Below are positions 1-64,000 of a stretch of DNA of 64,000 nt, piece by piece. The stretch is from Betaproteobacteria bacterium (GTDB lineage: Bacteria > Pseudomonadota > Gammaproteobacteria > Burkholderiales > Burkholderiaceae_F). Numbering within the stretch: position 1 is the first letter of the stretch; the number at the start of each line of letters is the position of its first letter. The DNA is taken from assembly GCA_046343415.1 (NCBI GenBank), contig JBKDNL010000028.1, positions 8,103 through 72,102 on the forward strand, in the 5' to 3' direction. The notes under the pieces are model-generated. The model saw nothing but the letters and a program-made list of their open reading frames with translations. It was not told where the DNA came from and made no database searches. The translations under genes were made by a program, and so were the position numbers.

Positions 1-317
1 TCGCCTGCCCGTGGAACAAGTTTGCGCAGGTCGCCAGCCTGCCCGACTTTGAGGTGCGCCATGGGCTCGACAGCACCACGCTGATCGAGCTCTTTGCCTG
101 GACCGAGGTCGAGTTCGGGGCGCGCCATGCCGGCTCGGCGATCCGGCGCATCGGCCACGAGCGCTGGCTGCGCAACATCGCGGTGGCGCTGGGCAATGCG
201 CCGACCACGCCCGCGGTGATCGAGGCGCTGCGGGGTCGTGCGGGGCATCCATCCGCGCTGGTGCGCGAGCACGTGCGGTGGGCATTGGAGCGTCACGCCG
301 ACCGGACGATCGCTTGA
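1..317 (+). CDS. queG: epoxyqueuosine reductase QueG, C-terminal fragment (5' end outside window)
   Basis: The frame is open from base 3. The translation ACPWNKFAQ...HERWLRNIAVALGN...VREHVRWALERH matches the conserved QueG C-terminus. Stop at 315-317. Confidence 0.75.
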   Translation, partial: ACPWNKFAQVASLPDFEVRHGLDSTTLIELFAWTEVEFGARHAGSAIRRIGHERWLRNIAVALGNAPTTPAVIEALRGRAGHPSALVREHVRWALERHADRTIA

Positions 318-416
318 TTGATCGCGCGCTTGATGCCCCTCAAGCGGGCCGCAAGGCCACCCTCTAGCGTGCCGAGACTCGCGTCCGCGGGTTTGGTGCG
401 CGCCCGCGGAGGCCGC

Positions 417-1307
417 ATGGGCATGGAGCTTTACAACACCGGCGAGCACGCCTGCGTGCTCTTCACCAACCTGGTCGATGAGGGCGACGGTGAGGTTGTG
501 CAGGCCAACCAGTGCCTCATCGTGGACCACGGGCGCGGCATGTTGCTCGATCCGGGCGGCAACATGACCTACAACGAGTTGTTCATCGCGATGAGCCGGT
601 TCTCCGCTCCCAAGGAACTGCAGCACGTCTTCGCCTCGCACGCCGACCCGGACATCATCGCATCGTTGCAGCGCTGGCTGACTTCGTCCAACACACAGTG
701 CGTGATTTCTCGCGTGTGGTCGCGCTTCGTGCCGCACCTTTGCGGCAACGGCCGTACCGATGGGCGCATCCTCGCGGTGCCGGACCGTGGCGGTGTGCTA
801 CGCCTGGCCAAGGCGCGCCTTGTCCTGCTGCCTGCGCATTTCTTACATGCTGAAGGCAATCTGCCGGTCTATGACCCCGTGAGCCGGATCCTGTTCAGCG
901 GTGACCTCGGCGCATCAATGGTCAGTGCGTCGGCCGCCGGCCAGTTCATCGAGGACATCGAGCCGCACATCGGCGCCATGCTCGGCTTTCATCGTCGCTA
1001 CATGGTGAGCAACAAGATCTGCCGCTTCTGGGCCGAGATGGTGCGCGGGCTGGACATCGCCATGATCGTGCCGCAGCACGGGGCGCCGATGCGTGGGGCC
1101 GCCGTCGGGCAGTTCATTGATTGGATCAGCCAACTGCCCAGTGGCGTCGACCTGATGACGCAGGAAGCCTATCGATTGCCGGTTGCACTCTTTGAGCAGG
1201 GCCTGCAGCGCATCCCGGTCGACCTGATGACGCAGGAAGCCTATCGATTGCCGGACCCCAAGTGGATGCTGGATAGCCCGCCGGCCGCATCGGCCGAGGC
1301 GGCGTAG
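417..1307 (+). CDS. MBL-fold metallo-hydrolase (di-iron/FprA-like beta-lactamase domain)
   Basis: ORF 318..1307. The likely start is ATG 417 (MGMELYNTGEH). Motifs seen: FASHADPDIIASL, PAHFLHAEGN, IVPQHGAP. The C-terminus carries a 24-aa duplication. Confidence 0.6.
   Translation: MGMELYNTGEHACVLFTNLVDEGDGEVVQANQCLIVDHGRGMLLDPGGNMTYNELFIAMSRFSAPKELQHVFASHADPDIIASLQRWLTSSNTQCVISRVWSRFVPHLCGNGRTDGRILAVPDRGGVLRLAKARLVLLPAHFLHAEGNLPVYDPVSRILFSGDLGASMVSASAAGQFIEDIEPHIGAMLGFHRRYMVSNKICRFWAEMVRGLDIAMIVPQHGAPMRGAAVGQFIDWISQLPSGVDLMTQEAYRLPVALFEQGLQRIPVDLMTQEAYRLPDPKWMLDSPPAASAEAA
1146..1254. repeat. 72-bp tandem duplication (1.5 copies) inside the MBL-fold gene
   Basis: GTCGACCTGATGACGCAGGAAGCCTATCGATTGCCGG occurs at 1146-1182 and again at 1218-1254. 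The period is 72 nt and in frame (VDLMTQEAYRLP twice). Confidence 0.85.
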
Positions 1308-1319
1308 TCGCCGCAAGGA

Positions 1320-2237
1320 TCAGCGCGCTGTCAGCGCTTGCGCCGTGGCGAGCCAAACGGGCAGCGTCAGCATCGCCAGCACGGTCTGGAGCGTCACGAC
1401 GAAGGCCACGGGCGCGGCATTGCCGCCCATGCGCGCGGCCAGCACATAGGCGCTCGATGCCGTAGGGAGCGCGGCGAAGAGCATGAGCACCTGCGCCGGC
1501 ACACCGCGCAGCCCTGCCACGGTGATCAACGCCAGCGCCACTGCCGGAAACAGCAGCAGCTTCACCGCGCTGAAGTAGCCAAGCACGAGCCGCTGCGACT
1601 GGACGGCCGCCAGCGTGAGCCCCGCGCCGATGCACAGCAGGCCCAGGGCCAAGCTTGCGCCGCCCAGCCGGCCAAGCAAGTTCTGCACGATGCCTGGCAT
1701 GGTCCAGCCCAGCAGGTTGGTCACCAGCCCAGCCACGGTACCGATGATGAGCGGATTGGTCGCCAGTTCCTTGGCCAGACCGCGTTCCGCATGCCGCGCG
1801 AGCGCGAACACCGCGAACAGATTGGCCAGCGGCACGCACACCGAGATGATGAGCGCCAACAACGCCACCCCGCGCGCCCCGAACAGTGACTGCGCCAGGG
1901 CCAGCCCGATGTACGAGTTGTAGCGAAAGGCGGTTTGCACGCTGCTCGCAAACACCTCCGGTGCCGGCTTGAGCATCGGCCGCGCCGCAAACCCGGCTGC
2001 AACCGCGACGAGAAACGCGCCGACCGCCACGCCGAGGGTGACCAAATCGGTCGTGAGTGAAAAGCTGGCGCTGTTGATCGCGTTGAACAGGAGCGCTGGA
2101 AACAGCACGTAGTACACGAGCTTCTCCGCGCCGGTCCAGAAGGCGCGATCGAACGCCTTGGGCCAGGCCCGCGCCAGCACCAGCCCCACGAGGATGAGCG
2201 CGAAGTCCGACAGGATGACGAGGGTGTGGCTGAGCAT
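1320..2237 (-). CDS. AEC family (auxin efflux carrier-like) membrane transporter
   Basis: ORF 1320..2324. The likely start is Met30 (MLSHTLVILSDFALILVGL). It is polytopic and hydrophobic throughout, with the typical AEC N-terminus FWTGAEKLVYYVLFPALLF. Confidence 0.7.
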   Translation of the reverse strand: MLSHTLVILSDFALILVGLVLARAWPKAFDRAFWTGAEKLVYYVLFPALLFNAINSASFSLTTDLVTLGVAVGAFLVAVAAGFAARPMLKPAPEVFASSVQTAFRYNSYIGLALAQSLFGARGVALLALIISVCVPLANLFAVFALARHAERGLAKELATNPLIIGTVAGLVTNLLGWTMPGIVQNLLGRLGGASLALGLLCIGAGLTLAAVQSQRLVLGYFSAVKLLLFPAVALALITVAGLRGVPAQVLMLFAALPTASSAYVLAARMGGNAAPVAFVVTLQTVLAMLTLPVWLATAQALTAR

Positions 2238-2410
2238 CGGGGCGGGCGATAGGTCAGGCGCGATCGTAGCCGCGACGCGCGGCATGATCGGCGACTGGCC
2301 GCGCAAGCGGGCCGACCTCTGCAAGGCCCGAGGCGCGCACCGGTTTGGATCGCCCTGGCGCTGCCCCTATAATCCGTTGTTTTCCCGCCAGGCCTGCTCC
2401 TGTCGGATGT

Positions 2411-2486
<76 letters not shown>

Positions 2487-2947
2487 TCTTCGTGAGAGTG
2501 GATACTAACATTTTGCGGAGCGCTCCGCAATTTCTCCCAGGATGGCACCTTCAGTAGTTCGCGCATCTGCTTCACCGCATCGGCCACTTCCTTCTTGAAC
2601 TCGCGCCGGTTGCGGAACTTCAGGTCAAGCTCGACGTGCGGGATCGCCCACCCGTCGACCACGATGAACACCGCGCCCACGCCGCCCGGCTTGAAGCCGG
2701 CGTAGGCGAAATCCACGCGGCCGAACAGCGCCTTCTCGACCTTGCGCAGCTCGCGGGACATGAAGCCCTCCTTGGTCGACGGCAGGTACGACGGCCGCGC
2801 CCACTGCATGCGCAGCTTGCCCAGCGTCTCCAGTCGGCGGACGTGCGCACGACGACGGTCGAGCGCGGAGCCCTTGCGCAGCCTGCGGCGCCGGATGGCC
2901 CGCTGCACTGCGTAGAAGTTCGGTTCGTTGATGCCCGTCAGAGTCAT
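2487..2947 (-). CDS. hypothetical phage protein whose 3' end runs across the attachment site
   Basis: The start ATG 2945-2947 overlaps the integrase stop (ATGA). GC3-rich coding signal persists to about 2520. In the lysogen there is no stop until 1721, because the frame reads antisense through the tRNA. Confidence 0.45.
2513..2530 (+). terminator. 18-bp perfect palindrome TTGCGGAGCGCTCCGCAA followed by TTTCTCCC (weak terminator-like element after the tRNA)
   Basis: Perfect dyad read directly. The short stem and only a modest T-tract make the call weak. Confidence 0.3.
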
Positions 2948-3975
2948 TTGTTCGGCCTCACTTTCAACCCGCGTTGGCGGATGTAGATGTCGGTGGTGGT
3001 TGCCTTGCTGTGGCCCAGCAAGTTCTGCGCAGCGACGGTGCCCTCGGCCGCGGCCTTGTCGGTGCCGGCCTTCGCGCGCAGGTCACGGAACTGAAACTGC
3101 TTGATGTCGGCCGCGAGCTTCGGCAGTGCCGCCGCTGCAGCAGTGCGGGCGTCGTCGAAGCGATCCCGCAGCATGGTCTTGGTGAGCGGCTTGCCGTGCT
3201 CGTTGGTGAGCAGCGCCATCACGATCACCTTGCACGCGGCCTTGCGCTTGCGGCAGCGACCTATCACGGTCTTGAGCCGGCCCTCGACGACGATCCAGCG
3301 CACGGCGCCGGTCTTCTTCTGGTCGACGCCCAGGGCGCCGTCCTTGATGTCGCCCTCGCTCATCGTGAGCACGTCCTGGGGCCGCTGGCCGGTGAGATAG
3401 GCCAAGTCCATCGCGTCCTGCATCTCGGGGGCGGCGTGGTCGTACACGGCTCTGACCACTGCATCGCTAGCGTAGAACTTGCGCTGCGCCTTGCTGCCCT
3501 CGAACTTCACGCCCGCACAGGGGTTGGGCCGCGCGGTGTAGCCCTCGCGCCGCGCGAACTCGAAGATCGTCGACAGCGTGGCCTTGTCCCGTGCGGCCTG
3601 CACTTTGTGCTCGCGGTGCCGCGCACCGTACTGGTAGACGTGGGTGGACTCGATCTCGTCGAGCGGAGCGCCGTCGAAGAACGCCTGGAGCCGCTTGATC
3701 GCCAGCTTGTATTCGCGCTGAGTCTTCTCGGCTAGCGTGACCAGCTCGCGTGCCGTGTACTGCTCGACCACGTCCGCGAACGTGGTCTGTTTGGCGGCGG
3801 GCTTGCCCATCAGCTCCGACCACTTCTTCACCGCGAGCAGGTAGTCGCTGCCCAGCGGAATCTCCCGGCGGGGCCGCTCGGCGGTGTCGAAGTAGTAGAA
3901 GGTGCGGCCCGACTTCTGCACGCGTGCCCGCATGCGCACGGGCAGCGACAGATGGACGGTTGGCTTTCGCCCCAT
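2944..3975 (-). CDS. int: tyrosine recombinase / phage integrase
   Basis: 343 aa. The C-terminal catalytic region reads FRDLRAKAGTD...LLGHSKATTTDIYIRQRG (R..HxxR..Y type). It lies adjacent to the tRNA. Confidence 0.9.
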   Translation of the reverse strand: MGRKPTVHLSLPVRMRARVQKSGRTFYYFDTAERPRREIPLGSDYLLAVKKWSELMGKPAAKQTTFADVVEQYTARELVTLAEKTQREYKLAIKRLQAFFDGAPLDEIESTHVYQYGARHREHKVQAARDKATLSTIFEFARREGYTARPNPCAGVKFEGSKAQRKFYASDAVVRAVYDHAAPEMQDAMDLAYLTGQRPQDVLTMSEGDIKDGALGVDQKKTGAVRWIVVEGRLKTVIGRCRKRKAACKVIVMALLTNEHGKPLTKTMLRDRFDDARTAAAAALPKLAADIKQFQFRDLRAKAGTDKAAAEGTVAAQNLLGHSKATTTDIYIRQRGLKVRPNK

Positions 3976-3984
3976 GCGGCTCTC

Positions 3985-4191
3985 CTATGCGGGAGCCGGC
4001 TGCCACTTCGGCTTCGGCTCCTCTACTCGTTGATCCTCGCGCCCCTCAATGTGGACGCGGGCGACGATTATCTCGCCCACGTCGTTCACGCGGAAGGGCA
4101 CACCCATGCGCCGGAGCGCGGCGATCTGCTTGGATCGCCACGCCCGGCCCGTCAGCCGGCGAACTTCGTCCGGCTCCAAAAACGTCTTCAT
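3985..4191 (-). CDS. DUF4224 domain protein (excisionase-position small protein)
   Basis: 68 aa. LEPDEVRRLTGRAWRSKQIAALRRMGVPFRVN resembles DUF4224, a family commonly found next to integrases. Confidence 0.65.
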   Translation of the reverse strand: MKTFLEPDEVRRLTGRAWRSKQIAALRRMGVPFRVNDVGEIIVARVHIEGREDQRVEEPKPKWQPAPA

Positions 4192-4212
4192 GCCATGACC
4201 TCAAACTCGCGG

Positions 4213-4446
4213 TTAGGCTTTTGTGCCAAGGCCGCGCGTAGCGTCTTCCCAAGACTCGCGCGTGATCTGCGGCGCTTCGGCTGCTGGCTTGGCGCGTTCG
4301 TGGCATTCCTTCCATGCCTCCCACGCGCCGCATGTCCACGGGTGCGCATACTCGTCGGTGTAGCCCGGCCCCGTCTTTCGGTTCAGCATGTGCGGATTTT
4401 TCACCCACGATTCGAAGTCGTCACGCAGCTTGTAGCCTGTTGTCAT
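4213..4446 (-). CDS. hypothetical protein
   Basis: C-terminal part of ORF 4213..4731. Start chosen at MTTGYKLRDDF, preceded by AGGAAACGACG. Upstream ORF residues are Arg/Pro-rich and look non-coding. Confidence 0.5.
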   Translation of the reverse strand: MTTGYKLRDDFESWVKNPHMLNRKTGPGYTDEYAHPWTCGAWEAWKECHERAKPAAEAPQITRESWEDATRGLGTKA

Positions 4447-4463
4447 CGTCGTTTCCTTTGTCT

Positions 4464-4745
4464 TCATGCCCTGAACTCTCTGAACTCGACCTCGCGGATG
4501 TCTTCGACTTCGGCCTCGAGCACCGGCATCTGCTGGTACTTGCGGTAGAGCTTCTTGTACTTCTGATACAGGCCCCGCACGCTGGTGGGGGCCAGGGTGA
4601 TGAAACGTTGCCCCGGCGCGATCTGGTACTCGCGGTAAGGCGCGTCCGCGGTCTTCTGCGGCTGGCCCTCGGGCGAGGGCAGGTTGCGCTTCGGGGCTTG
4701 CTCGCGGGCGACGCGGCGCAGGTACTTGCACTTCTTGGCGTTCAT
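4464..4745 (-). CDS. hypothetical protein
   Basis: C-terminal 93 codons of ORF 4464..4898. Start MNAKKCKYLRR is preceded by AGGAGGTCGC. Confidence 0.55.
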   Translation of the reverse strand: MNAKKCKYLRRVAREQAPKRNLPSPEGQPQKTADAPYREYQIAPGQRFITLAPTSVRGLYQKYKKLYRKYQQMPVLEAEVEDIREVEFREFRA

Positions 4746-4753
4746 GCGACCTC

Positions 4754-5008
4754 CTACTTGATTTCGACTTTGTGCTCGTTGCGTTGGATGGTGCGGTAGT
4801 CGTCCAGCTTCATCGTGCGGCCGTCGACCGTGACAAAGCAGCCGGCCACCGTGTCGTACTCGGCGTTCACGCCAAGCATTCGGCCGTTGGTGGCGCATTC
4901 GGCCCGCCCGATGGTGGCCGACATGACGAACGCAAGGGCGAAGGTCACCGCGAACGCGCCGGCACTGACGATGGAAAGGCCGACAACAAACTCCAGTGCG
5001 TCTCTCAT
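4754..5008 (-). CDS. small membrane protein
   Basis: 84 aa with one hydrophobic helix (FVVGLSIVSAGAFAVTFALAFVM). An RBS TAGGAG lies upstream. Confidence 0.6.
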   Translation of the reverse strand: MRDALEFVVGLSIVSAGAFAVTFALAFVMSATIGRAECATNGRMLGVNAEYDTVAGCFVTVDGRTMKLDDYRTIQRNEHKVEIK

Positions 5009-5017
5009 GCGGCGCTC

Positions 5018-5587
5018 CTACTTACGGGTTAGCTCGTTAAACCGAGCAATGAAGTTGGCGCGTGCCGACTGCCAGGGCCACGGGATGATCGTGCCCAGCG
5101 TGGGCAGCGTGTCGATTGGCCCCCACGACGGGCCGGCCGTCATCAGGTCGCGCTTCTCCTGGCCCAGGATCAGCGCGTCGGCCTCGCTGACGCTCGCGGG
5201 TTGCTCCGGCTGCAGGCCGAACTTCTCGCAGATCGCCGCCATGACGAGCGCTTCGATGACGTGAAAGTCCGGCATGTCTTTCTTCAGCGGCCGGGCCACG
5301 TCGGGCAGGTACGCCTCGGCTGCATCATGCAGCAGGCCCCACAGTGCGTCCTCGGCGGGCACGAGGTAGCTCACGCAGTAGCTGTGCTGGCCCACGCTGT
5401 AGAACGTGTGGCAGTGGCCCGTGTAGCGGCACTTCAAGGCGAGGGCGTGGGCGATGTCCTCGATGCACACGTCCTCGGGGCGCGGGTCAAGCGGCCAGAA
5501 CTTGCGGCCGGTGAACGTCTGTATCCAGTCGCCACGCCGCGCGGGCGTCTCGGGCAGTTCAGGTTTGATCTCAGGCAAGGGAGACAT
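5018..5587 (-). CDS. HD-domain metal-dependent phosphohydrolase (YfbR/5'-deoxynucleotidase-like)
   Basis: 189 aa. Motifs: IEDIAHALALKCRYTGH, FYSVGQHS, LLHDAAEAYLPDVARPLKK. RBS GGAGAACCGC precedes the ATG. Confidence 0.75.
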   Translation of the reverse strand: MSPLPEIKPELPETPARRGDWIQTFTGRKFWPLDPRPEDVCIEDIAHALALKCRYTGHCHTFYSVGQHSYCVSYLVPAEDALWGLLHDAAEAYLPDVARPLKKDMPDFHVIEALVMAAICEKFGLQPEQPASVSEADALILGQEKRDLMTAGPSWGPIDTLPTLGTIIPWPWQSARANFIARFNELTRK

Positions 5588-5596
5588 GCGGTTCTC

Positions 5597-5608
5597 CTAA
5601 CAGGTTAG
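5597..5608. promoter_or_regulatory. related palindrome CTAACAGGTTAG (early operon)
   Basis: It lies immediately upstream (minus strand) of the RBS and start at 5587 and overlaps the stop at 5605. Confidence 0.6.
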
Positions 5609-5832
5609 TGGGGCTCTCGAACCCCGTTCTCGTAATCCTCTCGGCCATCCCAAGCGGCATGGACAAAGATGTTGTCCCCGTCGGGCTCCGCGCCGCAGGG
5701 GCAGGGGCGGTCAACGTAGTGCGCGAACAAGTCGCTGATGGGGATGATGTGCACCTCGGTGCGGCCTTTGTCGCTGACGCGGGGCATGTTGACCCATCCC
5801 GCGCCGAGGGTGCGGTTGCACTCCACGCGCAT
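5605..5832 (-). CDS. hypothetical protein
   Basis: ORF 5605..5862. The start is placed at Met11 (ATG 5830-5832), overlapping the upstream TGA (TGATG coupling). Confidence 0.45.
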   Translation of the reverse strand: MRVECNRTLGAGWVNMPRVSDKGRTEVHIIPISDLFAHYVDRPCPCGAEPDGDNIFVHAAWDGREDYENGVREPH

Positions 5833-6077
5833 CACCCGTAGCCCTTCTTGCCCTTGCGCCACCCGCTGTTGGTCTTCTCGTGCACCGCGCGCAGGTTCTT
5901 CGGGTCGTTGCCGCCGCCGTCCTTGATCATGCGTTTGTGGTCCACGTCCACGTTCGATGGCAGGTCGCCGTTGCGCGTCTCGTACTCGCGGCGGGCGGCG
6001 TTGCGCTGGGCGCGCTTCTTCACTTGCTCGGGCTTGCTGTGGTAGTCCCGGTACTCTTTCTTGTAGTCACGCGACAC
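5832..6077 (-). CDS. small HNH-like endonuclease-motif protein
   Basis: 81 aa with a GTG start after GGGAGAAGCGCC. NVDVDHKRMIKDGGGNDPKNLRAVHEKTN resembles an HNH core. Confidence 0.5.
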   Translation of the reverse strand: MSRDYKKEYRDYHSKPEQVKKRAQRNAARREYETRNGDLPSNVDVDHKRMIKDGGGNDPKNLRAVHEKTNSGWRKGKKGYG

Positions 6078-6291
6078 GGCGCTTCTCCCTCAGACTTTGG
6101 CAGTCCACGCAGCGCACCTTGCCCATCGCAAGCCGTGCTTCGGGTATCTCGATCTCGCAGTCGACGCAGTGCTTGCCGTCGAAGTCGGGGTGCTCCTCGA
6201 CCCGGTTCGCCGCAATCGAGTTAGCGGCGATGCCCCCGGCCCGCTCGGCTTCCTGCAGGCGCAGCGCCTTTTCAAACATCCATTCATCCAT
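6067..6291 (-). CDS. TraR/DksA family C4 zinc-finger protein
   Basis: 74 aa. CVDCEIEIPEARLAMGKVRCVDCQ is the C4 finger typical of phage TraR-like proteins. Confidence 0.75.
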   Translation of the reverse strand: MDEWMFEKALRLQEAERAGGIAANSIAANRVEEHPDFDGKHCVDCEIEIPEARLAMGKVRCVDCQSLREKRRVA

Positions 6292-6571
6292 CGAACACTC
6301 CGTCTAGCTGGCTAACACTGTCAACGACAAAATAAAGACCACCCGCAGCAAGGATGGCCTCCTGTTGAAACTTCTGCTTTTCTGAGAGATTTTCCCGTTT
6401 TCCTGGCGCCTTGGCCTCAATGCCGACGAAACGCCCCGCCCAACAGCAGACAAAGTCCGGGATGCCGTGCACCCCCATGCCGTTGCTGACCGGACAGAAA
6501 AACCACACGCCCTTACGGCGTAAGAACGCCTTGATGGCTGTCTTGACTTTCCCCTCGGGGGTCGTTGCCAC
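6284..6571 (-). CDS. VRR-NUC domain nuclease
   Basis: 95 aa with a GTG start after GAGGAG. EGKVKTAIKAFLRRKGVWFFCPV...GIPDFVCC...VGIEAKAPGKRENLSEKQKFQ fits VRR-NUC. Confidence 0.75.
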   Translation of the reverse strand: MATTPEGKVKTAIKAFLRRKGVWFFCPVSNGMGVHGIPDFVCCWAGRFVGIEAKAPGKRENLSEKQKFQQEAILAAGGLYFVVDSVSQLDGVFDG

Positions 6572-6701
6572 GATCCAACTCCTCGACCAGTTCCAGTGCG
6601 CGCCGCAGGCGATGCGCCAGTTCAGCCTCCAGCGGCGTCGCCGACTCCAACCCGATGATGAGGTTGCATAGCTCGCTGTCTGTCAGTGCTGTGGCTACCA
6701 T
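6513..6701 (-). CDS. hypothetical small protein (uncertain)
   Basis: C-terminal part of ORF 6513..7394. MVATALTDSELCNLIIGLES is preceded by AAGGAG. The 3' end overlaps the VRR-NUC start by 59 nt. Confidence 0.3.
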   Translation of the reverse strand: MVATALTDSELCNLIIGLESATPLEAELAHRLRRALELVEELDRGNDPRGESQDSHQGVLTP

Positions 6702-6745
6702 GAGTGCTCTACTCCTTAGTTTAGTCATGCCGGGGGAGCCCCGGC

Positions 6746-7423
6746 TCAAGTTCCGCAGTGCTCGCAGTTGCGCCGCCCGACCGGGCACCACTCGCGGCAC
6801 AGGCCGCTGGGGCGCTTGGGGAAGTTGTTCGTCTCGTATGCCTCCTTCATGCGCTCGACGCGAATCATGAAACCCTTCCACAGGGCGGGCTTGTTGTCGC
6901 GCTGATAGGTCTCCTGGTCGGTCTTGCCGGCGTGCAGCCACACGTAGCCCGTGCGAATCCGCTCGACCTTGGGGTAGACCTCGAAGCCCACGGCAGCGAA
7001 CAGTTCGAGCTGGTCGGTGTCGGGTTTGCGCTTGCCAGTCTTCCAGTCGAGCAGGATCGCCTCCTTCTCGCCGCGGATGCACACGTCGAAGACGACGCGC
7101 AGCCACACGTCCTTGCCGAAGTAGGTCGTCTCCTTCATGGCCTCGGTAAGCGCGACCTTGTGCTCGCAGCGGATGTCGCCCGGCATGCCCTTGACGCGGT
7201 CGGCGATGGCCCCCCACTGCTGGTACTTGTCCGGCAACCACTGCTTGCCCTCGACGTGGAGCTGCATCGCCTTGTGCACCGCCTGCCCTTCGGTGGTCGC
7301 CGTGGTCGGCGGCTCCGAGACGGTCTTGGCGACCTTGGTGAGGTAGTACCGCCAGGGGCACGTCTCGAACGCCTGGAGCGCGCTGTACGACCACGCGAAA
7401 GGCTTACTGGCTAACGTTGTCAT
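6746..7423 (-). CDS. PD-(D/E)XK nuclease, Cas4/RecB-like with Fe-S cysteine pattern
   Basis: 225 aa. One N-terminal Cys (ETCPWRYY), core IRCEHK...DVCIRGE...LLDWKTGK, and a C-terminal C-x3-C-x7-C-x2-C (CREWCPVGRRNCEHC). Confidence 0.7.
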   Translation of the reverse strand: MTTLASKPFAWSYSALQAFETCPWRYYLTKVAKTVSEPPTTATTEGQAVHKAMQLHVEGKQWLPDKYQQWGAIADRVKGMPGDIRCEHKVALTEAMKETTYFGKDVWLRVVFDVCIRGEKEAILLDWKTGKRKPDTDQLELFAAVGFEVYPKVERIRTGYVWLHAGKTDQETYQRDNKPALWKGFMIRVERMKEAYETNNFPKRPSGLCREWCPVGRRNCEHCGT

Positions 7424-7976
7424 GGATAGTGAAATGCTTCGGTGCGCGGTCGGCGTATTGCTCCTTGAGCTTCGCCATCAGCGTCTCGCATTCGCTGTAA
7501 ACATCTCGCAAGCCTACCACAGGCGGCCGATCATCTGTTAGCTTCCCCGCCGCTTTGGCGTCTAACAGAATCGCGGCGCAGGCCATGATGTTCCCCAGGT
7601 GATGCGTGCCGTCGACCGGGTCGTGCTCCTCGCCGCTCATGTACGCGTCCAGGTGGCGCTGCATGGCCGCAAGGTAGATCGACGTGCGCACGCCGGCCGC
7701 GCGCCAGTTCCACGCCCCGTACTTGAGCATGCCGGCGAACTGCGCCATCGCCCAGTACGCCTTGGCGATGGGCGAGCACAGGTTGAGCATGAGCTTGGTC
7801 ACGCCGACCATGTCCTTCGGGTTGGTGGGCTTGTTGCTAGCGACCTCGGGAACCAGCTTGGGGGCATCAACCCTCTCCGGCCCTGGCTTACGAACCGCGC
7901 GGGCGACCTGCAGGTAGATGTCGACGGCGCCGGACACCTCCGCGCCTCGCGGGGTTGTCCCTTCCATGTCGTTCAT
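7404..7976 (-). CDS. DUF5664 / dATP-dGTP diphosphohydrolase (MazZ-type N-terminal domain)-like protein
   Basis: Start at Met13 after AGGAGGTCAC. AKAYWAMAQFAGMLKYGAWNWR...YLAAMQRHLDAYMSGEEHDPVDGTHHLGNIMACAAILLD matches my recollection of the DUF5664 signature. Confidence 0.6.
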   Translation of the reverse strand: MNDMEGTTPRGAEVSGAVDIYLQVARAVRKPGPERVDAPKLVPEVASNKPTNPKDMVGVTKLMLNLCSPIAKAYWAMAQFAGMLKYGAWNWRAAGVRTSIYLAAMQRHLDAYMSGEEHDPVDGTHHLGNIMACAAILLDAKAAGKLTDDRPPVVGLRDVYSECETLMAKLKEQYADRAPKHFTIHDNVSQ

Positions 7977-8042
7977 GTGACCTCCTGTTAGAATGGTGTT
8001 GCGGTTCTCCAAACGGAGAATTTCAGGCCAGCTCCCGCTGGC

Positions 8043-8645
8043 CTACTTTTTTCCGATCTTCACTGGCCGGTTGCGTTCTGCACGGGCCAACTCCTCCAGC
8101 CCGTCCAGCTCCTTGTCGACCGTCGACCAGAAGGCGGTGATCACCGACTTCTGCTCGTCCAGCGTCAGCCGGTGCTGCAGTTGTTTGCGCTCGGCTTCAA
8201 GGGCCTTGTCCCGGCCCTTCTTCCACTTGTTGGCCTGCGCCTGCATGAAGTCCAGTCGCGCCCGCCCGCGTAGCTGGTTCCGCTCGCTGCGCATCATGTT
8301 CTCAATCTCGACTGCCCGGCGCTCACGCTCGCGCTTCTGCTGCATGAAGTCGCGCATGTACGCCGTCTTGTCGAACCGCTCGTCAGGGGGCGCGGCTAGC
8401 GGGGGCAACCCCGCGTCGGCGCGCTTGGCCTCGATAAGCGAAACGACTGCGTCGAATTTCTCTCGATCCGCCACTCCGAGTTCGAGCAGTGGATTTAGGA
8501 ACTCCCTGTCGCCGGAGAAACGCGCCTGCAGCGACTTGGCAGCAGGGAGTAGAGCGAGAACGTCCGAGTACACCTCGGATGCTTGCGGCAAAGCGATGAG
8601 CCTGTTAACCGCATCGAGCAGAGCTATACGTTCGGGGTTAGCCAT
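8043..8645 (-). CDS. hypothetical protein (coiled-coil, basic C-terminus)
   Basis: 200 aa. A strong RBS AGGAGGTCAAT precedes the ATG, and the ORF is GC3-rich. Confidence 0.65.
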   Translation of the reverse strand: MANPERIALLDAVNRLIALPQASEVYSDVLALLPAAKSLQARFSGDREFLNPLLELGVADREKFDAVVSLIEAKRADAGLPPLAAPPDERFDKTAYMRDFMQQKRERERRAVEIENMMRSERNQLRGRARLDFMQAQANKWKKGRDKALEAERKQLQHRLTLDEQKSVITAFWSTVDKELDGLEELARAERNRPVKIGKK

Positions 8646-8702
8646 ATTGACCTCCTAGTTTATGCCGTGTTATACACTTGATCTCCTGTAAAGAAAATTA
8701 TA

Positions 8703-9086
8703 TTACTCCTCATGCGTCGTCTGCGGCGCCTTTGGGATAGGCAGCAGCTTGCCGGTAGGCGTGCGCCACTTCCAGGCCATGCCCACGGCCAGCCGATGCA
8801 CGCCCATCGGGTAATCACCGCTGTGCGCGTGCTCGCGGATGTCTTCTTCAACCGCACCGTATAGCCAGCCGCCACACTCGTCGCTCAGCCAGTGCCGGGC
8901 CACCATGCAGTGCGCGCAGACCTTGTGGGTGTTCAGCGCGCCCTCCCACATGAATCGGTCAACGTGATAGCGCTCGCCGGGCGCAATCTCGCGCCCGCAC
9001 TCTTTGCACTAGTGCGTCTTGCGGGACACGGGGTCGGCCTGCGAGAGCATCGTCCCTCGGCCGTCGCCGTTTTCGAGCATGCACAT
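8703..9086 (-). pseudogene. zinc-ribbon protein ORF interrupted by one in-frame TAG (9009-9011)
   Basis: ATG 9084-9086 (GGAG lies 9 nt upstream) opens 25 GC3-rich codons. These are followed by TAG and then, in the same frame, CKECGREIAPGERYHVDRF-MWEG...CAHC (ORF 8703..8951). The first CxxC of the ribbon lies between the TAG and the annotated Met. Confidence 0.6.
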
Positions 9087-9091
9087 GCTTT

Positions 9092-9105
9092 CTAACTCCA
9101 GTTAG
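9092..9105. promoter_or_regulatory. related palindrome CTAAC-TCCA-GTTAG
   Basis: It lies between the stop at 9102 and the ATG at 9086 and contains the GGAG RBS on the minus strand. Confidence 0.45.
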
Positions 9106-9251
9106 GCCACAAAGCGAACGTGCGTGACCAGCCACCACCGCGCCCAGCCGGCCATGCATGCCAGCGCCAGGACACCCAGCGCGGCCAGTACCAGCAGCGT
9201 TTCAAAGATCACACGGTCGATGAACCCGCGTTGTTGGCGTTTCGTATTCAT
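9102..9251 (-). CDS. small membrane protein (49 aa)
   Basis: Hand translation: MNTKRQQRGFIDRVIFETLLVLAALGVLALACMAGWARWWLVTHVRFVA. GGAG lies upstream. It is below the ORF-track size cutoff. Confidence 0.4.
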   Translation of the reverse strand: MNTKRQQRGFIDRVIFETLLVLAALGVLALACMAGWARWWLVTHVRFVA

Positions 9252-9366
9252 AGTCTTCTTCGCTCCGGTTACAGCGCCTAACTTGGCGCTCCATCGGACG
9301 CCATGCTGGCGCCGATGATCTTGGTGTTAGCCGGCACCAATACCCTCGGTGCCGGCATCGCAGCGT

Positions 9367-9603
9367 TTAGGCCACTTGGTGCCAATCTTCGGCCAAGATG
9401 TCGGTCTGCGAGGCCAGCCACGGCACGCGGGCGCCCGGCGTGTTCTGCGCGTCGGCGGGGTAGTTCAGGTACAGGTAAGGCAGCGTCATCTTGCTGTGCG
9501 CGTCGGGCGTTTGCAGCTCCACCCAAAGCCCTTTGCCGTTCCACCCGCTGCGGGCGATCTTGCCGCCGCTTTTGGCGGCCTGAAGTGCGGTTCCAAAGTC
9601 CAT
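9367..9603 (-). CDS. DUF2829 domain protein (Tad2-like family)
   Basis: 78 aa. MDFGTALQAAKSGGKIARSGWNGKGLWVELQ...MTLPYLYL...VPWLASQTDILAEDW is the DUF2829 signature as I recall it. Confidence 0.7.
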   Translation of the reverse strand: MDFGTALQAAKSGGKIARSGWNGKGLWVELQTPDAHSKMTLPYLYLNYPADAQNTPGARVPWLASQTDILAEDWHQVA

Positions 9604-9656
9604 CTTTCGTCCTTCGTTGTGCCGGCGTTCAGCGGGTGCCGGCTAACCCTGCGTGC

Positions 9657-9687
9657 AAGCTGACCGGCCCTGGCGGGCCGGCAGCTT
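9657..9687 (-). other. intergenic GC-rich stem-loop
   Basis: AAGCTGACCGGCCC-TGGC-GGGCCGGCAGCTT lies between the stop at 9704 and the start at 9603. There is no U-tract. Confidence 0.4.
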
Positions 9688-9703
9688 CACTCCACGTTAG
9701 GTT

Positions 9704-10294
9704 TCACAAAGCAGCCCGCAGCGCCCGCACCCACTCGGTTCGCGTTGCAGCGCGGCTTACCTCGTCTGCATGCTCTTTCTCGTGGTACTGCACATCACGC
9801 GACAGGCTTGCGCGGCGCTCGGCCGCCCAGGCTTCGCCAGTCAGTCGCACGGTCGGCGTCTCGCCGTAGTCGCCGCCGCAGTCGAATTTGATGCTCTGCT
9901 CAATCTGCTCGCACATGAACTTGCGCAGTCCCTCATGGTCGGGGGTCGGTGCCTTCCATGCTACGGCCTTTGCCAGCATGGCCCCATAGGCTTCGCGCTG
10001 TTTGCGCTTGTCCTCCAGTCGCATCAAGCGGCTTGTCTCAGCGTCATCCCATGCACATGCGGCGGCGCGCTCCAAATCGGGCGGCGTCATGGCATCCAAC
10101 GCGGCCAGTTCGCCCCGCGCCTTCTCCACGGCTTTCAGGTGGTAGTCGCTGGGCTCAAAGGCTTCTGGTATGCGGTCGCCGCCGCCCGGTTCGTCGCGCA
10201 GCGTCACGCAAGCCCCGAAGGCGCGTGCGCAATTCATCGCGTAGGTTTTGAAGTCGATGCCGTCTTTGATGTCGGCGGTGTATCCAGTAGGCAT
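9704..10294 (-). CDS. hypothetical protein
   Basis: ORF 9704..10327. Start at Met12 (MPTGYTADIKDG) after GGGAGGACTTGAA. Confidence 0.6.
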   Translation of the reverse strand: MPTGYTADIKDGIDFKTYAMNCARAFGACVTLRDEPGGGDRIPEAFEPSDYHLKAVEKARGELAALDAMTPPDLERAAACAWDDAETSRLMRLEDKRKQREAYGAMLAKAVAWKAPTPDHEGLRKFMCEQIEQSIKFDCGGDYGETPTVRLTGEAWAAERRASLSRDVQYHEKEHADEVSRAATRTEWVRALRAAL

Positions 10295-10348
10295 TTCAAG
10301 TCCTCCCAGTGTTGTGGCTTCGTTCACCAGTGGAGCCGAACTGGCGGT

Positions 10349-10382
10349 TCAAGCGGACGCGCCAAAGGCGCGAGCCGCTTGA
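10349..10382 (-). other. intergenic stem-loop
   Basis: TCAAGCGGACGCGCC-AAA-GGCGCGAGCCGCTTGA (8+6 bp with a bulge) lies between the genes ending at 10391 and starting at 10294. Confidence 0.4.
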
Positions 10383-10390
10383 CCTAATCG

Positions 10391-10732
10391 TTAGGCCCAA
10401 GGGGTCCAGGTGCCGCGAATGACGCTGATGCAGTCGCCGCTGTCCAGCATGTAATCACCCTCGCTTGCCTTGTCGTCTGCGGCCTTGATCGCTGCACACA
10501 GCCGCTCGCGCTCTGCGGCCACGGCCTCATCAAGCGCCCGCTCGTCATACAGCGCCACCGCATGCGCGGACCCGCCGACAATCGCCGCATCGTCCTCCGC
10601 GTCCTGCTGGTTGTAGCGCAGGGTGTGCAGCAGCCCGCGTGGGCTGTATCGGTGCGCCCACGCGCAGGGCCTAACTGGCGTTTCGAGCCGACCTTCGTCG
10701 GCATGGGCGCTTTCGCGCTTCGGGTCATTCAT
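10391..10732 (-). CDS. hypothetical protein
   Basis: 113 aa. RBS AAGGAGGCCGAG precedes the ATG. Confidence 0.6.
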   Translation of the reverse strand: MNDPKRESAHADEGRLETPVRPCAWAHRYSPRGLLHTLRYNQQDAEDDAAIVGGSAHAVALYDERALDEAVAAERERLCAAIKAADDKASEGDYMLDSGDCISVIRGTWTPWA

Positions 10733-10761
10733 CTCGGCCTCCTTGTCGGCTCAAACTATCG

Positions 10762-12750
10762 TTACTTGGCGTCGCCGTAGCAGTCAGCCAAGTCGCCTTC
10801 ACTCCACACGACAAGCTCCGGCCACCACGCGAGCGGTGTCCGCAAGAGCGACTGCAGCTTGTCCAGGAGCATCTGTGCCAGGGCCTCGGGCACGACGTAG
10901 GCCAGCTCGTCGTGCACCCGCAGGGCCGGGCGAAGCCCGATCGTGCTGCGCAGTGTGTCCGGGATGCGCTCGGCCACCGTCCACCGGAAGAAGTCGATGC
11001 ACCGCTCCATGATGATGTCGCGCGCCAGGGCTTGCACGAGGTTCTCGCCGACCTTCGGGCCGTAGATGCGGGCGCGGTGCCGCCCCAGTGCGTACCACCA
11101 CTCCTGGCTGATGTACTCCTCGCCATCGGCGCTCACTTTCTTGACCGGCTCCTCGCGCAGGTGCGGGTAGCGGATCAGCCGCCCGTTGGGCAGCACGATG
11201 CCCTCGGGGTGCGTCTTGGTCAGGCCCCACGGGTCAATCGGGCGCACCACGCCTTTGTGGATGGCGCGCAGCGAGTCGTGGCAGGTCTTCCAGCCCTTCA
11301 CGATCTCGATGTGGCGCATGCGCCAGTCGGCCACGTCGGCGGCGGCCTGCTCCTCGGTGATGTCCAGGTCGTCCTCGCGCGCCTTGACGTAATACTTCTT
11401 GGCGCCCATGCCGAAGCCCAGCCCCAGGTTCTCGCGCTTGGACGCCTCCCGCTGCTCCTTGGTGATCTCCTCGGGCGTGCGGCCCAGCTTGATCGCGTAG
11501 GACGCCCGGTAGATGTCGGCCGTGGGGTTCTCCCGCCACAGCTTCGTCGAGTACGGCACTTTCCACAGGGAGTGATTCACCCGCAGCTCGATGCCCGACA
11601 AGTCGGCCACCACCACCTTGTAGCCATCCGGTGCGCGCAGCGACCGGCGCAGGGCGTCGCCGGGCTTGGGCTTGCCGGACCTGACGCTGGGGAAGTTCTG
11701 CGGGTTGTACTCCTCGCCCGAGTCACGGCCGGTGGTGTAGGCGCCCGAATACTTGAGCGGGATGGGCAGCCGGCCACTTGCCAGCTTGCCGGCGGTGACG
11801 ACCTTCTCGATGCGCGTCTCCACCAGGGTGCTCTTGGCCGACAGCCGTGCGCGCGCCGCGGCGGCGACCAGCTCGTTCTCGCTCTCCAGCAGGGCGACGA
11901 AGCCCTCGTCCTTCTTCGCCAGGGCAGGGATCATCTTGTCCGGGTCGCCGGGCGAGGGCTTCATCGGCACGGGCACGCCGAGCTTCTCCAGCAGGGCCGA
12001 GAACTGCGGCTGACTGGACAGGTTCTTGCGCACGTACTCGGCCGTGCCGGCGTCGTCGTGGGCGTTCCACTCCCCCTCGGCGCCCGCGTTTGTCAGCAGG
12101 GTGGCGAGCTGCAGCAGGGACTTGAGCTTGTTGCTGCGCTCGACAGACAGCGCCTGCTCCAGCAGCGGGAAGTCCAGCTCGAACACCGGCTCGGCCCGCA
12201 TGCGGGTCACGCAGTCGATCTGCCACAGCTCGTAGGCGCTGTAGCTCGGGCGCAGGCACTTGAACAGTTCGTAGCACTGGTCAGTGTCCTCGGTGTTGTA
12301 CGCGCGCATGTCGCGCAGCTCGTCGGGCGTGAAGTCCTTCAGCCGCTTGCCCTTGGTCTGGAGCAGGACGCGGTTGTTCTTCACGCCCAGGCCGTAGTGC
12401 TCAACCAGCTTGGCGAGGCTCACGCCCGTCGTCTTCGCGTGCAGCGGCCCGGCCATCGCCATCGTGCAGCCCCACATGCGGGGGCGGATGCCTAACCTGT
12501 AAGCGAAGATATACGAGTCGAACCCGCTCATGTTGTGGCCGAGCAGCATGGCCCGACTGAAGTCGATCTCGGCCAGGGCGCGCTTGATCTGCGGCAGTCC
12601 GAAGTGCACCTTGGTCGGCCCGTCGTTGACCTTCAGCGACAGGCAGATCAGCTCGAAGTGCGGCGACAGCACGTACTCCAGCGGGGACATACGGCTCAGG
12701 CTGTAGTCCGCCGCCCAGTACGTCTCGGCGTCGCTCGTGATGATGTCCAC
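10762..12750 (-). CDS. family A DNA polymerase with N-terminal 3'-5' exonuclease domain
   Basis: 662 aa with a GTG start overlapping the upstream TAG. Exonuclease motifs: SDAETYW, LLGHNMSGFDSYIF. Polymerase motif A VVADLSGIELRV, motif B REASKRENLGLGFGMG, motif C RVHDELAYVV. Confidence 0.9.
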   Translation of the reverse strand: MDIITSDAETYWAADYSLSRMSPLEYVLSPHFELICLSLKVNDGPTKVHFGLPQIKRALAEIDFSRAMLLGHNMSGFDSYIFAYRLGIRPRMWGCTMAMAGPLHAKTTGVSLAKLVEHYGLGVKNNRVLLQTKGKRLKDFTPDELRDMRAYNTEDTDQCYELFKCLRPSYSAYELWQIDCVTRMRAEPVFELDFPLLEQALSVERSNKLKSLLQLATLLTNAGAEGEWNAHDDAGTAEYVRKNLSSQPQFSALLEKLGVPVPMKPSPGDPDKMIPALAKKDEGFVALLESENELVAAAARARLSAKSTLVETRIEKVVTAGKLASGRLPIPLKYSGAYTTGRDSGEEYNPQNFPSVRSGKPKPGDALRRSLRAPDGYKVVVADLSGIELRVNHSLWKVPYSTKLWRENPTADIYRASYAIKLGRTPEEITKEQREASKRENLGLGFGMGAKKYYVKAREDDLDITEEQAAADVADWRMRHIEIVKGWKTCHDSLRAIHKGVVRPIDPWGLTKTHPEGIVLPNGRLIRYPHLREEPVKKVSADGEEYISQEWWYALGRHRARIYGPKVGENLVQALARDIIMERCIDFFRWTVAERIPDTLRSTIGLRPALRVHDELAYVVPEALAQMLLDKLQSLLRTPLAWWPELVVWSEGDLADCYGDAK

Positions 12751-13073
12751 TACTTGCTCCTGAGTGCGCTGTCAGCGAGGCCGCGCAGAATGATGGCGGT
12801 GGTATGGGGTGCGTCGCGGATGCAGCGCAGAGCTGCTTCGAGATCGCGCACCCGCTTCTCTAAAGCGGGGGCCGTTTGCAAATCGGATGGGCGGGTGTAG
12901 AGCTTCACTTCTTGGCCCTCTTGCATGCCGCCGCCCGGCGGATACATTGGGTCGCTCGTTAGCCACCCGCTTTCGTCGTTGAACCAGCGCCACTCCAACA
13001 CTATCGGCTCGTCGCGCGACTCGCCGCCCGCTGCGCCCTGGTCTGTATCTTGTGTTTTGTGTTTGCTAGTCAT
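12750..13073 (-). CDS. hypothetical protein
   Basis: C-terminal 107 codons of ORF 12750..13280. The start MTSKHKTQD overlaps the upstream stop (ATGA). Confidence 0.5.
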   Translation of the reverse strand: MTSKHKTQDTDQGAAGGESRDEPIVLEWRWFNDESGWLTSDPMYPPGGGMQEGQEVKLYTRPSDLQTAPALEKRVRDLEAALRCIRDAPHTTAIILRGLADSALRSK

Positions 13074-13723
13074 CGCTCTGCTCCTAGTAGGTTTGCCCAG
13101 GGGTTGATCTGGCGGGCGAGAAACACGCTCTCGCTTCGGCGCTGCTGACGCACCTTGTCCATGTGCCGGCGGACGGTGGCCTTGCGGTCGTGCTTGGGGC
13201 ACGGCACGTCGGGCTTGTCGCCGAGGGCGAAGACCGCCGCCATCCGGCCGCGCGTGCCGAAGCTGTTCTTCCAGCCGCACACGTAGATTTCCTTCGCCTT
13301 GCGCAGCCGGCGCACCGTCCGGTACACGGTGTCGTCCGGCACGCCAAGCAGGCTCGCGCAGTGCGGGGCGGTGAGGCGGCGGTGCTGCCGGAGCATTGCC
13401 CGGACTTCCAGCAGGTGCTTGTCCTTGGCGCCTGTCCTGCGGTTCTTCGGGTTGGGCTTCGGGGCGTCAACCCCCTTGCCCGCAGCAAACACCCGCACCC
13501 ACGGCGAGTTCGGCCGGGCGTTGCCGCGCTCCCACCGCGCGACGTACAGAAGGCCCCGCTGGTGCATCAGCCTGACGCTCGTGGTCAGTGCCCGCCGTCC
13601 GCTCCTGTCCATCAGCTTCGCCAGGACGTTTACACGCTGCGGGCCGTAGCTCAGCAGGCAGGCCAGGATCGCTCGACGCGCGGAGGTCATAACCCGGCGC
13701 TTCACAGTCGAATCAGTTGTCAT
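13070..13723 (-). CDS. putative DNA-binding protein with two winged-helix-like repeats
   Basis: 217 aa. Two similar modules are present (ILACLLSYGPQRVNVLAKLMDRS...VRVFAAG and VRAMLRQHRRLTAPHCASLLGVPDDTVYRTVRRLRK...AAVFALG). Confidence 0.5.
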   Translation of the reverse strand: MTTDSTVKRRVMTSARRAILACLLSYGPQRVNVLAKLMDRSGRRALTTSVRLMHQRGLLYVARWERGNARPNSPWVRVFAAGKGVDAPKPNPKNRRTGAKDKHLLEVRAMLRQHRRLTAPHCASLLGVPDDTVYRTVRRLRKAKEIYVCGWKNSFGTRGRMAAVFALGDKPDVPCPKHDRKATVRRHMDKVRQQRRSESVFLARQINPWANLLGAER

Positions 13724-13751
13724 TCGTCCTCCAAATCACCTATCACGGGGT

Positions 13752-13780
13752 GGACAATCCCGCAGGGCGCGGGATTGTCT
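13752..13780 (-). repeat. GGACA-N2-CCCGC...GCGGG-N2-TGTCC stem-loop family, copy 1
   Basis: GGACAATCCCGC-AGGGC-GCGGGATTGTCT. It lies 29 nt upstream of the start at 13723. Confidence 0.75.
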
Positions 13781-13787
13781 CACACAC

Positions 13788-13979
13788 TTACATTACGGAA
13801 ATCGAGCGATAGAACACGAGGGGCCACACGGGCACCTCCTGCACCACGCGCTTGTCCAGCAGCGCCTTCTGCAGGCGCTCGGCGTCAGGCGTCATCGCCG
13901 GCCGCAGGCATGAATACGTCATGGGCGTGCGGTGCTCGAAGCGCTGCGGCTGGTATGCCGATCCGATTCTGACTTTCAT
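13788..13979 (-). CDS. hypothetical protein
   Basis: 63 aa. The start overlaps the upstream stop (ATGA). Confidence 0.45.
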   Translation of the reverse strand: MKVRIGSAYQPQRFEHRTPMTYSCLRPAMTPDAERLQKALLDKRVVQEVPVWPLVFYRSISVM

Positions 13980-14218
13980 GCCGCCTCCTTCTCGCGGTCT
14001 TTCAGTGGGTTGCGCCCGTCCGTCTGCATGCCGCAGAAGATCATCAGGCGGATCAGCCGGGCCTCGACCCTGGGCAGGATCACGTCGTCGGGCTGTGGGT
14101 GCTTCGAGGTACGCGCCTCAGCGGCAACGATCTCAGCCGTGGGCATGCCCTCATGCCGCATCAGGGCGCACAGGCGTGCCTCAACACGGCGCAGGCGGGC
14201 GGCCGCCTCGGCCGTCAC
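13976..14218 (-). CDS. hypothetical protein with internal RVEARL-x-LM repeat
   Basis: 80 aa. The GTG start overlaps the upstream TGA (GTGA). Confidence 0.45.
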   Translation of the reverse strand: MTAEAAARLRRVEARLCALMRHEGMPTAEIVAAEARTSKHPQPDDVILPRVEARLIRLMIFCGMQTDGRNPLKDREKEAA

Positions 14219-15690
14219 AGTGCACCTCGCAGGAACTTGATCTTCTCGCGCAGGGCGGCCACCTCCGAGGCGAGGTCGAGGATCAAGATGGCCGCCTCCT
14301 CGGCGTTGCCCTCGACGAAGTCGATGACCTCCTGAGTCTTCAAGCCCTCGACCTCGGCGACGGAGTCCAAGACCGGGTCGTTGATGTCCGGCGACCCGCC
14401 GCGCAGCTTCTCGCCCGCGGTCGGCTTCTTGTTGTGCTTCTTCTTGCCGCCCCCGTGGTTGTGCCCGTCGCGCCAGTCCCGGCCGTACTTATGGTCGAGG
14501 AAGTTGTTGAACGCGTTCGCGCCGTGGCTGCCGTGGCTGCCGTAGTGCCCGCCACCCATCGCGGTGTAGTCGTCCTTGGTGCAGTCGCGGTCGATGGGCA
14601 GGCTCTCCCAGTCAACCTTGATGCACGCATCGCGCAGCGCCACGGCGTGTGCGTAGTCTTGGAACTCCTGCGTGCCGTGCTGGTTCTCGTAGCCCACGCC
14701 CAGGTTGATGCACTCGTGGATCAGCTTGCGGTAGTTCGCCGTGTCCGTGAACACGCCGCGGTCCGAGGGCTTGTATTCAAGGCCGAACACGTTCAGTCGC
14801 TCGGCCAGGGCTGCCGCGTACTTGTCCGAGGCGCACCGCTGCCCGCGCTGATGCGTGATGACCTCGTCGGTGCAGGGTCGGTCGAACGCCACCGCTGCGT
14901 CGAACTTCTGCAAGAACAGCTTGTCCTTCGCGGCCATCTCCTGCGAGCCCAAGCCCCCGCGCTCCTCGCCACGGTGAAAGACATACGTGCCGGGCACTTT
15001 GGCCTTGATCATCTCCAGCATGATCCACACGCCGATGCCGTCGTCAGCCCCCAGGCAGTTGGACTTCGGCGCGTCCTTGCCCGTGTCGAGGAAGATGTGG
15101 CCGAAGTTCGAGTCGTACACGATCTGCTGCTTGCCGTCGTCGCCGTGCACGGTGTCGGTGTGGCACGAGAACAGGGTCGTCGAGTCCTTGCCGTCCGGCC
15201 GGCGGACATGCGCAGCAACACAGCCGAGCTTGCGACTCTCGATCTTGTTCTTCGGCACACCGCGCTGCATGAGTTCGCCCCGCAGCCAGCCCATGAACTC
15301 AATCTCGGTCTTGCTGTCGTACGGCCGCTTGAGCGAGAGGATGTAGGCCAGCGTCTTGTCGACCTCCTCCGGGATCAGGTGCTGAGTCTGCGTGATGAGC
15401 GACTGCTGCACCGGGGCGGGCGAGGGCGACGGCAGCGACGGCGTGCCGTACACAACGATGCGGCCGGTGCCGTCGCAGTTCGCGCAGGGAATCTGCGCGC
15501 CGGTGTGCTCGCAGGTGATCTCGCCCCTGCCCAGGCACATGGCGCACTCGATGGTGCGTCTGGTGGTACCCCCCGTCGCAGCGTTAGCGGCTGCGTTGCC
15601 CGTGTTGATCGCCGCGCCGACCTGTTCCATCAGCCGCGCAGGGTTCGGGAACAGCGTTTCGTGCGTGGCGTCTTCGTCAGTGAAGTGCAT
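14215..15690 (-). CDS. M28-like zinc peptidase domain protein with N-terminal DnaJ-type CxxCxGxG zinc finger
   Basis: 491 aa. Finger: CAMCLGRGEITC...CANCDGTGR. Peptidase motifs: FSCHTDTVH, LGADDGIGVWIMLE, FHRGEERGGLGS. Confidence 0.55.
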   Translation of the reverse strand: MHFTDEDATHETLFPNPARLMEQVGAAINTGNAAANAATGGTTRRTIECAMCLGRGEITCEHTGAQIPCANCDGTGRIVVYGTPSLPSPSPAPVQQSLITQTQHLIPEEVDKTLAYILSLKRPYDSKTEIEFMGWLRGELMQRGVPKNKIESRKLGCVAAHVRRPDGKDSTTLFSCHTDTVHGDDGKQQIVYDSNFGHIFLDTGKDAPKSNCLGADDGIGVWIMLEMIKAKVPGTYVFHRGEERGGLGSQEMAAKDKLFLQKFDAAVAFDRPCTDEVITHQRGQRCASDKYAAALAERLNVFGLEYKPSDRGVFTDTANYRKLIHECINLGVGYENQHGTQEFQDYAHAVALRDACIKVDWESLPIDRDCTKDDYTAMGGGHYGSHGSHGANAFNNFLDHKYGRDWRDGHNHGGGKKKHNKKPTAGEKLRGGSPDINDPVLDSVAEVEGLKTQEVIDFVEGNAEEAAILILDLASEVAALREKIKFLRGAL

Positions 15691-15708
15691 GTGGTTCTCC
15701 GAGTTAGC

Positions 15709-15738
15709 GGGACAAGCCCGCGGGTTGCGGGAATGTCC
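15709..15738 (-). repeat. GGACA...TGTCC stem-loop family, copy 2
   Basis: GGACAAGCCCGC-GGGTT-GCGGGAATGTCC. It lies between the stop at 15741 and the start at 15690. Confidence 0.75.
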
Positions 15739-15740
15739 GG

Positions 15741-18155
15741 TTATTCAGCGGCGAGGACAAATTCCTCGTCCGTCGCAGCCTCAGCCTCAGCCTCAGCCTC
15801 AGCCTCAGCCTCAGCCTCAGCCTCAGCCTCAGCCTCAGCCTCAGCCTCAGCCTCAGCCTCAGCCTCAGCCTCAGCCTCAGCCTCAGCCTCAGCCTCAGCC
15901 TGCGCCTGCGCCATGAGGGCAAGGCCCATCTCTGACGCAACCTCGGCGGCCAGCTCGTAGCAGAGCTTGTAGTTCTGGCACATGATCTTGGCGTGGTCAC
16001 TGTCCGCGTGCCAGTTGACAGCGCTGCCAGGGTGCATGACCAGCTCGCCGCTAATGATGCGGTTAGCGTTCACAAGCCCCGACTCCAGATAACTCGTCGC
16101 ATCGCGCATGAATCGGTCGTCGTGGGCCGAAATCTCGAAGTGGAAGCCGTCCAACCAACGCGGTCTGCTGTCTGGGCAAACGAAGGTGTCGGTGAACAGG
16201 CCGCAGCCAAGCGACCGCATCAGGCGCACCATCGAGTTGAAGACGCCCAGGCGGTTCGAGCAGCGCCGGAAGGAATGCTTCTTCAGCGCAGCTCTGAGCA
16301 GTGGGCGCCAGTAGTCGCTGTTCAGCGTCGGACTGCCGTTGTCGGACTCCCGGTAGTAGAAGCGCAGGCCGTAGCGGCTGTCCAAGATCAGATTGCGGGT
16401 GTAGTCGACCACGCCGTCGAGGGTCTCCGCCACCGCATGCACGCCCAACACCACCTTGCGCCCGCTCGGCGTGACGTGCACGGGCACGCCCGGCAGAGCA
16501 AACAGCTCCTGGTCGCGTGTGAGGCGGGCAAGGCGCACGAGGCGGTCCCGGAACGGCGCGAGATGCGCTGTGTGCACACGGATCGAATAGCCAGCTTCGG
16601 CCTCGCGATCCCACACGACCGCCCGCTCAGTGTCCGCCGACCGGACGGCAAGTTGCACGGTGAGGCCGGCTTCGTCGTACACAACGCGGCCCTCGGCGTC
16701 GAGCTTGACGGCGTATTCCATCTCCCACGCCTGGAAATACTGCTGCTGCTCGGTCGGGTACAGCTCGGCGTCCAAGCGCGAGTAGCCATACGACTCGCGA
16801 GTCTGCGGGTTGTCGACGGCTATGGCGCCGGACGCCCCGAACGTGGGCGTGTCGTCGCCGACCCACACCTGATGGCGTTTGCCGCTGTCGGCGACCCAGG
16901 CTTGGCGCACGAAGCCCGCCTCGGTCGCGGCTTTAGCGGTGGCGCGCTTGACTGTGCCCTCGTGCCACACATCGACCGTCTCCGTGACGAGGAGGTCGAA
17001 CTCGGCGCCAGTCAGGGCGCACGTACCTATCATCCCTTTGAACTCCTCCAGCCAATAGCGAGGGTCGTACACGAAGCCCCACCCGCTAGATGTGGAGATT
17101 TCGTTCGGGGATTTGTTGAGCGCGGAGCGAACTTTCGCCTTCTGCTCCGCAGAGAGCAGCCGCCACCACTCGCCCTCGGGCACGACGCCCCGCACATGAG
17201 ACTGGTCGTTGACCCCCTCCGGCCCGCTCGGCGGGTCGATGTACGGGAACAGTGCAACGCGCCGCAGGAAATCGTTCTCCGGGTGCTCGTCGAGCATGAT
17301 GCGCTTCAGGCGCGCGCCGGCCAGCCCTTTGAGCTTGAAGCCACGACGCTGCAGGCGCCGCGTCAGCGCCGAGTCGCCGTACACGCGCACGTACCGCTTG
17401 TCCTCGGGGTTATCGGGGTTGACGTAGCACAGGGCGCGAGCGTTGATCCGACCGTCGCCGTCGAACAGCACGGCCAGGGACATCTCGGGCGTCTCGGCGT
17501 ACACCCGAGCGGGGTGGTGCCCTTGCGTCTTGAAGTAATGAGCGGGCTTCGCCATGCAAGACTCAGGGCGCCCTTGCACGTAAGCGGCAGTGATGGCGTC
17601 GCCGACCAGGAACGTGACGTCGTCGCTCAGGTCCGAGCGGTGCTTGGCCTCGACGTCGCGGATGTAGTCGTCCGTGAGCACGAGACAGGTCTTGCGCAGG
17701 AACTTGCCGAGGCTCGTGCGCACCTGCCGGTCGCGCATGCCGTCGTCAACGGTCGGCGTGTAGGCGATCATGGTCTTGTCTTCGCCGTCGAGCGCGATGT
17801 GCGGCGCGCACTGGGCGACGCTGTCCACGAGCGACGCCCATTCCCACATGTCGTCGGTCAGCTCGTACACGCCATAGAAGGCGCGCAGCCACTCGCGGAC
17901 GAGCCACCACTGCGAGCCCGGAATCTTCGCGCCAACGCCGCCTTGGACGAGGTCGCGGCGCAGGGCAGGCCAGCGCCTGCCTGCGATCGCCTTGCGTAGC
18001 GGCTGCAGGGGGTGATCCAGAGTGTACTGGACGCGTTCGGCGCCCCAGTAATTTATGTTGTCCGGGTTCGCCTGCCGCAGCACTTCGGTGAACTGTTCAC
18101 GCGAGGTGATCTTCTGACGCAGCGCGTCTTGGAACTGCTCGTAGGTCATTGCCAT
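15741..18155 (-). CDS. large hypothetical early protein (804 aa) with C-terminal (Ala-Glu)21 tract
   Basis: The ORF has a GGAGGA RBS. No catalytic motif was recognised. The C-terminus reads AQAQ(AE)21 [11 protein letters not shown]. Confidence 0.7.
15776..15901. repeat. perfect hexanucleotide microsatellite (CAGCCT)21
   Basis: Read directly: 126 nt with no interruption. It encodes (AE)21 on the minus strand. Confidence 0.95.
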
Positions 18156-18187
18156 TTGGCAAGTCCTCCAGTGAAGTTAGAGAGAAA

Positions 18188-18216
18188 GGACAAACCCGCA
18201 TCGCACGGGCTTGTCC
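18188..18216 (-). repeat. GGACA...TGTCC stem-loop family, copy 3
   Basis: GGACAAACCCG-CATCGCA-CGGGCTTGTCC. It lies between the stop at 18240 and the start at 18155. Confidence 0.75.
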
Positions 18217-18239
18217 AGAGGCTAACGGACTTACGCGCC

Positions 18240-18839
18240 CTAGTCCCCGCGGAAGTACACGTCGCCCGTGGCGTTGTCCACCACGATGTCGTCGCTGTCG
18301 AACTCCGGCATGCCGGCCGGCAGCGGGCCGACGGGCCGTGCTGGGTGAAGAGCCACTTCGCCGGCCTCGTCGCGCAGCAGAAAGAGCAGGTCTTCTTTGC
18401 TGACTTTGTAGACCACGGTCTTCATCTGCGCGCGAATCACCGTTAAGCCCCGAATGTTTCGGGCGGCGGGCGCAGCCGGAGTGACGTTCGGGTCGCTGTC
18501 GACCGGCACGTCTGCTGCGGCCGGGGCGGCGGCGGGCGCGCCAGCTACGGGATCGGGCGCGTCGCCCGGCCGCGGCTTCGTCTCGTCGCTCAGGCCCGAG
18601 AACCTGCCCGTGATCGGGCTGACTAGCAGGAACTGGCGCGTGTACTTGTCGTACACGGCGCCGAAGTTCGGGTCGCCCGTCTCGTCGATCTCGACCCCGA
18701 GCTTGCGCACGTGGGGCGAGATGCTGAAGGCCGAGCGGATCGCGCTCCACGCCGCCTTCTGGGCCGACTGGACGAAGGGGCCGCTGCGTGCGGCGACCAG
18801 GGAGGCGATCTGCGTCGTGTTCAGGGTTAGTTTGCTCAT
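18240..18839 (-). CDS. hypothetical protein
   Basis: ORF 18240..18899. Start at Met21 (MSKLTLNTTQ) after AGGAGAACCGC. Confidence 0.6.
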   Translation of the reverse strand: MSKLTLNTTQIASLVAARSGPFVQSAQKAAWSAIRSAFSISPHVRKLGVEIDETGDPNFGAVYDKYTRQFLLVSPITGRFSGLSDETKPRPGDAPDPVAGAPAAAPAAADVPVDSDPNVTPAAPAARNIRGLTVIRAQMKTVVYKVSKEDLLFLLRDEAGEVALHPARPVGPLPAGMPEFDSDDIVVDNATGDVYFRGD

Positions 18840-18868
18840 GCGGTTCTCCTGTGAAGGGAGTTGAGTTG

Positions 18869-18897
18869 GGACAATCCCGCGAGCAGCGGGGCTGTCC
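18869..18897 (-). repeat. GGACA...TGTCC stem-loop family, copy 4
   Basis: GGACAATCCCGC-GAGCA-GCGGGGCTGTCC. It lies in the leader between the promoter at 18937-18965 and the start at 18839. Confidence 0.75.
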
Positions 18898-18936
18898 AAG
18901 AAGAAGTTAGCGACCTTCGGCCACTAACTGAAAAGC

Positions 18937-18965
18937 ATTTTACACTTACGGACTTACCTTGTCAA
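18937..18965 (-). promoter_or_regulatory. sigma70-type promoter (TTGACA-17-TAAAAT) reading leftward
   Basis: On the minus strand, TTGACA (18965-18960), a 17-nt spacer AGGTAAGTCCGTAAGTG, then TAAAAT (18942-18937). It lies upstream of the stem-loop at 18869-18897 and the gene at 18839. Confidence 0.7.
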
Positions 18966-19039
18966 GTTCCTCCGGGCTGGACAAGGTGGTAAATCGGCCG
19001 AGCGCACCTATCATCAACGCGCTTGGAACACCCGCGGCT

Positions 19040-19330
19040 CTATGTTGATCCAACCGCAGCGAAGTGCTGTCTGATAACGCACCGGCATGTGTCGCAGGAC
19101 AGCGCGCAGCCGCCACCGAATACCGGCAGATCGGCGCGGGCCTCGTCAGTCGAGAACACGGGGCACACTTCACGGCCCTCTCGGTCGCGGGCATTCGAGG
19201 GGATGCCGTGCTCGTCGCTGTAGGCGTCGGGATCGTCCGCCCACCAGAAGCGAGCCGCGGCCAGGGCGGCGCGCGTGCAGGCGGGGCAGTGCACTGCCGC
19301 CTCGTAGGTGTAGGCAATGATGGCCGGCAT
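19040..19330 (-). CDS. hypothetical Cys-rich protein
   Basis: C-terminal 96 codons of ORF 19040..19909 (MPAIIAYTYEAAVHCPACTRAA...CDTCRC). Confidence 0.55.
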   Translation of the reverse strand: MPAIIAYTYEAAVHCPACTRAALAAARFWWADDPDAYSDEHGIPSNARDREGREVCPVFSTDEARADLPVFGGGCALSCDTCRCVIRQHFAAVGST

Positions 19331-19332
19331 CG

Positions 19333-20052
19333 TCAGGCTCCTCCAGTCACCGGCCCCTTGGGCTGCCAGTGGTCGCCGTAGAGCTTGAGGCCGTGCTTGG
19401 TGATGCACGCTTCGGCCTCGGCCTTCCAACGGGGGCGCATCGCCTCGATGACGCCGGTCATGTACTCGCGGTACTTGTGCGCCTCGGGTGGGGGGCCGGG
19501 GTGTACGGCGATGCCGCTCGATTTCTCCGCATCGAAGCGGCGCTTGCGCTCCTCGTAGTCGCGCAGGGCGATCTCGTGCTCGACCTCGGCCTTGCCGGCG
19601 GCGCGCAGCGCCCTGGCAGTCACCCGGCCGCAGCGCAGGTGCCGCATCAGGCAACCGATCAGGTACTCGTCGCTTGCCTGCTCCTCGCTGCCGTACTTCT
19701 CCTCGATCGGCAGCCACATGCGACTCAACTTGCCCAGCCACTGCCCGCCCCGGGCGTAGTAGATGGCATTGGCGCCGCCATGTGACGGCACGCCGTCGAT
19801 GTCGCTCAGATGCAGGGCGATGAGGCCGGTGAACCACCCGGGGAACAGGCGCTCGATCAGCTCGTGCTGCGCACCGAAGCTGTCCTCCTCCAGCCGGCCA
19901 TCCCGGCACTTTCGGTATTGGTCGGCGGTGATGGAAAAGTACGGCGCCGAGTTGCCGCGGATGTAGTGCAGTCCGCCATGCACTTGGATGCTGTATTTGA
20001 TGCCGCCTTTGGTGTAAACGCGGCTGGCCAGCAGGGGTTCTCGTTCGCTCAT
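19333..20052 (-). CDS. hypothetical protein
   Basis: 239 aa with RBS GGAGAGCCGC and good GC3. Confidence 0.65.
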   Translation of the reverse strand: MSEREPLLASRVYTKGGIKYSIQVHGGLHYIRGNSAPYFSITADQYRKCRDGRLEEDSFGAQHELIERLFPGWFTGLIALHLSDIDGVPSHGGANAIYYARGGQWLGKLSRMWLPIEEKYGSEEQASDEYLIGCLMRHLRCGRVTARALRAAGKAEVEHEIALRDYEERKRRFDAEKSSGIAVHPGPPPEAHKYREYMTGVIEAMRPRWKAEAEACITKHGLKLYGDHWQPKGPVTGGA

Positions 20053-20152
20053 GCGGCTCTCCTATGCTTGGGTGTGATGTGGCTGTGGTACTTCGGTTGC
20101 GGCCAGTCGTACCAGATGGACGCCACGCTCGGTGACTTCGATGAGCGTCGGG

Positions 20153-20347
20153 TCAGCCACGGCGCACCGCCCGAGCAGCGACAGCGACGGCCTTCTTGTG
20201 CGCTTCCTTGGCGCGGTGCGAGAGCATGCGCAGGTAGCGGTGCTGGCACGAGCGGTCGCAGAAGCCCTGGTCTTTCGCCAAGGCGGTCTGCAGGGGCTTG
20301 CCGCACTCGTCGCAGGTTTCGTTCAGAGCGGTCGTCAGGGTATTCAT
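20153..20347 (-). CDS. small zinc-ribbon-like protein
   Basis: 64 aa. CDECGKP...CDRSCQHRY. Confidence 0.5.
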   Translation of the reverse strand: MNTLTTALNETCDECGKPLQTALAKDQGFCDRSCQHRYLRMLSHRAKEAHKKAVAVAARAVRRG

Positions 20348-20373
20348 TGCAGTTCCTTCGTGGGGTGAATGAG

Positions 20374-20898
20374 TTAGCGGGGCCGGACAGAACCGCGCCC
20401 CGCGGGGTTGTCCTGAGCGGCTTCATTCAGCCGCCGGCGGACGTCATCGGCGCGCAGGTAGAAGGCGAAGCTGCCGCACGCATCGCCCATGAGGACATGG
20501 GTGTCGCCGGCGTGCTTGAACGAGAACGCGCCGTCGGCGTCGATGTACGACTCGATGCCGGGGATCTCGTCCTCGGCAAGCGCCATCATGAGTTGCTGGT
20601 AGCGCGTGCCAAAGTCGGTTGGAGCCCGACCTATCATCAGATCGGCGACCGTGAGGCCGTCCATCAGGGGATGACCGATCCGCTTGAGCCGCATTGCGGC
20701 ATTGCGCGCCTTGCGCTCGTACTTCAGATCGGCGTCGAGGTAGATGTACACCGGGGCCACCAGGTCGAACTCTTCGTCGATCGTTAGCGACGGATGCTCC
20801 ACGAAATCGACCGTGACATCGAAGTGTTGAGGCGTGGTGTAGACGCACAGGGCCGAGGAGAGATCGGACAGCGTGCGCGTAACGGCGGGAGTCAACAT
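20374..20898 (-). CDS. hypothetical protein
   Basis: ORF 20374..20994. Start at Met33 (MLTPAVTRTL). Confidence 0.55.
   Translation of the reverse strand: MLTPAVTRTLSDLSSALCVYTTPQHFDVTVDFVEHPSLTIDEEFDLVAPVYIYLDADLKYERKARNAAMRLKRIGHPLMDGLTVADLMIGRAPTDFGTRYQQLMMALAEDEIPGIESYIDADGAFSFKHAGDTHVLMGDACGSFAFYLRADDVRRRLNEAAQDNPAGRGSVRPR
20385..20413 (-). repeat. GGACA...TGTCC stem-loop family, copy 5
   Basis: GGACAGAACCGCG-CCC-CGCGGGGTTGTCC. It overlaps the last codons of 20374..20898 and lies 38 nt upstream of the start at 20347. Confidence 0.65.
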
Positions 20899-20924
20899 GG
20901 TGTCCTCTGTGTAGTTGAAGTGTC

Positions 20925-21428
20925 TTACAGGAAAGCAAGGGATTGGGCTCGGGCTTCGCCCAGGGTGAGAAAGAAGTGAATACCCGCTTGGCACGACATT
21001 TTGTTCAGGCTAAACGGCGTGCCCTGTGGGACGACCTCCTCCCCCGCGACGTAGCTGAACTCGCGGACGTAGTATGAGCAGGCCCAGTCCGCCGGCTCAC
21101 CGCGCACGGTCACAACCGAGTGCACAACCGCCTTGCTCGCACGCAGCTTTTCGAGGGGGCCGCGCCGCGTGCGGTGCTCGCCGAGGCGCCGGCTTTGGAG
21201 GCGCTGCGCTACGCCCCATCCTACGTAGATCATCGCGTCTGCGGGGATGGTGATGTTAGCGATGCCCCTTTCTTGCCCCGGTACCGCGTTGCGGGAGACA
21301 ACGACCGCCTTGAAGGCCCGCAGGTCACGGGCGACGGTGTAGAAGCGGCCCTCTATTCCGTGCGCGAAGTCGCCCTGCCCGCTACTCAAGTCCAGGTGGG
21401 CTTTCAGGTAATCAGCTAGCGTTTGCAT
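20925..21428 (-). CDS. hypothetical protein (C-terminal GIHFF motif)
   Basis: ORF 20925..21458. Start at Met11 (MQTLADYLK) after AGGAGAACGTCT. Confidence 0.55.
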   Translation of the reverse strand: MQTLADYLKAHLDLSSGQGDFAHGIEGRFYTVARDLRAFKAVVVSRNAVPGQERGIANITIPADAMIYVGWGVAQRLQSRRLGEHRTRRGPLEKLRASKAVVHSVVTVRGEPADWACSYYVREFSYVAGEEVVPQGTPFSLNKMSCQAGIHFFLTLGEARAQSLAFL

Positions 21429-21477
21429 AGACGTTCTCCTGCCCCGGCGACCTATCATCGCGGGGCTAGCGGGTTAG

Positions 21478-21903
21478 TTAGGCCCGGGGTTCAGCTTCTG
21501 CGCCCGGGGTGTAGATCAGGCCGTGCTTCTCGGCAACATCTGCCATAGCGCCCTCGAAGCGCTCCATCCCGTTGTCTGCGCTGTCGTCGTGGGCGACCTG
21601 CAATGCCTTGAGAAACCACCAGTCGTCCTCCGTCAGGGTCGGGTAGACCCGGTCCATCGTGGCCTTGAGCGCATGGCTGCGGCCGGTGCACGGGGGATAT
21701 GTAAACGTGTGCGCAACCAAGCCGCACGAGCCCCCCTCGATGTCCGGGTCGTACATATCGTCGGGGATGAGCACGCCCACGGCGCAGCGCTTGCCTTCGG
21801 CGGTGCGGTAGACGCACTCTCCACGGTCGTCGGTGGCAGGTCCCTGCTTGCGCAGGTGGTTCAGCACGGTGTCGAACACGTCTTGCCGGATGAACAGGCT
21901 CAT
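21478..21903 (-). CDS. hypothetical protein
   Basis: 141 aa. The start overlaps the upstream stop (ATGA). Confidence 0.6.
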   Translation of the reverse strand: MSLFIRQDVFDTVLNHLRKQGPATDDRGECVYRTAEGKRCAVGVLIPDDMYDPDIEGGSCGLVAHTFTYPPCTGRSHALKATMDRVYPTLTEDDWWFLKALQVAHDDSADNGMERFEGAMADVAEKHGLIYTPGAEAEPRA

Positions 21904-22175
21904 CGCGCCTCTCCCGTGATGACGACGGACTCACTGCGGCGTGCGTTGCGCACGATCTCGTAGTACCTGTCGGCCGGCTCGATGCCCCAAAAAACTGGAT
22001 TGGAGGCGCCGTCCTCAAAGATCAGCACGGCCCTTTCGGCGGGTCGGTGCGTGAACACCACCATCGCCAGCCCCTGGTGGCCGCCTAATTTCTCGCGCAC
22101 CACCAGCAGGGCGCCAGTGGCCGCGGCGCCGAAGCCGGCCAACTCGGGGCCGTCGATTTTCGTCTTGCAAGTCAT
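21900..22175 (-). CDS. hypothetical protein
   Basis: 91 aa. It is preceded by CTAACCTGTTAGGAGAGAAACG. Confidence 0.55.
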   Translation of the reverse strand: MTCKTKIDGPELAGFGAAATGALLVVREKLGGHQGLAMVVFTHRPAERAVLIFEDGASNPVFWGIEPADRYYEIVRNARRSESVVITGEAR

Positions 22176-22185
22176 CGTTTCTCTC

Positions 22186-22197
22186 CTAACAGGTTAG
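22186..22197. promoter_or_regulatory. related palindrome CTAACAGGTTAG (early operon)
   Basis: It lies immediately upstream (minus strand) of the RBS and start at 22175. Confidence 0.6.
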
Positions 22198-22205
22198 TGC
22201 GGGGC

Positions 22206-22451
22206 CTACCGCCACCGCGTCAGCTCATCAATCGCAGCCAGCACGACCAGCCCCACGAGCCACGCCAGTCCGACCAGGGTGAACACGAGCGCCGCACTGG
22301 CGGCGTACTGCATCAGACCGAACGTGATCAGCACGCCCACCAGCCAGACCATCGTGAGCAGGGCCAGCGTGCCCAGAATCACGCACACAACGTGAAAACC
22401 GAGTTCGTTATCGAGCAGCCTGTCCACGGCGGCACCTATCATATTTCGCAT
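22206..22451 (-). CDS. small polytopic membrane protein
   Basis: 81 aa with two or three hydrophobic helices. Confidence 0.55.
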   Translation of the reverse strand: MRNMIGAAVDRLLDNELGFHVVCVILGTLALLTMVWLVGVLITFGLMQYAASAALVFTLVGLAWLVGLVVLAAIDELTRWR

Positions 22452-22452
22452 G

Positions 22453-22944
22453 TCAGGCCCCCAGGACGTGCGCCGCTCGCTCGGCTAGCTGGTGCAGTTG
22501 ATACGGAAGGTGCGCCCTGCAGTGACTCGACCACAGCGTCGGTATCGGGTCGCCGGGGAACTTGGGCATGGCCTCGCGGATGTCGACGCTAGCTGTGGGC
22601 ATGCGCACGCCATCGAGCACGAGGATCGCGCGCCACTGCACGCCGCACGCGAGGTCGTCGGGCGTGAACCCGTTGCAGAACAGCACGAGGTCTTGCATGT
22701 CCATCTCGACCTTCGCGCCGTCGCCATCGGTCAGCGCTTCCCACGGCCCCTTGTAGCCGTCGCGCGTCTCGATGGTGAAGCGCACCTTGCGCATGTCCGG
22801 CCTGCGCGGGGTGAGTGCTTGCCGCAGGTCGATGGCCCTGCGGATCACGTCGGCGCGCTCATGTGCGATCTGCGCAGCGTTGGGCTTGGCACGCGGCTCC
22901 GGCTCAAGGGCCAGGGTGTCAACGTGCAGGATGTCGGCGAGCAT
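22453..22944 (-). CDS. hypothetical protein, first gene of the leftward early operon
   Basis: ORF 22453..23088. Start at Met49 (MLADILHVD) after GGAGAACCGCA. Upstream ORF codons cover the promoter. Confidence 0.55.
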   Translation of the reverse strand: MLADILHVDTLALEPEPRAKPNAAQIAHERADVIRRAIDLRQALTPRRPDMRKVRFTIETRDGYKGPWEALTDGDGAKVEMDMQDLVLFCNGFTPDDLACGVQWRAILVLDGVRMPTASVDIREAMPKFPGDPIPTLWSSHCRAHLPYQLHQLAERAAHVLGA

Positions 22945-22976
22945 TGCGGTTCTCCATGAAGTGATCTGTTGGGGGC

Positions 22977-23005
22977 GGACAACCCCGCGGGGTGCGGGTC
23001 TGTCC
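22977..23005 (-). repeat. GGACA...TGTCC stem-loop family, copy 6
   Basis: GGACAACCCCGC-GGGGT-GCGGGTCTGTCC. It lies in the leader of the early-left promoter, 33 nt upstream of the start at 22944. Confidence 0.75.
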
Positions 23006-23037
23006 GGGTTGTTGAGCGGGTTGTTGAGCGGGTTGAC
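23006..23037. repeat. direct repeats GGGTTGTTGAGC x2 plus partial GGGTTGAC between promoter and first gene (operator-like)
   Basis: Read directly at 23006-23017, 23018-23029 and 23030-23037. Confidence 0.8.
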
Positions 23038-23059
23038 GGATTTCCACACAACAGGGCTC

Positions 23060-23088
23060 ATTATATAACAAGTGATACAGAATGTCAA
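23060..23088 (-). promoter_or_regulatory. consensus sigma70 promoter TTGACA-17-TATAAT reading leftward (early-left promoter)
   Basis: On the minus strand, TTGACA (23088-23083), a 17-nt spacer, then TATAAT (23065-23060). It heads roughly 20 kb of co-oriented genes. Confidence 0.8.
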
Positions 23089-23551
23089 GCTAACAGGGTG
23101 ACATTATTCATGGATCATTAGCAGAGATTTGGGGGGTCGAAAACAGGCCCCGAATTGGTAAAAATCTCTAGCACTTCGTTGGCCCGGCTAGCGGCGCCAG
23201 TCTATGCATGTTTTGAGTGCGGCGCGCGCGGGGCGGGGCGGGGCGGCAACTATCATCGAGCGCGCGCGAGGCTGGCGGAAATAATAAAGCTAGCGTCGCA
23301 GAGAACGTGAGTCATGCAGACAAAGCACTTTCATAAATCGGGGGCTTTATCGAAGTTTTGTCTTTCGGCTCGCGGGGTTAGCGCGACTATTCTGCGACGG
23401 TATTGAATAAGCACTTTACCAATTTTAGAGAGGCGGGGTTACGGAGGCGTTGGTGTGCTAGACTAGCGCAGCGCGTCCGGGCACTCACTCGATTTTCCTT
23501 ATGCGCCTTATGAATTGGTAGATGTATTTCTTTAATAACACTAGGAAAGCC

Positions 23552-24376
23552 ATGCAGACCACAGACCCCTACACCCCACCCCTCGATGAGGGCTCGAAAC
23601 AGCTCGCCCAAGGCGTAATTCTGCATAAAGGTGGCGACCTGTCCCTGCAATTCAGCTACCGTCGCCGGCTCACGCCGTGGGAGCGGCGCCACGTCCTTGA
23701 TTGGGCGGCTGCCAACGGCCTCGAACCCGCTGAGCTAGTGCGGCGGATCAAAGACCCGAAAGGGTGCTGGCCTTCCCGCACGCTGCTAGCCCAGCCGGTC
23801 GAGGCCACGATGTACGTACTGGAGCGCGACGGCTACAACGGCGTGCCGCTAGCTGAGCACCTGCGCTCACTCGGCCTGACCCTGGCCGGCTTGCGCTACC
23901 GGGTCACCAAGCACTTCCGCCCGTCGCGCGACAAACTCGGCAACGTGGTTGTGTCGTGGACGCTTGACACTGCGCTAACCGTGCCCGCTAACAAGGAGGG
24001 ATCAGCCCGGCTAGCGACGGTGGCTGTGCGACCCGAGGCCAAAGACGCCCGCATCCGCGCGTTCGCGTTCGACGGCGTTGTGGATACGCTCAAGGGCCAC
24101 TGCGCGCGCATTGGGCTCAACTACAACACCTGCCTGAGCCGCATCTATGGCCGCACGGTCGGCGACGTGTTCTATCCCGGCATGTCAGTGCACGACGCGC
24201 TGCGTTACGGGCGCACGCGCCGCCCGCGCTGCGACCGGGGCAAGAAGCGGGCTAAGTACGTCCGCACGCCCGCGTCCAAGTTCTTCAGCGAGCCGACCAA
24301 GAAGGAGCTAGCTGCGCGCGCCAAGAAGGAGGAGGTTGACCGCAACCGAGCGCTTGATGTCGCGTGCGGTTCTTAG
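23552..24376 (+). CDS. hypothetical protein with three HTH-like repeats (possible DNA-binding protein)
   Basis: ORF 23522..24376. Start at Met11 after AGGAAAGCC. Repeated ...GL.xxxLxxRI/RV... modules are present (AANGLEPAELVRRIK; SLGLTLAGLRYRVTKH; RIGLNYNTCLSRIYGR...VHDALRYG). It has five CTA Leu codons. Confidence 0.55.
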   Translation: MQTTDPYTPPLDEGSKQLAQGVILHKGGDLSLQFSYRRRLTPWERRHVLDWAAANGLEPAELVRRIKDPKGCWPSRTLLAQPVEATMYVLERDGYNGVPLAEHLRSLGLTLAGLRYRVTKHFRPSRDKLGNVVVSWTLDTALTVPANKEGSARLATVAVRPEAKDARIRAFAFDGVVDTLKGHCARIGLNYNTCLSRIYGRTVGDVFYPGMSVHDALRYGRTRRPRCDRGKKRAKYVRTPASKFFSEPTKKELAARAKKEEVDRNRALDVACGS

Positions 24377-24405
24377 CACCTATCATCCACGCCGCTAGCC
24401 TCGCC

Positions 24406-24434
24406 GGACAAACCCGTGAAGCGCGGGAATGTCC
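24406..24434. repeat. GGACA...TGTCC stem-loop family, copy 7
   Basis: GGACAAACCCG-TGAAGCG-CGGGAATGTCC. It lies 30 nt after the stop of 23552..24376. Confidence 0.7.
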
Positions 24435-24500
24435 AGCGGGGCTAGCGGCGCGAACGGCGCGGCCGACAGTGAGCGCGTACTAACACGCTAACGATGGGCG

Positions 24501-24526
24501 AAAAAAAGCCCCGCACAAGGCGGGGC
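24501..24526 (-). terminator. Rho-independent terminator
   Basis: The minus strand reads GCCCCGC-CTTGT-GCGGGGC followed by TTTTTTT. It lies 17 nt after the stop of 24543..25316. Confidence 0.8.
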
Positions 24527-24542
24527 AAAGGGGCAAAGCGGG

Positions 24543-25316
24543 TTAGAGGGTTGCGGCTAGCGCGGCGGCTTTCTTGGGCGTGGCTTTGCGGAGGGCAGCC
24601 AGTGCGGCCTTGATCGCCTTCGCGTCATCGGTCGCCAACAGGTCACGCAACGCTTCGCGCGCTTCGTTTTTCAGCGCTGAGAGTTCCTCGCGCGCCTTGC
24701 CCTTTGCGGCCTTGTCGGCGGCCTCTCGTAACCGCTTGGCGTTGGTCGCAGCGGTTGCAGCCTCGTCGACCTTGCCGCTAGCAATCAACTCGGCCGCGCG
24801 CGCAGTCCATTGCTCGGGCGTGCCATCTGGCAGCGCCCGCGATGCGGCCTTGCGCTGCGCATCTTGCGCCTGACTGCGCGGAATGTCGCCTTGCAGCCGC
24901 GCGGCGCCGAGTGCGTCCTCGGAACGCGCGGCCTTCATTCTGCGCTCGAAGGCGTCCAGCGATTTATCGGACGGAACAAGCTTTTCAATTGCATCAGCAT
25001 CACGCACGTTGCCCCGCGCGGCATCATACCCGCGGCGCCATGCGGCCTGCATCACGCGGAAGCACGCGTAGTCGCCCTTGTTGCCCTCGCGCGCCATGAC
25101 CGGCGCAAAGAGCGTGGCAAAGGCGAGAAGGGCCGCCTCACCCTCATACGCGCTAGCGCCATCCGCGAGCAAAGACGCGGCCACGTTTGGCGCAATGGTG
25201 GGCGCAATGGTGGGCTCAATGGTGGGCGAAGGCAGCACGGGAGCCGGAGCCGGAGCCGCTTTCGGCTTCTTGGCCCTTGGCGCGGCGGCGGTAGCAAGAG
25301 CAGTAGCATTAGCCAT
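24543..25316 (-). CDS. Ala-rich hypothetical protein in a self-contained transcription unit
   Basis: 257 aa. It has its own promoter (25365-25392), an AAGGA RBS and its own terminator (24501-24526). It is oriented opposite to both rightward neighbours. Confidence 0.65.
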   Translation of the reverse strand: MANATALATAAAPRAKKPKAAPAPAPVLPSPTIEPTIAPTIAPNVAASLLADGASAYEGEAALLAFATLFAPVMAREGNKGDYACFRVMQAAWRRGYDAARGNVRDADAIEKLVPSDKSLDAFERRMKAARSEDALGAARLQGDIPRSQAQDAQRKAASRALPDGTPEQWTARAAELIASGKVDEAATAATNAKRLREAADKAAKGKAREELSALKNEAREALRDLLATDDAKAIKAALAALRKATPKKAAALAATL

Positions 25317-25364
25317 GATTAATCCTTGGAGTAAGACGCTAGCGTTATTGCTAGCGTGGAACAG

Positions 25365-25392
25365 ATTTTACACTAACAGGCTTACTCGTCAA
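25365..25392 (-). promoter_or_regulatory. sigma70-type promoter TTGACG-16-TAAAAT reading leftward
   Basis: On the minus strand, TTGACG (25392-25387), spacer AGTAAGCCTGTTAGTG, then TAAAAT (25370-25365). It is nearly identical in layout to the promoter at 18937-18965. Confidence 0.7.
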
Positions 25393-25405
25393 GTTTCTAG
25401 ACGGC

Positions 25406-25434
25406 GGACAAGTCCGCGCGGCGCGGCGTTGTCC
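25406..25434. repeat. GGACA...TGTCC stem-loop family, copy 8
   Basis: GGACAAGTCCGCG-CGG-CGCGGCGTTGTCC. It lies just outside the -35 of the promoter at 25365-25392. Confidence 0.65.
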
Positions 25435-25609
25435 GGGCTGGCACGGATAGCGGGGCTAGCCCCCACCCCCGGGGCATGGACAAACTCATGCGGCCCCCTG
25501 GCCCCCCTTATCTCTGCGCCAAAATGGAAAACCCACTTTTAGACACTGTAAAAACTGATACACGGCCCATACCGCTCGAAGCCCCGCTAGCCCCGCAAGC
25601 TTCATCGTG

Positions 25610-25621
25610 CTAACATGTAAG
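25610..25621. promoter_or_regulatory. 12-bp palindrome family CTAAC-RT-GTWAG, copy 0
   Basis: CTAACATGTAAG at the head of the rightward genes. Confidence 0.6.
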
Positions 25622-25642
25622 CTCATCACTATGGAGCCCATC

Positions 25643-25792
25643 ATGGAATACGTCATCGCTGCGCTGATCGTCGCTGCCGTCGCCTTCGTGGCGTTCCGCA
25701 AGCGCAAGTCGAGCAACCCGTTCGAGGGCAAGGATGTCGTCGACGGCGGGGCTGACGACCGCGACAACCGCGGCCACAAAGACCTGTTCTAA
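25643..25792 (+). CDS. small membrane protein
   Basis: Within ORF 25607..25792. ATG 25643 is preceded by GGAG at 6 nt. One TM helix (YVIAALIVAAVAFVAF) is followed by RKRK. Confidence 0.45.
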   Translation: MEYVIAALIVAAVAFVAFRKRKSSNPFEGKDVVDGGADDRDNRGHKDLF

Positions 25793-25795
25793 CCG

Positions 25796-26146
25796 ATGGG
25801 GAGCCCCGACGCTGCAACGCTAGCCAAGCAGCTCAAACAAAAGCTGCTTGAGGGGGCTCCTCACGTCGCTGAAGACCTTCTGACGCTTGTCCGCCAGTCG
25901 GAGAACCCGAAGGACTACATCGACTACCTGCAGCTCACATCCAGGCTAAACGGCCTGGAGCCGAAGCCCGACCAGAACGCCAACCTGCCCACCTTCAACA
26001 TCACGTTCCAGATGGGTGCGGTGCAGGCCGAGGTCAGTGCAGAGGTCATCGAGCACGCCTCTGCAGAGCAGCCGAAGCTAGCGGAGCCAGAAACGCAGGC
26101 GCCGGTAGTGGAGCCGTTTGTGCTCGACATCCAACCCATCGACTAG
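25796..26146 (+). CDS. hypothetical protein
   Basis: 116 aa with good GC3. It is closely coupled to the upstream stop. Confidence 0.55.
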   Translation: MGSPDAATLAKQLKQKLLEGAPHVAEDLLTLVRQSENPKDYIDYLQLTSRLNGLEPKPDQNANLPTFNITFQMGAVQAEVSAEVIEHASAEQPKLAEPETQAPVVEPFVLDIQPID

Positions 26147-26154
26147 GACTCACC

Positions 26155-26283
26155 ATGATGCCGTTTCAGCCGAAAGGCAAACCGCCGATGCCCAAAGGCA
26201 AAGGCCCCGTCGCCCCCGCCCCCGGAAAGAAAGCCCCTGGCGGCAAGCCGCCGATGCGCAAAGCCGCCGGCCGCGGCCGGTAA
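26155..26283 (+). CDS. very basic Lys/Pro/Gly-rich 42-aa peptide (uncertain)
   Basis: Hand translation: MMPFQPKGKPPMPKGKGPVAPAPGKKAPGGKPPMRKAAGRGR. It is below the ORF-track cutoff. Confidence 0.3.
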   Translation: MMPFQPKGKPPMPKGKGPVAPAPGKKAPGGKPPMRKAAGRGR

Positions 26284-26414
26284 TCAACGAGCACCACAGT
26301 ACGCCGGGCCTGCTGGACAGGCCGCAAGGTCGAAGGTGTGATCCGGGCAACCGGGGACTGGCCCGCAAGGGCTGCCTGACAGCCGGCGTGCTGCCTAGAG
26401 TTAGCAGGTAAGCC

Positions 26415-26831
26415 ATGCTTGCGATCCGTGAAGTCGACCCGCTCAAGTTCGGCGCCGTGCTGGAGTCCATGCACGCGGCCTGTTTTCCCGAAGACCAGAT
26501 GCCCGACTTCAAGCGGGGCTGGTGGTGGGTCGGGTTCGAGCGCGGGGAGCCCGCCGCGTTTTGCGGAATGCGCCACGTCGAGTCCTGGGATCGCACGGCA
26601 TACCTGAAACGTGCAGGGGTGCTGCGCGCGTACCGGGGCAGGGGTTACCAGCGGCGGCTAATCCGCGTGCGCCTGCAGAAGGCCAGAGCCCTCGGGTACG
26701 AGCGCGTCGTTACCGACACCACCGACAACCCCGCTAGCGCCAACAACCTCATGGAGTGCGGATTCCGGCTGTACACGCCGCATCAGCCGTGGGGGTATCG
26801 CCGCACTTTGTATTGGATTCGGACGCTATGA
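26415..26831 (+). CDS. GNAT family N-acetyltransferase
   Basis: 138 aa. VLRAYRGRGYQRRLI (acetyl-CoA binding R/Q-x-x-G-x-G/A type) and ...NLMECGFRLY. Confidence 0.7.
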   Translation: MLAIREVDPLKFGAVLESMHAACFPEDQMPDFKRGWWWVGFERGEPAAFCGMRHVESWDRTAYLKRAGVLRAYRGRGYQRRLIRVRLQKARALGYERVVTDTTDNPASANNLMECGFRLYTPHQPWGYRRTLYWIRTL

Positions 26832-27586
26832 AAATTCTTCTGCTGGACATCGAAACGGCGCCCAACGTAGCGCATGTTTGGAGTTTGTGGCGTCAAACAG
26901 TGAGTCTAAGTCAGCTCATCGACGCGAGCTACGTCATGTGTTGGGCGGCGAAATGGTTTGGTGAGAGCGAGGTAATGTTCGATAGCATGCACCACTCGTC
27001 GACGAAGACGATGCTCAAGGGCGTCCACAAGCTGCTCGATGCAGCCGACGCCGTGATCACTTACAACGGCGATCACTTCGACCTGCCGACCCTGAACAAG
27101 GAGTTCTTGCAGGCGCGCACGGCGCCGCCTAGTCCGTACAAGTCAATCGACCTGTACCAGACGGCCAAACGACGGTTCCGCTTTCCGAGCGCGAAGCTGG
27201 AGTACCTTGCCCGCGCGCTGGGCCTGCCGAAGCAGAAGATCAAGCACGCCGGGCACCAGCTCTGGATTGACACGATGGCTGGCGACAAAGCCGCATGGGA
27301 GCAGATGCGCGCGTACAACATGGGCGACGTGGAGGTGCTGGAGGAGGTGTACCTGCGCATGCGTCCGTGGGTGAAGCAGCACCCGAACCTCGCCACGCAC
27401 CTCGAACCTGGCGTGACCATGTGCATCCACTGCGGCTCGACGCACCTGCAGCGGCGGGGCTTCTACCGCACCGATGTCAACAAGTACCAGCGCTGGCAGT
27501 GCCAGGACTGCGGCACCTGGATGCGCGACGCGGTGAGCGAGTTCGGGCGCGCGGATCGCGCCTCGATCCTGCGGCGAGTCGCATGA
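26828..27586 (+). CDS. RNase H-fold (DEDD-like) exonuclease with C-terminal zinc ribbon
   Basis: The start ATG 26828 overlaps the GNAT stop (ATGA). Motifs: KILLLDIETAPN, ITYNGDHFDLPTL, YNMGDVEVLEEVY, then CIHCGS...CQDCG. Confidence 0.6.
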   Translation: MKILLLDIETAPNVAHVWSLWRQTVSLSQLIDASYVMCWAAKWFGESEVMFDSMHHSSTKTMLKGVHKLLDAADAVITYNGDHFDLPTLNKEFLQARTAPPSPYKSIDLYQTAKRRFRFPSAKLEYLARALGLPKQKIKHAGHQLWIDTMAGDKAAWEQMRAYNMGDVEVLEEVYLRMRPWVKQHPNLATHLEPGVTMCIHCGSTHLQRRGFYRTDVNKYQRWQCQDCGTWMRDAVSEFGRADRASILRRVA

Positions 27587-29022
27587 AGCTGAACTTCGTG
27601 CCGGGGCCGGTGGGGGCCGCGTTCCTCCAGTCCCGCGCGTACATCAAGCTCATCATGGGGCCGGTGGGTGGCGGCAAGTCGACCGACGCCCTGATGGACT
27701 TGCTCCAGCGCAGCGTGCGCCAGCAGGCGTTCAACGGCGTGCGGCGGACAAAGCATGGCATCCTGCGCAACACGATGCAGCAGTTGAAGTCGACGGTGAA
27801 GCCGCTGATCGACCACTGGTTCTGCACGATGACCAACAACACGATGGGCGCGTGGAAGCTCACGGACAACACGTTCGAGATGCGCTTTCGCCTGCCGGAC
27901 GGCACCATCGTGCATTCGGACTTCATTCTCCTGGCGGCCGACACGCCGGACGACGTGCGGCGCCTGCTCTCGTTGGAGTTGAGCGATGCGTGGGTGGAGG
28001 AGGCGCGTGAGGTCGATTCGGCGGTGTTTGAAGGTCTGCAAGGTCGTGTGGCGCGCTTTCCTAACCGCGCGTCAGGAGGGGTGACGTACCCCGGGGTGAT
28101 CTGCTCGACCAACCCGCCGCCGATGGGCACCTACTGGCAGGAAAAGGCCAGCACTCCGCCGAAGAACATGGAGGTGTTCATCCAGCCGCCCGCGCTGCTG
28201 GAGGACGGCACGCTGAACCCCGACGCCGAGAACCTGGACAACCTCGACCCGAACTACTACTCCAACCTCGTCGAAGGCAAGACCGAGGACTGGATCAACG
28301 TCTACCTGAAGAATCGCTTCGGCTCCGGCGGCTGGGGCGAGCCGATCTTTGCCAGCACGTTCCGGCAGAGCTTTCACGTCGCCAAGGAGACGCTGAAGCC
28401 CATCTTCAGCTCGATTCACCCGCTGATCGTGGGCATGGACAACGGGCTGCAGGCGGCGTGCGTGATCGGCCAGCAAGACATGCGGGGCCGCGTGAACCTC
28501 CTGGGGGAGTGCTACGTCCCGGAGAAGGAGACGATGGGCGTGGAGACGTTCATCGACCGCTACCTCACGCCGTACCTGCTCGCCAAGTTCCCGGTCAAGC
28601 CCGAGCACATTCTGTTCGTCCTCGACCCGGCGTGCTGGCAGCGGTCGCAGGTCAACGAAGTGACCATCGCGCAGGCGGTGGCCGCGCGCAAGTACAACGT
28701 CCGCCGGGCGGCGACCAACGACCCGGAGCGCCGCATCGCGGCCGTGGAGGGGCTGTTGCAGCGGGCCATCGACGGCGGGCCGGGCCTGCTGATCAGCCCG
28801 GAGTGCAAGCACCTCATCAACGCCCTGGACTGGGGCTACCGCAACAAGAGGCAAAAGGACGGCAGCATCGTGGCGACGCCGGAGAAGAACCACTTCAGCC
28901 ACATTGCCGACGCCGCCCAGTATTTTTCGCTGCACTACAACACGATCATGCACCCCGCCGCTGGGCAGCTCATCCCCCAGGCGCACACGATTGAGCCGGT
29001 GGCCTTCCGCTACATCGTCTAA
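27583..29022 (+). CDS. terminase large subunit
   Basis: The start overlaps the upstream stop (ATGA). Walker A is GPVGGGKS, Walker B-like is LSLELSDAWVEEARE, and the STNPP motif is present. The nuclease half follows. Confidence 0.85.
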   Translation: MKLNFVPGPVGAAFLQSRAYIKLIMGPVGGGKSTDALMDLLQRSVRQQAFNGVRRTKHGILRNTMQQLKSTVKPLIDHWFCTMTNNTMGAWKLTDNTFEMRFRLPDGTIVHSDFILLAADTPDDVRRLLSLELSDAWVEEAREVDSAVFEGLQGRVARFPNRASGGVTYPGVICSTNPPPMGTYWQEKASTPPKNMEVFIQPPALLEDGTLNPDAENLDNLDPNYYSNLVEGKTEDWINVYLKNRFGSGGWGEPIFASTFRQSFHVAKETLKPIFSSIHPLIVGMDNGLQAACVIGQQDMRGRVNLLGECYVPEKETMGVETFIDRYLTPYLLAKFPVKPEHILFVLDPACWQRSQVNEVTIAQAVAARKYNVRRAATNDPERRIAAVEGLLQRAIDGGPGLLISPECKHLINALDWGYRNKRQKDGSIVATPEKNHFSHIADAAQYFSLHYNTIMHPAAGQLIPQAHTIEPVAFRYIV

Positions 29023-29030
29023 CGTGTTAG
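29019..29030. promoter_or_regulatory. 12-bp palindrome family, copy 1
   Basis: CTAACGTGTTAG overlaps the TerL stop and lies upstream of the portal gene. Confidence 0.7.
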
Positions 29031-29068
29031 AGTATGTGAGCCCCCGCTAACCTAGCCCCCGTGCACTC

Positions 29069-31213
29069 ATGATCCAACTCGGCCTGTCTGCGCAAACCGC
29101 CGCTCCCGCGGCGCCCGGCGTGCCTGCGGCGCCGATCCCCGCCCCGGTCAACGTCGGCGGCTTCCTGCCGATGGCGTCCGCCGCGGCGGTGCTAGATCAG
29201 CAGAAAAAGGAAGCCGAGGCCAAGTTTCAGGCCGAGCAAGGCCAGCCGCAGATCGTTGGCTTGGCAAACCACGTCCGCAAGTTCTTCGAGACGGCGCGGC
29301 AGGCCCGCGAAACGGTCGAGCGCGGCATGCTGGAGGCGACGTACGCCCGGCGCGGCGAGTACACGGCGGCGCAGCTCGCCGACATCAGCGCCAACGGGCA
29401 GGTGCCCATCTACATGATGCTGTTCAGCATGAAGTGCCGGCAGGCCGAAAGCTTGCTGCGCGACGTGTTGATCGGCGCCGGCAGCGAAAAACCGTGGACG
29501 GCGCGGCCGTCGGCGAAGCCCGACCTGCCGCTGAACGTGGTGGCCGAAATTATGCAGGGCGTGGCCTCCGAGGTGCAGCAAGCGCAGATGCTGGGCTTGA
29601 TGCCCACCATCGAGATGATCAAGCAGCGCCTCCGCGACGCCCGCGAGCAGGCCGAAGCGCAGATCATGGAAGAAGCCCGTGCCCGCGCCGAGCGCATGGA
29701 AACGAAGATGGAAGACCAGCTCCAGGAAGGCGACTTCCTAGAGGCGCTCGACCAGTTCATCACCGACCTGCCGCAGTTCAAGGCGGCGTTTATCAAGGGG
29801 CCGGAGCTGCGCCAGCGGCGCGTGCTCAAGTACAACGACGCCGGCAAGCTGGAGCCGGCGACTGAAATCAAGCTGGAGTGGGACCGGGTCGACCCGTTCA
29901 ACGTGTACCCGGCGCCCTGGGCGCGCGATCTGCAGACCGCGCCGTTCGTCGAGCGCTACAAGCTTACCCGCAGCGACCTGAACGCCCTGATGGGCACGCC
30001 GGGCTTCAGCGACGAGGCCATCCGCAAGACGCTGACTGAGTACGACTCGGGCATGACCGGCCTGTGGCTGACCATCGACCAGCAAAAAGCCAGCGCCCTC
30101 GGCCAAGACCAGCTCAGCGCCACGACCAACACGGGCGAGATCAACGCGTTCCGCTACTGGGGCTCGATCAGCGGCCAGATGCTCCGCGAGTGGGGCATGA
30201 AGCCCGAGCAGGTGCCCGACGAGGCCAAGGAGTACGAGTGCGAGTGCTGGCTGGTCGGCACCACGATCATCAAGGCGGTGCTCAACCCCGACCCGCTGGG
30301 CCGCCGGCCGTACTACACCACCAGCTACGAGCGCATCCCCGGCACGCTGTGGGGCAACTCGATGTACGACCTGATGCGCGACTGCCAGATGATGTGCAAC
30401 GCCGCGGCGCGCGCCCTGGCGCAGAACATGGCGATTGCCTCTGGCCCGCAGGTGGTCGTCTACAGCGACCGTGTGCCCAGCGGCCAGCAGGTCACGCAGA
30501 TGTACCCGTGGAAAATCTGGCAGGCCACGAGCGACCCGATGGGCGGCACGGCCAAGCCGGTCGACTTCTTCCAGCCCGCGAGCAACGCTCAAGAGCTGAT
30601 GAACATTTACGAGCGGTTCAGCATTCTGGCCGACGAATACACCGGCATCCCGCGCTACATGACGGGCACCGAGGGCACGCCGGGCGCCGGGCGCACCGCG
30701 TCGGGCCTGTCCATGATGATCGGCAACGCGAGCAAGGTCATCAAGGCGGTGGTCGGCGGCATCGACACGTACATCCTGAAGCCCCTGCTGGAGCGCCTGT
30801 TCCAGTACAACATGCTCAAGGGCGACGACCCCGAGTCGTACGGCGACGTAAACATCGTCGTGCGGGGCGCGCTGTCGCTCACAGCCAAAGAGTCGGCGAT
30901 GGTTCGCCGCAACGAGTTCCTGCAGATCACTGCCAACCCCATCGACATGCAGATCATCGGCATGGAAGGTCGCGCGGAAGTGCTGCGGGAAACGGCCAAG
31001 TTGCTCGACATGAACACCGACAAAGTCGTGCCGCCGGTCAGCGTCATCAAACAGCGCATGGCCCAACAGCAAATGGCGGCGATGGCCCAGGCGCAAGCCC
31101 AGGGTGGCGACAAAAATGAGTCCGGCAAGGGCGGGGCGAACAACGCCGAGCAGTCCGGCGGCGGCAAGCAGCTCATGGACGGGGCACCCGCCACCGACAA
31201 CTTCGCAAGTTAG
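29069..31213 (+). CDS. portal protein (by position and size)
   Basis: 714 aa, immediately after TerL, with an acidic/Gly-rich C-terminus. No motif-level proof. Confidence 0.6.
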   Translation: MIQLGLSAQTAAPAAPGVPAAPIPAPVNVGGFLPMASAAAVLDQQKKEAEAKFQAEQGQPQIVGLANHVRKFFETARQARETVERGMLEATYARRGEYTAAQLADISANGQVPIYMMLFSMKCRQAESLLRDVLIGAGSEKPWTARPSAKPDLPLNVVAEIMQGVASEVQQAQMLGLMPTIEMIKQRLRDAREQAEAQIMEEARARAERMETKMEDQLQEGDFLEALDQFITDLPQFKAAFIKGPELRQRRVLKYNDAGKLEPATEIKLEWDRVDPFNVYPAPWARDLQTAPFVERYKLTRSDLNALMGTPGFSDEAIRKTLTEYDSGMTGLWLTIDQQKASALGQDQLSATTNTGEINAFRYWGSISGQMLREWGMKPEQVPDEAKEYECECWLVGTTIIKAVLNPDPLGRRPYYTTSYERIPGTLWGNSMYDLMRDCQMMCNAAARALAQNMAIASGPQVVVYSDRVPSGQQVTQMYPWKIWQATSDPMGGTAKPVDFFQPASNAQELMNIYERFSILADEYTGIPRYMTGTEGTPGAGRTASGLSMMIGNASKVIKAVVGGIDTYILKPLLERLFQYNMLKGDDPESYGDVNIVVRGALSLTAKESAMVRRNEFLQITANPIDMQIIGMEGRAEVLRETAKLLDMNTDKVVPPVSVIKQRMAQQQMAAMAQAQAQGGDKNESGKGGANNAEQSGGGKQLMDGAPATDNFAS

Positions 31214-31240
31214 TGCTTACTTGACAGATAACAGGCTTAC

Positions 31241-31447
31241 ATGTCAGACTCTGCGCAACGAGACTTAGAGCTGTTCAAACGGCTGTCGGTCACCGAACCG
31301 CACTTGCGTGCTTTCCTCACGCGACTGTTTGAACAGGAACTCAAAATTCTGCTCGTCAACCCTGTCGACACGACATTGCACGTCGCCCAAGGAAAAGGGC
31401 AGGCGTACAAGAGGCTGATCGACATGTTAGACGGCAAGACGGTTTAA
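31241..31447 (+). CDS. hypothetical protein
   Basis: 68 aa ORF between the portal and scaffold genes. Confidence 0.45.
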   Translation: MSDSAQRDLELFKRLSVTEPHLRAFLTRLFEQELKILLVNPVDTTLHVAQGKGQAYKRLIDMLDGKTV

Positions 31448-31511
31448 CCCGTCGCGGGGGCGACCCCCCGCATCCACCACCAACAAGCCGCCAGTCGGCC
31501 TTGGAGAAGCA

Positions 31512-32501
31512 ATGGCAACACGCATGCCGCGACCCGTACAGGAGCAGTTGAAAGCCGCCGAGAAATTGGAGGCGCAACTGAAAGCAGAGGTAGAGGCCCC
31601 GGCCCCCGCCCCGCTCCCCTCTCTGGAGCAAGTTCTGGCAACACCAGAGCCCGCCCCCGAGCCCACTCCAGCCCCGGCACCTGTTGCCGCACCGGCCCCG
31701 GCCCCCGCGCCGACGCCGGCCCCGACGCCTCCGCAACCCGATCCGTGGGAGCACAAGTACCGAGTCCTGCAGGGCCTGTTCAACCAGCGGGTGCCTGAAC
31801 TCCAAGGGCAGGTCAAGACGCTCTCGCAGCAGATCGAAAAGCTGCAGAAGCAACCGGAGCCCGCGCCGCAGAAGGCCCAGCCGGATGCGAAGGACATCGA
31901 GGACTTCGGCAAGGAGCTAGTCGAGATGGTTAGCCGCAACGCCCAGCGTCATATCGACGCGGCGCTTGGCACTCTCGGCCACCGAATCGACGCCCTCGAA
32001 GCACTGGCGACCGAGCTGCAGCAAGGCGTCCAAGTCACGTCAAAGCAGATTGCGATGACGGCCGAAGACAACTTCTGGCAGACGCTTGCCGGCGAGGTGC
32101 CGGACTACGAGACCGTCAACCAGAGCCCCACGTTTCTGCAGTGGCTCGCGGTGGTGGACAAGGTGTACCGGAAACCGCGCCAGCACGCGCTCGATCAAGC
32201 CTGTGACTCGCTTGACGCAAAAGCCGCAGCAGCGGTGTTCAAAGCGTTCAAGGAGGAGCAGGCGCGGCAGCCCGCCAGTGCCGCACTAACGGAAACGGTC
32301 AGTCCGCTTTCGAGTTCCGGTGGCGCCGCGCCGCCCATGCAGCAGAAGCCGGTGATCTACGCATCGCAGATCACCGCCTTCTACGAGCGCCAGCGTCGCG
32401 GCCACTACCGGAATAACCCGGCGGAAATGAACCGACTAGAAGCAGAAATCAACTCTGCTGTTCAGGAAGGACGCGTAATCGACGACACGGGAGCCCGTTA
32501 G
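31512..32501 (+). CDS. scaffolding protein (inferred)
   Basis: 329 aa. It has coiled-coil and Pro/Ala-rich segments and lies directly upstream of the capsid gene. Confidence 0.55.
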   Translation: MATRMPRPVQEQLKAAEKLEAQLKAEVEAPAPAPLPSLEQVLATPEPAPEPTPAPAPVAAPAPAPAPTPAPTPPQPDPWEHKYRVLQGLFNQRVPELQGQVKTLSQQIEKLQKQPEPAPQKAQPDAKDIEDFGKELVEMVSRNAQRHIDAALGTLGHRIDALEALATELQQGVQVTSKQIAMTAEDNFWQTLAGEVPDYETVNQSPTFLQWLAVVDKVYRKPRQHALDQACDSLDAKAAAAVFKAFKEEQARQPASAALTETVSPLSSSGGAAPPMQQKPVIYASQITAFYERQRRGHYRNNPAEMNRLEAEINSAVQEGRVIDDTGAR

Positions 32502-32583
32502 TCGGTAAGTGAGCACCTCCTGAATGGCCTTTAACGCGCGCCTCGGCGCGCGGATTGAAACAACCACTCAGGAGGTGCTCTAA

Positions 32584-33597
32584 ATGGCAACCGTAACCCC
32601 CGCAGCCCTTTACCCGATCAACGCGGGTAACGGCACCACGACCGGCTCGTCTTTCAACACGACGCCGTCGCACTCCGGCACGTTCATCCCGACCATCTGG
32701 TCGGCCAAGATGAACGCCAAGTTCTATGCCGCGTCCGTGTACGCGAGCATCATGAACACTGACTGGCAGGGCGACATCAGCGGCCTCGGCGACAAGGTGA
32801 TCATCAACACCGCGCCGGACATCACGATCAGCAACTACACGGTCGGTCAGAACCTGACCTACCAGTCGCCGACGCCGTCCACCGTCGAGCTGAACATCGA
32901 CAAAGGCAAGGTCTTCGCCTTCGCCGTGTCGGACGTGCTCGCGTATCAGGCCAAACCTGACCTGATGGACACGTTCAGCAACGACGCCGCCGAGCAGATG
33001 AAGGTCAACATTGACCGCGACTGCCTGCGCGACGTGCTGGTGGACTTCCTGGGCATGGCATCGGGCGCTGCCAACCGCGGCGCAACGGCCGGCGTGCGTT
33101 CTGGCGCGTTCAACCTCGGCACGGACAACGTCCCCATCGTCCTGACGGGTGCGAACGTCCTCGCGAAAATTCTGGAACTGGCCTCGGTACTGGACGAGCA
33201 GAACGTCCCCGAGTCGGATCGCTGGCTGGTGATCGACCCACTCACCCGCACGCTGCTGATGCAGTCGAACCTCGCCCAGGCGCAGTTCATGGGCGACGCG
33301 ACGAGCCCGGTGCGCAACGGCATGATCGGCCGCATCGACCGCTTCACGGTGTACGTGAGCAACCAGCTCCCGCGTGCGCTCGCCGGCCAGAACTTCACTG
33401 GCGGCGCGCAGGCTGGTGCGGTAGCCCGCCGGGCGATTCTCGCCGGCCATCGCAGCGCCGCGTGCTTCGCGTCGCAGATGACCAAGACCGAGACGCTGCG
33501 CAACCCGAACGACTTCGGCGATCTGGTGCGTGGTCTGCAGGTCTACGGCCACAAGGTCGTGCGAGCTGAGGCATTCGCCGTCCTGCTCGCGGCCTAA
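32584..33597 (+). CDS. major capsid protein
   Basis: 337 aa with RBS AGGAGGTGCTCTAA. The N-terminus ...IPTIWSAKMNAKFYAASVYASIMNTDWQGDISGLGDKVII resembles podovirus-type coat proteins. Confidence 0.7.
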   Translation: MATVTPAALYPINAGNGTTTGSSFNTTPSHSGTFIPTIWSAKMNAKFYAASVYASIMNTDWQGDISGLGDKVIINTAPDITISNYTVGQNLTYQSPTPSTVELNIDKGKVFAFAVSDVLAYQAKPDLMDTFSNDAAEQMKVNIDRDCLRDVLVDFLGMASGAANRGATAGVRSGAFNLGTDNVPIVLTGANVLAKILELASVLDEQNVPESDRWLVIDPLTRTLLMQSNLAQAQFMGDATSPVRNGMIGRIDRFTVYVSNQLPRALAGQNFTGGAQAGAVARRAILAGHRSAACFASQMTKTETLRNPNDFGDLVRGLQVYGHKVVRAEAFAVLLAA

Positions 33598-33648
33598 TGA
33601 GTTGGGTGGGGGCTAACACCCCCACCCTCTCTAACCAAGGAGATCGAC

Positions 33649-34005
33649 ATGCCTTTCGCATCAACCCTCATCGCCTCGGGCCTGCACACCACGCAGATTA
33701 CCCCCGGCTCGGTTGCCGTTAACCTCACGGCCGCTGGCGCCACCCAGGCGACCGCCTTGGTGCTCCGTGACGAAGTCAACATCATCGGCACGGCGGCGGC
33801 CTCGACGGGCGTGCTGCTGCCGCAGACTGGCGTCGGCGACGACATCGTCGTCGTCAATGGCGGCGCGAACGCGGTGCTGGTGTACCCGCCCGTAGGCCAC
33901 CAGATCAACAGCCTTGCGGCCAACGCCGGCTACTCGCTGGCCGTGGCAAAAGCGGCCCGCTGCCTCCGCGTCTCCGAGACGCGATGGGTGGTGATCGCCG
34001 CCTAG
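33649..34005 (+). CDS. hypothetical virion protein (capsid-associated by position)
   Basis: 118 aa with RBS AAGGAG. It is followed by a stem-loop. Confidence 0.5.
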   Translation: MPFASTLIASGLHTTQITPGSVAVNLTAAGATQATALVLRDEVNIIGTAAASTGVLLPQTGVGDDIVVVNGGANAVLVYPPVGHQINSLAANAGYSLAVAKAARCLRVSETRWVVIAA

Positions 34006-34016
34006 GCGAGCGCTAA

Positions 34017-34028
34017 CTAACGTGTTAG
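34017..34028. promoter_or_regulatory. 12-bp palindrome family, copy 2
   Basis: CTAACGTGTTAG lies between the stop at 34005 and the stem-loop at 34033. Confidence 0.7.
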
Positions 34029-34032
34029 ACTG

Positions 34033-34060
34033 AAAGGGCAGGCTGCGAGGCTTGCCCTTT
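34033..34060 (+). terminator. stem-loop / probable intrinsic terminator after the capsid module
   Basis: AAAGGGCAGG-CTGCGAGG-CTTGCCCTTT followed by CCCTTTG. Confidence 0.55.
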
Positions 34061-34076
34061 CCCTTTGTGAGCGACC

Positions 34077-34721
34077 ATGCCGACCATCACCGCGCAGTCC
34101 ATCGTTGACAAGGCGCAGACCATCCTGCAGGACACGCCTGGCATGCGCTGGTCGGACTCAGAGCTGCTGGGCTGGCTTAATGACGGCCAGCGCGAAATCT
34201 GCTCGCTGCGGCCCTCCGCGAAGACGCGCTCGGCCACGCTGACGCTCGTCGCCGGCACGCGCCAGACGCTGCCCGACTCGGCCACCATGCTCATCGAGGT
34301 GATGCGCAACATGCCAGGCGGCTCGCCCGGCGCGGCCATCCGCAAGACCGACCGCGAGACGCTCGACTCGTTTGTCCCCGGCTGGCACACGCTGTCGCCG
34401 GTCGCGACCTTGCAGAACTTCGCGTACGACCCGAGCGTGCCGGAGCAGTTTTGGGTCTACCCGCCGGCCGTCGCCAGCACGCAGATCGAAGCGGTGATCG
34501 CGGAGCGCCCGACCGACGTGGCGCTTGCCAACCCTATCGACCTGGACGACATGTACTCGAACGCGCTTATGGACTACGTGCTGTATCGCGGCTACAGCAA
34601 GGACGCCGAGCACGAGGGCAACCGCGCCCTGGCGGTTGCGTACCGCCAGTCGTTCGAGAACACCCTGGGCCTGAAGGCCACGGGCGACGCCGCCGCTGTC
34701 AAGAAGCCCTCGGTGGAGTAA
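34077..34721 (+). CDS. hypothetical virion protein
   Basis: 214 aa ORF in the head-to-tail region. Confidence 0.55.
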   Translation: MPTITAQSIVDKAQTILQDTPGMRWSDSELLGWLNDGQREICSLRPSAKTRSATLTLVAGTRQTLPDSATMLIEVMRNMPGGSPGAAIRKTDRETLDSFVPGWHTLSPVATLQNFAYDPSVPEQFWVYPPAVASTQIEAVIAERPTDVALANPIDLDDMYSNALMDYVLYRGYSKDAEHEGNRALAVAYRQSFENTLGLKATGDAAAVKKPSVE

Positions 34722-34724
34722 ACG

Positions 34725-35384
34725 ATGGCCGCACTGTCCGCTTTCTACGCCGAGATCGAGCTGCAGGCCCCCTCGGTGCCGCGGCCGGTGATCGACCACG
34801 CCGCGCGCAACGCGTGCATCGAGTTCGCCGACCGCTCCAAGGTGCTGCAGGTGACAAGCGACCCGCAGGACTTGCAGGCCAACGTCGCCGACTATGACCT
34901 TGACCTGCCGCCCGGCACGCAACTCGTGAAGCTGATGGCCGTGTGGGTCTACGACGATCCGCCGCTGGCGCTTGTTTCGCCTGAGCAGGTGTACGCCGCC
35001 GCCGAGCTGTACGGGACGGGCGACGCCAGCCGGCCGCGCTACGCCTTCGTGCGCACGCCGGAGTCATCCATCGTCACGCTCGCACCGCGACCGGCGGTAA
35101 ATGCGGCCGGCGCGCTGCGCTGCCGCTTCTCGTACAAGCCAACTCGCACAGCGACCGCCGTGGATGACACGCTGGTCAACAACTGGTACGAGGAAATCTG
35201 TGCTGGCGCCCTCGCGCGCTTGCGCATGATTCCCAACAAGTCGTGGAGCAACCCGACGCAGGCGGCGGTCGACCGGCAGGTGTTCATGGCCGGCGTCTCG
35301 CGCGCCGTGGCGCAAGCGCATACGAGCGGCACCGTGACGCAGGGCGCGGTGATCGGCCCGCGCATCTTCTGGAGCAAACGATAA
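34725..35384 (+). CDS. hypothetical virion protein
   Basis: 219 aa ORF. Confidence 0.55.
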   Translation: MAALSAFYAEIELQAPSVPRPVIDHAARNACIEFADRSKVLQVTSDPQDLQANVADYDLDLPPGTQLVKLMAVWVYDDPPLALVSPEQVYAAAELYGTGDASRPRYAFVRTPESSIVTLAPRPAVNAAGALRCRFSYKPTRTATAVDDTLVNNWYEEICAGALARLRMIPNKSWSNPTQAAVDRQVFMAGVSRAVAQAHTSGTVTQGAVIGPRIFWSKR

Positions 35385-35731
35385 TGCCGGCCACCTACGA
35401 CCTCACGATCTACAACGGCGCGACCTTCAACCAACAGTTCATCTGGCGCGACAGCGCCGGAGCGCTGGTCAACCTGACGGGCTTCTCCGCGCGCATGCAA
35501 ATTCGCGCGAACAAGGCGGCGACGACCTTCATCCACGAGCTAACCAACCTGAACGGCGGCATCGCCCTGGGCGACGCGGCCGGCACGATCAACTTGACGA
35601 TCCCCGCCGCTACCACGGCCGGGTTCACGGTCAAGAAGGGCGTCTACGACCTTGAGCTGGTGTCCGGCTCCGGCGTCGTGACCCGACTGGTCGAAGGCGC
35701 AGTGGTCTTCTCGCCGGAGGTGACGCGGTGA
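35384..35731 (+). CDS. hypothetical virion protein
   Basis: C-terminal 115 codons of ORF 35243..35731. The ATG overlaps the upstream TAA (TAATG). Confidence 0.5.
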   Translation: MPATYDLTIYNGATFNQQFIWRDSAGALVNLTGFSARMQIRANKAATTFIHELTNLNGGIALGDAAGTINLTIPAATTAGFTVKKGVYDLELVSGSGVVTRLVEGAVVFSPEVTR

Positions 35732-38433
35732 CGGACACCGTCATCGTCACCGAAACCAACACCGTCCTCAGTGTCATCGGCAGCGAACCGCAGGTCATCG
35801 TTGCCGACCCGCAGGTTGAGACGGTCGCGGTTTCGACGACCGACACCGTGGTGGCCGTGCAGGACGCCACGCCGTCGCTCGCGGTCAGCGATCAGACCGG
35901 CGTCGTCACCGTCGTCCAAGAGCTGTTCCAGACCGTCGAAGTTGTTGCCCAGGGGCCACAAGGCCCGCCGGGCAGCGGCAGCGTGTGGGGCAGCATCACC
36001 GGCACGCTGTCGAACCAGACCGACCTGCAGAACGCCCTGAACGCCAAGGCCGACGCCTCGGCGCTGGCGGGCTACGCGCTTGTCTCGCGGCTGATCTCCG
36101 CCGGCACCGGCCTGACCGGCGGGGGCTCGCTCGCGGCCGACCGCGCGCTGGCGTTTGATACCGCCTGGGGCGACGCGCGGTACGTGCAGCCGGCTGCTTT
36201 GTCTGTCTACGCGCTTGTCTCGCGGCTGATCTCCGCCGGCACCGGCCTGACCGGCGGGGGCTCGCTTGCGGCCGACCGCACGCTCTCCGTGGTGGACGAC
36301 ACCACAACGCAGCGCGTGCAGGTTGCGCTTGCCGGGACGCTGGTGGGTACACGCCGCCGGCTGAACTTCATCCAAGGTGCGAACGTCACGCTGTCGGTGG
36401 TGGACGACACGGTCAACAACGATGTGGATGTCACCATCGCGGCCACTGGCGGGGGTGGGGGCGGCACTCCGGGCGGCAGCAGCCAGCAGGTGCAGGTCAA
36501 TAACGCAGGCGCGTTTGCTGGCTTTGCTGGCTTCACCTACGACAGTGTTGGCGGCAGACTCACCATTGGAAATGGATCAGGATTCTCGTCTACTGTTGAC
36601 GGAGTGCGCCTTGGCAGCGCCGACGCCGCACAACAATACGCGGTGCGCGTCTCCGGCGGGCAAGAGGCTTACTTTGGTGCTTGGGCCACTGGCGGTTACG
36701 TCGGCACCCGGACGAACCACCCGTTCGAGTTCTACACGAACAATTTAATGCGTGGGTCGATTAGCGCCGCTGGGGTCTGGACGTTTGGCGGCGATGTCTC
36801 CATTACCGGAGCGTCACGCCGCATCATCATCGGCAGTGCCAATGACGGCACGGCCACGCTGTTCCAGGGCTCGACCCTGAACGCCAGCACGATCTTCGGC
36901 GCGGTGCCCAACGGCGCGAGCACGGTGGGCGGCATCCGCGTCTACGGCGGCTCGTCCGGGACGAACACGACCTTCGCGCAAATCGCCATCGACGGAGCGG
37001 GCGGCTTCGCTTCGGTCGATTCAAGCCACAACGCCATAGGCGGCTTTTCCCTGCCCCTCCGCTTTCGGATGACGACGGCGGGCGCGGTCACCACGCGGGC
37101 CACGCTGTTCAACAACGGCAACTTCAACATCGGCCCGACGCTGACTGATCCGAACGTGATGCTCCGGGTCGAGGGCAGTGTGCGATTCGATCCGCCAGGA
37201 GGCAAGCTGCTCGGGCTGAACGTCGCATCATCGGCGTGGATGTCCACCACCAGCGGCATCGAGTTCGCGCGCGCTGGCAACGCCATCATCTCATACAACA
37301 ACGGCCCGGCCGTTCAGATCAGCAGCAACACGTTCTTCGACGGCACGTCGTGGGTCTACGCGAACACGGGCGTCGCCGGGGTGCTGAACATCAACGGCGG
37401 CACGCTCAACTGGCTCAATGCGCCCAGCGGGACGGGCGGCGCGAACCTGACGCTGGCTTCGCGGTTCAGCGTCAACGGCAACGGCAACGCGGTGATCGGC
37501 GCCCCCGTCGCGGGCAACGCACTGTCGCTGTTCTCGGGCGCCCTGTTCACGCCGGGCGCCAACCCCACGGGCGCAGCCCTGCGCGTGCAAGGCTCGTTCG
37601 GCGGCGGCATCGTCATCGAGGACACGTCGTTTTGGGGCTTTTGGGCGGACGGCGCCGGCGCAAACCTGCGCTTCGGCAGCTCGCCGGACATCGCAACCGG
37701 GTTCACGATTCGCGCGACGCTGTCGTCGCTCGGCAACTTCACCACGGCTAACTACTTCGCCACGGGAGCGACCGGCTTCCGGCACACCGATGGCGGAACG
37801 GGAGCGTACTTCGAGCTCCGAGCGTGGGATGCGGGCGGTGGGTGGCGCCCGACCAGCTTTTTCGTCAGCAACGCCGGAGAAGCGGCGACCCGCCGCTTCG
37901 ACTTCAGCTCAAGCGGCAATCTCGTTGCGTGGGCGCAATCAAACTTTAACGGCTTCGAGGTGATCGCCGGCACGTCAAACGTCCCAGCGATCACACTGCA
38001 CAAGAGCGGCAACTACGCCGCCCGCATGTACTTGAACGGCAACAACCGCTTCTCGTTCGGCTCGTTCAGTGCCCCCGAAGACGTGTTCATGATCGACTTC
38101 GGCGGGACGACTTTCCTGCGCAGCACGGGGCCGACGCACTGGTGGTGGGACACCGACCACCGCACGTTCGGCATCCACGTCAACAGCAACCTCGCGTACT
38201 TCATGCGCGGGGGTGTGAACGACCCCAACTGGACGACGGTCACGGACCGCTACGGCACTTCGCGCTGGCCGATGGTGATGGACTTGAACAGCGGCAACAT
38301 GGAGATGGGCAACGACCTGCGCACGGGCGGCAAGTTCTTCGGTCGCTACGCCGGCAACGGGCTGGCGGCGGTGATCCTCTCGACGGCCAGCCCCTCGGGC
38401 GGCGCGGACGGCGATCTGTGGCTACGGTACTGA
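35728..38433 (+). CDS. tail fibre / tail spike-like protein
   Basis: 901 aa, Gly/Thr/Asn-rich, with an internal 45-aa duplication (ALVSRLISAGTGLTGGGSLAADR). Confidence 0.6.
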   Translation: MTDTVIVTETNTVLSVIGSEPQVIVADPQVETVAVSTTDTVVAVQDATPSLAVSDQTGVVTVVQELFQTVEVVAQGPQGPPGSGSVWGSITGTLSNQTDLQNALNAKADASALAGYALVSRLISAGTGLTGGGSLAADRALAFDTAWGDARYVQPAALSVYALVSRLISAGTGLTGGGSLAADRTLSVVDDTTTQRVQVALAGTLVGTRRRLNFIQGANVTLSVVDDTVNNDVDVTIAATGGGGGGTPGGSSQQVQVNNAGAFAGFAGFTYDSVGGRLTIGNGSGFSSTVDGVRLGSADAAQQYAVRVSGGQEAYFGAWATGGYVGTRTNHPFEFYTNNLMRGSISAAGVWTFGGDVSITGASRRIIIGSANDGTATLFQGSTLNASTIFGAVPNGASTVGGIRVYGGSSGTNTTFAQIAIDGAGGFASVDSSHNAIGGFSLPLRFRMTTAGAVTTRATLFNNGNFNIGPTLTDPNVMLRVEGSVRFDPPGGKLLGLNVASSAWMSTTSGIEFARAGNAIISYNNGPAVQISSNTFFDGTSWVYANTGVAGVLNINGGTLNWLNAPSGTGGANLTLASRFSVNGNGNAVIGAPVAGNALSLFSGALFTPGANPTGAALRVQGSFGGGIVIEDTSFWGFWADGAGANLRFGSSPDIATGFTIRATLSSLGNFTTANYFATGATGFRHTDGGTGAYFELRAWDAGGGWRPTSFFVSNAGEAATRRFDFSSSGNLVAWAQSNFNGFEVIAGTSNVPAITLHKSGNYAARMYLNGNNRFSFGSFSAPEDVFMIDFGGTTFLRSTGPTHWWWDTDHRTFGIHVNSNLAYFMRGGVNDPNWTTVTDRYGTSRWPMVMDLNSGNMEMGNDLRTGGKFFGRYAGNGLAAVILSTASPSGGADGDLWLRY
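36073..36279. repeat. two 72-nt copies (1 mismatch) spaced 135 nt inside the fibre gene
   Basis: 36073-36144 and 36208-36279 were read directly. Confidence 0.85.
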
Positions 38434-38436
38434 CCC

Positions 38437-38901
38437 ATGCCGATGAGCTACAACGACAACGGGACGTGGCGCACCATCACGGGCCTGTTTTACAACGACA
38501 ACGGGACGTGGCGCACGATCAACGCGGCTTGGTACAACGACAACGGAACGTGGCGGCAGGTCTACTCGTCGGCCGCGCCGATGTCGCTGTCCAAGGACGG
38601 CGACGCGTCGGGCACTTACTTCGGCTCGTTCAACGGAGACAGCGGCAACGCCGAGACCAACACCGTCACGATTTCTGTCTCGGGCGGCGTGGGGCCGTTC
38701 ACGTACTCGTGGTCGTATGTCAGCGGCGACCCGGCCACCGTCAACAGCCCTAGCAGCGCCAGCACGTCGTTTACCCGAGTCGGCACGGTGCCCAGCAGCG
38801 CCGGCGGCACGTACCGATGCACGGTGACGGACACGGGCAATGGCGGCGCGACCGCCACCATTGACGTAATCGTCTTTACAGATTACGAACTGAACTTCTA
38901 A
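38437..38901 (+). CDS. hypothetical protein with three YNDNGTWR repeats
   Basis: 154 aa. A 42-nt period repeat lies at 38449-38559. Confidence 0.55.
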   Translation: MPMSYNDNGTWRTITGLFYNDNGTWRTINAAWYNDNGTWRQVYSSAAPMSLSKDGDASGTYFGSFNGDSGNAETNTVTISVSGGVGPFTYSWSYVSGDPATVNSPSSASTSFTRVGTVPSSAGGTYRCTVTDTGNGGATATIDVIVFTDYELNF

Positions 38902-38913
38902 CTAACGTGTAAG
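38902..38913. promoter_or_regulatory. 12-bp palindrome family, copy 3
   Basis: CTAACGTGTAAG lies directly after the stop at 38901. Confidence 0.65.
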
Positions 38914-38940
38914 ATAATGACTCCCCAAGGAGAACCGACG

Positions 38941-39147
38941 ATGCAACAGCAGCTCAAAGTGCCCCCGCAGCTCACCGTGACCCTAGCGCCGGACGCGTGG
39001 AACTTGGCCGAGCAGCTCATTACCAACGCGCCGATGAATCAGGTCGAGGGGCTGGTCAACACCATTCGCGGCCAACTGCACCAGCAGGTCGTGGCGTTTA
39101 ACGCGCCGCCGGCAGCACCCGACGCCCCGGTCGCGCCGAAGGAGTAA
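38941..39147 (+). CDS. hypothetical protein
   Basis: ORF 38917..39147. The second ATG is preceded by AAGGAGAACCGACG. Confidence 0.45.
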   Translation: MQQQLKVPPQLTVTLAPDAWNLAEQLITNAPMNQVEGLVNTIRGQLHQQVVAFNAPPAAPDAPVAPKE

Positions 39148-39150
39148 GCG

Positions 39151-40791
39151 ATGGCGGTGGCCGGCACCCGCAGCTTTACGGGGCTGATGCCCCGTAAAAC
39201 CACGGACATGCTGCCGGCCGCAGCAGGGCAGGTCGCGTCCAACGCGAAGTTCAGTCAGGGGGTGCTCGACCCCTGGCGCGCGCCCGCCACGATCCTGGCG
39301 CTGTCGTCGGTGGGGGTTGTGCAGACGGTCTACCGTTTCGGGCAGAACAACCCGAACGAGAACCAGTTCTGGTTCGAGTGGACGACCGACGTGAACGTCG
39401 TCAAGGGGCCGGTGCCGGGCGACACGCAGGAGCGCACGTACTGGACGGACGGCACCTTCCCGAAGAAGACCGACGCGACCATCGCCACAGTCGCGCCGCC
39501 GTACCCGACCAACTCGTATCGCCTCGCGGTGCCCGGCCCTGGCCGCGCACCGTTCGGCGCGTACACGCCCTCGGTGAGCGTCGGGGGCACGCCCACCAAT
39601 GCCAACGACCCGCAGACCTCAGCCGTCTACGCAGTGACCTACGTCACCGCGTGGGACGAGGAGAGCCAGCCGTCGGCCGTCAGCAGCCTCGTGGCGTTCC
39701 GGCCGGGGCAGACGGTCACGGTGACGCTGCCGACCGCACCGGGCGGCGCCTACAACATCAACCGGGTGCGCATCTACCGCTCAAACACCGGCACCAGCCG
39801 CACGAGCTTCCAGTTCGTTGACGAGCGCCCGGTCGGCACCGTGAGCTACGCCGACACCAAGGCGTCGAGCGCGCTGGGCGAAGTGATGCAGACGTTCGAC
39901 TGGATCGCCCTGCCGGACAACGCCATCGGCTTGCGCTACCACGGCAACGAGATCATGTCGGCGTTCTTCGGCAACACGCTGGCCTTCAGCGAGCCGGGCG
40001 TGCCGTACGCGTGGCCGGCGAAGTACTACCAAGCCTTCGACGCACCCATCGTCGGCACGGGCTCGTTTCAGCAGTCGACGTTCGTGGGCACCACGCGCGG
40101 CTGTTTCCTCGTGACCGGCGTCGATCCTGGCGCCATGTCGGTCGAGCAGATCAAGGATGCGCCCTCGTGCGTGGCGAAGAACTCCGTGGTCGAGATGCTC
40201 GGCGGCGTGGTGTGGGCCTCGGCGGACGGCCTGTGGTACGTCGGGCCGGGCGGCATGCGCAGCCTGACCGAGGACATCCTCACCAGCGATCAGTGGAAGA
40301 CGTACACCCCGGCGTCGATCAAGGCGTACGTCTACGGCAGCCTGTACATCGCCAGCTTCAACAACGGCTCGCCGGGCACGCTGATCTTCGACTTCGACCA
40401 AAAGGGCGCCAGCTTCACGACCAGCGACCAGTTGTTCAGCGCCGGGTACTGGGAGCGCCAGCGCGATGCGCTGTACGTCGTGCAGTCGAACACCAGCCTG
40501 CGGCGCTGGGACGCCGGCGCTGCGCTCACGTTTACGTGGCGCAGCAAGGAGTTCCGCTTCCCTATGACCAAGGCGATGAGCTGCGCCAAGGTGGAGGCCG
40601 ACGCCTACCCCATCACGTTTCGCCTGTTCGCCGACGGCGTGCAGCGCGGCTCTGACATCACCGTCAGCAACGCGCGCTCGTTCCGCCTGCCGGCCGGCCG
40701 CGCCACGACGTACTCGTTCCTCCTGACCGGCTCTGCCCGCGTGATCGGCGCGTTCATAGCTGAGTCGCCGGAGGAGCTGGGGCAAGCATGA
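39151..40791 (+). CDS. virion structural protein (tail-associated, function unassigned)
   Basis: 546 aa ORF in the tail module. Confidence 0.55.
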   Translation: MAVAGTRSFTGLMPRKTTDMLPAAAGQVASNAKFSQGVLDPWRAPATILALSSVGVVQTVYRFGQNNPNENQFWFEWTTDVNVVKGPVPGDTQERTYWTDGTFPKKTDATIATVAPPYPTNSYRLAVPGPGRAPFGAYTPSVSVGGTPTNANDPQTSAVYAVTYVTAWDEESQPSAVSSLVAFRPGQTVTVTLPTAPGGAYNINRVRIYRSNTGTSRTSFQFVDERPVGTVSYADTKASSALGEVMQTFDWIALPDNAIGLRYHGNEIMSAFFGNTLAFSEPGVPYAWPAKYYQAFDAPIVGTGSFQQSTFVGTTRGCFLVTGVDPGAMSVEQIKDAPSCVAKNSVVEMLGGVVWASADGLWYVGPGGMRSLTEDILTSDQWKTYTPASIKAYVYGSLYIASFNNGSPGTLIFDFDQKGASFTTSDQLFSAGYWERQRDALYVVQSNTSLRRWDAGAALTFTWRSKEFRFPMTKAMSCAKVEADAYPITFRLFADGVQRGSDITVSNARSFRLPAGRATTYSFLLTGSARVIGAFIAESPEELGQA

Positions 40792-42584
40792 GCGATGTCA
40801 AGACGACCATCGTCGAGCGACTGGCCGATGACGCCGCCGCGGGCATTTTTCTAGACCGCCGCGCGCTCCTGCCGGCGGTGCCGCCGCCGGTCGAGGACTT
40901 GGCCGCGCTGACGAAGTCCGTCCGTGCGATCAAGACGATCCTGGATGCGCGCGAGGGCCAGGGCTCGTCCGCGCTCGAAGAAGCCGTCACCGTGCGCAAG
41001 CTGGTCGAGCTGGGCGTGCAAATCCAGATCGGCAACGTCACCCTCGGCGACCCACTGAACCGGCCGGAGCCTCCACCCACGGTGTCGGTGGGCTTTCCCA
41101 TCGCGGGCAACGTCGGCTACGTCGACCCGCGCCCGGTGTTGACCAGCGCGCCGCTGCCCACGAACCTCACCGTGCAGGGTGCCGTCCAGACGATCTTCGT
41201 GTCGTGGGACTTGATCGACTACCAGAACCACGCCTTCATCGAGGTGTGGCGCAACACCACGAACAACGTCGCCACCGCGACCAAGCTCGGCAACTCGACC
41301 GGGCTGCAGTACGTGGACGTGACCGGCGCGATGGGCGTGACCTACTGGTACTTCGTCCGCGCGATTGCCGTTGCGGAAGACGGCAGCCTGCTGACCGGCG
41401 CCTACACACTGGGCGTCTCCGGCGGGCGCGGGCAGGTGGGCGGCGTCGACCTGGGGCCGCTGATCGTGGAGGCGGGCAACCTCGCCAACGGCTCGGTCGG
41501 CACGACCAAGATCACCGACGACGCCGTCACCTCGCAGAAGATCGTGGCGAACGCCGTGGTGGCGGGCAAGATCGCAGCCAACGCCATCGGCGCCACGCAG
41601 ATCATCGCCGACTCGATCACGGGCGACCGCATTGCGGCGGCCACTATCGCGGGCGATCGCATCCAGGCCAACACGATCACGGCGAGCAACATTCAGGCCG
41701 GCAGCATCACGGGCGACCGGCTGCAGGCCAACACGATCACCGCGGGGCAGATCGCGGCCAACACGATCACGGGCAGCCGCATCGCGGGCTCGACCATCAC
41801 CGCCGACAAGATGAGCGTCACGTCGCTGTCAGCCATCACCGGCACGATGGGCACGCTCAACGCGGGCGTGCTCACGCTCGACAACGCGGGCGGCTGGTCG
41901 TACGTGCGCAGCGCGAACAAGTGGTGGGCCGATGCGACCAACGGCTTCGTCTTCGCGGGGTACGCGCCCGATTCGTCGAGCTTCATGGACGTGCGCTCGG
42001 GCAACAGCTACATCCGCATGTCCGCCGGCGCGTCGGTGGGCGCGACGCAAGAGATCAGCTTCAACAGCGGCCAGATTCTGCTGCGCGGCACCGACGGCTA
42101 CTTCTCGGCGACGAACGCGTACGTCCGGGGCGACATCCAAGCCACGAGCATCAACGCAAGCTCGGTGGGCATCGTCAACACGCTGAACCTCGCGGGCGAG
42201 GCTGTGATCGTGCCGCGCTCGACATCGTGCGGCCTCGTGCAGGTGGGCGCCCTCGTGGGGCGGCAGATCATGGCCGTGGCGCTGAACCCCGGCAACGGCT
42301 CGGTGTTCCTGAGCGCCACCATCGAGGTGATGGGCGGCGGCTTCACCCCGGCGGTGACGTTCCAGTTCCGCCGCGACGGCACCCCGCTGCGCACCTTTGC
42401 GCTGGCGGACTCCTCGGGCCCCGGATACAACCAGACGCAGTGCATCACCTACGTCGACCCGGCGCCCGGCGCTGCCAGCTACACCTACGACCTCTTTGTG
42501 ATCCGGCAAGCGGCTGGCGACGTTGTTAGCGGTGTGGCTTCGGGAACGCTGTTCGCGCTCGGCGTTAAGAACACGGGAAGCTGA
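40788..42584 (+). CDS. tail protein with FN3-like domain and ITG/ANTIT repeats (host-specificity J-like)
   Basis: 598 aa. The segment NLTVQGAVQTIFVSWD...YWYFVRA looks FN3-like. It is followed by repeats such as IADSITGDRIAAATIAGDRIQANTITASNIQAGSITGDRLQANTITAGQIAANTITGSRIAGSTITADKM. Confidence 0.55.
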   Translation: MSDVKTTIVERLADDAAAGIFLDRRALLPAVPPPVEDLAALTKSVRAIKTILDAREGQGSSALEEAVTVRKLVELGVQIQIGNVTLGDPLNRPEPPPTVSVGFPIAGNVGYVDPRPVLTSAPLPTNLTVQGAVQTIFVSWDLIDYQNHAFIEVWRNTTNNVATATKLGNSTGLQYVDVTGAMGVTYWYFVRAIAVAEDGSLLTGAYTLGVSGGRGQVGGVDLGPLIVEAGNLANGSVGTTKITDDAVTSQKIVANAVVAGKIAANAIGATQIIADSITGDRIAAATIAGDRIQANTITASNIQAGSITGDRLQANTITAGQIAANTITGSRIAGSTITADKMSVTSLSAITGTMGTLNAGVLTLDNAGGWSYVRSANKWWADATNGFVFAGYAPDSSSFMDVRSGNSYIRMSAGASVGATQEISFNSGQILLRGTDGYFSATNAYVRGDIQATSINASSVGIVNTLNLAGEAVIVPRSTSCGLVQVGALVGRQIMAVALNPGNGSVFLSATIEVMGGGFTPAVTFQFRRDGTPLRTFALADSSGPGYNQTQCITYVDPAPGAASYTYDLFVIRQAAGDVVSGVASGTLFALGVKNTGS

Positions 42585-43093
42585 TGAAGTATTACGCACG
42601 ATTCCAGCCCGACGGTCGGGTGCTCGACGTGAGCACGCTGCCGGACGAAGACCCGGCGCCTGGCGCCGCGTACGAGGAAGTGGCGAACGATGTCACGCCG
42701 TTCTCGCACGTCAAGCGCGGGGGCCAACTTGTCGCCCTCACGCCCGACGAGGAGGCGCGGCTGCGCGCGTACAAGCACAACGCGGTATGGGACAGCAACG
42801 CGCTCGACTGGGTGGACGCCCGCTCAGCCGCCGACTACGGGCGCGACAAGGCCAAGGCTGTCCGCGCGGAAGCGCTCACGCGCATCCAAGCTGAGATGCC
42901 GGGCATCAACGACTTCGAGGCGCTGCAGCTAGTCCGTGAGCTGTGGCTGTCAATCGCGCCGGCCGCGCGTCAGCCCACGGCCAAGCTCGCCAAGGTGCTC
43001 GCCATCCACCAGGCGGCGCGGCAGGCCATTACCGCTATCCAATCTGCCACCGACCGCCCCGCCGTTGATGCAGTCGTCGTGACGTGGCCGTAG
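42584..43093 (+). CDS. hypothetical protein
   Basis: 169 aa with a TGATG overlap. Confidence 0.5.
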   Translation: MKYYARFQPDGRVLDVSTLPDEDPAPGAAYEEVANDVTPFSHVKRGGQLVALTPDEEARLRAYKHNAVWDSNALDWVDARSAADYGRDKAKAVRAEALTRIQAEMPGINDFEALQLVRELWLSIAPAARQPTAKLAKVLAIHQAARQAITAIQSATDRPAVDAVVVTWP

Positions 43094-43124
43094 TTTACTG
43101 ACCCACCCCTATAGGAGAACTGCA

Positions 43125-43496
43125 ATGGCAATGCAGAAAGACATCGAGTTTCCCTCGGGTGTGGTGGCGACTTACCACCGCATCCTGCGGGCCAGCGCCG
43201 ACTTCGTGAGCCGGCCCGGCTACACCATCCTCTACGTCGAGGTGGGGTGCTACCTGAGCAAAGAGGCGCGCGAGGCGGGCAAAGCCCCTGTCACGACCGA
43301 GCAACGCACCATCGCGCTGCAGGGCAACGAGCCCAGCCGCGACACGCTTTACAGCGTCCTGTCCCAGCCGGTGCGCAAGAAGACGATCAACGTGCCGGTC
43401 GGCGCCGACCCCACGACGCCGCAGCCAATCACCGAGGCAGTCGAAGTGGATGACCCGGAAAGCATCACCGGCTTCAACGGCGCGACCCTCTGCTAA
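43125..43496 (+). CDS. hypothetical protein
   Basis: 123 aa with RBS AGGAGAACTGCA. Confidence 0.5.
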   Translation: MAMQKDIEFPSGVVATYHRILRASADFVSRPGYTILYVEVGCYLSKEAREAGKAPVTTEQRTIALQGNEPSRDTLYSVLSQPVRKKTINVPVGADPTTPQPITEAVEVDDPESITGFNGATLC

Positions 43497-43510
43497 GGGG
43501 CTAGCGCTCA

Positions 43511-43522
43511 CTAACGTGTTAG
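43511..43522. promoter_or_regulatory. 12-bp palindrome family, copy 4
   Basis: CTAACGTGTTAG is preceded by GCTAGCGCTCA and followed by CCATAATCCATAATCC. Confidence 0.7.
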
Positions 43523-43557
43523 TGCCATAATCCATAATCCAACCTGAAGGAGCGCAT

Positions 43558-43872
43558 ATGTCTCACGCTGAGAAACTGATGAAAGCCGGCGCCGAGTGCG
43601 TCGGGGGCTTCATGTACCTGAACCGCGTCCATGTCGGCACGTACAAGGACAGCGGCTTCGTACTCACCGAGGCGGGCGTGGAAGCCGCCCTCGCCCTGGC
43701 GGAACCGAAGGCTGAGGCTCCGGCGCCCGCCCCCGCGCCCGCTCCGGCGGAACCGGAGGCTGAGGCCCCGGCGCCCGCCCCGAAAACCAAGACGTCAAAA
43801 GCGGCTGCGGCCCCGGCGCCCGCGCCCGCGCCCGACGAAGACCCGCTGGCTGGGCTCGACTTCGACGTGTAA
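43558..43872 (+). CDS. hypothetical protein with Pro/Ala-rich linker
   Basis: 104 aa with RBS AAGGAGCGCAT. Confidence 0.5.
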   Translation: MSHAEKLMKAGAECVGGFMYLNRVHVGTYKDSGFVLTEAGVEAALALAEPKAEAPAPAPAPAPAEPEAEAPAPAPKTKTSKAAAAPAPAPAPDEDPLAGLDFDV

Positions 43873-44294
43873 TGGGCGCGCTCGTCTACGGCCAAGACGA
43901 ACGAGTGACGGCGTGGGTGGCGGCGCAGTCGGGAGACGCCCCGCCGCCACCCACCGCCGCGGTTGGCTACGAGCGGAATGGCGAGCTTGCCGCCGGCACC
44001 TACTTCGACGGGTGCAGCGACAACAACATCTTCTGCCACATCGCCAGCACCGGCTTGCTGCCCCGCGAGCTGCTGCAGGCGGCGATGGCGTATGCGTACC
44101 GGCAGCTTGAGCTGGAGCGCATGACGTTGATAGTGCACGACGACAACGAGCGGTGCATCAACTTGTGCCTGGGACTCGGGGCAGAGCTGGAAGGCGTGAT
44201 GGCGCGGGCTCGCAAGGGCGGCGACATCCTGTTGTTTGTGCTGTGGAACACGAATCGGTTTTGGAGGCGTCTGTGCGAATCTGGTCGAGCCTAG
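43872..44294 (+). CDS. GNAT-like acetyltransferase fold protein (tentative)
   Basis: 140 aa. The layout ...IFCHIAS...LLQAAMAYAYRQLELERMTLIVHDDNERCINLCLGLGAELEGV resembles short phage GNATs. Confidence 0.4.
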   Translation: MGALVYGQDERVTAWVAAQSGDAPPPPTAAVGYERNGELAAGTYFDGCSDNNIFCHIASTGLLPRELLQAAMAYAYRQLELERMTLIVHDDNERCINLCLGLGAELEGVMARARKGGDILLFVLWNTNRFWRRLCESGRA

Positions 44295-45385
44295 TCATTG
44301 CCGCGCTGGCCCTGTTTGCGCCTGCGCTGGCCCATCGCCGGAGGCCAACCCCGGTCACGTGGCACGCGCGCCGGCAGAAGGCGCCCGCGCCCGACCCCAA
44401 CATCGGCATCGCCCAGCGCGAGCAGACCGAGCTGGCCCGCCGCCAGCAGGAGTTCTTCGAGTCAAACTTTGCGCCGCGCTACATGCAGCAGATGGACGAC
44501 CAGCTCGCGCTTGGGCGCCGTCAGGTCGAGAGCATGGAGGAGCTGCAGGACTTCGAGATGGGCCGGTCGCGCCGCTTCGACGAGCGCTACTGGGACACCC
44601 AGGTGCCGCTTGAAGATCAGTTGATCGACCGGGCTAAGAAATTCAACGAGGCCGGCGAACAAGAGCGCATGGCCGGTCAGGCCGGCGCGGACGTGTCGCA
44701 ATCGTTCGACATCAGCCGCCAGAACACCGGCCGCTCGCTGTCCCGCCGCGGCATTTCAATGTCGTCCGGCGCGGGCCTTGCGGCCGTGATGGACAATTCC
44801 ACCGAGGAGGCGCTGGCGCGTGCCGGCGCGGTGAACATGACGCGCGAAGCGGCCCGGCAGATGGGCTGGACGCGCCTGGGCGAGGCCGCCGCACTGGGCC
44901 GGGGCCTGCCGGGCTTCGGCGCGCAGTCGTCGCAGCTTGCGATGGGGGCGGGCCAGGGCGCTGTCGGCGCAGGCCAGTCCGGCATGGGGGCCATCAGTGC
45001 CGCGCAGGGCGGCTTCCAGAGCAACAACAGCTCGCTGTCGAACATGTGGCAGAACGTCGGCAACCTGGGCGTGCAGCGCACGCGGCTGGGCATCGACGCG
45101 GCCAACTCCAACAACAGCCTGTTCGACGGCATTGCCGGCATGGCCGCTGGCGGCGCGATGCGCTGGGCGCTGTCGGACAAGCGCGCGAAGACAGACATCA
45201 AGAAGGTCGGCAAGCTCGACAACGGGCTGCCGGTGTACACGTACCGCTACAAGGGTGACGGCCGTCCGCAGCTCGGCCTGATGGCCCAGGACGTGAAGAA
45301 GAAAGTGCCGGAGGCCGTGCGCAAGGCCGATGACGGCCTGTACCGCGTGAACTACGCACTTGCTGCCAAAGGAGCCACCAAGTGA
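44273..45385 (+). CDS. virion protein with C-terminal intramolecular chaperone (peptidase S74) domain
   Basis: GTG start after GGAGG and an N-terminal TM helix. The C-terminus SDKRAKTDIKKVGKLDNGLPVYTYRYK...GLMAQDVKKKVPEAV...YRVNY matches the S74 signature. Confidence 0.6.
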   Translation: MRIWSSLVIAALALFAPALAHRRRPTPVTWHARRQKAPAPDPNIGIAQREQTELARRQQEFFESNFAPRYMQQMDDQLALGRRQVESMEELQDFEMGRSRRFDERYWDTQVPLEDQLIDRAKKFNEAGEQERMAGQAGADVSQSFDISRQNTGRSLSRRGISMSSGAGLAAVMDNSTEEALARAGAVNMTREAARQMGWTRLGEAAALGRGLPGFGAQSSQLAMGAGQGAVGAGQSGMGAISAAQGGFQSNNSSLSNMWQNVGNLGVQRTRLGIDAANSNNSLFDGIAGMAAGGAMRWALSDKRAKTDIKKVGKLDNGLPVYTYRYKGDGRPQLGLMAQDVKKKVPEAVRKADDGLYRVNYALAAKGATK

Positions 45386-46653
45386 GCGCATTTCTCCGCG
45401 GAGTCCAGCTCGGCAACTCGATCTATGACGACGTGCAGCGCGAGGAGCTGCTGAAAAAGCAGGAGGCCCGCGCCGCGCAAGACGCGCAGTGGAAGGCCGA
45501 GGATCGCAACCGCGAACAAGGCATCCGCCAGCAGTGGGAGCAGCTTGGTGCCGACCTGCGCGACGGCCAAACGCCCGCGGTGCCGGTGGACGACGACGGC
45601 AACGCACAGCCGCGCGTCGCCGTGTCGCCGGAGCAACTGCACCGCCGGTCGGGCGCGCTGTTCCTCTCGCAGGGCCGCTACGCCGACGCCGTGGGCGCGC
45701 TGGAAAACGAGCGCGCCTCCGGCTTCCGCCGCCAGGACGCTGACCTGGGCGCGACGCTGGCCCAACTCTCGCCGCAGGAAAAGCTGGAGCGCTACGGCCG
45801 CCCGCTGCTCAACGAGAACATGGGCATGCGGGGCGCAATTGGATGGGACGAGAAGACCAAGAAGTACGTCGTCACCGACTTCGACGGCAGTGGGGGCGTG
45901 GACTACCTGACCGACGCCGAGGTCAACGACTACATCATGCAGCAGCACGAGCTGCGCACGGGCCGCACCAGCGAGGGCGCGCAGCGGGGCCTAAAGCGCG
46001 ACGAGCGCGTCCGGGGCCGCGTGCGCCAGGATGTGCAGGATCAAAACGCCGCGGTGGCGGCCGCACACACGATGGACCACCAGAGCGCGATGCTGCAGAA
46101 CGACCGCACCCGCCTGGGCTGGCAGGGGCAGGACCGTCGTCGCCTGGACGCGCAGCTTGAGCTGGGGCGCCGCGCGGCGGGGCTGTACGAAGGCATGGTG
46201 GCCGCGCGCGGCGCCGGCCCGGCGGGCCAGCAGGCCGCTGCGATCTACGGGCAGCAGCTCGCTGGCATCAACGCCCAACTGCAGGCGCTCGGCCTGCCGG
46301 GCGTGGGTGCGCGCGACCGCTCGGCGCAGCCGCTCAACCCGCTACAGCGTGCGCAGGCTGCGAAGGCGTACGCCGATATGGGCTACTCACCCGCCCAGGC
46401 GCAGATGTTGGTCGACACGAACGGCGACATGGGTGCGGTGCTCGACGGGGCGTTTGCGGGTGGCGGGCAGGCTGGCGGCGCTCCGGCGGCGGCCCCGGCG
46501 GCCCCGGCGGCCCCGCGCCGGCCAGCCGCGCCGCCGATGCACCCTGACTACATCGCCTCGCTACGCGAGCGGGCTGCGCGTGGCGACCGCGCTGCCACGG
46601 CAGAACTGCGCGCTCTCGACAAAGACCGCCCCGGCGGACACCTGCAGCGGTAG
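45382..46653 (+). CDS. hypothetical virion protein
   Basis: 423 aa ORF with a start/stop overlap. Confidence 0.55.
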   Translation: MSAFLRGVQLGNSIYDDVQREELLKKQEARAAQDAQWKAEDRNREQGIRQQWEQLGADLRDGQTPAVPVDDDGNAQPRVAVSPEQLHRRSGALFLSQGRYADAVGALENERASGFRRQDADLGATLAQLSPQEKLERYGRPLLNENMGMRGAIGWDEKTKKYVVTDFDGSGGVDYLTDAEVNDYIMQQHELRTGRTSEGAQRGLKRDERVRGRVRQDVQDQNAAVAAAHTMDHQSAMLQNDRTRLGWQGQDRRRLDAQLELGRRAAGLYEGMVAARGAGPAGQQAAAIYGQQLAGINAQLQALGLPGVGARDRSAQPLNPLQRAQAAKAYADMGYSPAQAQMLVDTNGDMGAVLDGAFAGGGQAGGAPAAAPAAPAAPRRPAAPPMHPDYIASLRERAARGDRAATAELRALDKDRPGGHLQR

Positions 46654-46656
46654 CCC

Positions 46657-48903
46657 ATGCTGACCATTCAAGAAATCCGCGCCCGTTACGGCGGCCTGCC
46701 CGATCTGACGGACGAGCAGGTCGTCCAGCGCGCCTACACGGCGCTGCAGCGGTACTACCCGGACTTCCAGAGCTTCGCCAAGGAGGTCGGGTACGACCCG
46801 GAGTGGGACTTCGGTCGGGGCTTGCGCATCGCCGGCCGCAACACGCTGGCCGCAGGTGCCGGCGCAGGCGCGGCGCTGGCGAGCGCGGTCGGCGCGACCG
46901 GCGTGCGGGACAACCTGCTGGACTACGCTGGCACGCAGAGCCAGCGCGCGGTCGAGCTGGGGCGCACGTCCGATGACGTGGACAATTTCTTCAGCGACCC
47001 CGGCTCGTTCCTCGCGGCCGGCGCGGGTCAGGCTGTCGGCTACGCCGCGCCGTCCCTGCTGGCTGGCGGTGTCGGGGGCCTGGGCCTGCGCGGCGCTGCG
47101 GCGCTCGGCACGCGCTCAATGGGCGGGCAGCTCGGTGCCCAGGCCGCGCGGCAGGCGACGATGGCCGGCGCGGCCGGCGGGGCGTACGCCTCGAACTACG
47201 CGCAGGCCACGGGCGGCATCTACAACGAACTGATGGAGCAGGGCATCGACGACCCAGGCCGCGCAGCGGTCTACGGCGCCGGGGTGGCCGCGCTTGACAC
47301 CGCGCCCGAACTGCTGGGCGTCGGCCGGCTTATGAAGGGTGGCGTCGGCGGCCTGCGCGGTGCCGGTCGCGCGGCCCTGGTGCAGGCGGGCGCTGAAGGC
47401 GCCACCGAGGCCGGGCAGACCGCCATCGAGCGGCAGGCGGCGTACAAGCCGCTGCTTGACGACGAGGCGATGAAGGAGTACCGCAACGCGGCCGCGCTGG
47501 GCGCGCTGGGCGGCGGCCTGTTCGGCGGGGCGACCGGCTGGCGCCGCTCACCGCAGATCACCAACGTGGACGCGCCGCAGACCGACCTGCTGCAGGGCGA
47601 GCGCCCGGACTTCGCGCTGACGAACCCGACCCTGCCGACCGACCCCGACATGCAAATGCCGGGGATGGGCGCCGAGGTCATCAGCGCCGACCCGCGCCAG
47701 ATCAACATGTTCGACCCGCAGGGCGAGCCGACGTACTTCGCCGACCCGAGCTTCGGCTTCGGCTATGGCGCGGACGCCGCGGCCAACCCGACGCGCGATC
47801 CGACGTTCGCCCCCGCCGGCACCGGGCTGGGCACGCCGGGCTTCCAGATGGAGGCGTTCGCACCGGGCGGGCAGACCGAACTGTTCAGCTACGACCAGCT
47901 TCCGCCAGGCGGCCCCGAGAGCGTCGCGGCAATGCCTGACGAGGGCGCGGCGCCGATGGCCGATACGGCCACGGGCGACATCTTTGCCGACCGCCCCACG
48001 GCGACGGTGCAGACGGACTTCGGATCGAACAACATCACGCGCGAGCTGCGCGTCGCCAACGAGGGCAAGACCGACTCGTGGCTGGCGAAGTTCTCCAACG
48101 CCCTGTCGGGGGTCATCACCGACCCGGCCAAGACCGCCGAGTTCCTGGAGAACGCGCAGGAGGACAACGTCAACAGCCGCGCGAGCCAAGCGACCACGGC
48201 CCGCCGCGACAAAGTGCTTGCCGCCGCGCGCCAGGTCGCCCAGCGGTTCCAGAGCCGCATGGTCGGCGCCCAGGCGCAGGAAGGCGCGGCGCGCGGCCGA
48301 CCGGGGGTTCGTGTGGGCCAGCAGCCGGCCAGCACCACGGCCGACGACATGCGCGCCCGCAACGAGCGCGACGCGTTCAACGAGCAACTGTCGTCGACCG
48401 ACGAGCGCGTGCTGGCGTCGCGCCGCCGGGGCCTGCTGGACGCCGTGCTGGAAGACGCAACCACGCGCAACCCGCTGGGGCGCTTCACGGCGATGCTCAA
48501 GCGCAACGGACTTGGCGCGACCGCCAGCGCCGAGGAGCAGCAGCGCATCAGCCGCTACATGGACGCCAAGGCGGGCCTGACCGGCCAAGGCCAGGGCCAA
48601 GGCCAGGGCGAGCAGCTTGGCGAGCGCACACTGCCGACCGCCGAGCCAAACGTGCCGGCCACCGAGAAAGCCGGCCGAGGCCCGCCGAAGACGCAAACAG
48701 AGCTCGACTTCGAGGGCAAAGCGACTCCGGCCCCGGCCCCGGCCCCCGCAGAGCCCAGCTACGACGGCGTCGCCGTCGAGCTGACGGTGGATGCGGGCGG
48801 CAAGACACGCAAACTGAAGATCGCGGATGCTGGCAAGAAGCTCCGCGAGCTGCAGACCAAGCGTGACAAGTACCAGCAACTCTTTGTCTGTCTTACACGT
48901 TAG
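46657..48903 (+). CDS. large Gly/Ala-rich virion (internal/ejection-type) protein
   Basis: 748 aa ORF. No catalytic motif was recognised. Confidence 0.55.
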   Translation: MLTIQEIRARYGGLPDLTDEQVVQRAYTALQRYYPDFQSFAKEVGYDPEWDFGRGLRIAGRNTLAAGAGAGAALASAVGATGVRDNLLDYAGTQSQRAVELGRTSDDVDNFFSDPGSFLAAGAGQAVGYAAPSLLAGGVGGLGLRGAAALGTRSMGGQLGAQAARQATMAGAAGGAYASNYAQATGGIYNELMEQGIDDPGRAAVYGAGVAALDTAPELLGVGRLMKGGVGGLRGAGRAALVQAGAEGATEAGQTAIERQAAYKPLLDDEAMKEYRNAAALGALGGGLFGGATGWRRSPQITNVDAPQTDLLQGERPDFALTNPTLPTDPDMQMPGMGAEVISADPRQINMFDPQGEPTYFADPSFGFGYGADAAANPTRDPTFAPAGTGLGTPGFQMEAFAPGGQTELFSYDQLPPGGPESVAAMPDEGAAPMADTATGDIFADRPTATVQTDFGSNNITRELRVANEGKTDSWLAKFSNALSGVITDPAKTAEFLENAQEDNVNSRASQATTARRDKVLAAARQVAQRFQSRMVGAQAQEGAARGRPGVRVGQQPASTTADDMRARNERDAFNEQLSSTDERVLASRRRGLLDAVLEDATTRNPLGRFTAMLKRNGLGATASAEEQQRISRYMDAKAGLTGQGQGQGQGEQLGERTLPTAEPNVPATEKAGRGPPKTQTELDFEGKATPAPAPAPAEPSYDGVAVELTVDAGGKTRKLKIADAGKKLRELQTKRDKYQQLFVCLTR
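48892..48903. promoter_or_regulatory. 12-bp palindrome family, copy 5
   Basis: CTTACACGTTAG is the reverse complement of copy 3. It overlaps the stop at 48903 and lies upstream of the holin. Confidence 0.65.
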
Positions 48904-48912
48904 GATGTAAAC

Positions 48913-49107
48913 ATGAACGACCACACCAAACACGCCGTCGACGCTCTTGCCGTCACGACCACCGTCGCCACCGTGTTTCAGTGGCTCCCCGCCATTGCGG
49001 CGCTGCTGTCGATTGTGTGGACGATCATCCGGCTTTACGAGACAAAAACTGTGCAAGGGATTTTCGAATGGCTCAAGACAAAATTCGCCTCGCTGTTGGG
49101 GCGCTGA
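48913..49107 (+). CDS. holin (inferred)
   Basis: 64 aa with TM segments ALAVTTTVATVF and LPAIAALLSIVWTII and a charged C-terminus. It lies directly upstream of the endolysin. Confidence 0.6.
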   Translation: MNDHTKHAVDALAVTTTVATVFQWLPAIAALLSIVWTIIRLYETKTVQGIFEWLKTKFASLLGR

Positions 49108-49535
49108 CCATCTCGGGCTCACTGCTGGTGAGCTTGGCGTTGCACGAGGGCTACCGGGGACAGGCGTACGTCCCCGTGCCCGGCGACGTGCCAACCATCG
49201 GCTTCGGCACGACCGGCGGCGTCAAGATGGGCGATACGACCACGCCCGAGCGCGCTCTCGTGCGCCTGCTCGCGGACGCGGATCGCTTTGCCCAGGCCGT
49301 GCGCCGCTGCGCGCCCGTGCCGATGTTCCAGCACGAGTTCGACGCCTACGTCAGCCTGACCTACAACATCGGCGAGGGAGCGTTCTGCCGCTCGACCCTG
49401 GCGCGCCGGCTGAACGCAGGCGACTACAAAGGCGCCTGCGATGAAATCCTGCGCATGGACAAGTTCCAAGGCCAGCCACTGCCGGGCCTGACTGCCCGGC
49501 GCCAAAAGGAGCATCGCAAATGCTTGGGCCGGTAG
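49068..49535 (+). CDS. GH24 lysozyme-type endolysin, possibly signal-anchor-release (SAR) type
   Basis: Start at Met30 of ORF 48981..49535. A hydrophobic N-terminus (LAVGALTISGSLLVSLAL) is followed by HEGYRGQAYVPVPGDVPTIGFGTT...YVSLTYNIGEGAF. Confidence 0.8.
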   Translation: MAQDKIRLAVGALTISGSLLVSLALHEGYRGQAYVPVPGDVPTIGFGTTGGVKMGDTTTPERALVRLLADADRFAQAVRRCAPVPMFQHEFDAYVSLTYNIGEGAFCRSTLARRLNAGDYKGACDEILRMDKFQGQPLPGLTARRQKEHRKCLGR

Positions 49536-50023
49536 GACTGCGCAACATCGAGCGCGGGCTGTGGATCGCGCTCATCGGCGTCAGCGGGCTGTTCTGCTTC
49601 AGCCTGTACGCGGAAAACGCGAAGCTCAAGCTCGAAATCGCCGAGCGTGAGAACGACATCATCATGCATATCGCCGAGAGCGAAGCCAAGCTGCGCCAGC
49701 AGGAAGCCGCGGCGGTAAAGCGCGTAAACCAACTGGAGATCGAACATGCCGCGCAATCTCAAGATCGTGACCGCGCTCTGTCTGCTGCTCTTGGCCGGCT
49801 GCGCGACGCAGAAGCCCGTGCCGCCCGTAAGCCCGCCGCGGATGCCCCCGCCACCTGCCGCGATTACGGCGCCAGTCCAGACCAACTTTCTGTGTCTGAC
49901 CGAGAAATTCTTGTACGGCTCGGAGCAGCAGCGGACGAAGTTGCTGGACGACTTGCGCTCTGTCGCGCCTACGTCGATACCTTGCGAGAGCTAGCACACA
50001 CTAACATGTTAGACGTACAATAG
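49520..50023 (+). CDS. i-spanin (Rz-like)
   Basis: 167 aa with an N-terminal TM helix and a coiled-coil periplasmic domain. It follows the endolysin. Confidence 0.7.
   Translation: MLGPVGLRNIERGLWIALIGVSGLFCFSLYAENAKLKLEIAERENDIIMHIAESEAKLRQQEAAAVKRVNQLEIEHAAQSQDRDRALSAALGRLRDAEARAARKPAADAPATCRDYGASPDQLSVSDREILVRLGAAADEVAGRLALCRAYVDTLRELAHTNMLDVQ
49746..49994 (+). CDS. o-spanin (Rz1-like lipoprotein) embedded in the i-spanin gene
   Basis: 82 aa in the +1 frame inside 49520..50023. It has a lipobox LLLAGC and a Pro-rich mature part. Confidence 0.7.
   Translation: MPRNLKIVTALCLLLLAGCATQKPVPPVSPPRMPPPPAAITAPVQTNFLCLTEKFLYGSEQQRTKLLDDLRSVAPTSIPCES
50001..50012. promoter_or_regulatory. 12-bp palindrome family, copy 6
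   Basis: CTAACATGTTAG is preceded by GCTAGCACACA and followed by ACGTACAAT. Confidence 0.7.
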
Positions 50024-50026
50024 GCG

Positions 50027-50497
50027 ATGGCGCTCAAGATCACATCAGACGAGGAGCTGCAGGAACTCGCCCTCGAACTCGGCGCGACCGTCGATTTCGG
50101 CGATGGGCGGGTGTTCAACGCGGCCAGCCGGCAGGGCGCGCGCCGCCGCAAGGCGGCCGAGCCGGCCGCGCCGCCCCCTGCGCCGCCCACAGCCCCGGCG
50201 GTGGACATGGCGCCCGTCCTGAAGGTACTGGAGGGCCAGCAAGAGCTGGTGCGCAGCCTCGCGGCCCTGGCTGAGCGGCCCGCCCCTCCTCCCGCCCCGG
50301 CCCCCGTGGTGGTGAAGGAGACGACGGTGGTCACAGGCTGGACGTTTCAGATCGAGCGCGCCGGCCCGATGGGGCTGGCGAAGCAAATCACCGCAGTGCC
50401 GACGCTGGGCGTGGCCCCGCCGGGCAAGAAGCTGCAGCATGTTTTCGAGATCGAGCGGGACGCCAACGGCGCCATCTCCGCTCTTGTCTGTAAGTAG
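50027..50497 (+). CDS. hypothetical protein
   Basis: 156 aa ORF. Confidence 0.5.
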   Translation: MALKITSDEELQELALELGATVDFGDGRVFNAASRQGARRRKAAEPAAPPPAPPTAPAVDMAPVLKVLEGQQELVRSLAALAERPAPPPAPAPVVVKETTVVTGWTFQIERAGPMGLAKQITAVPTLGVAPPGKKLQHVFEIERDANGAISALVCK

Positions 50498-50505
50498 GAG
50501 AAACA

Positions 50506-50991
50506 ATGCCCATCCTCACAAGCGAAATTGAGGCGCGCTTTTCCGGCGGCGCCGGCAACTCGAACCCCTTGCTGTCCATCGGCGGGGTGAAGTCCAGCGT
50601 CCAAGTCACGGCGGCGCTGTTTGACGACGTGGACAGCGCCGAGTCAGCGGCCGGCGACACGGAGTACCGCTGCGTCTACATCCACAACGCCAACGGCACG
50701 CTGACGCTGCAGAACCCGGTGATCTGGCTGACGGCTGAGTCGCCGAACTACATCGACATCGGCGTCGGGGCGAGCGCGGTCAACGCGACCGAGACGGCCG
50801 TGGCGAACGAAAACACCGCGCCGGCCGGCGTGTCGTTCTCCAGTCCCGGCAATAAGGGCGCGGGCCTCGCGCTGGGCAACATCCCGCCGGGCCAGCACAA
50901 AGCGGTGTGGGTGCGCCGCACGATCCCGGCCGCGGCCGGCGCCGCGGCCGGCTCGTTCTCGTTCCGTGTCGAAGGCGACACGCTGCCGTAA
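50506..50991 (+). CDS. hypothetical virion protein
   Basis: 161 aa with RBS AGGAGAAACA. Confidence 0.5.
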   Translation: MPILTSEIEARFSGGAGNSNPLLSIGGVKSSVQVTAALFDDVDSAESAAGDTEYRCVYIHNANGTLTLQNPVIWLTAESPNYIDIGVGASAVNATETAVANENTAPAGVSFSSPGNKGAGLALGNIPPGQHKAVWVRRTIPAAAGAAAGSFSFRVEGDTLP

Positions 50992-51000
50992 GGACTAGAG

Positions 51001-51459
51001 ATGTCAACTGACGTTGGGCTTGGATACACGGAAGGCTCGGGCCGGCAAGTCGCCGCCCTGCGCGACGCGGGCAACGTCGACCACCAAAAGGCGCTGGTCG
51101 AGTTCGAGGGCGCCGACACCGAGCCGCGCAAAGTCTCGGCTGCGAGCCCGCTGCCCGTGGAGGCGTACGGCGAGGTGGTCGAGGCCATCGAGGCGATGCG
51201 CATGGCGGTGCAAGCGATGACCCGCACTATCGGCCTGATGCAGCCGGACGCTGCCGCGCGCATGCGCGTGGCCGTCGATGCGATCTCATCGGGCCTGACG
51301 CTCGCCACGGTGACCGCAGTGGGCACGGTCACCACGGTCACCACGGTCAACACGGTGACCAACCAGGCGCAGATGGGCGGCCTTTCGACGCAAGACCAAG
51401 TGCCGGCGCTCATGCGCATGGCCGCAAACAGCCTTCGCTCTAACATCCTGGTGACCTGA
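51001..51459 (+). CDS. hypothetical virion protein
   Basis: 152 aa ORF. Confidence 0.5.
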   Translation: MSTDVGLGYTEGSGRQVAALRDAGNVDHQKALVEFEGADTEPRKVSAASPLPVEAYGEVVEAIEAMRMAVQAMTRTIGLMQPDAAARMRVAVDAISSGLTLATVTAVGTVTTVTTVNTVTNQAQMGGLSTQDQVPALMRMAANSLRSNILVT

Positions 51460-51460
51460 C

Positions 51461-52894
51461 ATGGCAACGACCAACGGCAACCGCAAAATCCTCGACCTGA
51501 AGCGCTGGGAGTTCTGCACCCCGGCGCCGACCGCCAAGGTGGCGGGCGCATTCGTCGCATCCTCGCGCCACTACCGACAGCAGCAGTTATTCGTCGCCAG
51601 TAACTCAGCCGCTTGGCTCTACAACCCGAACGAGGATGGCTGGGTGGCGCTTCCGTCGCCGGCGCTGGCCGGCACGTTTGGCGCGGGCGCCTCGGGCTGT
51701 GCCGCGGGCCACTCCATCGGCACGACGGTGGGCGCACAGGCGCTCACGGCGACGGGCGGCACGGTCAACACAATCGGCACCAACCAGTCGCTTGCGCGCG
51801 ATCTGCGCGGGTACAAGGTGCAAATCCTCGCCGGCCCGAATGCGGGCGCCACGCTCGATATCGTCTCGAACACCATTGGCGCGGCCGCCACGATCACGGT
51901 GCCGACGCAGGGCGCGGCGTTCACTGCCTCGACCGTCTACCGTCTGCTGACGCCGACCTTCTACGTGGTGGGCGCGGGCACGCTCGCAGCGGGCTCGTTT
52001 CGCAAATACTGCTTCGCCACGAATATCTGGACGACGCTGGCGAACACCGGCCTGCCGGCTTCGCTCGGCACGGACGGCAAGCTAATCTCCACGCCCTCGT
52101 GGATGGACAACGGCTACCTGAACTTTGGCTCGGGCACCGCAACCGCTGGCGCAGCGGCCGCTCTGACGCAGACTGGCAAGACCTGGGCGGTGAACCAGTG
52201 GACGAATTCGCAGGCGCAGATCGTCGCCGGCCCGGGCGCGGGCCAGATTCGGACGATTGCCTCCAACACCGCCGACACGCTGACGGTTAGCCCGGCCTGG
52301 GCCACCGCCCCGGGCGCCGGCTCGGTCTATCAAATCCAGGCCAACGACGACTTCATCTACTACATCGGCAACAACGCGGTCACCATGTTCCGCTACTCGA
52401 TCAGCGCGAACACCTGGACGACGCTGGCCCCCGGTGTCGCACGCGCCGGTGCGCCGGGCGCGGGCATGAGCGGCCACTGGGTGTGGGGCGCGACCGAGTC
52501 GGACTGGAACGCCGAGAGCACGATCCAGAACGGGCGCTACATCTACTCGTTCCGTGGCGCCGGCGGCGCCGCGATCGACCGCTACGACATCGCCGCGAAC
52601 GCCTGGGCCGCGGTTACCTACGCGCCAGCGACCGAGACGTTCGGCGCGGGGTCGACGTACACCTTGATCGAGGGCGATATCTTCGTCTGCAAAGAAGCGA
52701 CCGGCCGCTGGTTCCGCTTCAAGTGCGCAACGAACGAGATGGACGGCTGGACCACACAGCTCTACCCGCACGGTGCCGCGCTGGTGGGCGACACAGCCTT
52801 CGACGCGACGTACTTCGACGGCGCCACCAAAATCCACTACGTCTACTCGATCCTCAACACGAGCGCAATCACGTTGCGCCAAATGGTGATCTGA
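51461..52894 (+). CDS. hypothetical virion protein (repeat/propeller-like)
   Basis: 477 aa, Gly/Ala/Thr-rich, with recurring W-containing segments. Confidence 0.5.
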   Translation: MATTNGNRKILDLKRWEFCTPAPTAKVAGAFVASSRHYRQQQLFVASNSAAWLYNPNEDGWVALPSPALAGTFGAGASGCAAGHSIGTTVGAQALTATGGTVNTIGTNQSLARDLRGYKVQILAGPNAGATLDIVSNTIGAAATITVPTQGAAFTASTVYRLLTPTFYVVGAGTLAAGSFRKYCFATNIWTTLANTGLPASLGTDGKLISTPSWMDNGYLNFGSGTATAGAAAALTQTGKTWAVNQWTNSQAQIVAGPGAGQIRTIASNTADTLTVSPAWATAPGAGSVYQIQANDDFIYYIGNNAVTMFRYSISANTWTTLAPGVARAGAPGAGMSGHWVWGATESDWNAESTIQNGRYIYSFRGAGGAAIDRYDIAANAWAAVTYAPATETFGAGSTYTLIEGDIFVCKEATGRWFRFKCATNEMDGWTTQLYPHGAALVGDTAFDATYFDGATKIHYVYSILNTSAITLRQMVI

Positions 52895-53058
52895 TGACCA
52901 CGCTCGCTGAACTGATCGGGGTGCTCCAGGGCAAGCTGGCGAACCTGTCGACGCTTCGCACTTCGGCCGAGAGGCTGGGGGATTTGGAGCGGGTCGCCGC
53001 GCTCGACGCGGAACTGACAGAAACGCAAGTCACGCTGGACGCGCTGCTCGCGGAGTAA
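52894..53058 (+). CDS. small coiled-coil protein (54 aa)
   Basis: Hand-called. The ATG overlaps the upstream TGA (TGATG). Sequence: MTTLAELIGVLQGKLANLSTL... Confidence 0.4.
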   Translation: MTTLAELIGVLQGKLANLSTLRTSAERLGDLERVAALDAELTETQVTLDALLAE

Positions 53059-53061
53059 CGA

Positions 53062-53820
53062 ATGCTGCTCACGCTGCTCCAGAGTCAGAGCGGCGGCGGC
53101 ACGACAGTCGTTGGCCGGACTTATTCGTTCGGCTACTCGGTCACGGGCGTCGTCGGGCGGGACTTCGCCTTCACCTACACGGTGCAGGACGGGTCGACCT
53201 CGGCTGTCGGCCGCGACTTCTCGTTCAATTACAACGTCGTCACGGCGGCCGGCCAGACGTTTACGTTCACCTACAGCATCGTCGCCCCGGTCGGGCGCGA
53301 GTTCGCGTTCAACTACAACGTCGTCGCCCCGGCCGGGCGCGAGTTCGCGTTCAGCTACAACGTCGGCGCCCCGGCCGGGCGCGGGGTCGCGTGCACCTAC
53401 GCGGTGCACGATGGCTCGACCGCGGCGGTCGGGCGCGAGTTCGCGTTCAGCTACAACGTCGTCGCCCCGGTCGGGCAGGACTTCTCGTTCACGTACAACG
53501 TCGTCGCCCTGGTCGGGCAGGACTTCGAGTTCACTTACAGCGTCGCCGGGCCGGCGCTCTCGGTGGCCGGCCGCGACTTCAGTTTCAGCTACGGGGTGGC
53601 CGGGCCGGTCGGCCGGGAGTTCGCTTTCACTTACAACGTGCAGGGCTTCGGCCTGCCGTTCATGGGCTGGGACTTCTCTAACGGCAGCGCCCCCAAGAAG
53701 AAAAAACAGACTTACAATGCAGACTTGGTACTCCGCGACGATGAGGAGGTGCTGTCCCTCATCGCCTCTTTGATGGCACAGGGCTACTTCAATGGCGAAG
53801 TTCAACGCGAAACTGTCTAA
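53062..53820 (+). CDS. tandem-repeat protein, about 12 copies of a G-R-D/E-F-x-F-x-Y-x-V unit
   Basis: 252 aa. Units of 13-19 aa were read directly, e.g. VGREFAFNYNVVAP, AGREFAFSYNVGAP, VGQDFSFTYNVVAL. Confidence 0.6.
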   Translation: MLLTLLQSQSGGGTTVVGRTYSFGYSVTGVVGRDFAFTYTVQDGSTSAVGRDFSFNYNVVTAAGQTFTFTYSIVAPVGREFAFNYNVVAPAGREFAFSYNVGAPAGRGVACTYAVHDGSTAAVGREFAFSYNVVAPVGQDFSFTYNVVALVGQDFEFTYSVAGPALSVAGRDFSFSYGVAGPVGREFAFTYNVQGFGLPFMGWDFSNGSAPKKKKQTYNADLVLRDDEEVLSLIASLMAQGYFNGEVQRETV

Positions 53821-56800
53821 CTGCGTAAAGACGGCGGGCAAGTTCACCCCGTCCGAGATCGCCAAGCTGGACGACGCTGCTGCGGCCTACGGCGAGGACA
53901 CCGACGCCTACATCGCTGCGGTGCAAGACGCCATCGCCAGCACCGAGGCCATGATGGGCCTGATCCGGGAGCAGGCACAAGCTGCCGCCGCCCTGGCGCC
54001 CACCGCCGAAAGCAGCGTGCAGGGCGCCCGCCCCGCGCGCCGCGTGAGCAAGGTCGAGCTGGCCGACATGCAGGAGATCGACTCCGCTGTCGAACGCTAC
54101 GAGGGCGCCCGCAAGCAGAAGGACGCCGACGAGGCCGCCCGCTGGCTGTACGACGAGGCGCGCGAGAACGAGAGCCCGCGCGTGCGGGAGTACGCCCGCC
54201 AGAAGTTCGAGGAGGCGGTCGACCCGATCACCCGCGAGGGCATCGAGCGCACGTCCAACAACAACGCCGGCCGCAAGTCGAGCTGGAACCACTTCGTCGA
54301 AACGAACACCGAGACGGCCGCGCTGCCTGACTCGCTCGACAGCGCGCCGGGCCAGGACAACGCTATCCCGGCCAGCGAGCTGAAGTACGACAACTGGGCG
54401 CTGACGCCCGAGGAGTCGCAGATCGTGGGCGGCGCGCTCGCTGACGTGCAGCAAAGCCCCGCGGGCAAGCTGATGTCGGTGGCTGCAAAGATGATCGACG
54501 GCGTCGTCGGCATGCAGCACAGGGAGGGAGAACACTACGCGGCGGCCATCACGGGCGGGCGCTGGGGGCAGGCGTATATCGGCTTCACGCGCCTGCTACT
54601 GGACTCGCTCGCTGCAAACGCGGACGGCGCGAAGGCTGACCTGCGCCTGACGCTCGCGCACGAGCTGACGCACGTCGTGGACGCCAAAGCCGCGGAGGGC
54701 ACAAGCCGCTTTGCTTCAGACAGCGAAACGAGCCCGGTCTACTCGGACGGCACTACGCACGGCCCGGTGATGCAGGAGGCGCTCGACTACTTTGCGCGGG
54801 GCGGCGGCAACGAGTCGATCACTGCAGCACTGGAATACGCCATCGTGCGGCTCGCGTTCGGCGACAAGAGTGCGGGCGTGTTCGGCCGCCGCGAACTGAC
54901 GCCCCGGCTGATCGAGCTTTACTACAATGACGCCGATACCCTCGAAGCAGAGCTGCCGCAGGCGCATGCCTTCGTCAAGGCCCTGGTCGAGGCCCCCAAC
55001 TTCACGGCAATCAAGGACACCTTCAATGGGCGACGGGCTGCAAGCAGCGATGAACGCGTTCAAGGATCGGTTCGGGTACTACCCGCAGATCGGAGCGCGA
55101 ATGACTCGGGATCAATTTCTGGAAGCAATCGACAAATCGGTGCGCGCGGGCGAAGTGGTGCAAGCCCTGCGCCGGCCGGAGCCGGAAGTGGCGGGGGGTC
55201 GGACGGCACTGGCCGACTAGAGTTCAGCATCCCCGAGCCGGACGAGTCCGGCCGGATGGGCCACGCTTTGAACACCATCAAGGGCGCGCTCACCAACTGG
55301 CGCAACCTGCCCGGCGCCCTAGGCTGGCTGTCGCTGCGGCAGATCGCCGACCGCTTCCAGGCGTACCCCAGCGTCAAGCGGTTCGTGGGCGCCTCCCTGC
55401 AGATGGGGCAGCGCGCCGAGCAGATCATGGGCGAGGTCAACAACGCCCTGAAGCCGTGGCGCAACCTGCAGGCCGACACGCAGCGTCAGCTTGGCAAAGT
55501 CATGCTCGAAGCGACGATGGAGCAGGTGCACGTCGACCAGAGCTGGGACAGCGAGGCCAACGCGCACCTGCGCGTGGAAGACCCCGACCTGAGGGCCTCG
55601 AACCGCCGCACCTACGAGCGGCTGCGCGCCGCCTACGTGGCGCTGCCGGAGCGGGCCACGCAGGTCTACAAGCAAGTCCGCGAGACGGGCAAGAAGCAGT
55701 GGGGGGCGCTGGCCGAGGCGCGCGCCACGGACATCATGCGCGCGTACAAGCAAGACCTCGCGCCGATCTTCAGCGACGAGGAGCTGCGCAAGCTGGTCGC
55801 CGACAAGAAGGAGCGCGACCGCATCGCCAGCCAGTTGAAGTCGATGCCGATGACGGTCACGCAGCGCGCGGCCACCAAGCGGCTGATCGAGCATGCGGAG
55901 ACGAACTTCATGGAGCAGGTGGCCATGAAGGGGCCGTACTTCCCGCTGGTGCGTCATGGCGATCACGTCGTGGTCGCCAAGAGCAACGACTTCAACAGCG
56001 CCGCCGACGCCTACCGCGCCAGCCGCGACAAGCTGCAGGCGCTCTACGACCGTGAGCCGCCGACCACCGAGGCCGAGGAGCGCCAGCTCGACACCGACAT
56101 CAAGGCCGCGCGGGGCGAGATGCAGGCTGCGAAGACGCGCCTGGACGCGCTCAAGACGAGCGAGCAGCACTACCTCGTGTCGTTTTTCGAGCACGACTGG
56201 GAGGCGCAGGCGTACAAGCGCAAACTGGACGCCGACCCGGATGTTCAAAAAGCGAGCCTGTCCACGAAAGTTGAACAGCGCGCCCAGCATGAGCAGCGGT
56301 TCGACGGCGCCAGCCCGCAGTTCGTGCGCAAGCTGGAAGACGAGCTGGTGCGCTCGCTCGGCAAAGCCGACTCCAGCGCCGTGCGCAACGCCGTGCGGGA
56401 GATTTACCTGCGGGCCGCGCCCGACCGCTCTGCCCTGAAGTCGGAGCTGCGCCGCCTGAACGTGCCCGGCGCCAAGTCCACCGAGATGATGCGCGGCTTC
56501 GCCGCCCGCAGCATGGGCAACGCGTTCCGCATCAGCCGCATGGAGTTCGGCGGCGACCTGCAGGACGCCCTGGCCGAGATGAAGGCGTCGGACAGCCGCG
56601 ACGAGGTGCTGGTCGCCAACGAGCTGCAGGCCCGCATGCTGTCGGCGTTCACCCCGCCGCAGCAGAACATGGTCATCGACTCGCTGGCGCAGATGGCGCA
56701 CCTGACGTACCTGGGCCTGTCGCCGTCGTACCTGCTGATCAACGCCACGCAGCCGTGGGTGATCTCGGCGCCGATGATGGCCGCGCGGCACGGCTGGAGC

Positions 56801-58258
56801 CGGGCCAGCAAGGCGCTCGGCGACGCTAGCCTTGAAGTCATGGCGAACGTGCGCACCCTGCGGGCCGAGGAGTCCAAGCGGCTGGCCGATGCGGGCGACA
56901 GGCTGGCCTCGGTGAAGTCGTGGCGCTTCGACATCCAGCCCGAACAGCTTGGCAAGACCGACGCCGAGCGCCGCATGCTGCGCGAGCTGTTCAACGGCGG
57001 GCTCATCAACATCACCATCGAGCACGACCTGGGCGCGGTGTCGCGCGGCGCGAACCAGACGCCGCTGGGCATGGCCTCGGAGTTCGCCAGCACCCCGGCG
57101 CACGTCATCGAGATCGTCAACCGGGTGTCGACGGCGCTCGCGGCGTTCCGCCTGCAGCAGCAGGCCGACCGCAACTTCCAGCGCAGCGTGGACTACGCGA
57201 CGCAGGTGGTGGCCGACACGCACTTCGACTACAGCGCCGAGAACGCGCCGCGCCTGATGCGCAGCGAGTCACTGGGCGGCCTGGGCCGGCTGGTGTGGCA
57301 GTTCAAGAAGTACATGCAGGGCATGATCTTCCTGATCGGCAAACTGTCGAAGGAATCCCTCGCGGGCGACAAGGAAGCACAGAAGGGGCTGGCGTACCTG
57401 ATCGGCATGACGGTCGGCGTCTCCGGCGCCGTGGGCCTGCCCATCGCCGGCGGCGTGGGTGTCGTGTTCAAGGCGCTGTCGCAACTGTGGGAGGACGACG
57501 ACGAGCCCGAGATTGGACAGATGCTCTACAACGGCCTGCAGGACGTTCTCGGCGAGACGGGTGCCCGTCTGGTCGCCAAGGGCCTGCCGGCGGCCGTGGG
57601 CGTCGATCTGAGCGGCCGGATGGGCCTCGGCTCGCTGACCAACCCGCTGCAGTTCGCGCAGACCGGCGGCAAGGAGGGCAAGGACTTGTATGGCTCGCTC
57701 CTGGTGGCCGCACTCGGCCCCGCCAGCGGCATGCTTGCCAACTGGTTCGACGCCGCTAGTCTCGCCAGCACCGACCCGGTGCGGGCGTGGGGCGCGGTGC
57801 TGCCCAAGGTGTTCAAAGACCCGCTGATGGCGATGGACCGCACGGATCGCGGCATCACCTCGCGCAGCGGCGACCCGCTGGTGGGCGAGGATGAGTTCGG
57901 CCTGCTGCGCACGCTCATGAAGGGCGCGGGCTTTGAGTCGACCGACGTGACCGACATGTTCGACAACCGCAGTGCGTTCCAGTCCGCCAAGGGCCGGGCC
58001 GACAACGCACGGCGCAAGCTGATCCGCGCCTACACCGAGGCGCGGAAAGCCGGCGAGCCGACCGGGGAGATCATGGACGACATCGCCGGCTTCAACCGCC
58101 GCAACCCGGACAACCGGATCACAATGGTTACCCTTCAGCGGGGGCTGCAGGCCCGGCAGCAGGCGGCGCAGCAAACCAGGCAGGGTATCCGTCTGCGTCC
58201 TCAAGATGCAGGCGTGCTAGATCAACTTGGACTGAACGAGGAAGACCTAGATCAGTGA
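53792..58258 (+). CDS. 1488-aa virion-associated protein with HExxH zincin motif and PLxRxG motif
   Basis: LTLAHELTHVVD near residue 290 and GPYFPLVRHGDHVV near residue 715. It is the last gene of the rightward block. Confidence 0.65.
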   Translation: MAKFNAKLSNCVKTAGKFTPSEIAKLDDAAAAYGEDTDAYIAAVQDAIASTEAMMGLIREQAQAAAALAPTAESSVQGARPARRVSKVELADMQEIDSAVERYEGARKQKDADEAARWLYDEARENESPRVREYARQKFEEAVDPITREGIERTSNNNAGRKSSWNHFVETNTETAALPDSLDSAPGQDNAIPASELKYDNWALTPEESQIVGGALADVQQSPAGKLMSVAAKMIDGVVGMQHREGEHYAAAITGGRWGQAYIGFTRLLLDSLAANADGAKADLRLTLAHELTHVVDAKAAEGTSRFASDSETSPVYSDGTTHGPVMQEALDYFARGGGNESITAALEYAIVRLAFGDKSAGVFGRRELTPRLIELYYNDADTLEAELPQAHAFVKALVEAPNFTAIKDTFNGRRAASSDERVQGSVRVLPADRSANDSGSISGSNRQIGARGRSGASPAPAGAGSGGGSDGTGRLEFSIPEPDESGRMGHALNTIKGALTNWRNLPGALGWLSLRQIADRFQAYPSVKRFVGASLQMGQRAEQIMGEVNNALKPWRNLQADTQRQLGKVMLEATMEQVHVDQSWDSEANAHLRVEDPDLRASNRRTYERLRAAYVALPERATQVYKQVRETGKKQWGALAEARATDIMRAYKQDLAPIFSDEELRKLVADKKERDRIASQLKSMPMTVTQRAATKRLIEHAETNFMEQVAMKGPYFPLVRHGDHVVVAKSNDFNSAADAYRASRDKLQALYDREPPTTEAEERQLDTDIKAARGEMQAAKTRLDALKTSEQHYLVSFFEHDWEAQAYKRKLDADPDVQKASLSTKVEQRAQHEQRFDGASPQFVRKLEDELVRSLGKADSSAVRNAVREIYLRAAPDRSALKSELRRLNVPGAKSTEMMRGFAARSMGNAFRISRMEFGGDLQDALAEMKASDSRDEVLVANELQARMLSAFTPPQQNMVIDSLAQMAHLTYLGLSPSYLLINATQPWVISAPMMAARHGWSRASKALGDASLEVMANVRTLRAEESKRLADAGDRLASVKSWRFDIQPEQLGKTDAERRMLRELFNGGLINITIEHDLGAVSRGANQTPLGMASEFASTPAHVIEIVNRVSTALAAFRLQQQADRNFQRSVDYATQVVADTHFDYSAENAPRLMRSESLGGLGRLVWQFKKYMQGMIFLIGKLSKESLAGDKEAQKGLAYLIGMTVGVSGAVGLPIAGGVGVVFKALSQLWEDDDEPEIGQMLYNGLQDVLGETGARLVAKGLPAAVGVDLSGRMGLGSLTNPLQFAQTGGKEGKDLYGSLLVAALGPASGMLANWFDAASLASTDPVRAWGAVLPKVFKDPLMAMDRTDRGITSRSGDPLVGEDEFGLLRTLMKGAGFESTDVTDMFDNRSAFQSAKGRADNARRKLIRAYTEARKAGEPTGEIMDDIAGFNRRNPDNRITMVTLQRGLQARQQAAQQTRQGIRLRPQDAGVLDQLGLNEEDLDQ

Positions 58259-58919
58259 GGTACAGGTCGTTGACCGCCTGCGGGGTCAGCGAGCACTGCT
58301 GGTCGTCCCAGGCGTTCGCGGCGATGTCGTAGCGGCCGATCGTGCGCGTGACCCCCGAGTTGAAGGCGAAGGGGAGCGACGTGCCGGTCGTGAAGACCGG
58401 CCGGGAAACCAGCCCCGCCACGAGGCGGCTTGCGTCATCGTCGATGATCCGCAAACGAGAGATCGGTAAGTCACTCCAGCGCTGGGCTAGTTCGCCCCCA
58501 AGGACGCGCAGGGCCGCGTTTACTTTTTGGATGAGGATGCTGTCAATGTTTCGTTCAACGACTTCGTCCGGCACCTCGATTACCTCACACGCCCGCCAGA
58601 GCGTTCCGGGCAGGCTCGCGTTCACGCTGTACCGCTCGGTGAAGCGCGCGATGGTGTCCAACGTGGAGAATTGCTTCTCGATGCTCTCGATCCGCAGGCA
58701 GTCGCGCAGGAAGTGGGCACGGGGCGCGGATGTCACGCGCACAGGGACGTCGAGCAGCGTGCACACCCTGTCCGCGGAGTCGACCGACGCTGGAGGGCGC
58801 ATGCTCATGCTGTTGACGCACTCGTAGAACGGGCGCGGCTTGACGTACAGCCGCCGGGGCGCTCGCCCCTCAGCCTGCGCTCGCGCTATTTCCCGCCCGA
58901 CTTGTATCAGTAGACTCAT
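58128..58919 (-). CDS. hypothetical protein (start uncertain)
   Basis: 263-aa ORF. Codon quality is good in the middle and poor in the first ~13 and last ~40 codons. The 3' end overlaps the convergent 1488-aa gene by 131 nt. Confidence 0.45.
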   Translation of the reverse strand: MSLLIQVGREIARAQAEGRAPRRLYVKPRPFYECVNSMSMRPPASVDSADRVCTLLDVPVRVTSAPRAHFLRDCLRIESIEKQFSTLDTIARFTERYSVNASLPGTLWRACEVIEVPDEVVERNIDSILIQKVNAALRVLGGELAQRWSDLPISRLRIIDDDASRLVAGLVSRPVFTTGTSLPFAFNSGVTRTIGRYDIAANAWDDQQCSLTPQAVNDLYLTDLGLPRSVQVDLARLHLEDADGYPAWFAAPPAAGPAAPAEG

Positions 58920-61900
58920 TGCGGCTCCTTTGGAGAGATACGACGTTGTGCGGGATTTGCCCCGTCTCGTCTTCGATAAACAGGCGGCCCTCGTCGATCT
59001 TGATGGCGGGGCCTTGCACGGTGCCCAGCGTCGTGCCCTTGGTGATGGTCACGTTCGCCTTGGTGTCGCCGCGCAGGGTAATCGGGCGCAGCAGTTCGTT
59101 GCGCTTCAGCTCGTTCATCAGCTCGATGTAGCTGAAGCTGTTCTCGCGTGCCCACTCCTTCATGGAGTCGACTAACAGGTAAACGTGGCGGCTGGTGGTG
59201 ATGCGCCGCCCGGCCCACGGGGCCTTCAGCGTGGTGACGTTCTCCACCGGCAGCAGGCGGCCAACGGCGGGCGCCTCGTCGCTGGTGTTGATGATGTTTG
59301 GCGCGAGGTCGGAGATCATCTTGCGGGCCATCTCCACCGGGCTGCGGCTGACGGTGGCAGCGAAGTCCTGCGCGGCGCGCGCCGCGGCGGCGTATTCGCG
59401 GATCAGCACGTTGCGGTCGAAGAACGCGACGCCCAGGGCCTTGAGCAGGTCGAACGCGGCCAGGGCGCAGGCCATGCCCCGCTGCAGGAACCGCTGGCGC
59501 TGCGTGGCGCCGGGCACGACGCCAGCGGCCTCGGCGTAGCGCTTCTGCATCACGTTGCGCACCCACTCGACGCCGCGCTGGACGATCAGCAGGTGCAGCA
59601 GCGCACCGATGGCGCCGTGGTTGGGCGTCATCAGCTCAGCGAGCTTCTCCTTGTACGTGATCTGCTCGCCCTCGGAGAGGTCGGCGAACTCGCAGTTCAG
59701 CTCCAACAGGCGCATCTGCAGCGCGTCGGAGGACTTCTGGAACGCCGCCAGCATCTCCCGCTGCGGGATGTTGGTCGACACGCAGCCGACCAGCGCCCAG
59801 GTGTGCGCCTCGCGCGGGTTGCCATTGCGGTCGGCCCTGCGCCGGTCGGTGCCGTTCGCCAGCCGGTTGATCATGGCGCCGACTTCCTGCGCCGTGTTGC
59901 CCGTGACCTCGTCGCCGAAGAACGGCAGCGTGCCCAGCGCAGCGATGAAGCCGGACTGGTAGTTGGCCGTGGCGTCTTGGTTGGCGGCCGACAGCACCAC
60001 GTTCTCGGGGTTGCCGAACGCGGCCGCGGCGGCCTTCTGCATCGAGGTCTTGCCCTTGCCCGACCCGCTGCTGTAGAGCGACACGGTCAGGCCCGCAGCG
60101 GGGAGCTGCTCGCCCGGCACGAACGCGCCGTCCGCGACAAACAGCAGCAGGGGGCTGGCGATGGACAGCATGATGGCGAGCTGGGCGACCTCGTAGCCCG
60201 GCTTCGTGTAGTACATGCGGTAGAACTCAGCCTGCTTCTGCGCCGCCGGGATGACGTGCGACTTCCATACGGAGGGCTCCCACCGGCCCGCGGGCGAGTA
60301 CGGCAAGGGCGCGATGTTGAACAGGGTGCGGTAGCCCTTGAGCTTGTTGCCAAGCATGGCCTCCTCGATGCGGCCATCGGGGAAGATGACGTAGCGGCCG
60401 TGCGCGCAGATGAGCTTGGAGTCGCGGTCGTCCGTCTGGTACTGCACGCCGAAGCGGTTGCGCACGACGATGCGTGACGCCACCTCTTTGACCCGGTTGA
60501 ATTGCTGGTTCATAAAGTCGTGTACCCGTTGAGTGGCTGCAGCGGTGACGGACATCGACGTGATGCCCTTGTCGGTGAGGAACTGCAGCAGCGTTTGCTT
60601 GGCGCCGAGCAGCTTGGTCGGCATGTCGTAGTGGCTGCGCTTGCCGTCCTTGAACAGCACAAGGCCGACCATCGCGCCGTCGTTCTCGTCGCGCCCCGCG
60701 CCCGTCCAGGTTTCGAGCCAGAACACGTCGTTGGACAGGACTTCCCACTTGTAGACGGTCGTCTTGCCGTCCTCGCCGTCCTGCTCGACCGCAGCGCGAT
60801 ACCATAGCCGGTTGACGCCCTTGTCGTCCTTCTCGATCTTGTAGTCGCGGCCCAGGTCAGGGAACGGGATCGGCACGTCTTTCGGCACGGGCGCGGGCTC
60901 GGCCTTGGGTTTCTTGTCCTCGGGGAGCTGCTCGACCTGCTTGTCGGTCAGTCGCCCCAGGGAGAGCGGGGTCGACACCTTTCCGCGATAAACGCAAGAC
61001 TGGCAAGCCTCTGCGTTAAAGCGCTCAAAAGTGCCGCACAGAGTCGGGCCAGTGCCCTCGTAGCGGTCGAACTTGCGCTGCGTCTCGTCGTAGCTGTAGC
61101 CGTCATAGCCGCCACTCCACTCGTGCGCGAGGTCTGCCCCCTCGGTGCTGAACTTGACGATGCCCAACATCGCCCGCCACTCGGGCTCGGGCACGTCGCC
61201 CTTGAGCACGGCGATGCGGTTCAGGGCGGCGCACTTGCTCGCGGCCTTCACCGCCGACGACGGCGACGGCTCCCACAGGGTCAGCGCGTCGTTGACGTTA
61301 AGCTTGGCCCGGCCGGCGGGCGCGGACAAACCCGCGTCTTGCGGGGCTGTCCCGACGATCTCCTGCAGTGCGGCGAGCGACCAGCGCACGCCGGTGTCCT
61401 TGAGCAGCACCACCGTCTGCCCGTTCTTGTGCTTGGCGCCCAGCGGCCGCAGCACGCGCGCCGAGTCGGTGGTGCACGCCGGGTCGGCCTTCAGGCCGTG
61501 GTGCTGCGCTAGCTTGCCCAGGCCCACGGCCACGGAGCGCCACGCGTCGGCGGCCACGTCCTCGGTGAGGGCGAAGTACGCGTGCAGGCCGGCGCCACTG
61601 CTCACGATCAGCGAGGGGCGCAGGTCGACCTTGGCGCTGAACTCCAGCAGCGCCGCGACCCCATCCCGCTGCGTCGGGTACGCCGACTCGGGGTGCTTGG
61701 CGAACTTGTCGGCGCCGCAGTCGATGTCGAGGTAGAAGCACCGTTTGGCCCGCACCGTGGACTGCTTGCGCTCCCCCGCCGAGAATGTGGCCAGCGCGAA
61801 GTACCACGAGTGCTCGACGTTCACGCGCTCGGTCAGCTCGACCAGCTTGGCGAGGCTGCCACACCACAGATGCTGCTTGCGAGGCACCGAGAACAAGGCG

Positions 61901-61950
61901 TAATCGCCGCCTTCGGGCAGCAGCGCCCGGTAGAAATCCAGAAGCGTCAT
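58870..61950 (-). CDS. bifunctional primase-polymerase / SF3 (D5-like) helicase
   Basis: 1026 aa. The N-terminal prim-pol motifs are CFYLDIDCG and SSGAGLHAYF. Walker A is SSGSGKGKTS, in the C-terminal half. Confidence 0.8.
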   Translation of the reverse strand: MTLLDFYRALLPEGGDYALFSVPRKQHLWCGSLAKLVELTERVNVEHSWYFALATFSAGERKQSTVRAKRCFYLDIDCGADKFAKHPESAYPTQRDGVAALLEFSAKVDLRPSLIVSSGAGLHAYFALTEDVAADAWRSVAVGLGKLAQHHGLKADPACTTDSARVLRPLGAKHKNGQTVVLLKDTGVRWSLAALQEIVGTAPQDAGLSAPAGRAKLNVNDALTLWEPSPSSAVKAASKCAALNRIAVLKGDVPEPEWRAMLGIVKFSTEGADLAHEWSGGYDGYSYDETQRKFDRYEGTGPTLCGTFERFNAEACQSCVYRGKVSTPLSLGRLTDKQVEQLPEDKKPKAEPAPVPKDVPIPFPDLGRDYKIEKDDKGVNRLWYRAAVEQDGEDGKTTVYKWEVLSNDVFWLETWTGAGRDENDGAMVGLVLFKDGKRSHYDMPTKLLGAKQTLLQFLTDKGITSMSVTAAATQRVHDFMNQQFNRVKEVASRIVVRNRFGVQYQTDDRDSKLICAHGRYVIFPDGRIEEAMLGNKLKGYRTLFNIAPLPYSPAGRWEPSVWKSHVIPAAQKQAEFYRMYYTKPGYEVAQLAIMLSIASPLLLFVADGAFVPGEQLPAAGLTVSLYSSGSGKGKTSMQKAAAAAFGNPENVVLSAANQDATANYQSGFIAALGTLPFFGDEVTGNTAQEVGAMINRLANGTDRRRADRNGNPREAHTWALVGCVSTNIPQREMLAAFQKSSDALQMRLLELNCEFADLSEGEQITYKEKLAELMTPNHGAIGALLHLLIVQRGVEWVRNVMQKRYAEAAGVVPGATQRQRFLQRGMACALAAFDLLKALGVAFFDRNVLIREYAAAARAAQDFAATVSRSPVEMARKMISDLAPNIINTSDEAPAVGRLLPVENVTTLKAPWAGRRITTSRHVYLLVDSMKEWARENSFSYIELMNELKRNELLRPITLRGDTKANVTITKGTTLGTVQGPAIKIDEGRLFIEDETGQIPHNVVSLQRSRNESTDTSRAGNSASAG

Positions 61951-61952
61951 GC

Positions 61953-62228
61953 CTAGCCCTTGAGTGCTGTGAGAACCGCCTTGTACCGCTCGCCGCCGCG
62001 TCCAACGCGGGGCAAGGGCAAGCGTCCATCAGCCAGGGCCTTGTCGATGAGCTTGAGGATTTGGAGCACACGCTGCCGGTACAGGCCGCGCGGTTGCAGT
62101 TTGCGCTCGGCGTTGTTAGTCAAGTAGCGCGACGCACTAACACGACTGCAGCCGCAAAGAAGCGCGAAGTGGGTGACGGCGATACCCGCCTTGCGCACTG
62201 GCGCGAAGTCGATAGTTTTCTTGGACAT
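61953..62228 (-). CDS. small HTH-like protein
   Basis: 91 aa. HFALLCGCSRVSASRYLTNN is a helix-turn-helix-like segment. Confidence 0.5.
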   Translation of the reverse strand: MSKKTIDFAPVRKAGIAVTHFALLCGCSRVSASRYLTNNAERKLQPRGLYRQRVLQILKLIDKALADGRLPLPRVGRGGERYKAVLTALKG

Positions 62229-62243
62229 AGAAACCTCTCAGAT

Positions 62244-62265
62244 GGGGGCGGCCGAAGCCGCCCCC
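62244..62265 (-). other. 9-bp GC stem with UUCG tetraloop (minus-strand RNA) between SSB-like gene and next gene
   Basis: GGGGGCGGC-CGAA-GCCGCCCCC on the plus strand. There is no U-tract. Confidence 0.5.
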
Positions 62266-62273
62266 GTGTTGCA

Positions 62274-63305
62274 TCAGGCGTCGAAGCCGCCGAGCAGGTC
62301 GTCCAGCTCGCCCATCAGGCCGCCCTCGGCGGGCGCCGCTGCGGCGGGGGCGGCGGGGGCGGGCGCCGCGGCTTTCGACTTGGCCGCCCTCGCCGGGGCA
62401 GGGGCCGGCGCCGGCGCCGGTGCGGCGACAGCCTCGTCCAGCTCGTCTGCGGTCACGGCCGGGGCCGCCTTGGCGGCGGGCGCCGCGGCAGCGGCCTTGC
62501 GGGTGGCGTCACGCGCGGCCAGCGCAGCGTCCAGCTCGTCAGCCTCGACGGCCGGGGCCGGCGCAGCGTGGGCAGCGGCAGCGGCATCCTCGTCGGCGCC
62601 CACGATGGCGCGCACGACCTCGCTGTCGAACATCTCACACGCCTTGGCGTACGTGGCGTCGTCGAGCACGGCGGCCGGCTTGAAGGTCAGCACGGGCGAC
62701 GCCTCGGCGGCGACGAAGCCGACCTTCAGGATCACCTCGTTGTACTGGATGCCCTTCTGCTTGACCAGCTTGAGCGCGTCCTTCAGCGGGCGCAGCGACT
62801 TAGGCGGCACCCGCAGGAGGAACGGCTTGTCGAGCTTGTCGGGCGCGGCGATGGCGACGCGCGCGTGGTCGGAGCACGCCTTACCGGAGCCGGTGCCGTC
62901 TTCGCTAACGCGTGAGCCCCACGCGTTGTGCGGGCACAGGGCGCACTTCTCGGCCTGCTTCTTGGGCGAGGTCGCAGACGGGGCGACGCCGTCGAACGAG
63001 TAGCAGTCCGGGCGCACGCCATCCGACTCACCCTCCTTGAACTGCTTGGAGTAGTAGGTCTTGGCCTTCATGTTGATGCGCAGGGGCACCAGAGTAACCG
63101 ACTGCAGCACCTCATCGGGGTCGTCCGGCTTGGTCAGCACCTTTTTCTCGTTGTCCTGCACGAGCGTGAAGACCTTGCCCTTGATCGACAGCGACGGAAA
63201 AGGTGCCGTGGTGACGATGTCCTTGTTGACATCAATCAGGCGTTGGCGGTTGATGATGGTGGGTGGCAGCGCGCCTTCGGCGTTGAATGGAACAAGATTG
63301 CTCAT
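62274..63305 (-). CDS. ssDNA-binding protein candidate (Cys-cluster, Ala/Pro linker, acidic C-terminal tail)
   Basis: Start at Met110 of ORF 62274..63632 after AAGGAG. Cys cluster: CYSF...CALCPHN...C. There is a long Ala/Pro-rich linker, and the C-terminus is GELDDLLGGFDA. Confidence 0.45.
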   Translation of the reverse strand: MSNLVPFNAEGALPPTIINRQRLIDVNKDIVTTAPFPSLSIKGKVFTLVQDNEKKVLTKPDDPDEVLQSVTLVPLRINMKAKTYYSKQFKEGESDGVRPDCYSFDGVAPSATSPKKQAEKCALCPHNAWGSRVSEDGTGSGKACSDHARVAIAAPDKLDKPFLLRVPPKSLRPLKDALKLVKQKGIQYNEVILKVGFVAAEASPVLTFKPAAVLDDATYAKACEMFDSEVVRAIVGADEDAAAAAHAAPAPAVEADELDAALAARDATRKAAAAAPAAKAAPAVTADELDEAVAAPAPAPAPAPARAAKSKAAAPAPAAPAAAAPAEGGLMGELDDLLGGFDA

Positions 63306-63538
63306 ACGGACTCCTTGGAATTGTCGAGAAGGTAGGTGGCGAGGTTGCGCGCGATCTTCTTGCCGGTCTTGCGCTCGTACTCGAAGATCGCCTCGGCGAA
63401 CGCCTCGCACAGGATGTCGTTGGCGCGGCTGCTGTGCGGCCGGTCGAACAACCCCTCGACGTAGCTCTTGATGTACGTGGACAGGCCCACGCGTACGTGA
63501 TGAATCATGTTTTTGCGGACTATGGCCTCTTTGTTCAT
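63302..63538 (-). CDS. hypothetical protein
   Basis: 78 aa with an ATGA overlap with the downstream gene. Confidence 0.5.
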   Translation of the reverse strand: MNKEAIVRKNMIHHVRVGLSTYIKSYVEGLFDRPHSSRANDILCEAFAEAIFEYERKTGKKIARNLATYLLDNSKESV

Positions 63539-63546
63539 GCGGCTCC

Positions 63547-63957
63547 TTAGCTTCGGCGAATGTTGACGACCCAGAACTCGGAATAGTTGATGCCGGGGGG
63601 CAGGTCGTTCTTCTCGTCCCGGTACTCCTCAACAGCCTTCTTGCCGACCCGCACGTCGATCAGGTGCATGAGGCTGTTAGTTTGGCAGAAGTTTACGAAA
63701 CTGTCGCGGTCGGCCACCGTGGCGGACGTGCGGCGCTGCTTGTAGGCGGTGCCGAACGGCGTCTTGACAGAGTCCGCGCCCGTCATGTTGAAGTGGTTGA
63801 GCAGGAAATTCTCCACCTTCTCCATCGCGGCGTCGAGGGCGGCGGCGTCCTCGTCGAACTTCTTCTTGAGCGCGTCCTTTTTGTCGCGCAGCTTCACGTA
63901 CCTACCGATCAGGTCGTCCAGCTTGATCGCGGGGCGTTCGGCAACGGCGTCGGTCAT
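63547..63957 (-). CDS. hypothetical coiled-coil protein (Gam/Gp157-like layout, tentative)
   Basis: 136 aa with RBS AAGGAGAACCGCC. An N-terminal coiled coil is followed by ...KTPFGTAYKQRR... Confidence 0.45.
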   Translation of the reverse strand: MTDAVAERPAIKLDDLIGRYVKLRDKKDALKKKFDEDAAALDAAMEKVENFLLNHFNMTGADSVKTPFGTAYKQRRTSATVADRDSFVNFCQTNSLMHLIDVRVGKKAVEEYRDEKNDLPPGINYSEFWVVNIRRS

Positions 63958-63981
63958 GGCGGTTCTCCTTTCTCATGAGTC

Positions 63982-64000
63982 GGACAGACCCGCGCGACGC
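63982..64000 (-). repeat. GGACA...TGTCC stem-loop family, copy 9 (left arm only, cut by window end)
   Basis: GGACAGACCCGCGCGACGC... It lies 25 nt upstream of the start at 63957. Confidence 0.5.

What the first reader, a model, noticed from the sequence alone, without database searches (positions are those of the whole stretch)
25610..50012. Conserved 12-bp palindrome CTAAC-RT-GTWAG punctuates the rightward late operon every 1-5 kb
Seven copies were read directly: CTAACATGTAAG 25610, CTAACGTGTTAG 29019, 34017 and 43511, CTAACGTGTAAG 38902, its exact reverse complement at 48892, and CTAACATGTTAG 50001. Every copy lies in one of the few intergenic gaps of the late block, at or just after a stop codon and 10-50 nt before the next start. 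These are the gaps upstream of the portal, of the first post-capsid gene at 34077, of 38941, of 43558, of the holin, and of the post-lysis block. Each is followed within about 15 nt by an A/T-rich hexamer of -10 type (TAGAGT, TAGACT, GATAAT, CATAAT, TAGGAT, TACAAT). The inner TGT gives an extended -10-like TGnTAG. No good -35 is present and no other late promoter is visible. A 5-bp stem with a 2-nt loop cannot fold as RNA, so a dimeric DNA-binding protein site is more likely. That could be an activator-dependent late promoter or operator. Related half-sites GTWAG occur as direct repeats in the spacers of the two leftward TTGACA/TAAAAT promoters (18943-18959, 25371-25386). They also occur as CTAACAGGTTAG at 5597 and 22186 and CTAAC-N4-GTTAG at 9092. 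The 8-mer CTAACAGG recurs at 5597, 22186, 23090, 25373 and 59171, and inverted at 7985.
Basis: partly seen in the sequence, partly recalled or inferred. Interest (0 to 1): 0.62.

Follow-up and report, generated by a model that had tools for sequence, protein, structure and literature searches.

The report
Conserved operator-like palindrome on phage promoters
A 12-letter DNA palindrome recurs at gene junctions of an integrated phage and its uncultured relatives, where it sits on ordinary host-type promoters and is most likely the docking site of an unidentified phage regulator, probably a repressor.

Summary
CTAACRTGTWAG occurs at all seven stated coordinates (0 expected), and an eighth one-mismatch copy lies at 31236.

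The unit is the pentamer GTWAG in pairs:
- Inverted (CTWAC-N2-GTWAG): 11 copies against 0.04 expected.
- Direct (GTWAG-N3-GTWAG): 7 copies against 0.05 expected.

The element is a prophage next to tRNA-Thr. It is a podovirus distantly related to HMO-2011-type phages. At least 20 uncultured relatives (portal 46-62% identical) keep the motif in the same gaps, and inverted and direct forms replace each other at one syntenic gap.

Among 52 late-side sites, 37 carry a -10-like hexamer downstream, against 6 in mirror orientation. Twenty-five carry TGn, against 0. In 21 sites the right arm itself supplies TGnTAG of an extended -10. Several sites lie in the spacer of TTGACA-N17/18 promoters.

Metatranscriptome contigs of a sister strain begin at 31243-31259 and fall 5-10-fold after the terminator at 34032-34061.

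My best reading is a protein-binding operator laid over sigma-70-type promoters, probably repressive. A P1 Lpa-like activator remains possible for the sites centred near -22. No binder was identified and no phage RNA polymerase was found. I class this as a new member of a known kind.

The parts
25610..25621 (+). Inverted pair CTAACATGTAAG at the start of the rightward late operon. Candidate -10 hexamers are TAAGCT (25618-25623) or CACTAT (25627-25632).
   Evidence: An RNA contig of a sister strain starts at 25643, with none between 25400 and 25643.
29019..29033 (+). Inverted pair CTAACGTGTTAG overlapping the TerL stop codon. Its right arm forms the extended -10 TGTTAGAGT (29025-29033), upstream of the portal gene.
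   Evidence: Conserved in L007, L089, L050, L175, L119, L101, L194 and L205. An RNA contig starts at 29051.
31221..31250 (+). Promoter TTGACA (31221-31226), N18, CAGACT (31245-31250), with the one-mismatch palindrome CTTACATGTCAG (31236-31247) over its spacer and -10. It lies just after the portal stop codon.
   Evidence: Conserved in L089, L090, L177 and L137. RNA contigs start at 31243 and 31259, and depth rises from 0-3 to 11-66.
34017..34031 (+). Inverted pair CTAACGTGTTAG with the extended -10 TGTTAGACT (34023-34031), in the post-capsid gap.
   Evidence: The gap is syntenic, with the same order of palindrome, -10 and hairpin, in more than 12 relatives.
34032..34061 (+). Terminator-like hairpin that starts directly after the -10. 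Its 5' arm covers the predicted transcription start.
   Evidence: The 13-bp stem folds at -22.7 kcal/mol, z = -3.6. RNA starting at 34040 cannot form it. RNA depth falls 5-10-fold here.
38902..38918 (+). Inverted pair CTAACGTGTAAG directly after a TAA stop codon. Candidate -10 hexamers are TAAGAT (38910-38915) and GATAAT (38913-38918).
43511..43538 (+). Inverted pair CTAACGTGTTAG followed by the extended -10 TGCCATAAT (43523-31) and a second CATAAT (43533-38). GCTAGC lies 5 nt upstream (43500-05).
48892..48906 (+). Inverted pair CTTACACGTTAG. Its TAG is the stop codon of the 748-aa gene. TAGGAT is at 48901-06, and the holin ATG lies 9 nt after the palindrome.
50001..50021 (+). Inverted pair CTAACATGTTAG inside the 3' end of the spanin gene, followed by TACAAT (50016-21). 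GCTAGC lies 5 nt upstream (49990-95).
   Evidence: An RNA contig reads through this site.
32497..32509 (+). Direct pair GTTAGTCGGTAAG between the scaffold and capsid genes. It is followed by a strongly structured capsid leader (32511-32580).
   Evidence: Direct pairs occupy the same gap in L089 and L008.
26400..26412 (+). Direct pair GTTAGCAGGTAAG, 2 nt upstream of the GNAT gene start.
   Evidence: L089 position 12788 is equivalent.
25365..25392 (-). Leftward promoter TTGACG-N16-TAAAAT, with the direct pair GTAAGCCTGTTAG (25373-25385) in its spacer, ending 2 nt before the -10.
   Evidence: In L089 the pair is inverted as a unit in the same spacer.
18937..18965 (-). Leftward promoter TTGACA-N17-TAAAAT, with the direct pair GTAAGTCCGTAAG (18945-18957) in its spacer.
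   Evidence: The half-sites are kept and the N3 is changed in L089.
18222..18234 (-). Direct pair GTAAGTCCGTTAG between the 219-aa and 804-aa genes, followed by a GGACA...TGTCC stem-loop.
24480..24492 (-). Direct pair GTTAGCGTGTTAG just downstream of the terminator of gene 24543-25316.
7403..7415 (-). Direct pair GTTAGCCAGTAAG at the junction of genes 7404-8012 and 6746-7423.
22186..22197 (-). Inverted pair (CTAACCTGTTAG on the minus strand) in a 30-nt junction of the leftward operon. It abuts the Shine-Dalgarno sequence (GTTAGGAG), and no -10 is visible.
   Evidence: Conserved in L090 and L092.
5597..5608 (-). Inverted pair of the same kind as 22186, overlapping a stop codon and abutting the next Shine-Dalgarno sequence.
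5021..5032 (-). Inverted pair CTAACCCGTAAG (minus strand) at a junction of leftward genes.

Best explanation
The recurring unit is the pentamer GTWAG, used in pairs. The pairs are either head-to-head (CTWAC-N2-GTWAG) or head-to-tail (GTWAG-N3-GTWAG). Each pair is the binding site of one sequence-specific DNA-binding protein that has not been identified. It is probably phage-encoded and binds as a dimer or as two adjacent units.

The sites are superimposed on the core of host sigma-70-type promoters, at about -27 to -10. These promoters divide the late operon, and also other operons of this prophage family, into separately initiated units.

In the commonest design the right arm is itself the TGnTAG of an extended -10 promoter (TGTTAGAsT). 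Elsewhere the pair fills the spacer of TTGACA-N17/18-TAnnnT promoters, or ends 0-7 nt before a separate -10. A protein bound there competes with sigma, so the most likely action is repression by occlusion. Copies at tight junctions that lack promoter signals would act as roadblocks.

Shown here: the motif, its enrichment, its conservation, the gene-oriented promoter features, and an RNA 5' boundary at one site.

Inferred: that a protein binds, the sign of regulation, and the identity of the binder.
For: - Enrichment: 11 inverted and 7 direct pairs against 0.04 and 0.05 expected. Eight of 8 late copies lie 0-50 nt from a start codon, P about 1e-10.
- Symmetry: W varies in both arms, and the centre takes GT, AT, AC or GC. 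This fits recognition of double-stranded DNA. RNA folds leave the palindrome unpaired.
- Conservation: the motif is in the same gaps in at least 20 related phage loci whose TerL, portal and capsid are only 46-63% identical. Half-sites are kept while the spacer letters change.
- Inverted and direct forms replace each other at the syntenic post-portal gap. A direct pair is flipped as a unit inside one promoter spacer.
- Promoter features are polar. Thirty-seven of 52 sites have a -10-like hexamer downstream, against 6 in mirror. Twenty-five have TGn, against 0. Twenty-one are in register -3. The centre is GT against AC in 21:6 of unbiased sites, p = 0.006. The Wilcoxon test on the first 24 sites gave p = 1.7e-4.
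- Pairs lie in the spacers of complete promoters: 18937-18965 and 25365-25392, 31221-31250, L050 15734 and L059 4481, L205 11091 and L177 4586.
- Relatives L046 and L012 keep TGcTAGAGT plus the terminator in the post-capsid gap without the left arm. The promoter therefore exists independently of the palindrome.
- Metatranscriptome contigs start at 31243 and 31259. Depth there is 11-66, against 0-3 over the portal gene.
- The element is an integrated prophage, with tRNA-Thr, an integrase and host genes on the left flank. Its sigma-70 promoters must therefore be silenced in the lysogen.
Against: - No binding protein was identified. Pfam, PHROG and NCBIfam scans of about 50 proteins gave no repressor.
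- The protein in the classical repressor position (23522-24376) gave a low-confidence model with no fold match.
- The main early promoter (23060-23088) carries only a half-site, which is odd for an immunity repressor.
- Eleven of the 37 sites with a good -10 have neither TGn nor a -35. These would be weak promoters on their own, which is what an activator model predicts.
- The RNA data are assembled contigs of a sister strain, not mapped 5' ends.
- Many of the 52 sites are orthologous, so the statistics overstate independence.
Confidence: 0.5

Rival explanations
1. The sites are activator-dependent late promoters of the phage P1 Lpa type. An early phage protein binds the palindrome just upstream of a -10 hexamer, replaces the missing -35 contact, and switches on the late units.
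For: [quoted passage not shown] From my memory of Lehnherr et al. 1992, that repeat is centred near -22 and there is no -35.
- Here the sites with a separate -10 at +2 to +5 place the palindrome centre at about -20 to -24. Examples are 43511, 50001, L011 3022, L050 17832 and L009 15529.
- Eleven sites have a good -10 but neither TGn nor a -35.
- Late genes of well-studied phages are under positive control (PMC10695390).
Against: - In 21 of 37 sites the right arm overlaps the -10 hexamer and TG, where an activator could not sit together with sigma.
- The spacing to separate -10 hexamers ranges from 0 to +7.
- Pairs occur inside the spacers of promoters that already have consensus -35 and -10 elements.
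- Sites also lie in the leftward non-late arm and at junctions without any -10.
- No family match of any kind, Lpa-like or other, appeared for the proteins scanned against PHROGs.
Confidence: 0.2
2. One regulator acts as a dual-function switch. It represses promoters where its site overlaps the -10 or fills the spacer of a complete promoter. It activates -10-only promoters where its site is centred near -22. This is how phi29 p4 acts on early and late promoters.
For: There are two geometric classes: register -3 (21 sites) and +0 to +7 (14 sites). The complete promoters with pairs in their spacers are mostly leftward or in front of single genes.
Against: There is no direct evidence for either activity. 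The two classes grade into each other. The class-A site at 31236 heads the most abundant late RNA, so it is not shut off late in infection.
Confidence: 0.12
3. The motif is the promoter of a phage-encoded RNA polymerase or sigma factor, as in T7-like phages or in phiEco32 gp36.
For: - The structural module is podovirus-like, with SU10-type portal and capsid families.
- The motif precedes many transcription units.
- A large conserved early protein of unknown function (804 aa, 1418 family representatives) is present.
Against: - No RNA polymerase or sigma domain was found in any protein scanned.
- The 804-aa protein gave a confident model (pLDDT 84) with no polymerase-like fold match. The only match was a weak GNAT-like subdomain.
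- The motif has dyad symmetry and occurs in direct and inverted forms.
- Clear sigma-70 elements (TTGACA, TGn, TAnnnT) accompany it at variable spacing.
Confidence: 0.04
4. A host-encoded global regulator binds the motif, so these phages tie their promoters to a host signal.
For: - The motif is identical across phages whose early proteins differ. No control-region proteins are shared between the window and L009, L050 or L013.
- The one recognisable winged-helix early protein is only 38% identical between two phages that have identical motifs.
Against: - I know of no host regulator with this site; this is from memory only.
- The phages range from 55 to 67% G+C, which suggests different hosts.
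Confidence: 0.09
5. The motif works as RNA, for example as a processing or termination hairpin, or as a translation-control signal next to Shine-Dalgarno sequences.
For: - In the L208, L119, L121 and L101 lineage the post-portal palindrome is extended to CCGG...CCGG and followed by a T run.
- Four window copies abut a Shine-Dalgarno sequence as GTTAGGAG or GTTAGGAT.
Against: - In the window the arms are not extended. A 5-bp stem with a 2-nt loop cannot form, and the folds leave it unpaired.
- Direct repeats cannot pair.
- If the predicted starts are right, most copies lie upstream of the transcript.
Confidence: 0.05

Closest known systems
Phage P1 late promoters with the Lpa-binding inverted repeat
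   Same: Both have many promoters scattered through the late genes. Each has a -10 hexamer and a conserved inverted repeat just upstream in place of a -35 (PMC10695390). A subset of sites here places the repeat centre near -22.
   Different: Here most copies overlap the -10 or TG element, and the spacing is not fixed. The motif also occurs as direct repeats, inside complete -35/-10 promoters and outside the late genes. No Lpa-like protein was found.
Mycobacteriophage L5 / cluster A stoperators
   Same: Both have dozens of repressor sites spread over the whole prophage genome, mostly in short gaps at stop and start codons, that silence transcription (PMC9283540 and PMC6550527).
   Different: Stoperators are asymmetric 13-mers bound by a monomer and act in one orientation. 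The present sites are symmetric or tandem pairs of a 5-bp unit, and most coincide with promoter elements. The main early promoter here lacks a full site.
Omega repressor (ribbon-helix-helix) of inc18 plasmids
   Same: In both, a short unit is used in direct or inverted pairs at 7-8 bp periodicity, overlapping core promoters. This is recalled from Weihofen et al. 2006 and was not checked here.
   Different: The unit sequence differs (WATCACW heptads) and the setting is a plasmid rather than a phage. No ribbon-helix-helix protein was identified in the window.
Dispersed C1 operators of phage P1 and conserved inverted repeats (CIR) of phiC31
   Same: In both, a single phage repressor has many operators distributed over the genome at promoters of separate operons. 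This is from memory.
   Different: The sequences are different. P1 operators are asymmetric 17-mers. There is no homologous repressor here.
Extended -10 (TGnTATAAT) sigma-70 promoters
   Same: TG lies one base upstream of a TAnnnT hexamer, a -35 is often lacking, and the element is oriented with the genes. Twenty-five of 52 sites fit this.
   Different: The hexamer is the non-consensus TAGAsT, and it is fused to a mirrored left arm that a plain promoter does not need.

Membership tests
Sigma-70 extended -10 promoter | TG at -15/-14, one base upstream of a TAnnnT hexamer, oriented with the downstream gene | tested here: met
   Twenty-five of 52 sites against 0 of 52 in mirror orientation. T is enriched at motif positions 7 and 15. 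In the window this holds at 29025-33, 34023-31 and 43523-31.
Sigma-70 extended -10 promoter | Transcripts start 6-8 nt downstream of the hexamer | tested here: inconclusive
   Metatranscriptome contigs of a sister strain start at 31259 and 31243 (start predicted near 31257), 25643, 29051 and 34062. These are assembled contigs, not mapped 5' ends.
P1 Lpa-type late promoter | Inverted repeat at a fixed distance upstream of the -10 (centre about -22), with no -35 | tested here: not met
   The offsets are -4/-3 (23 sites) and 0 to +7 (14 sites). Four sites have a perfect TTGACA.
P1 Lpa-type late promoter | An Lpa homologue is encoded by the phage | tested here: not met
   PHROG, Pfam and NCBIfam scans of the early proteins gave no such hit. 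A remote homologue cannot be excluded.
P1 Lpa-type late promoter | The motif is restricted to late transcription units | tested here: not met
   Pairs lie in the leftward arm of the window and in front of leftward genes in L050 and L009.
L5-type stoperator system | Many copies at short intergenic junctions over the whole prophage | tested here: met
   Nineteen pairs in 64 kb, nearly all at gene junctions.
L5-type stoperator system | An asymmetric site that acts in one orientation and is bound by a monomeric immunity repressor | tested here: not met
   The sites are dyad-symmetric or tandem. A direct pair is flipped in L089. No related repressor was found.
L5-type stoperator system | The same site acts as operator at the main early lytic promoter | tested here: not met
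   The promoter at 23060-23088 has only one half-site, next to its -35.
T7-like phage RNA polymerase promoter | The phage encodes a single-subunit RNA polymerase | tested here: not met
   No RNA polymerase family hit was found. The model of the 804-aa protein has no polymerase-like fold match.
Intrinsic terminator / RNA hairpin | A stable stem-loop forms in the transcript | tested here: not met
   The palindrome is unpaired in minimum-free-energy folds of 34017-34070, 29019-29069 and 43511-43558. The true hairpin lies next to it, at 34032-34061.
Omega-type ribbon-helix-helix operator | A ribbon-helix-helix repressor is encoded by the element | not tested
   Pfam gave no RHH hit in the window. 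A three-module protein in L050 (4663-5523) looks RHH-like, by eye only.

The most novel reading that the evidence does not exclude
The regulator may have evolved to read the phage's own extended -10 sequence (TGTTAG) as its half-site. Adding a mirrored CTAAC two bases upstream would then put any promoter of the family under its control. The same protein would accept inverted or tandem pairs. It would repress where it overlaps the -10 and activate -10-only promoters where it is centred near -22. One protein would then set the whole temporal programme, without a phage polymerase or antiterminator.
Probability: 0.12. Interest if true: 0.65.

Novelty: new member of a known kind. Interest (0 to 1): 0.42.

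Why it matters
This gives a first handle on transcription control in a large group of freshwater and soil podoviruses, nearly all uncultured, that are distantly related to HMO-2011-type phages.

The results give:
- a defined motif;
- a map of likely promoters and one terminator-promoter overlap;
- a testable prediction that one unknown protein controls them all.

The motif can also serve as a marker for annotating transcription units in these genomes. If the binder is found, it would probably define a new family of phage regulators.

Tried and rejected
- **Phage RNA polymerase.** The 804-aa early protein has no Pfam, PHROG or PDB sequence hit. It belongs to a large family. It gave a confident model with no polymerase-like fold, only a weak GNAT-like piece. 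Rejected.
- **Protein 23522-24376 as the repressor.** It has only four homologues. The model had pLDDT 63 and no fold match. Left open.
- **Double winged-helix protein 13070-13723 as the binder.** It is only 38% identical to its L090 counterpart although the motifs are identical, and no wider homologues were found. Unlikely.
- **The 68-aa gene behind the 31236 promoter as an autoregulated binder.** It is conserved, but it is also present in L017, which lacks the motif. Unlikely.
- **Protein 24543-25316 as the binder.** It has its own promoter with a direct pair in the spacer, and a weak C-terminal similarity to an equivalently placed L009 protein. It is rich in Ala and Lys and has no wider homologues. 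Weak candidate only.
- **Searches that gave little.** Megablast of the late block against cultured phages found nothing. Two single-protein scans of viral contigs gave almost nothing.
- **Exact 15-mer scan.** It returned mostly chance hits in low-GC contigs, and only the 19 multi-site loci were used.
- **Literature and earlier notes.** A literature search for the 12-mers gave only irrelevant hits. The earlier-findings index had nothing on relatives.
- **RNA contigs.** Over the early arm and the far late region they were too sparse to use.
Full report
**1. The observation**

CTAACRTGTWAG is present at 25610, 29019, 34017, 38902, 43511, 48892 (reverse orientation) and 50001, exactly as reported. 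None was found in 100 dinucleotide-preserving shuffles. The looser CTWACNNGTWAG gives 11 copies against 0.03 expected, adding 5021, 5597, 12492 and 22186. Allowing one mismatch reveals an eighth late copy, CTTACATGTCAG at 31236, directly after the portal gene.

All eight late copies end 0-50 nt upstream of a start codon, or overlap one. Only 5.5% of positions in the late block do so, which gives P of about 1e-10. The named hexamers, the promoter-spacer repeats and the CTAACAGG copies are all there, with two coordinates off by one.

**2. What the element is**

The window is 66% G+C and comes from a freshwater metagenome.
- Host genes lie at 318-2324, tRNA-Thr at 2411-2486 and a tyrosine integrase at 2944-3975. 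These mark the left end of an integrated prophage.
- A leftward arm runs from about 23.1 kb to 4 kb. It holds DNA polymerase A, an M28-like peptidase, an 804-aa unknown protein, a PD-(D/E)XK nuclease, a Tad2-like protein and a DksA/TraR-like protein.
- A rightward arm runs from 25.6 to 58.3 kb. It holds TerL, a portal, a scaffold-like gene, the major capsid protein, an internal virion protein, tail fibre-like genes, lysis genes and a 1488-aa DarB-like protein.
- The portal and capsid belong to the SU10-type families.
- The nearest cultured phages are Rhizobium phage RHph_TM3_14A (portal 39%) and HMO-2011-type phages.
- No nucleotide match exists among cultured phages.

**3. The real unit is a pair of GTWAG pentamers**

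I counted all arrangements and spacings against first-order Markov simulations that keep the window's dinucleotide statistics. Only two stand out. The inverted form CTWAC-N2-GTWAG has 11 copies against 0.04 expected. The direct form GTWAG-N3-GTWAG has 7 copies against 0.05 expected.

The direct pairs lie at 26400 and 32497 on the plus strand, and at 25373, 24480, 18945, 18222 and 7403 on the minus strand. All are at junctions or in promoter spacers.

Two of them fill the spacers of the strong leftward promoters TTGACA-N17-TAAAAT (18937-18965) and TTGACG-N16-TAAAAT (25365-25392). Each ends 2 nt before the -10.

**4. Conservation**

Relatives in IMG/VR with portal identity of 46-62% carry the same palindrome in intergenic gaps: L008, L009, L011, L013, L050, L051 and L059. 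Closer relatives found through a neighbouring protein do so too: L089 and L090.

An exact 15-mer scan returned 118 new loci. Ninety-nine had a single copy and were mostly low-GC chance hits. Nineteen had 2-7 copies, and all 19 belong to the same phage family (TerL 57-63%, capsid 55-63%).

Several points show selection on the half-sites and indifference to arrangement:
- The post-capsid gap keeps the same order of parts in more than a dozen lineages: stop codon, palindrome, -10 hexamer, terminator hairpin.
- In the post-portal gap some phages carry the inverted pair (window, L089, L177, L137) and others a direct pair (L101, L175).
- In the promoter homologous to 25365-25392, L089 carries the direct pair flipped as a unit.
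- In the promoter homologous to 18937-18965, the half-sites are kept while the three spacer letters differ.

This behaviour fits protein recognition of double-stranded DNA. The 12-mers do not occur in the searchable literature in any relevant context.

**5. Relation to promoters**

I collected 52 non-redundant sites on the structural-gene side of 20 loci and oriented them with the genes.

| Feature | Downstream of site | Mirror orientation |
|---|---|---|
| -10-like hexamer within -4 to +10 | 37 | 6 |
| TG one base upstream of that hexamer | 25 | 0 |

In 21 sites the hexamer starts at motif position 10, so the right arm supplies TGnTAG of TGTTAGAsT.

The motif is not perfectly symmetric along the direction of transcription:
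- The centre is GT far more often than its complement AC: 21:6 in sites not biased by my search pattern, p = 0.006.
- Position 13 prefers A or C.
- Position 15 prefers T.

Four independent sites also have a perfect TTGACA at 17-18 bp: L050 15734, L059 4481, L205 11091 and L177 4586. The window's 31236 site has the same arrangement (31221-31250), although it was outside this set because it is a one-mismatch copy.

Relatives L046 and L012 lack the left arm but keep TGcTAGAGT and the terminator in the post-capsid gap. The promoter is therefore the older, independent part, and the palindrome is laid over it.

The remaining sites have a separate -10 (CATAAT, TACAAT, TATACT, TAGAAT, TAAAAT) at 0-7 nt after the palindrome.

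**6. RNA evidence**

No RNA run of the organism itself exists. Metatranscriptomes from one study do hold contigs of a sister strain at about 93% identity.
- In three runs, abundant contigs (depth 11-66) begin at 31243, 31259 and 31320 and cover the scaffold and capsid genes.
- The portal gene upstream has depth 0-3.
- Depth falls 5-10-fold beyond about 34.0-34.3 kb.

This places a strong start at the TTGACA/palindrome/CAGACT promoter, where the start is predicted near 31257. It places an effective stop at the hairpin 34032-34061.

That hairpin (-22.7 kcal/mol) begins directly after TAGACT. An RNA that starts at 34040 cannot form it. Transcripts initiated at the 34017 promoter would therefore escape the terminator that stops capsid transcripts. 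This is an inference.

Other contig starts at 25643, 29051 and 34062 lie 21-34 nt after palindromes. Contig ends are weak evidence. One point is unresolved. The ATG of the conserved 68-aa gene (31241) lies inside the palindrome and upstream of the predicted start.

**7. Mechanism**

A symmetric or tandem pair of 5-bp units, 7-8 bp apart, points to a protein that binds as a dimer or as two neighbouring units.

Its position is the informative part. It overlaps the TG and the first half of the -10 in the largest class. It fills the spacer of complete promoters in others. At several leftward junctions (5021, 5597, 22186, 7403, 26400) it has no promoter signal at all. A protein in these positions would exclude sigma or block elongation.

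I therefore favour a repressor that silences or times the many sigma-70 promoters of this prophage. An integrated phage with constitutive-looking promoters in its late genes needs some such device.

Three points count against this:
- The main early promoter has only a half-site.
- Eleven sites have only a -10 and would need help to fire.
- Well-studied phages control late genes positively (PMC10695390).

The P1 Lpa model fits the subset centred near -22, and a dual switch is possible. I put repression at about 0.5, pure activation at 0.2 and a dual role at 0.12.

**8. The binder**

None was found.
- Family scans of about 50 proteins gave only a DksA/TraR-like zinc finger and weak winged-helix hits in 13070-13723.
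- That winged-helix protein is 38% identical between two phages with identical motifs.
- The orphan protein in the repressor position (23522-24376) has repeated strand-helix-turn-helix-like modules but no confident model.
- The 804-aa protein is not polymerase-like.
- The control-region proteins of L009, L050 and L013 are unrelated to those of the window. The binder is therefore either a conserved protein elsewhere in these genomes or a host factor.

**9. Comparison with known systems and novelty**

The closest known systems are P1 late promoters, L5 stoperators, the dispersed operators of P1 C1 and phiC31, and omega-repressor heptads. The motif fails at least one defining feature of each (see the membership table), so it is not a member of any of them.

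As a kind of thing, a multi-copy regulator site on phage promoters is familiar. The new points are:
- the motif itself;
- its conservation across an uncultured clade;
- the fusion of the half-site with the extended -10;
- the free exchange of inverted and direct pairs.

Noticed in passing
window 15741-18155 (-): An 804-aa early protein with an (AE)n tail. It has no Pfam, PHROG or PDB sequence hit, yet it belongs to a family with 1418 representatives at 50% clustering. The AlphaFold model is confident (pLDDT 84), and the only fold match is a weak GNAT-like subdomain.
   Followed up: partly
window 34026-34061: A -10 hexamer (TAGACT) abuts a 13-bp terminator stem, so the predicted start lies inside the stem's 5' arm. 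The same arrangement occurs in more than 12 relatives, including ones without the palindrome. It looks like a terminator that stops upstream transcripts and is bypassed by locally started ones.
   Followed up: partly
window 32511-32580: The capsid-gene leader folds into a long hairpin (-46.4 kcal/mol, z = -8) that pairs the Shine-Dalgarno AGGAGG with an upstream CCTCCT. L089 and L008 have equivalent pairings.
   Followed up: partly
window 31259-34060: In three metatranscriptomes the scaffold-capsid unit of a sister strain is 10-25 times more abundant than the portal, terminase or tail genes.
   Followed up: yes
window 31241: The ATG of the conserved 68-aa gene lies inside the palindrome 31236-31247. 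It is about 16 nt upstream of the start predicted for the TTGACA-N18-CAGACT promoter. How this gene is translated from the abundant transcript is unexplained.
   Followed up: partly
window 21415-26738, also 43500 and 49990: Twenty-two of the 30 GCTAGC copies cluster in the control region, many of them inside genes. Two late palindromes have GCTAGC exactly 5 nt upstream. Locus L008 has 13 copies of CTAGC-N3-GCTAG in 12 kb.
   Followed up: partly
L211 (Rhizobium phage RHph_TM3_14A, MN988472.1, 1-50000): The closest cultured relative lacks CTWAC-N2-GTWAG. It carries 31 copies of TTACC-N5/6-GGTAA, many at gene junctions and often containing CCTC...GAGG. This is a different multi-copy palindrome in the same broad phage group.
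   Followed up: partly
L208 2927, L119 1679, L121 3680, L101 7980: In this lineage the post-portal palindrome is flanked by CCGG...CCGG and followed by a T run. The same core could there fold as a terminator-like hairpin.
   Followed up: no
window 23522-24376 (+): An orphan 284-aa protein sits in the classical repressor position, behind a 450-bp A/T-enriched gap. It has three repeated strand-helix-turn-helix-like modules and only four homologues in 5.8 billion proteins.
   Followed up: partly
window 9367-9603, 7404-8012, 6067-6291 (-): Three notable early genes: a Tad2-like (anti-Thoeris) protein, a protein with the N-terminal domain of dATP/dGTP diphosphohydrolases, and a DksA/TraR-type zinc-finger protein.
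   Followed up: no
window 58870-64000 (-): Leftward phage genes continue to the window's right edge, among them a DUF927 primase/helicase-like protein of 1026 aa and a Gam-like protein. The prophage therefore extends beyond the window, and its right attachment site was not seen.
   Followed up: no
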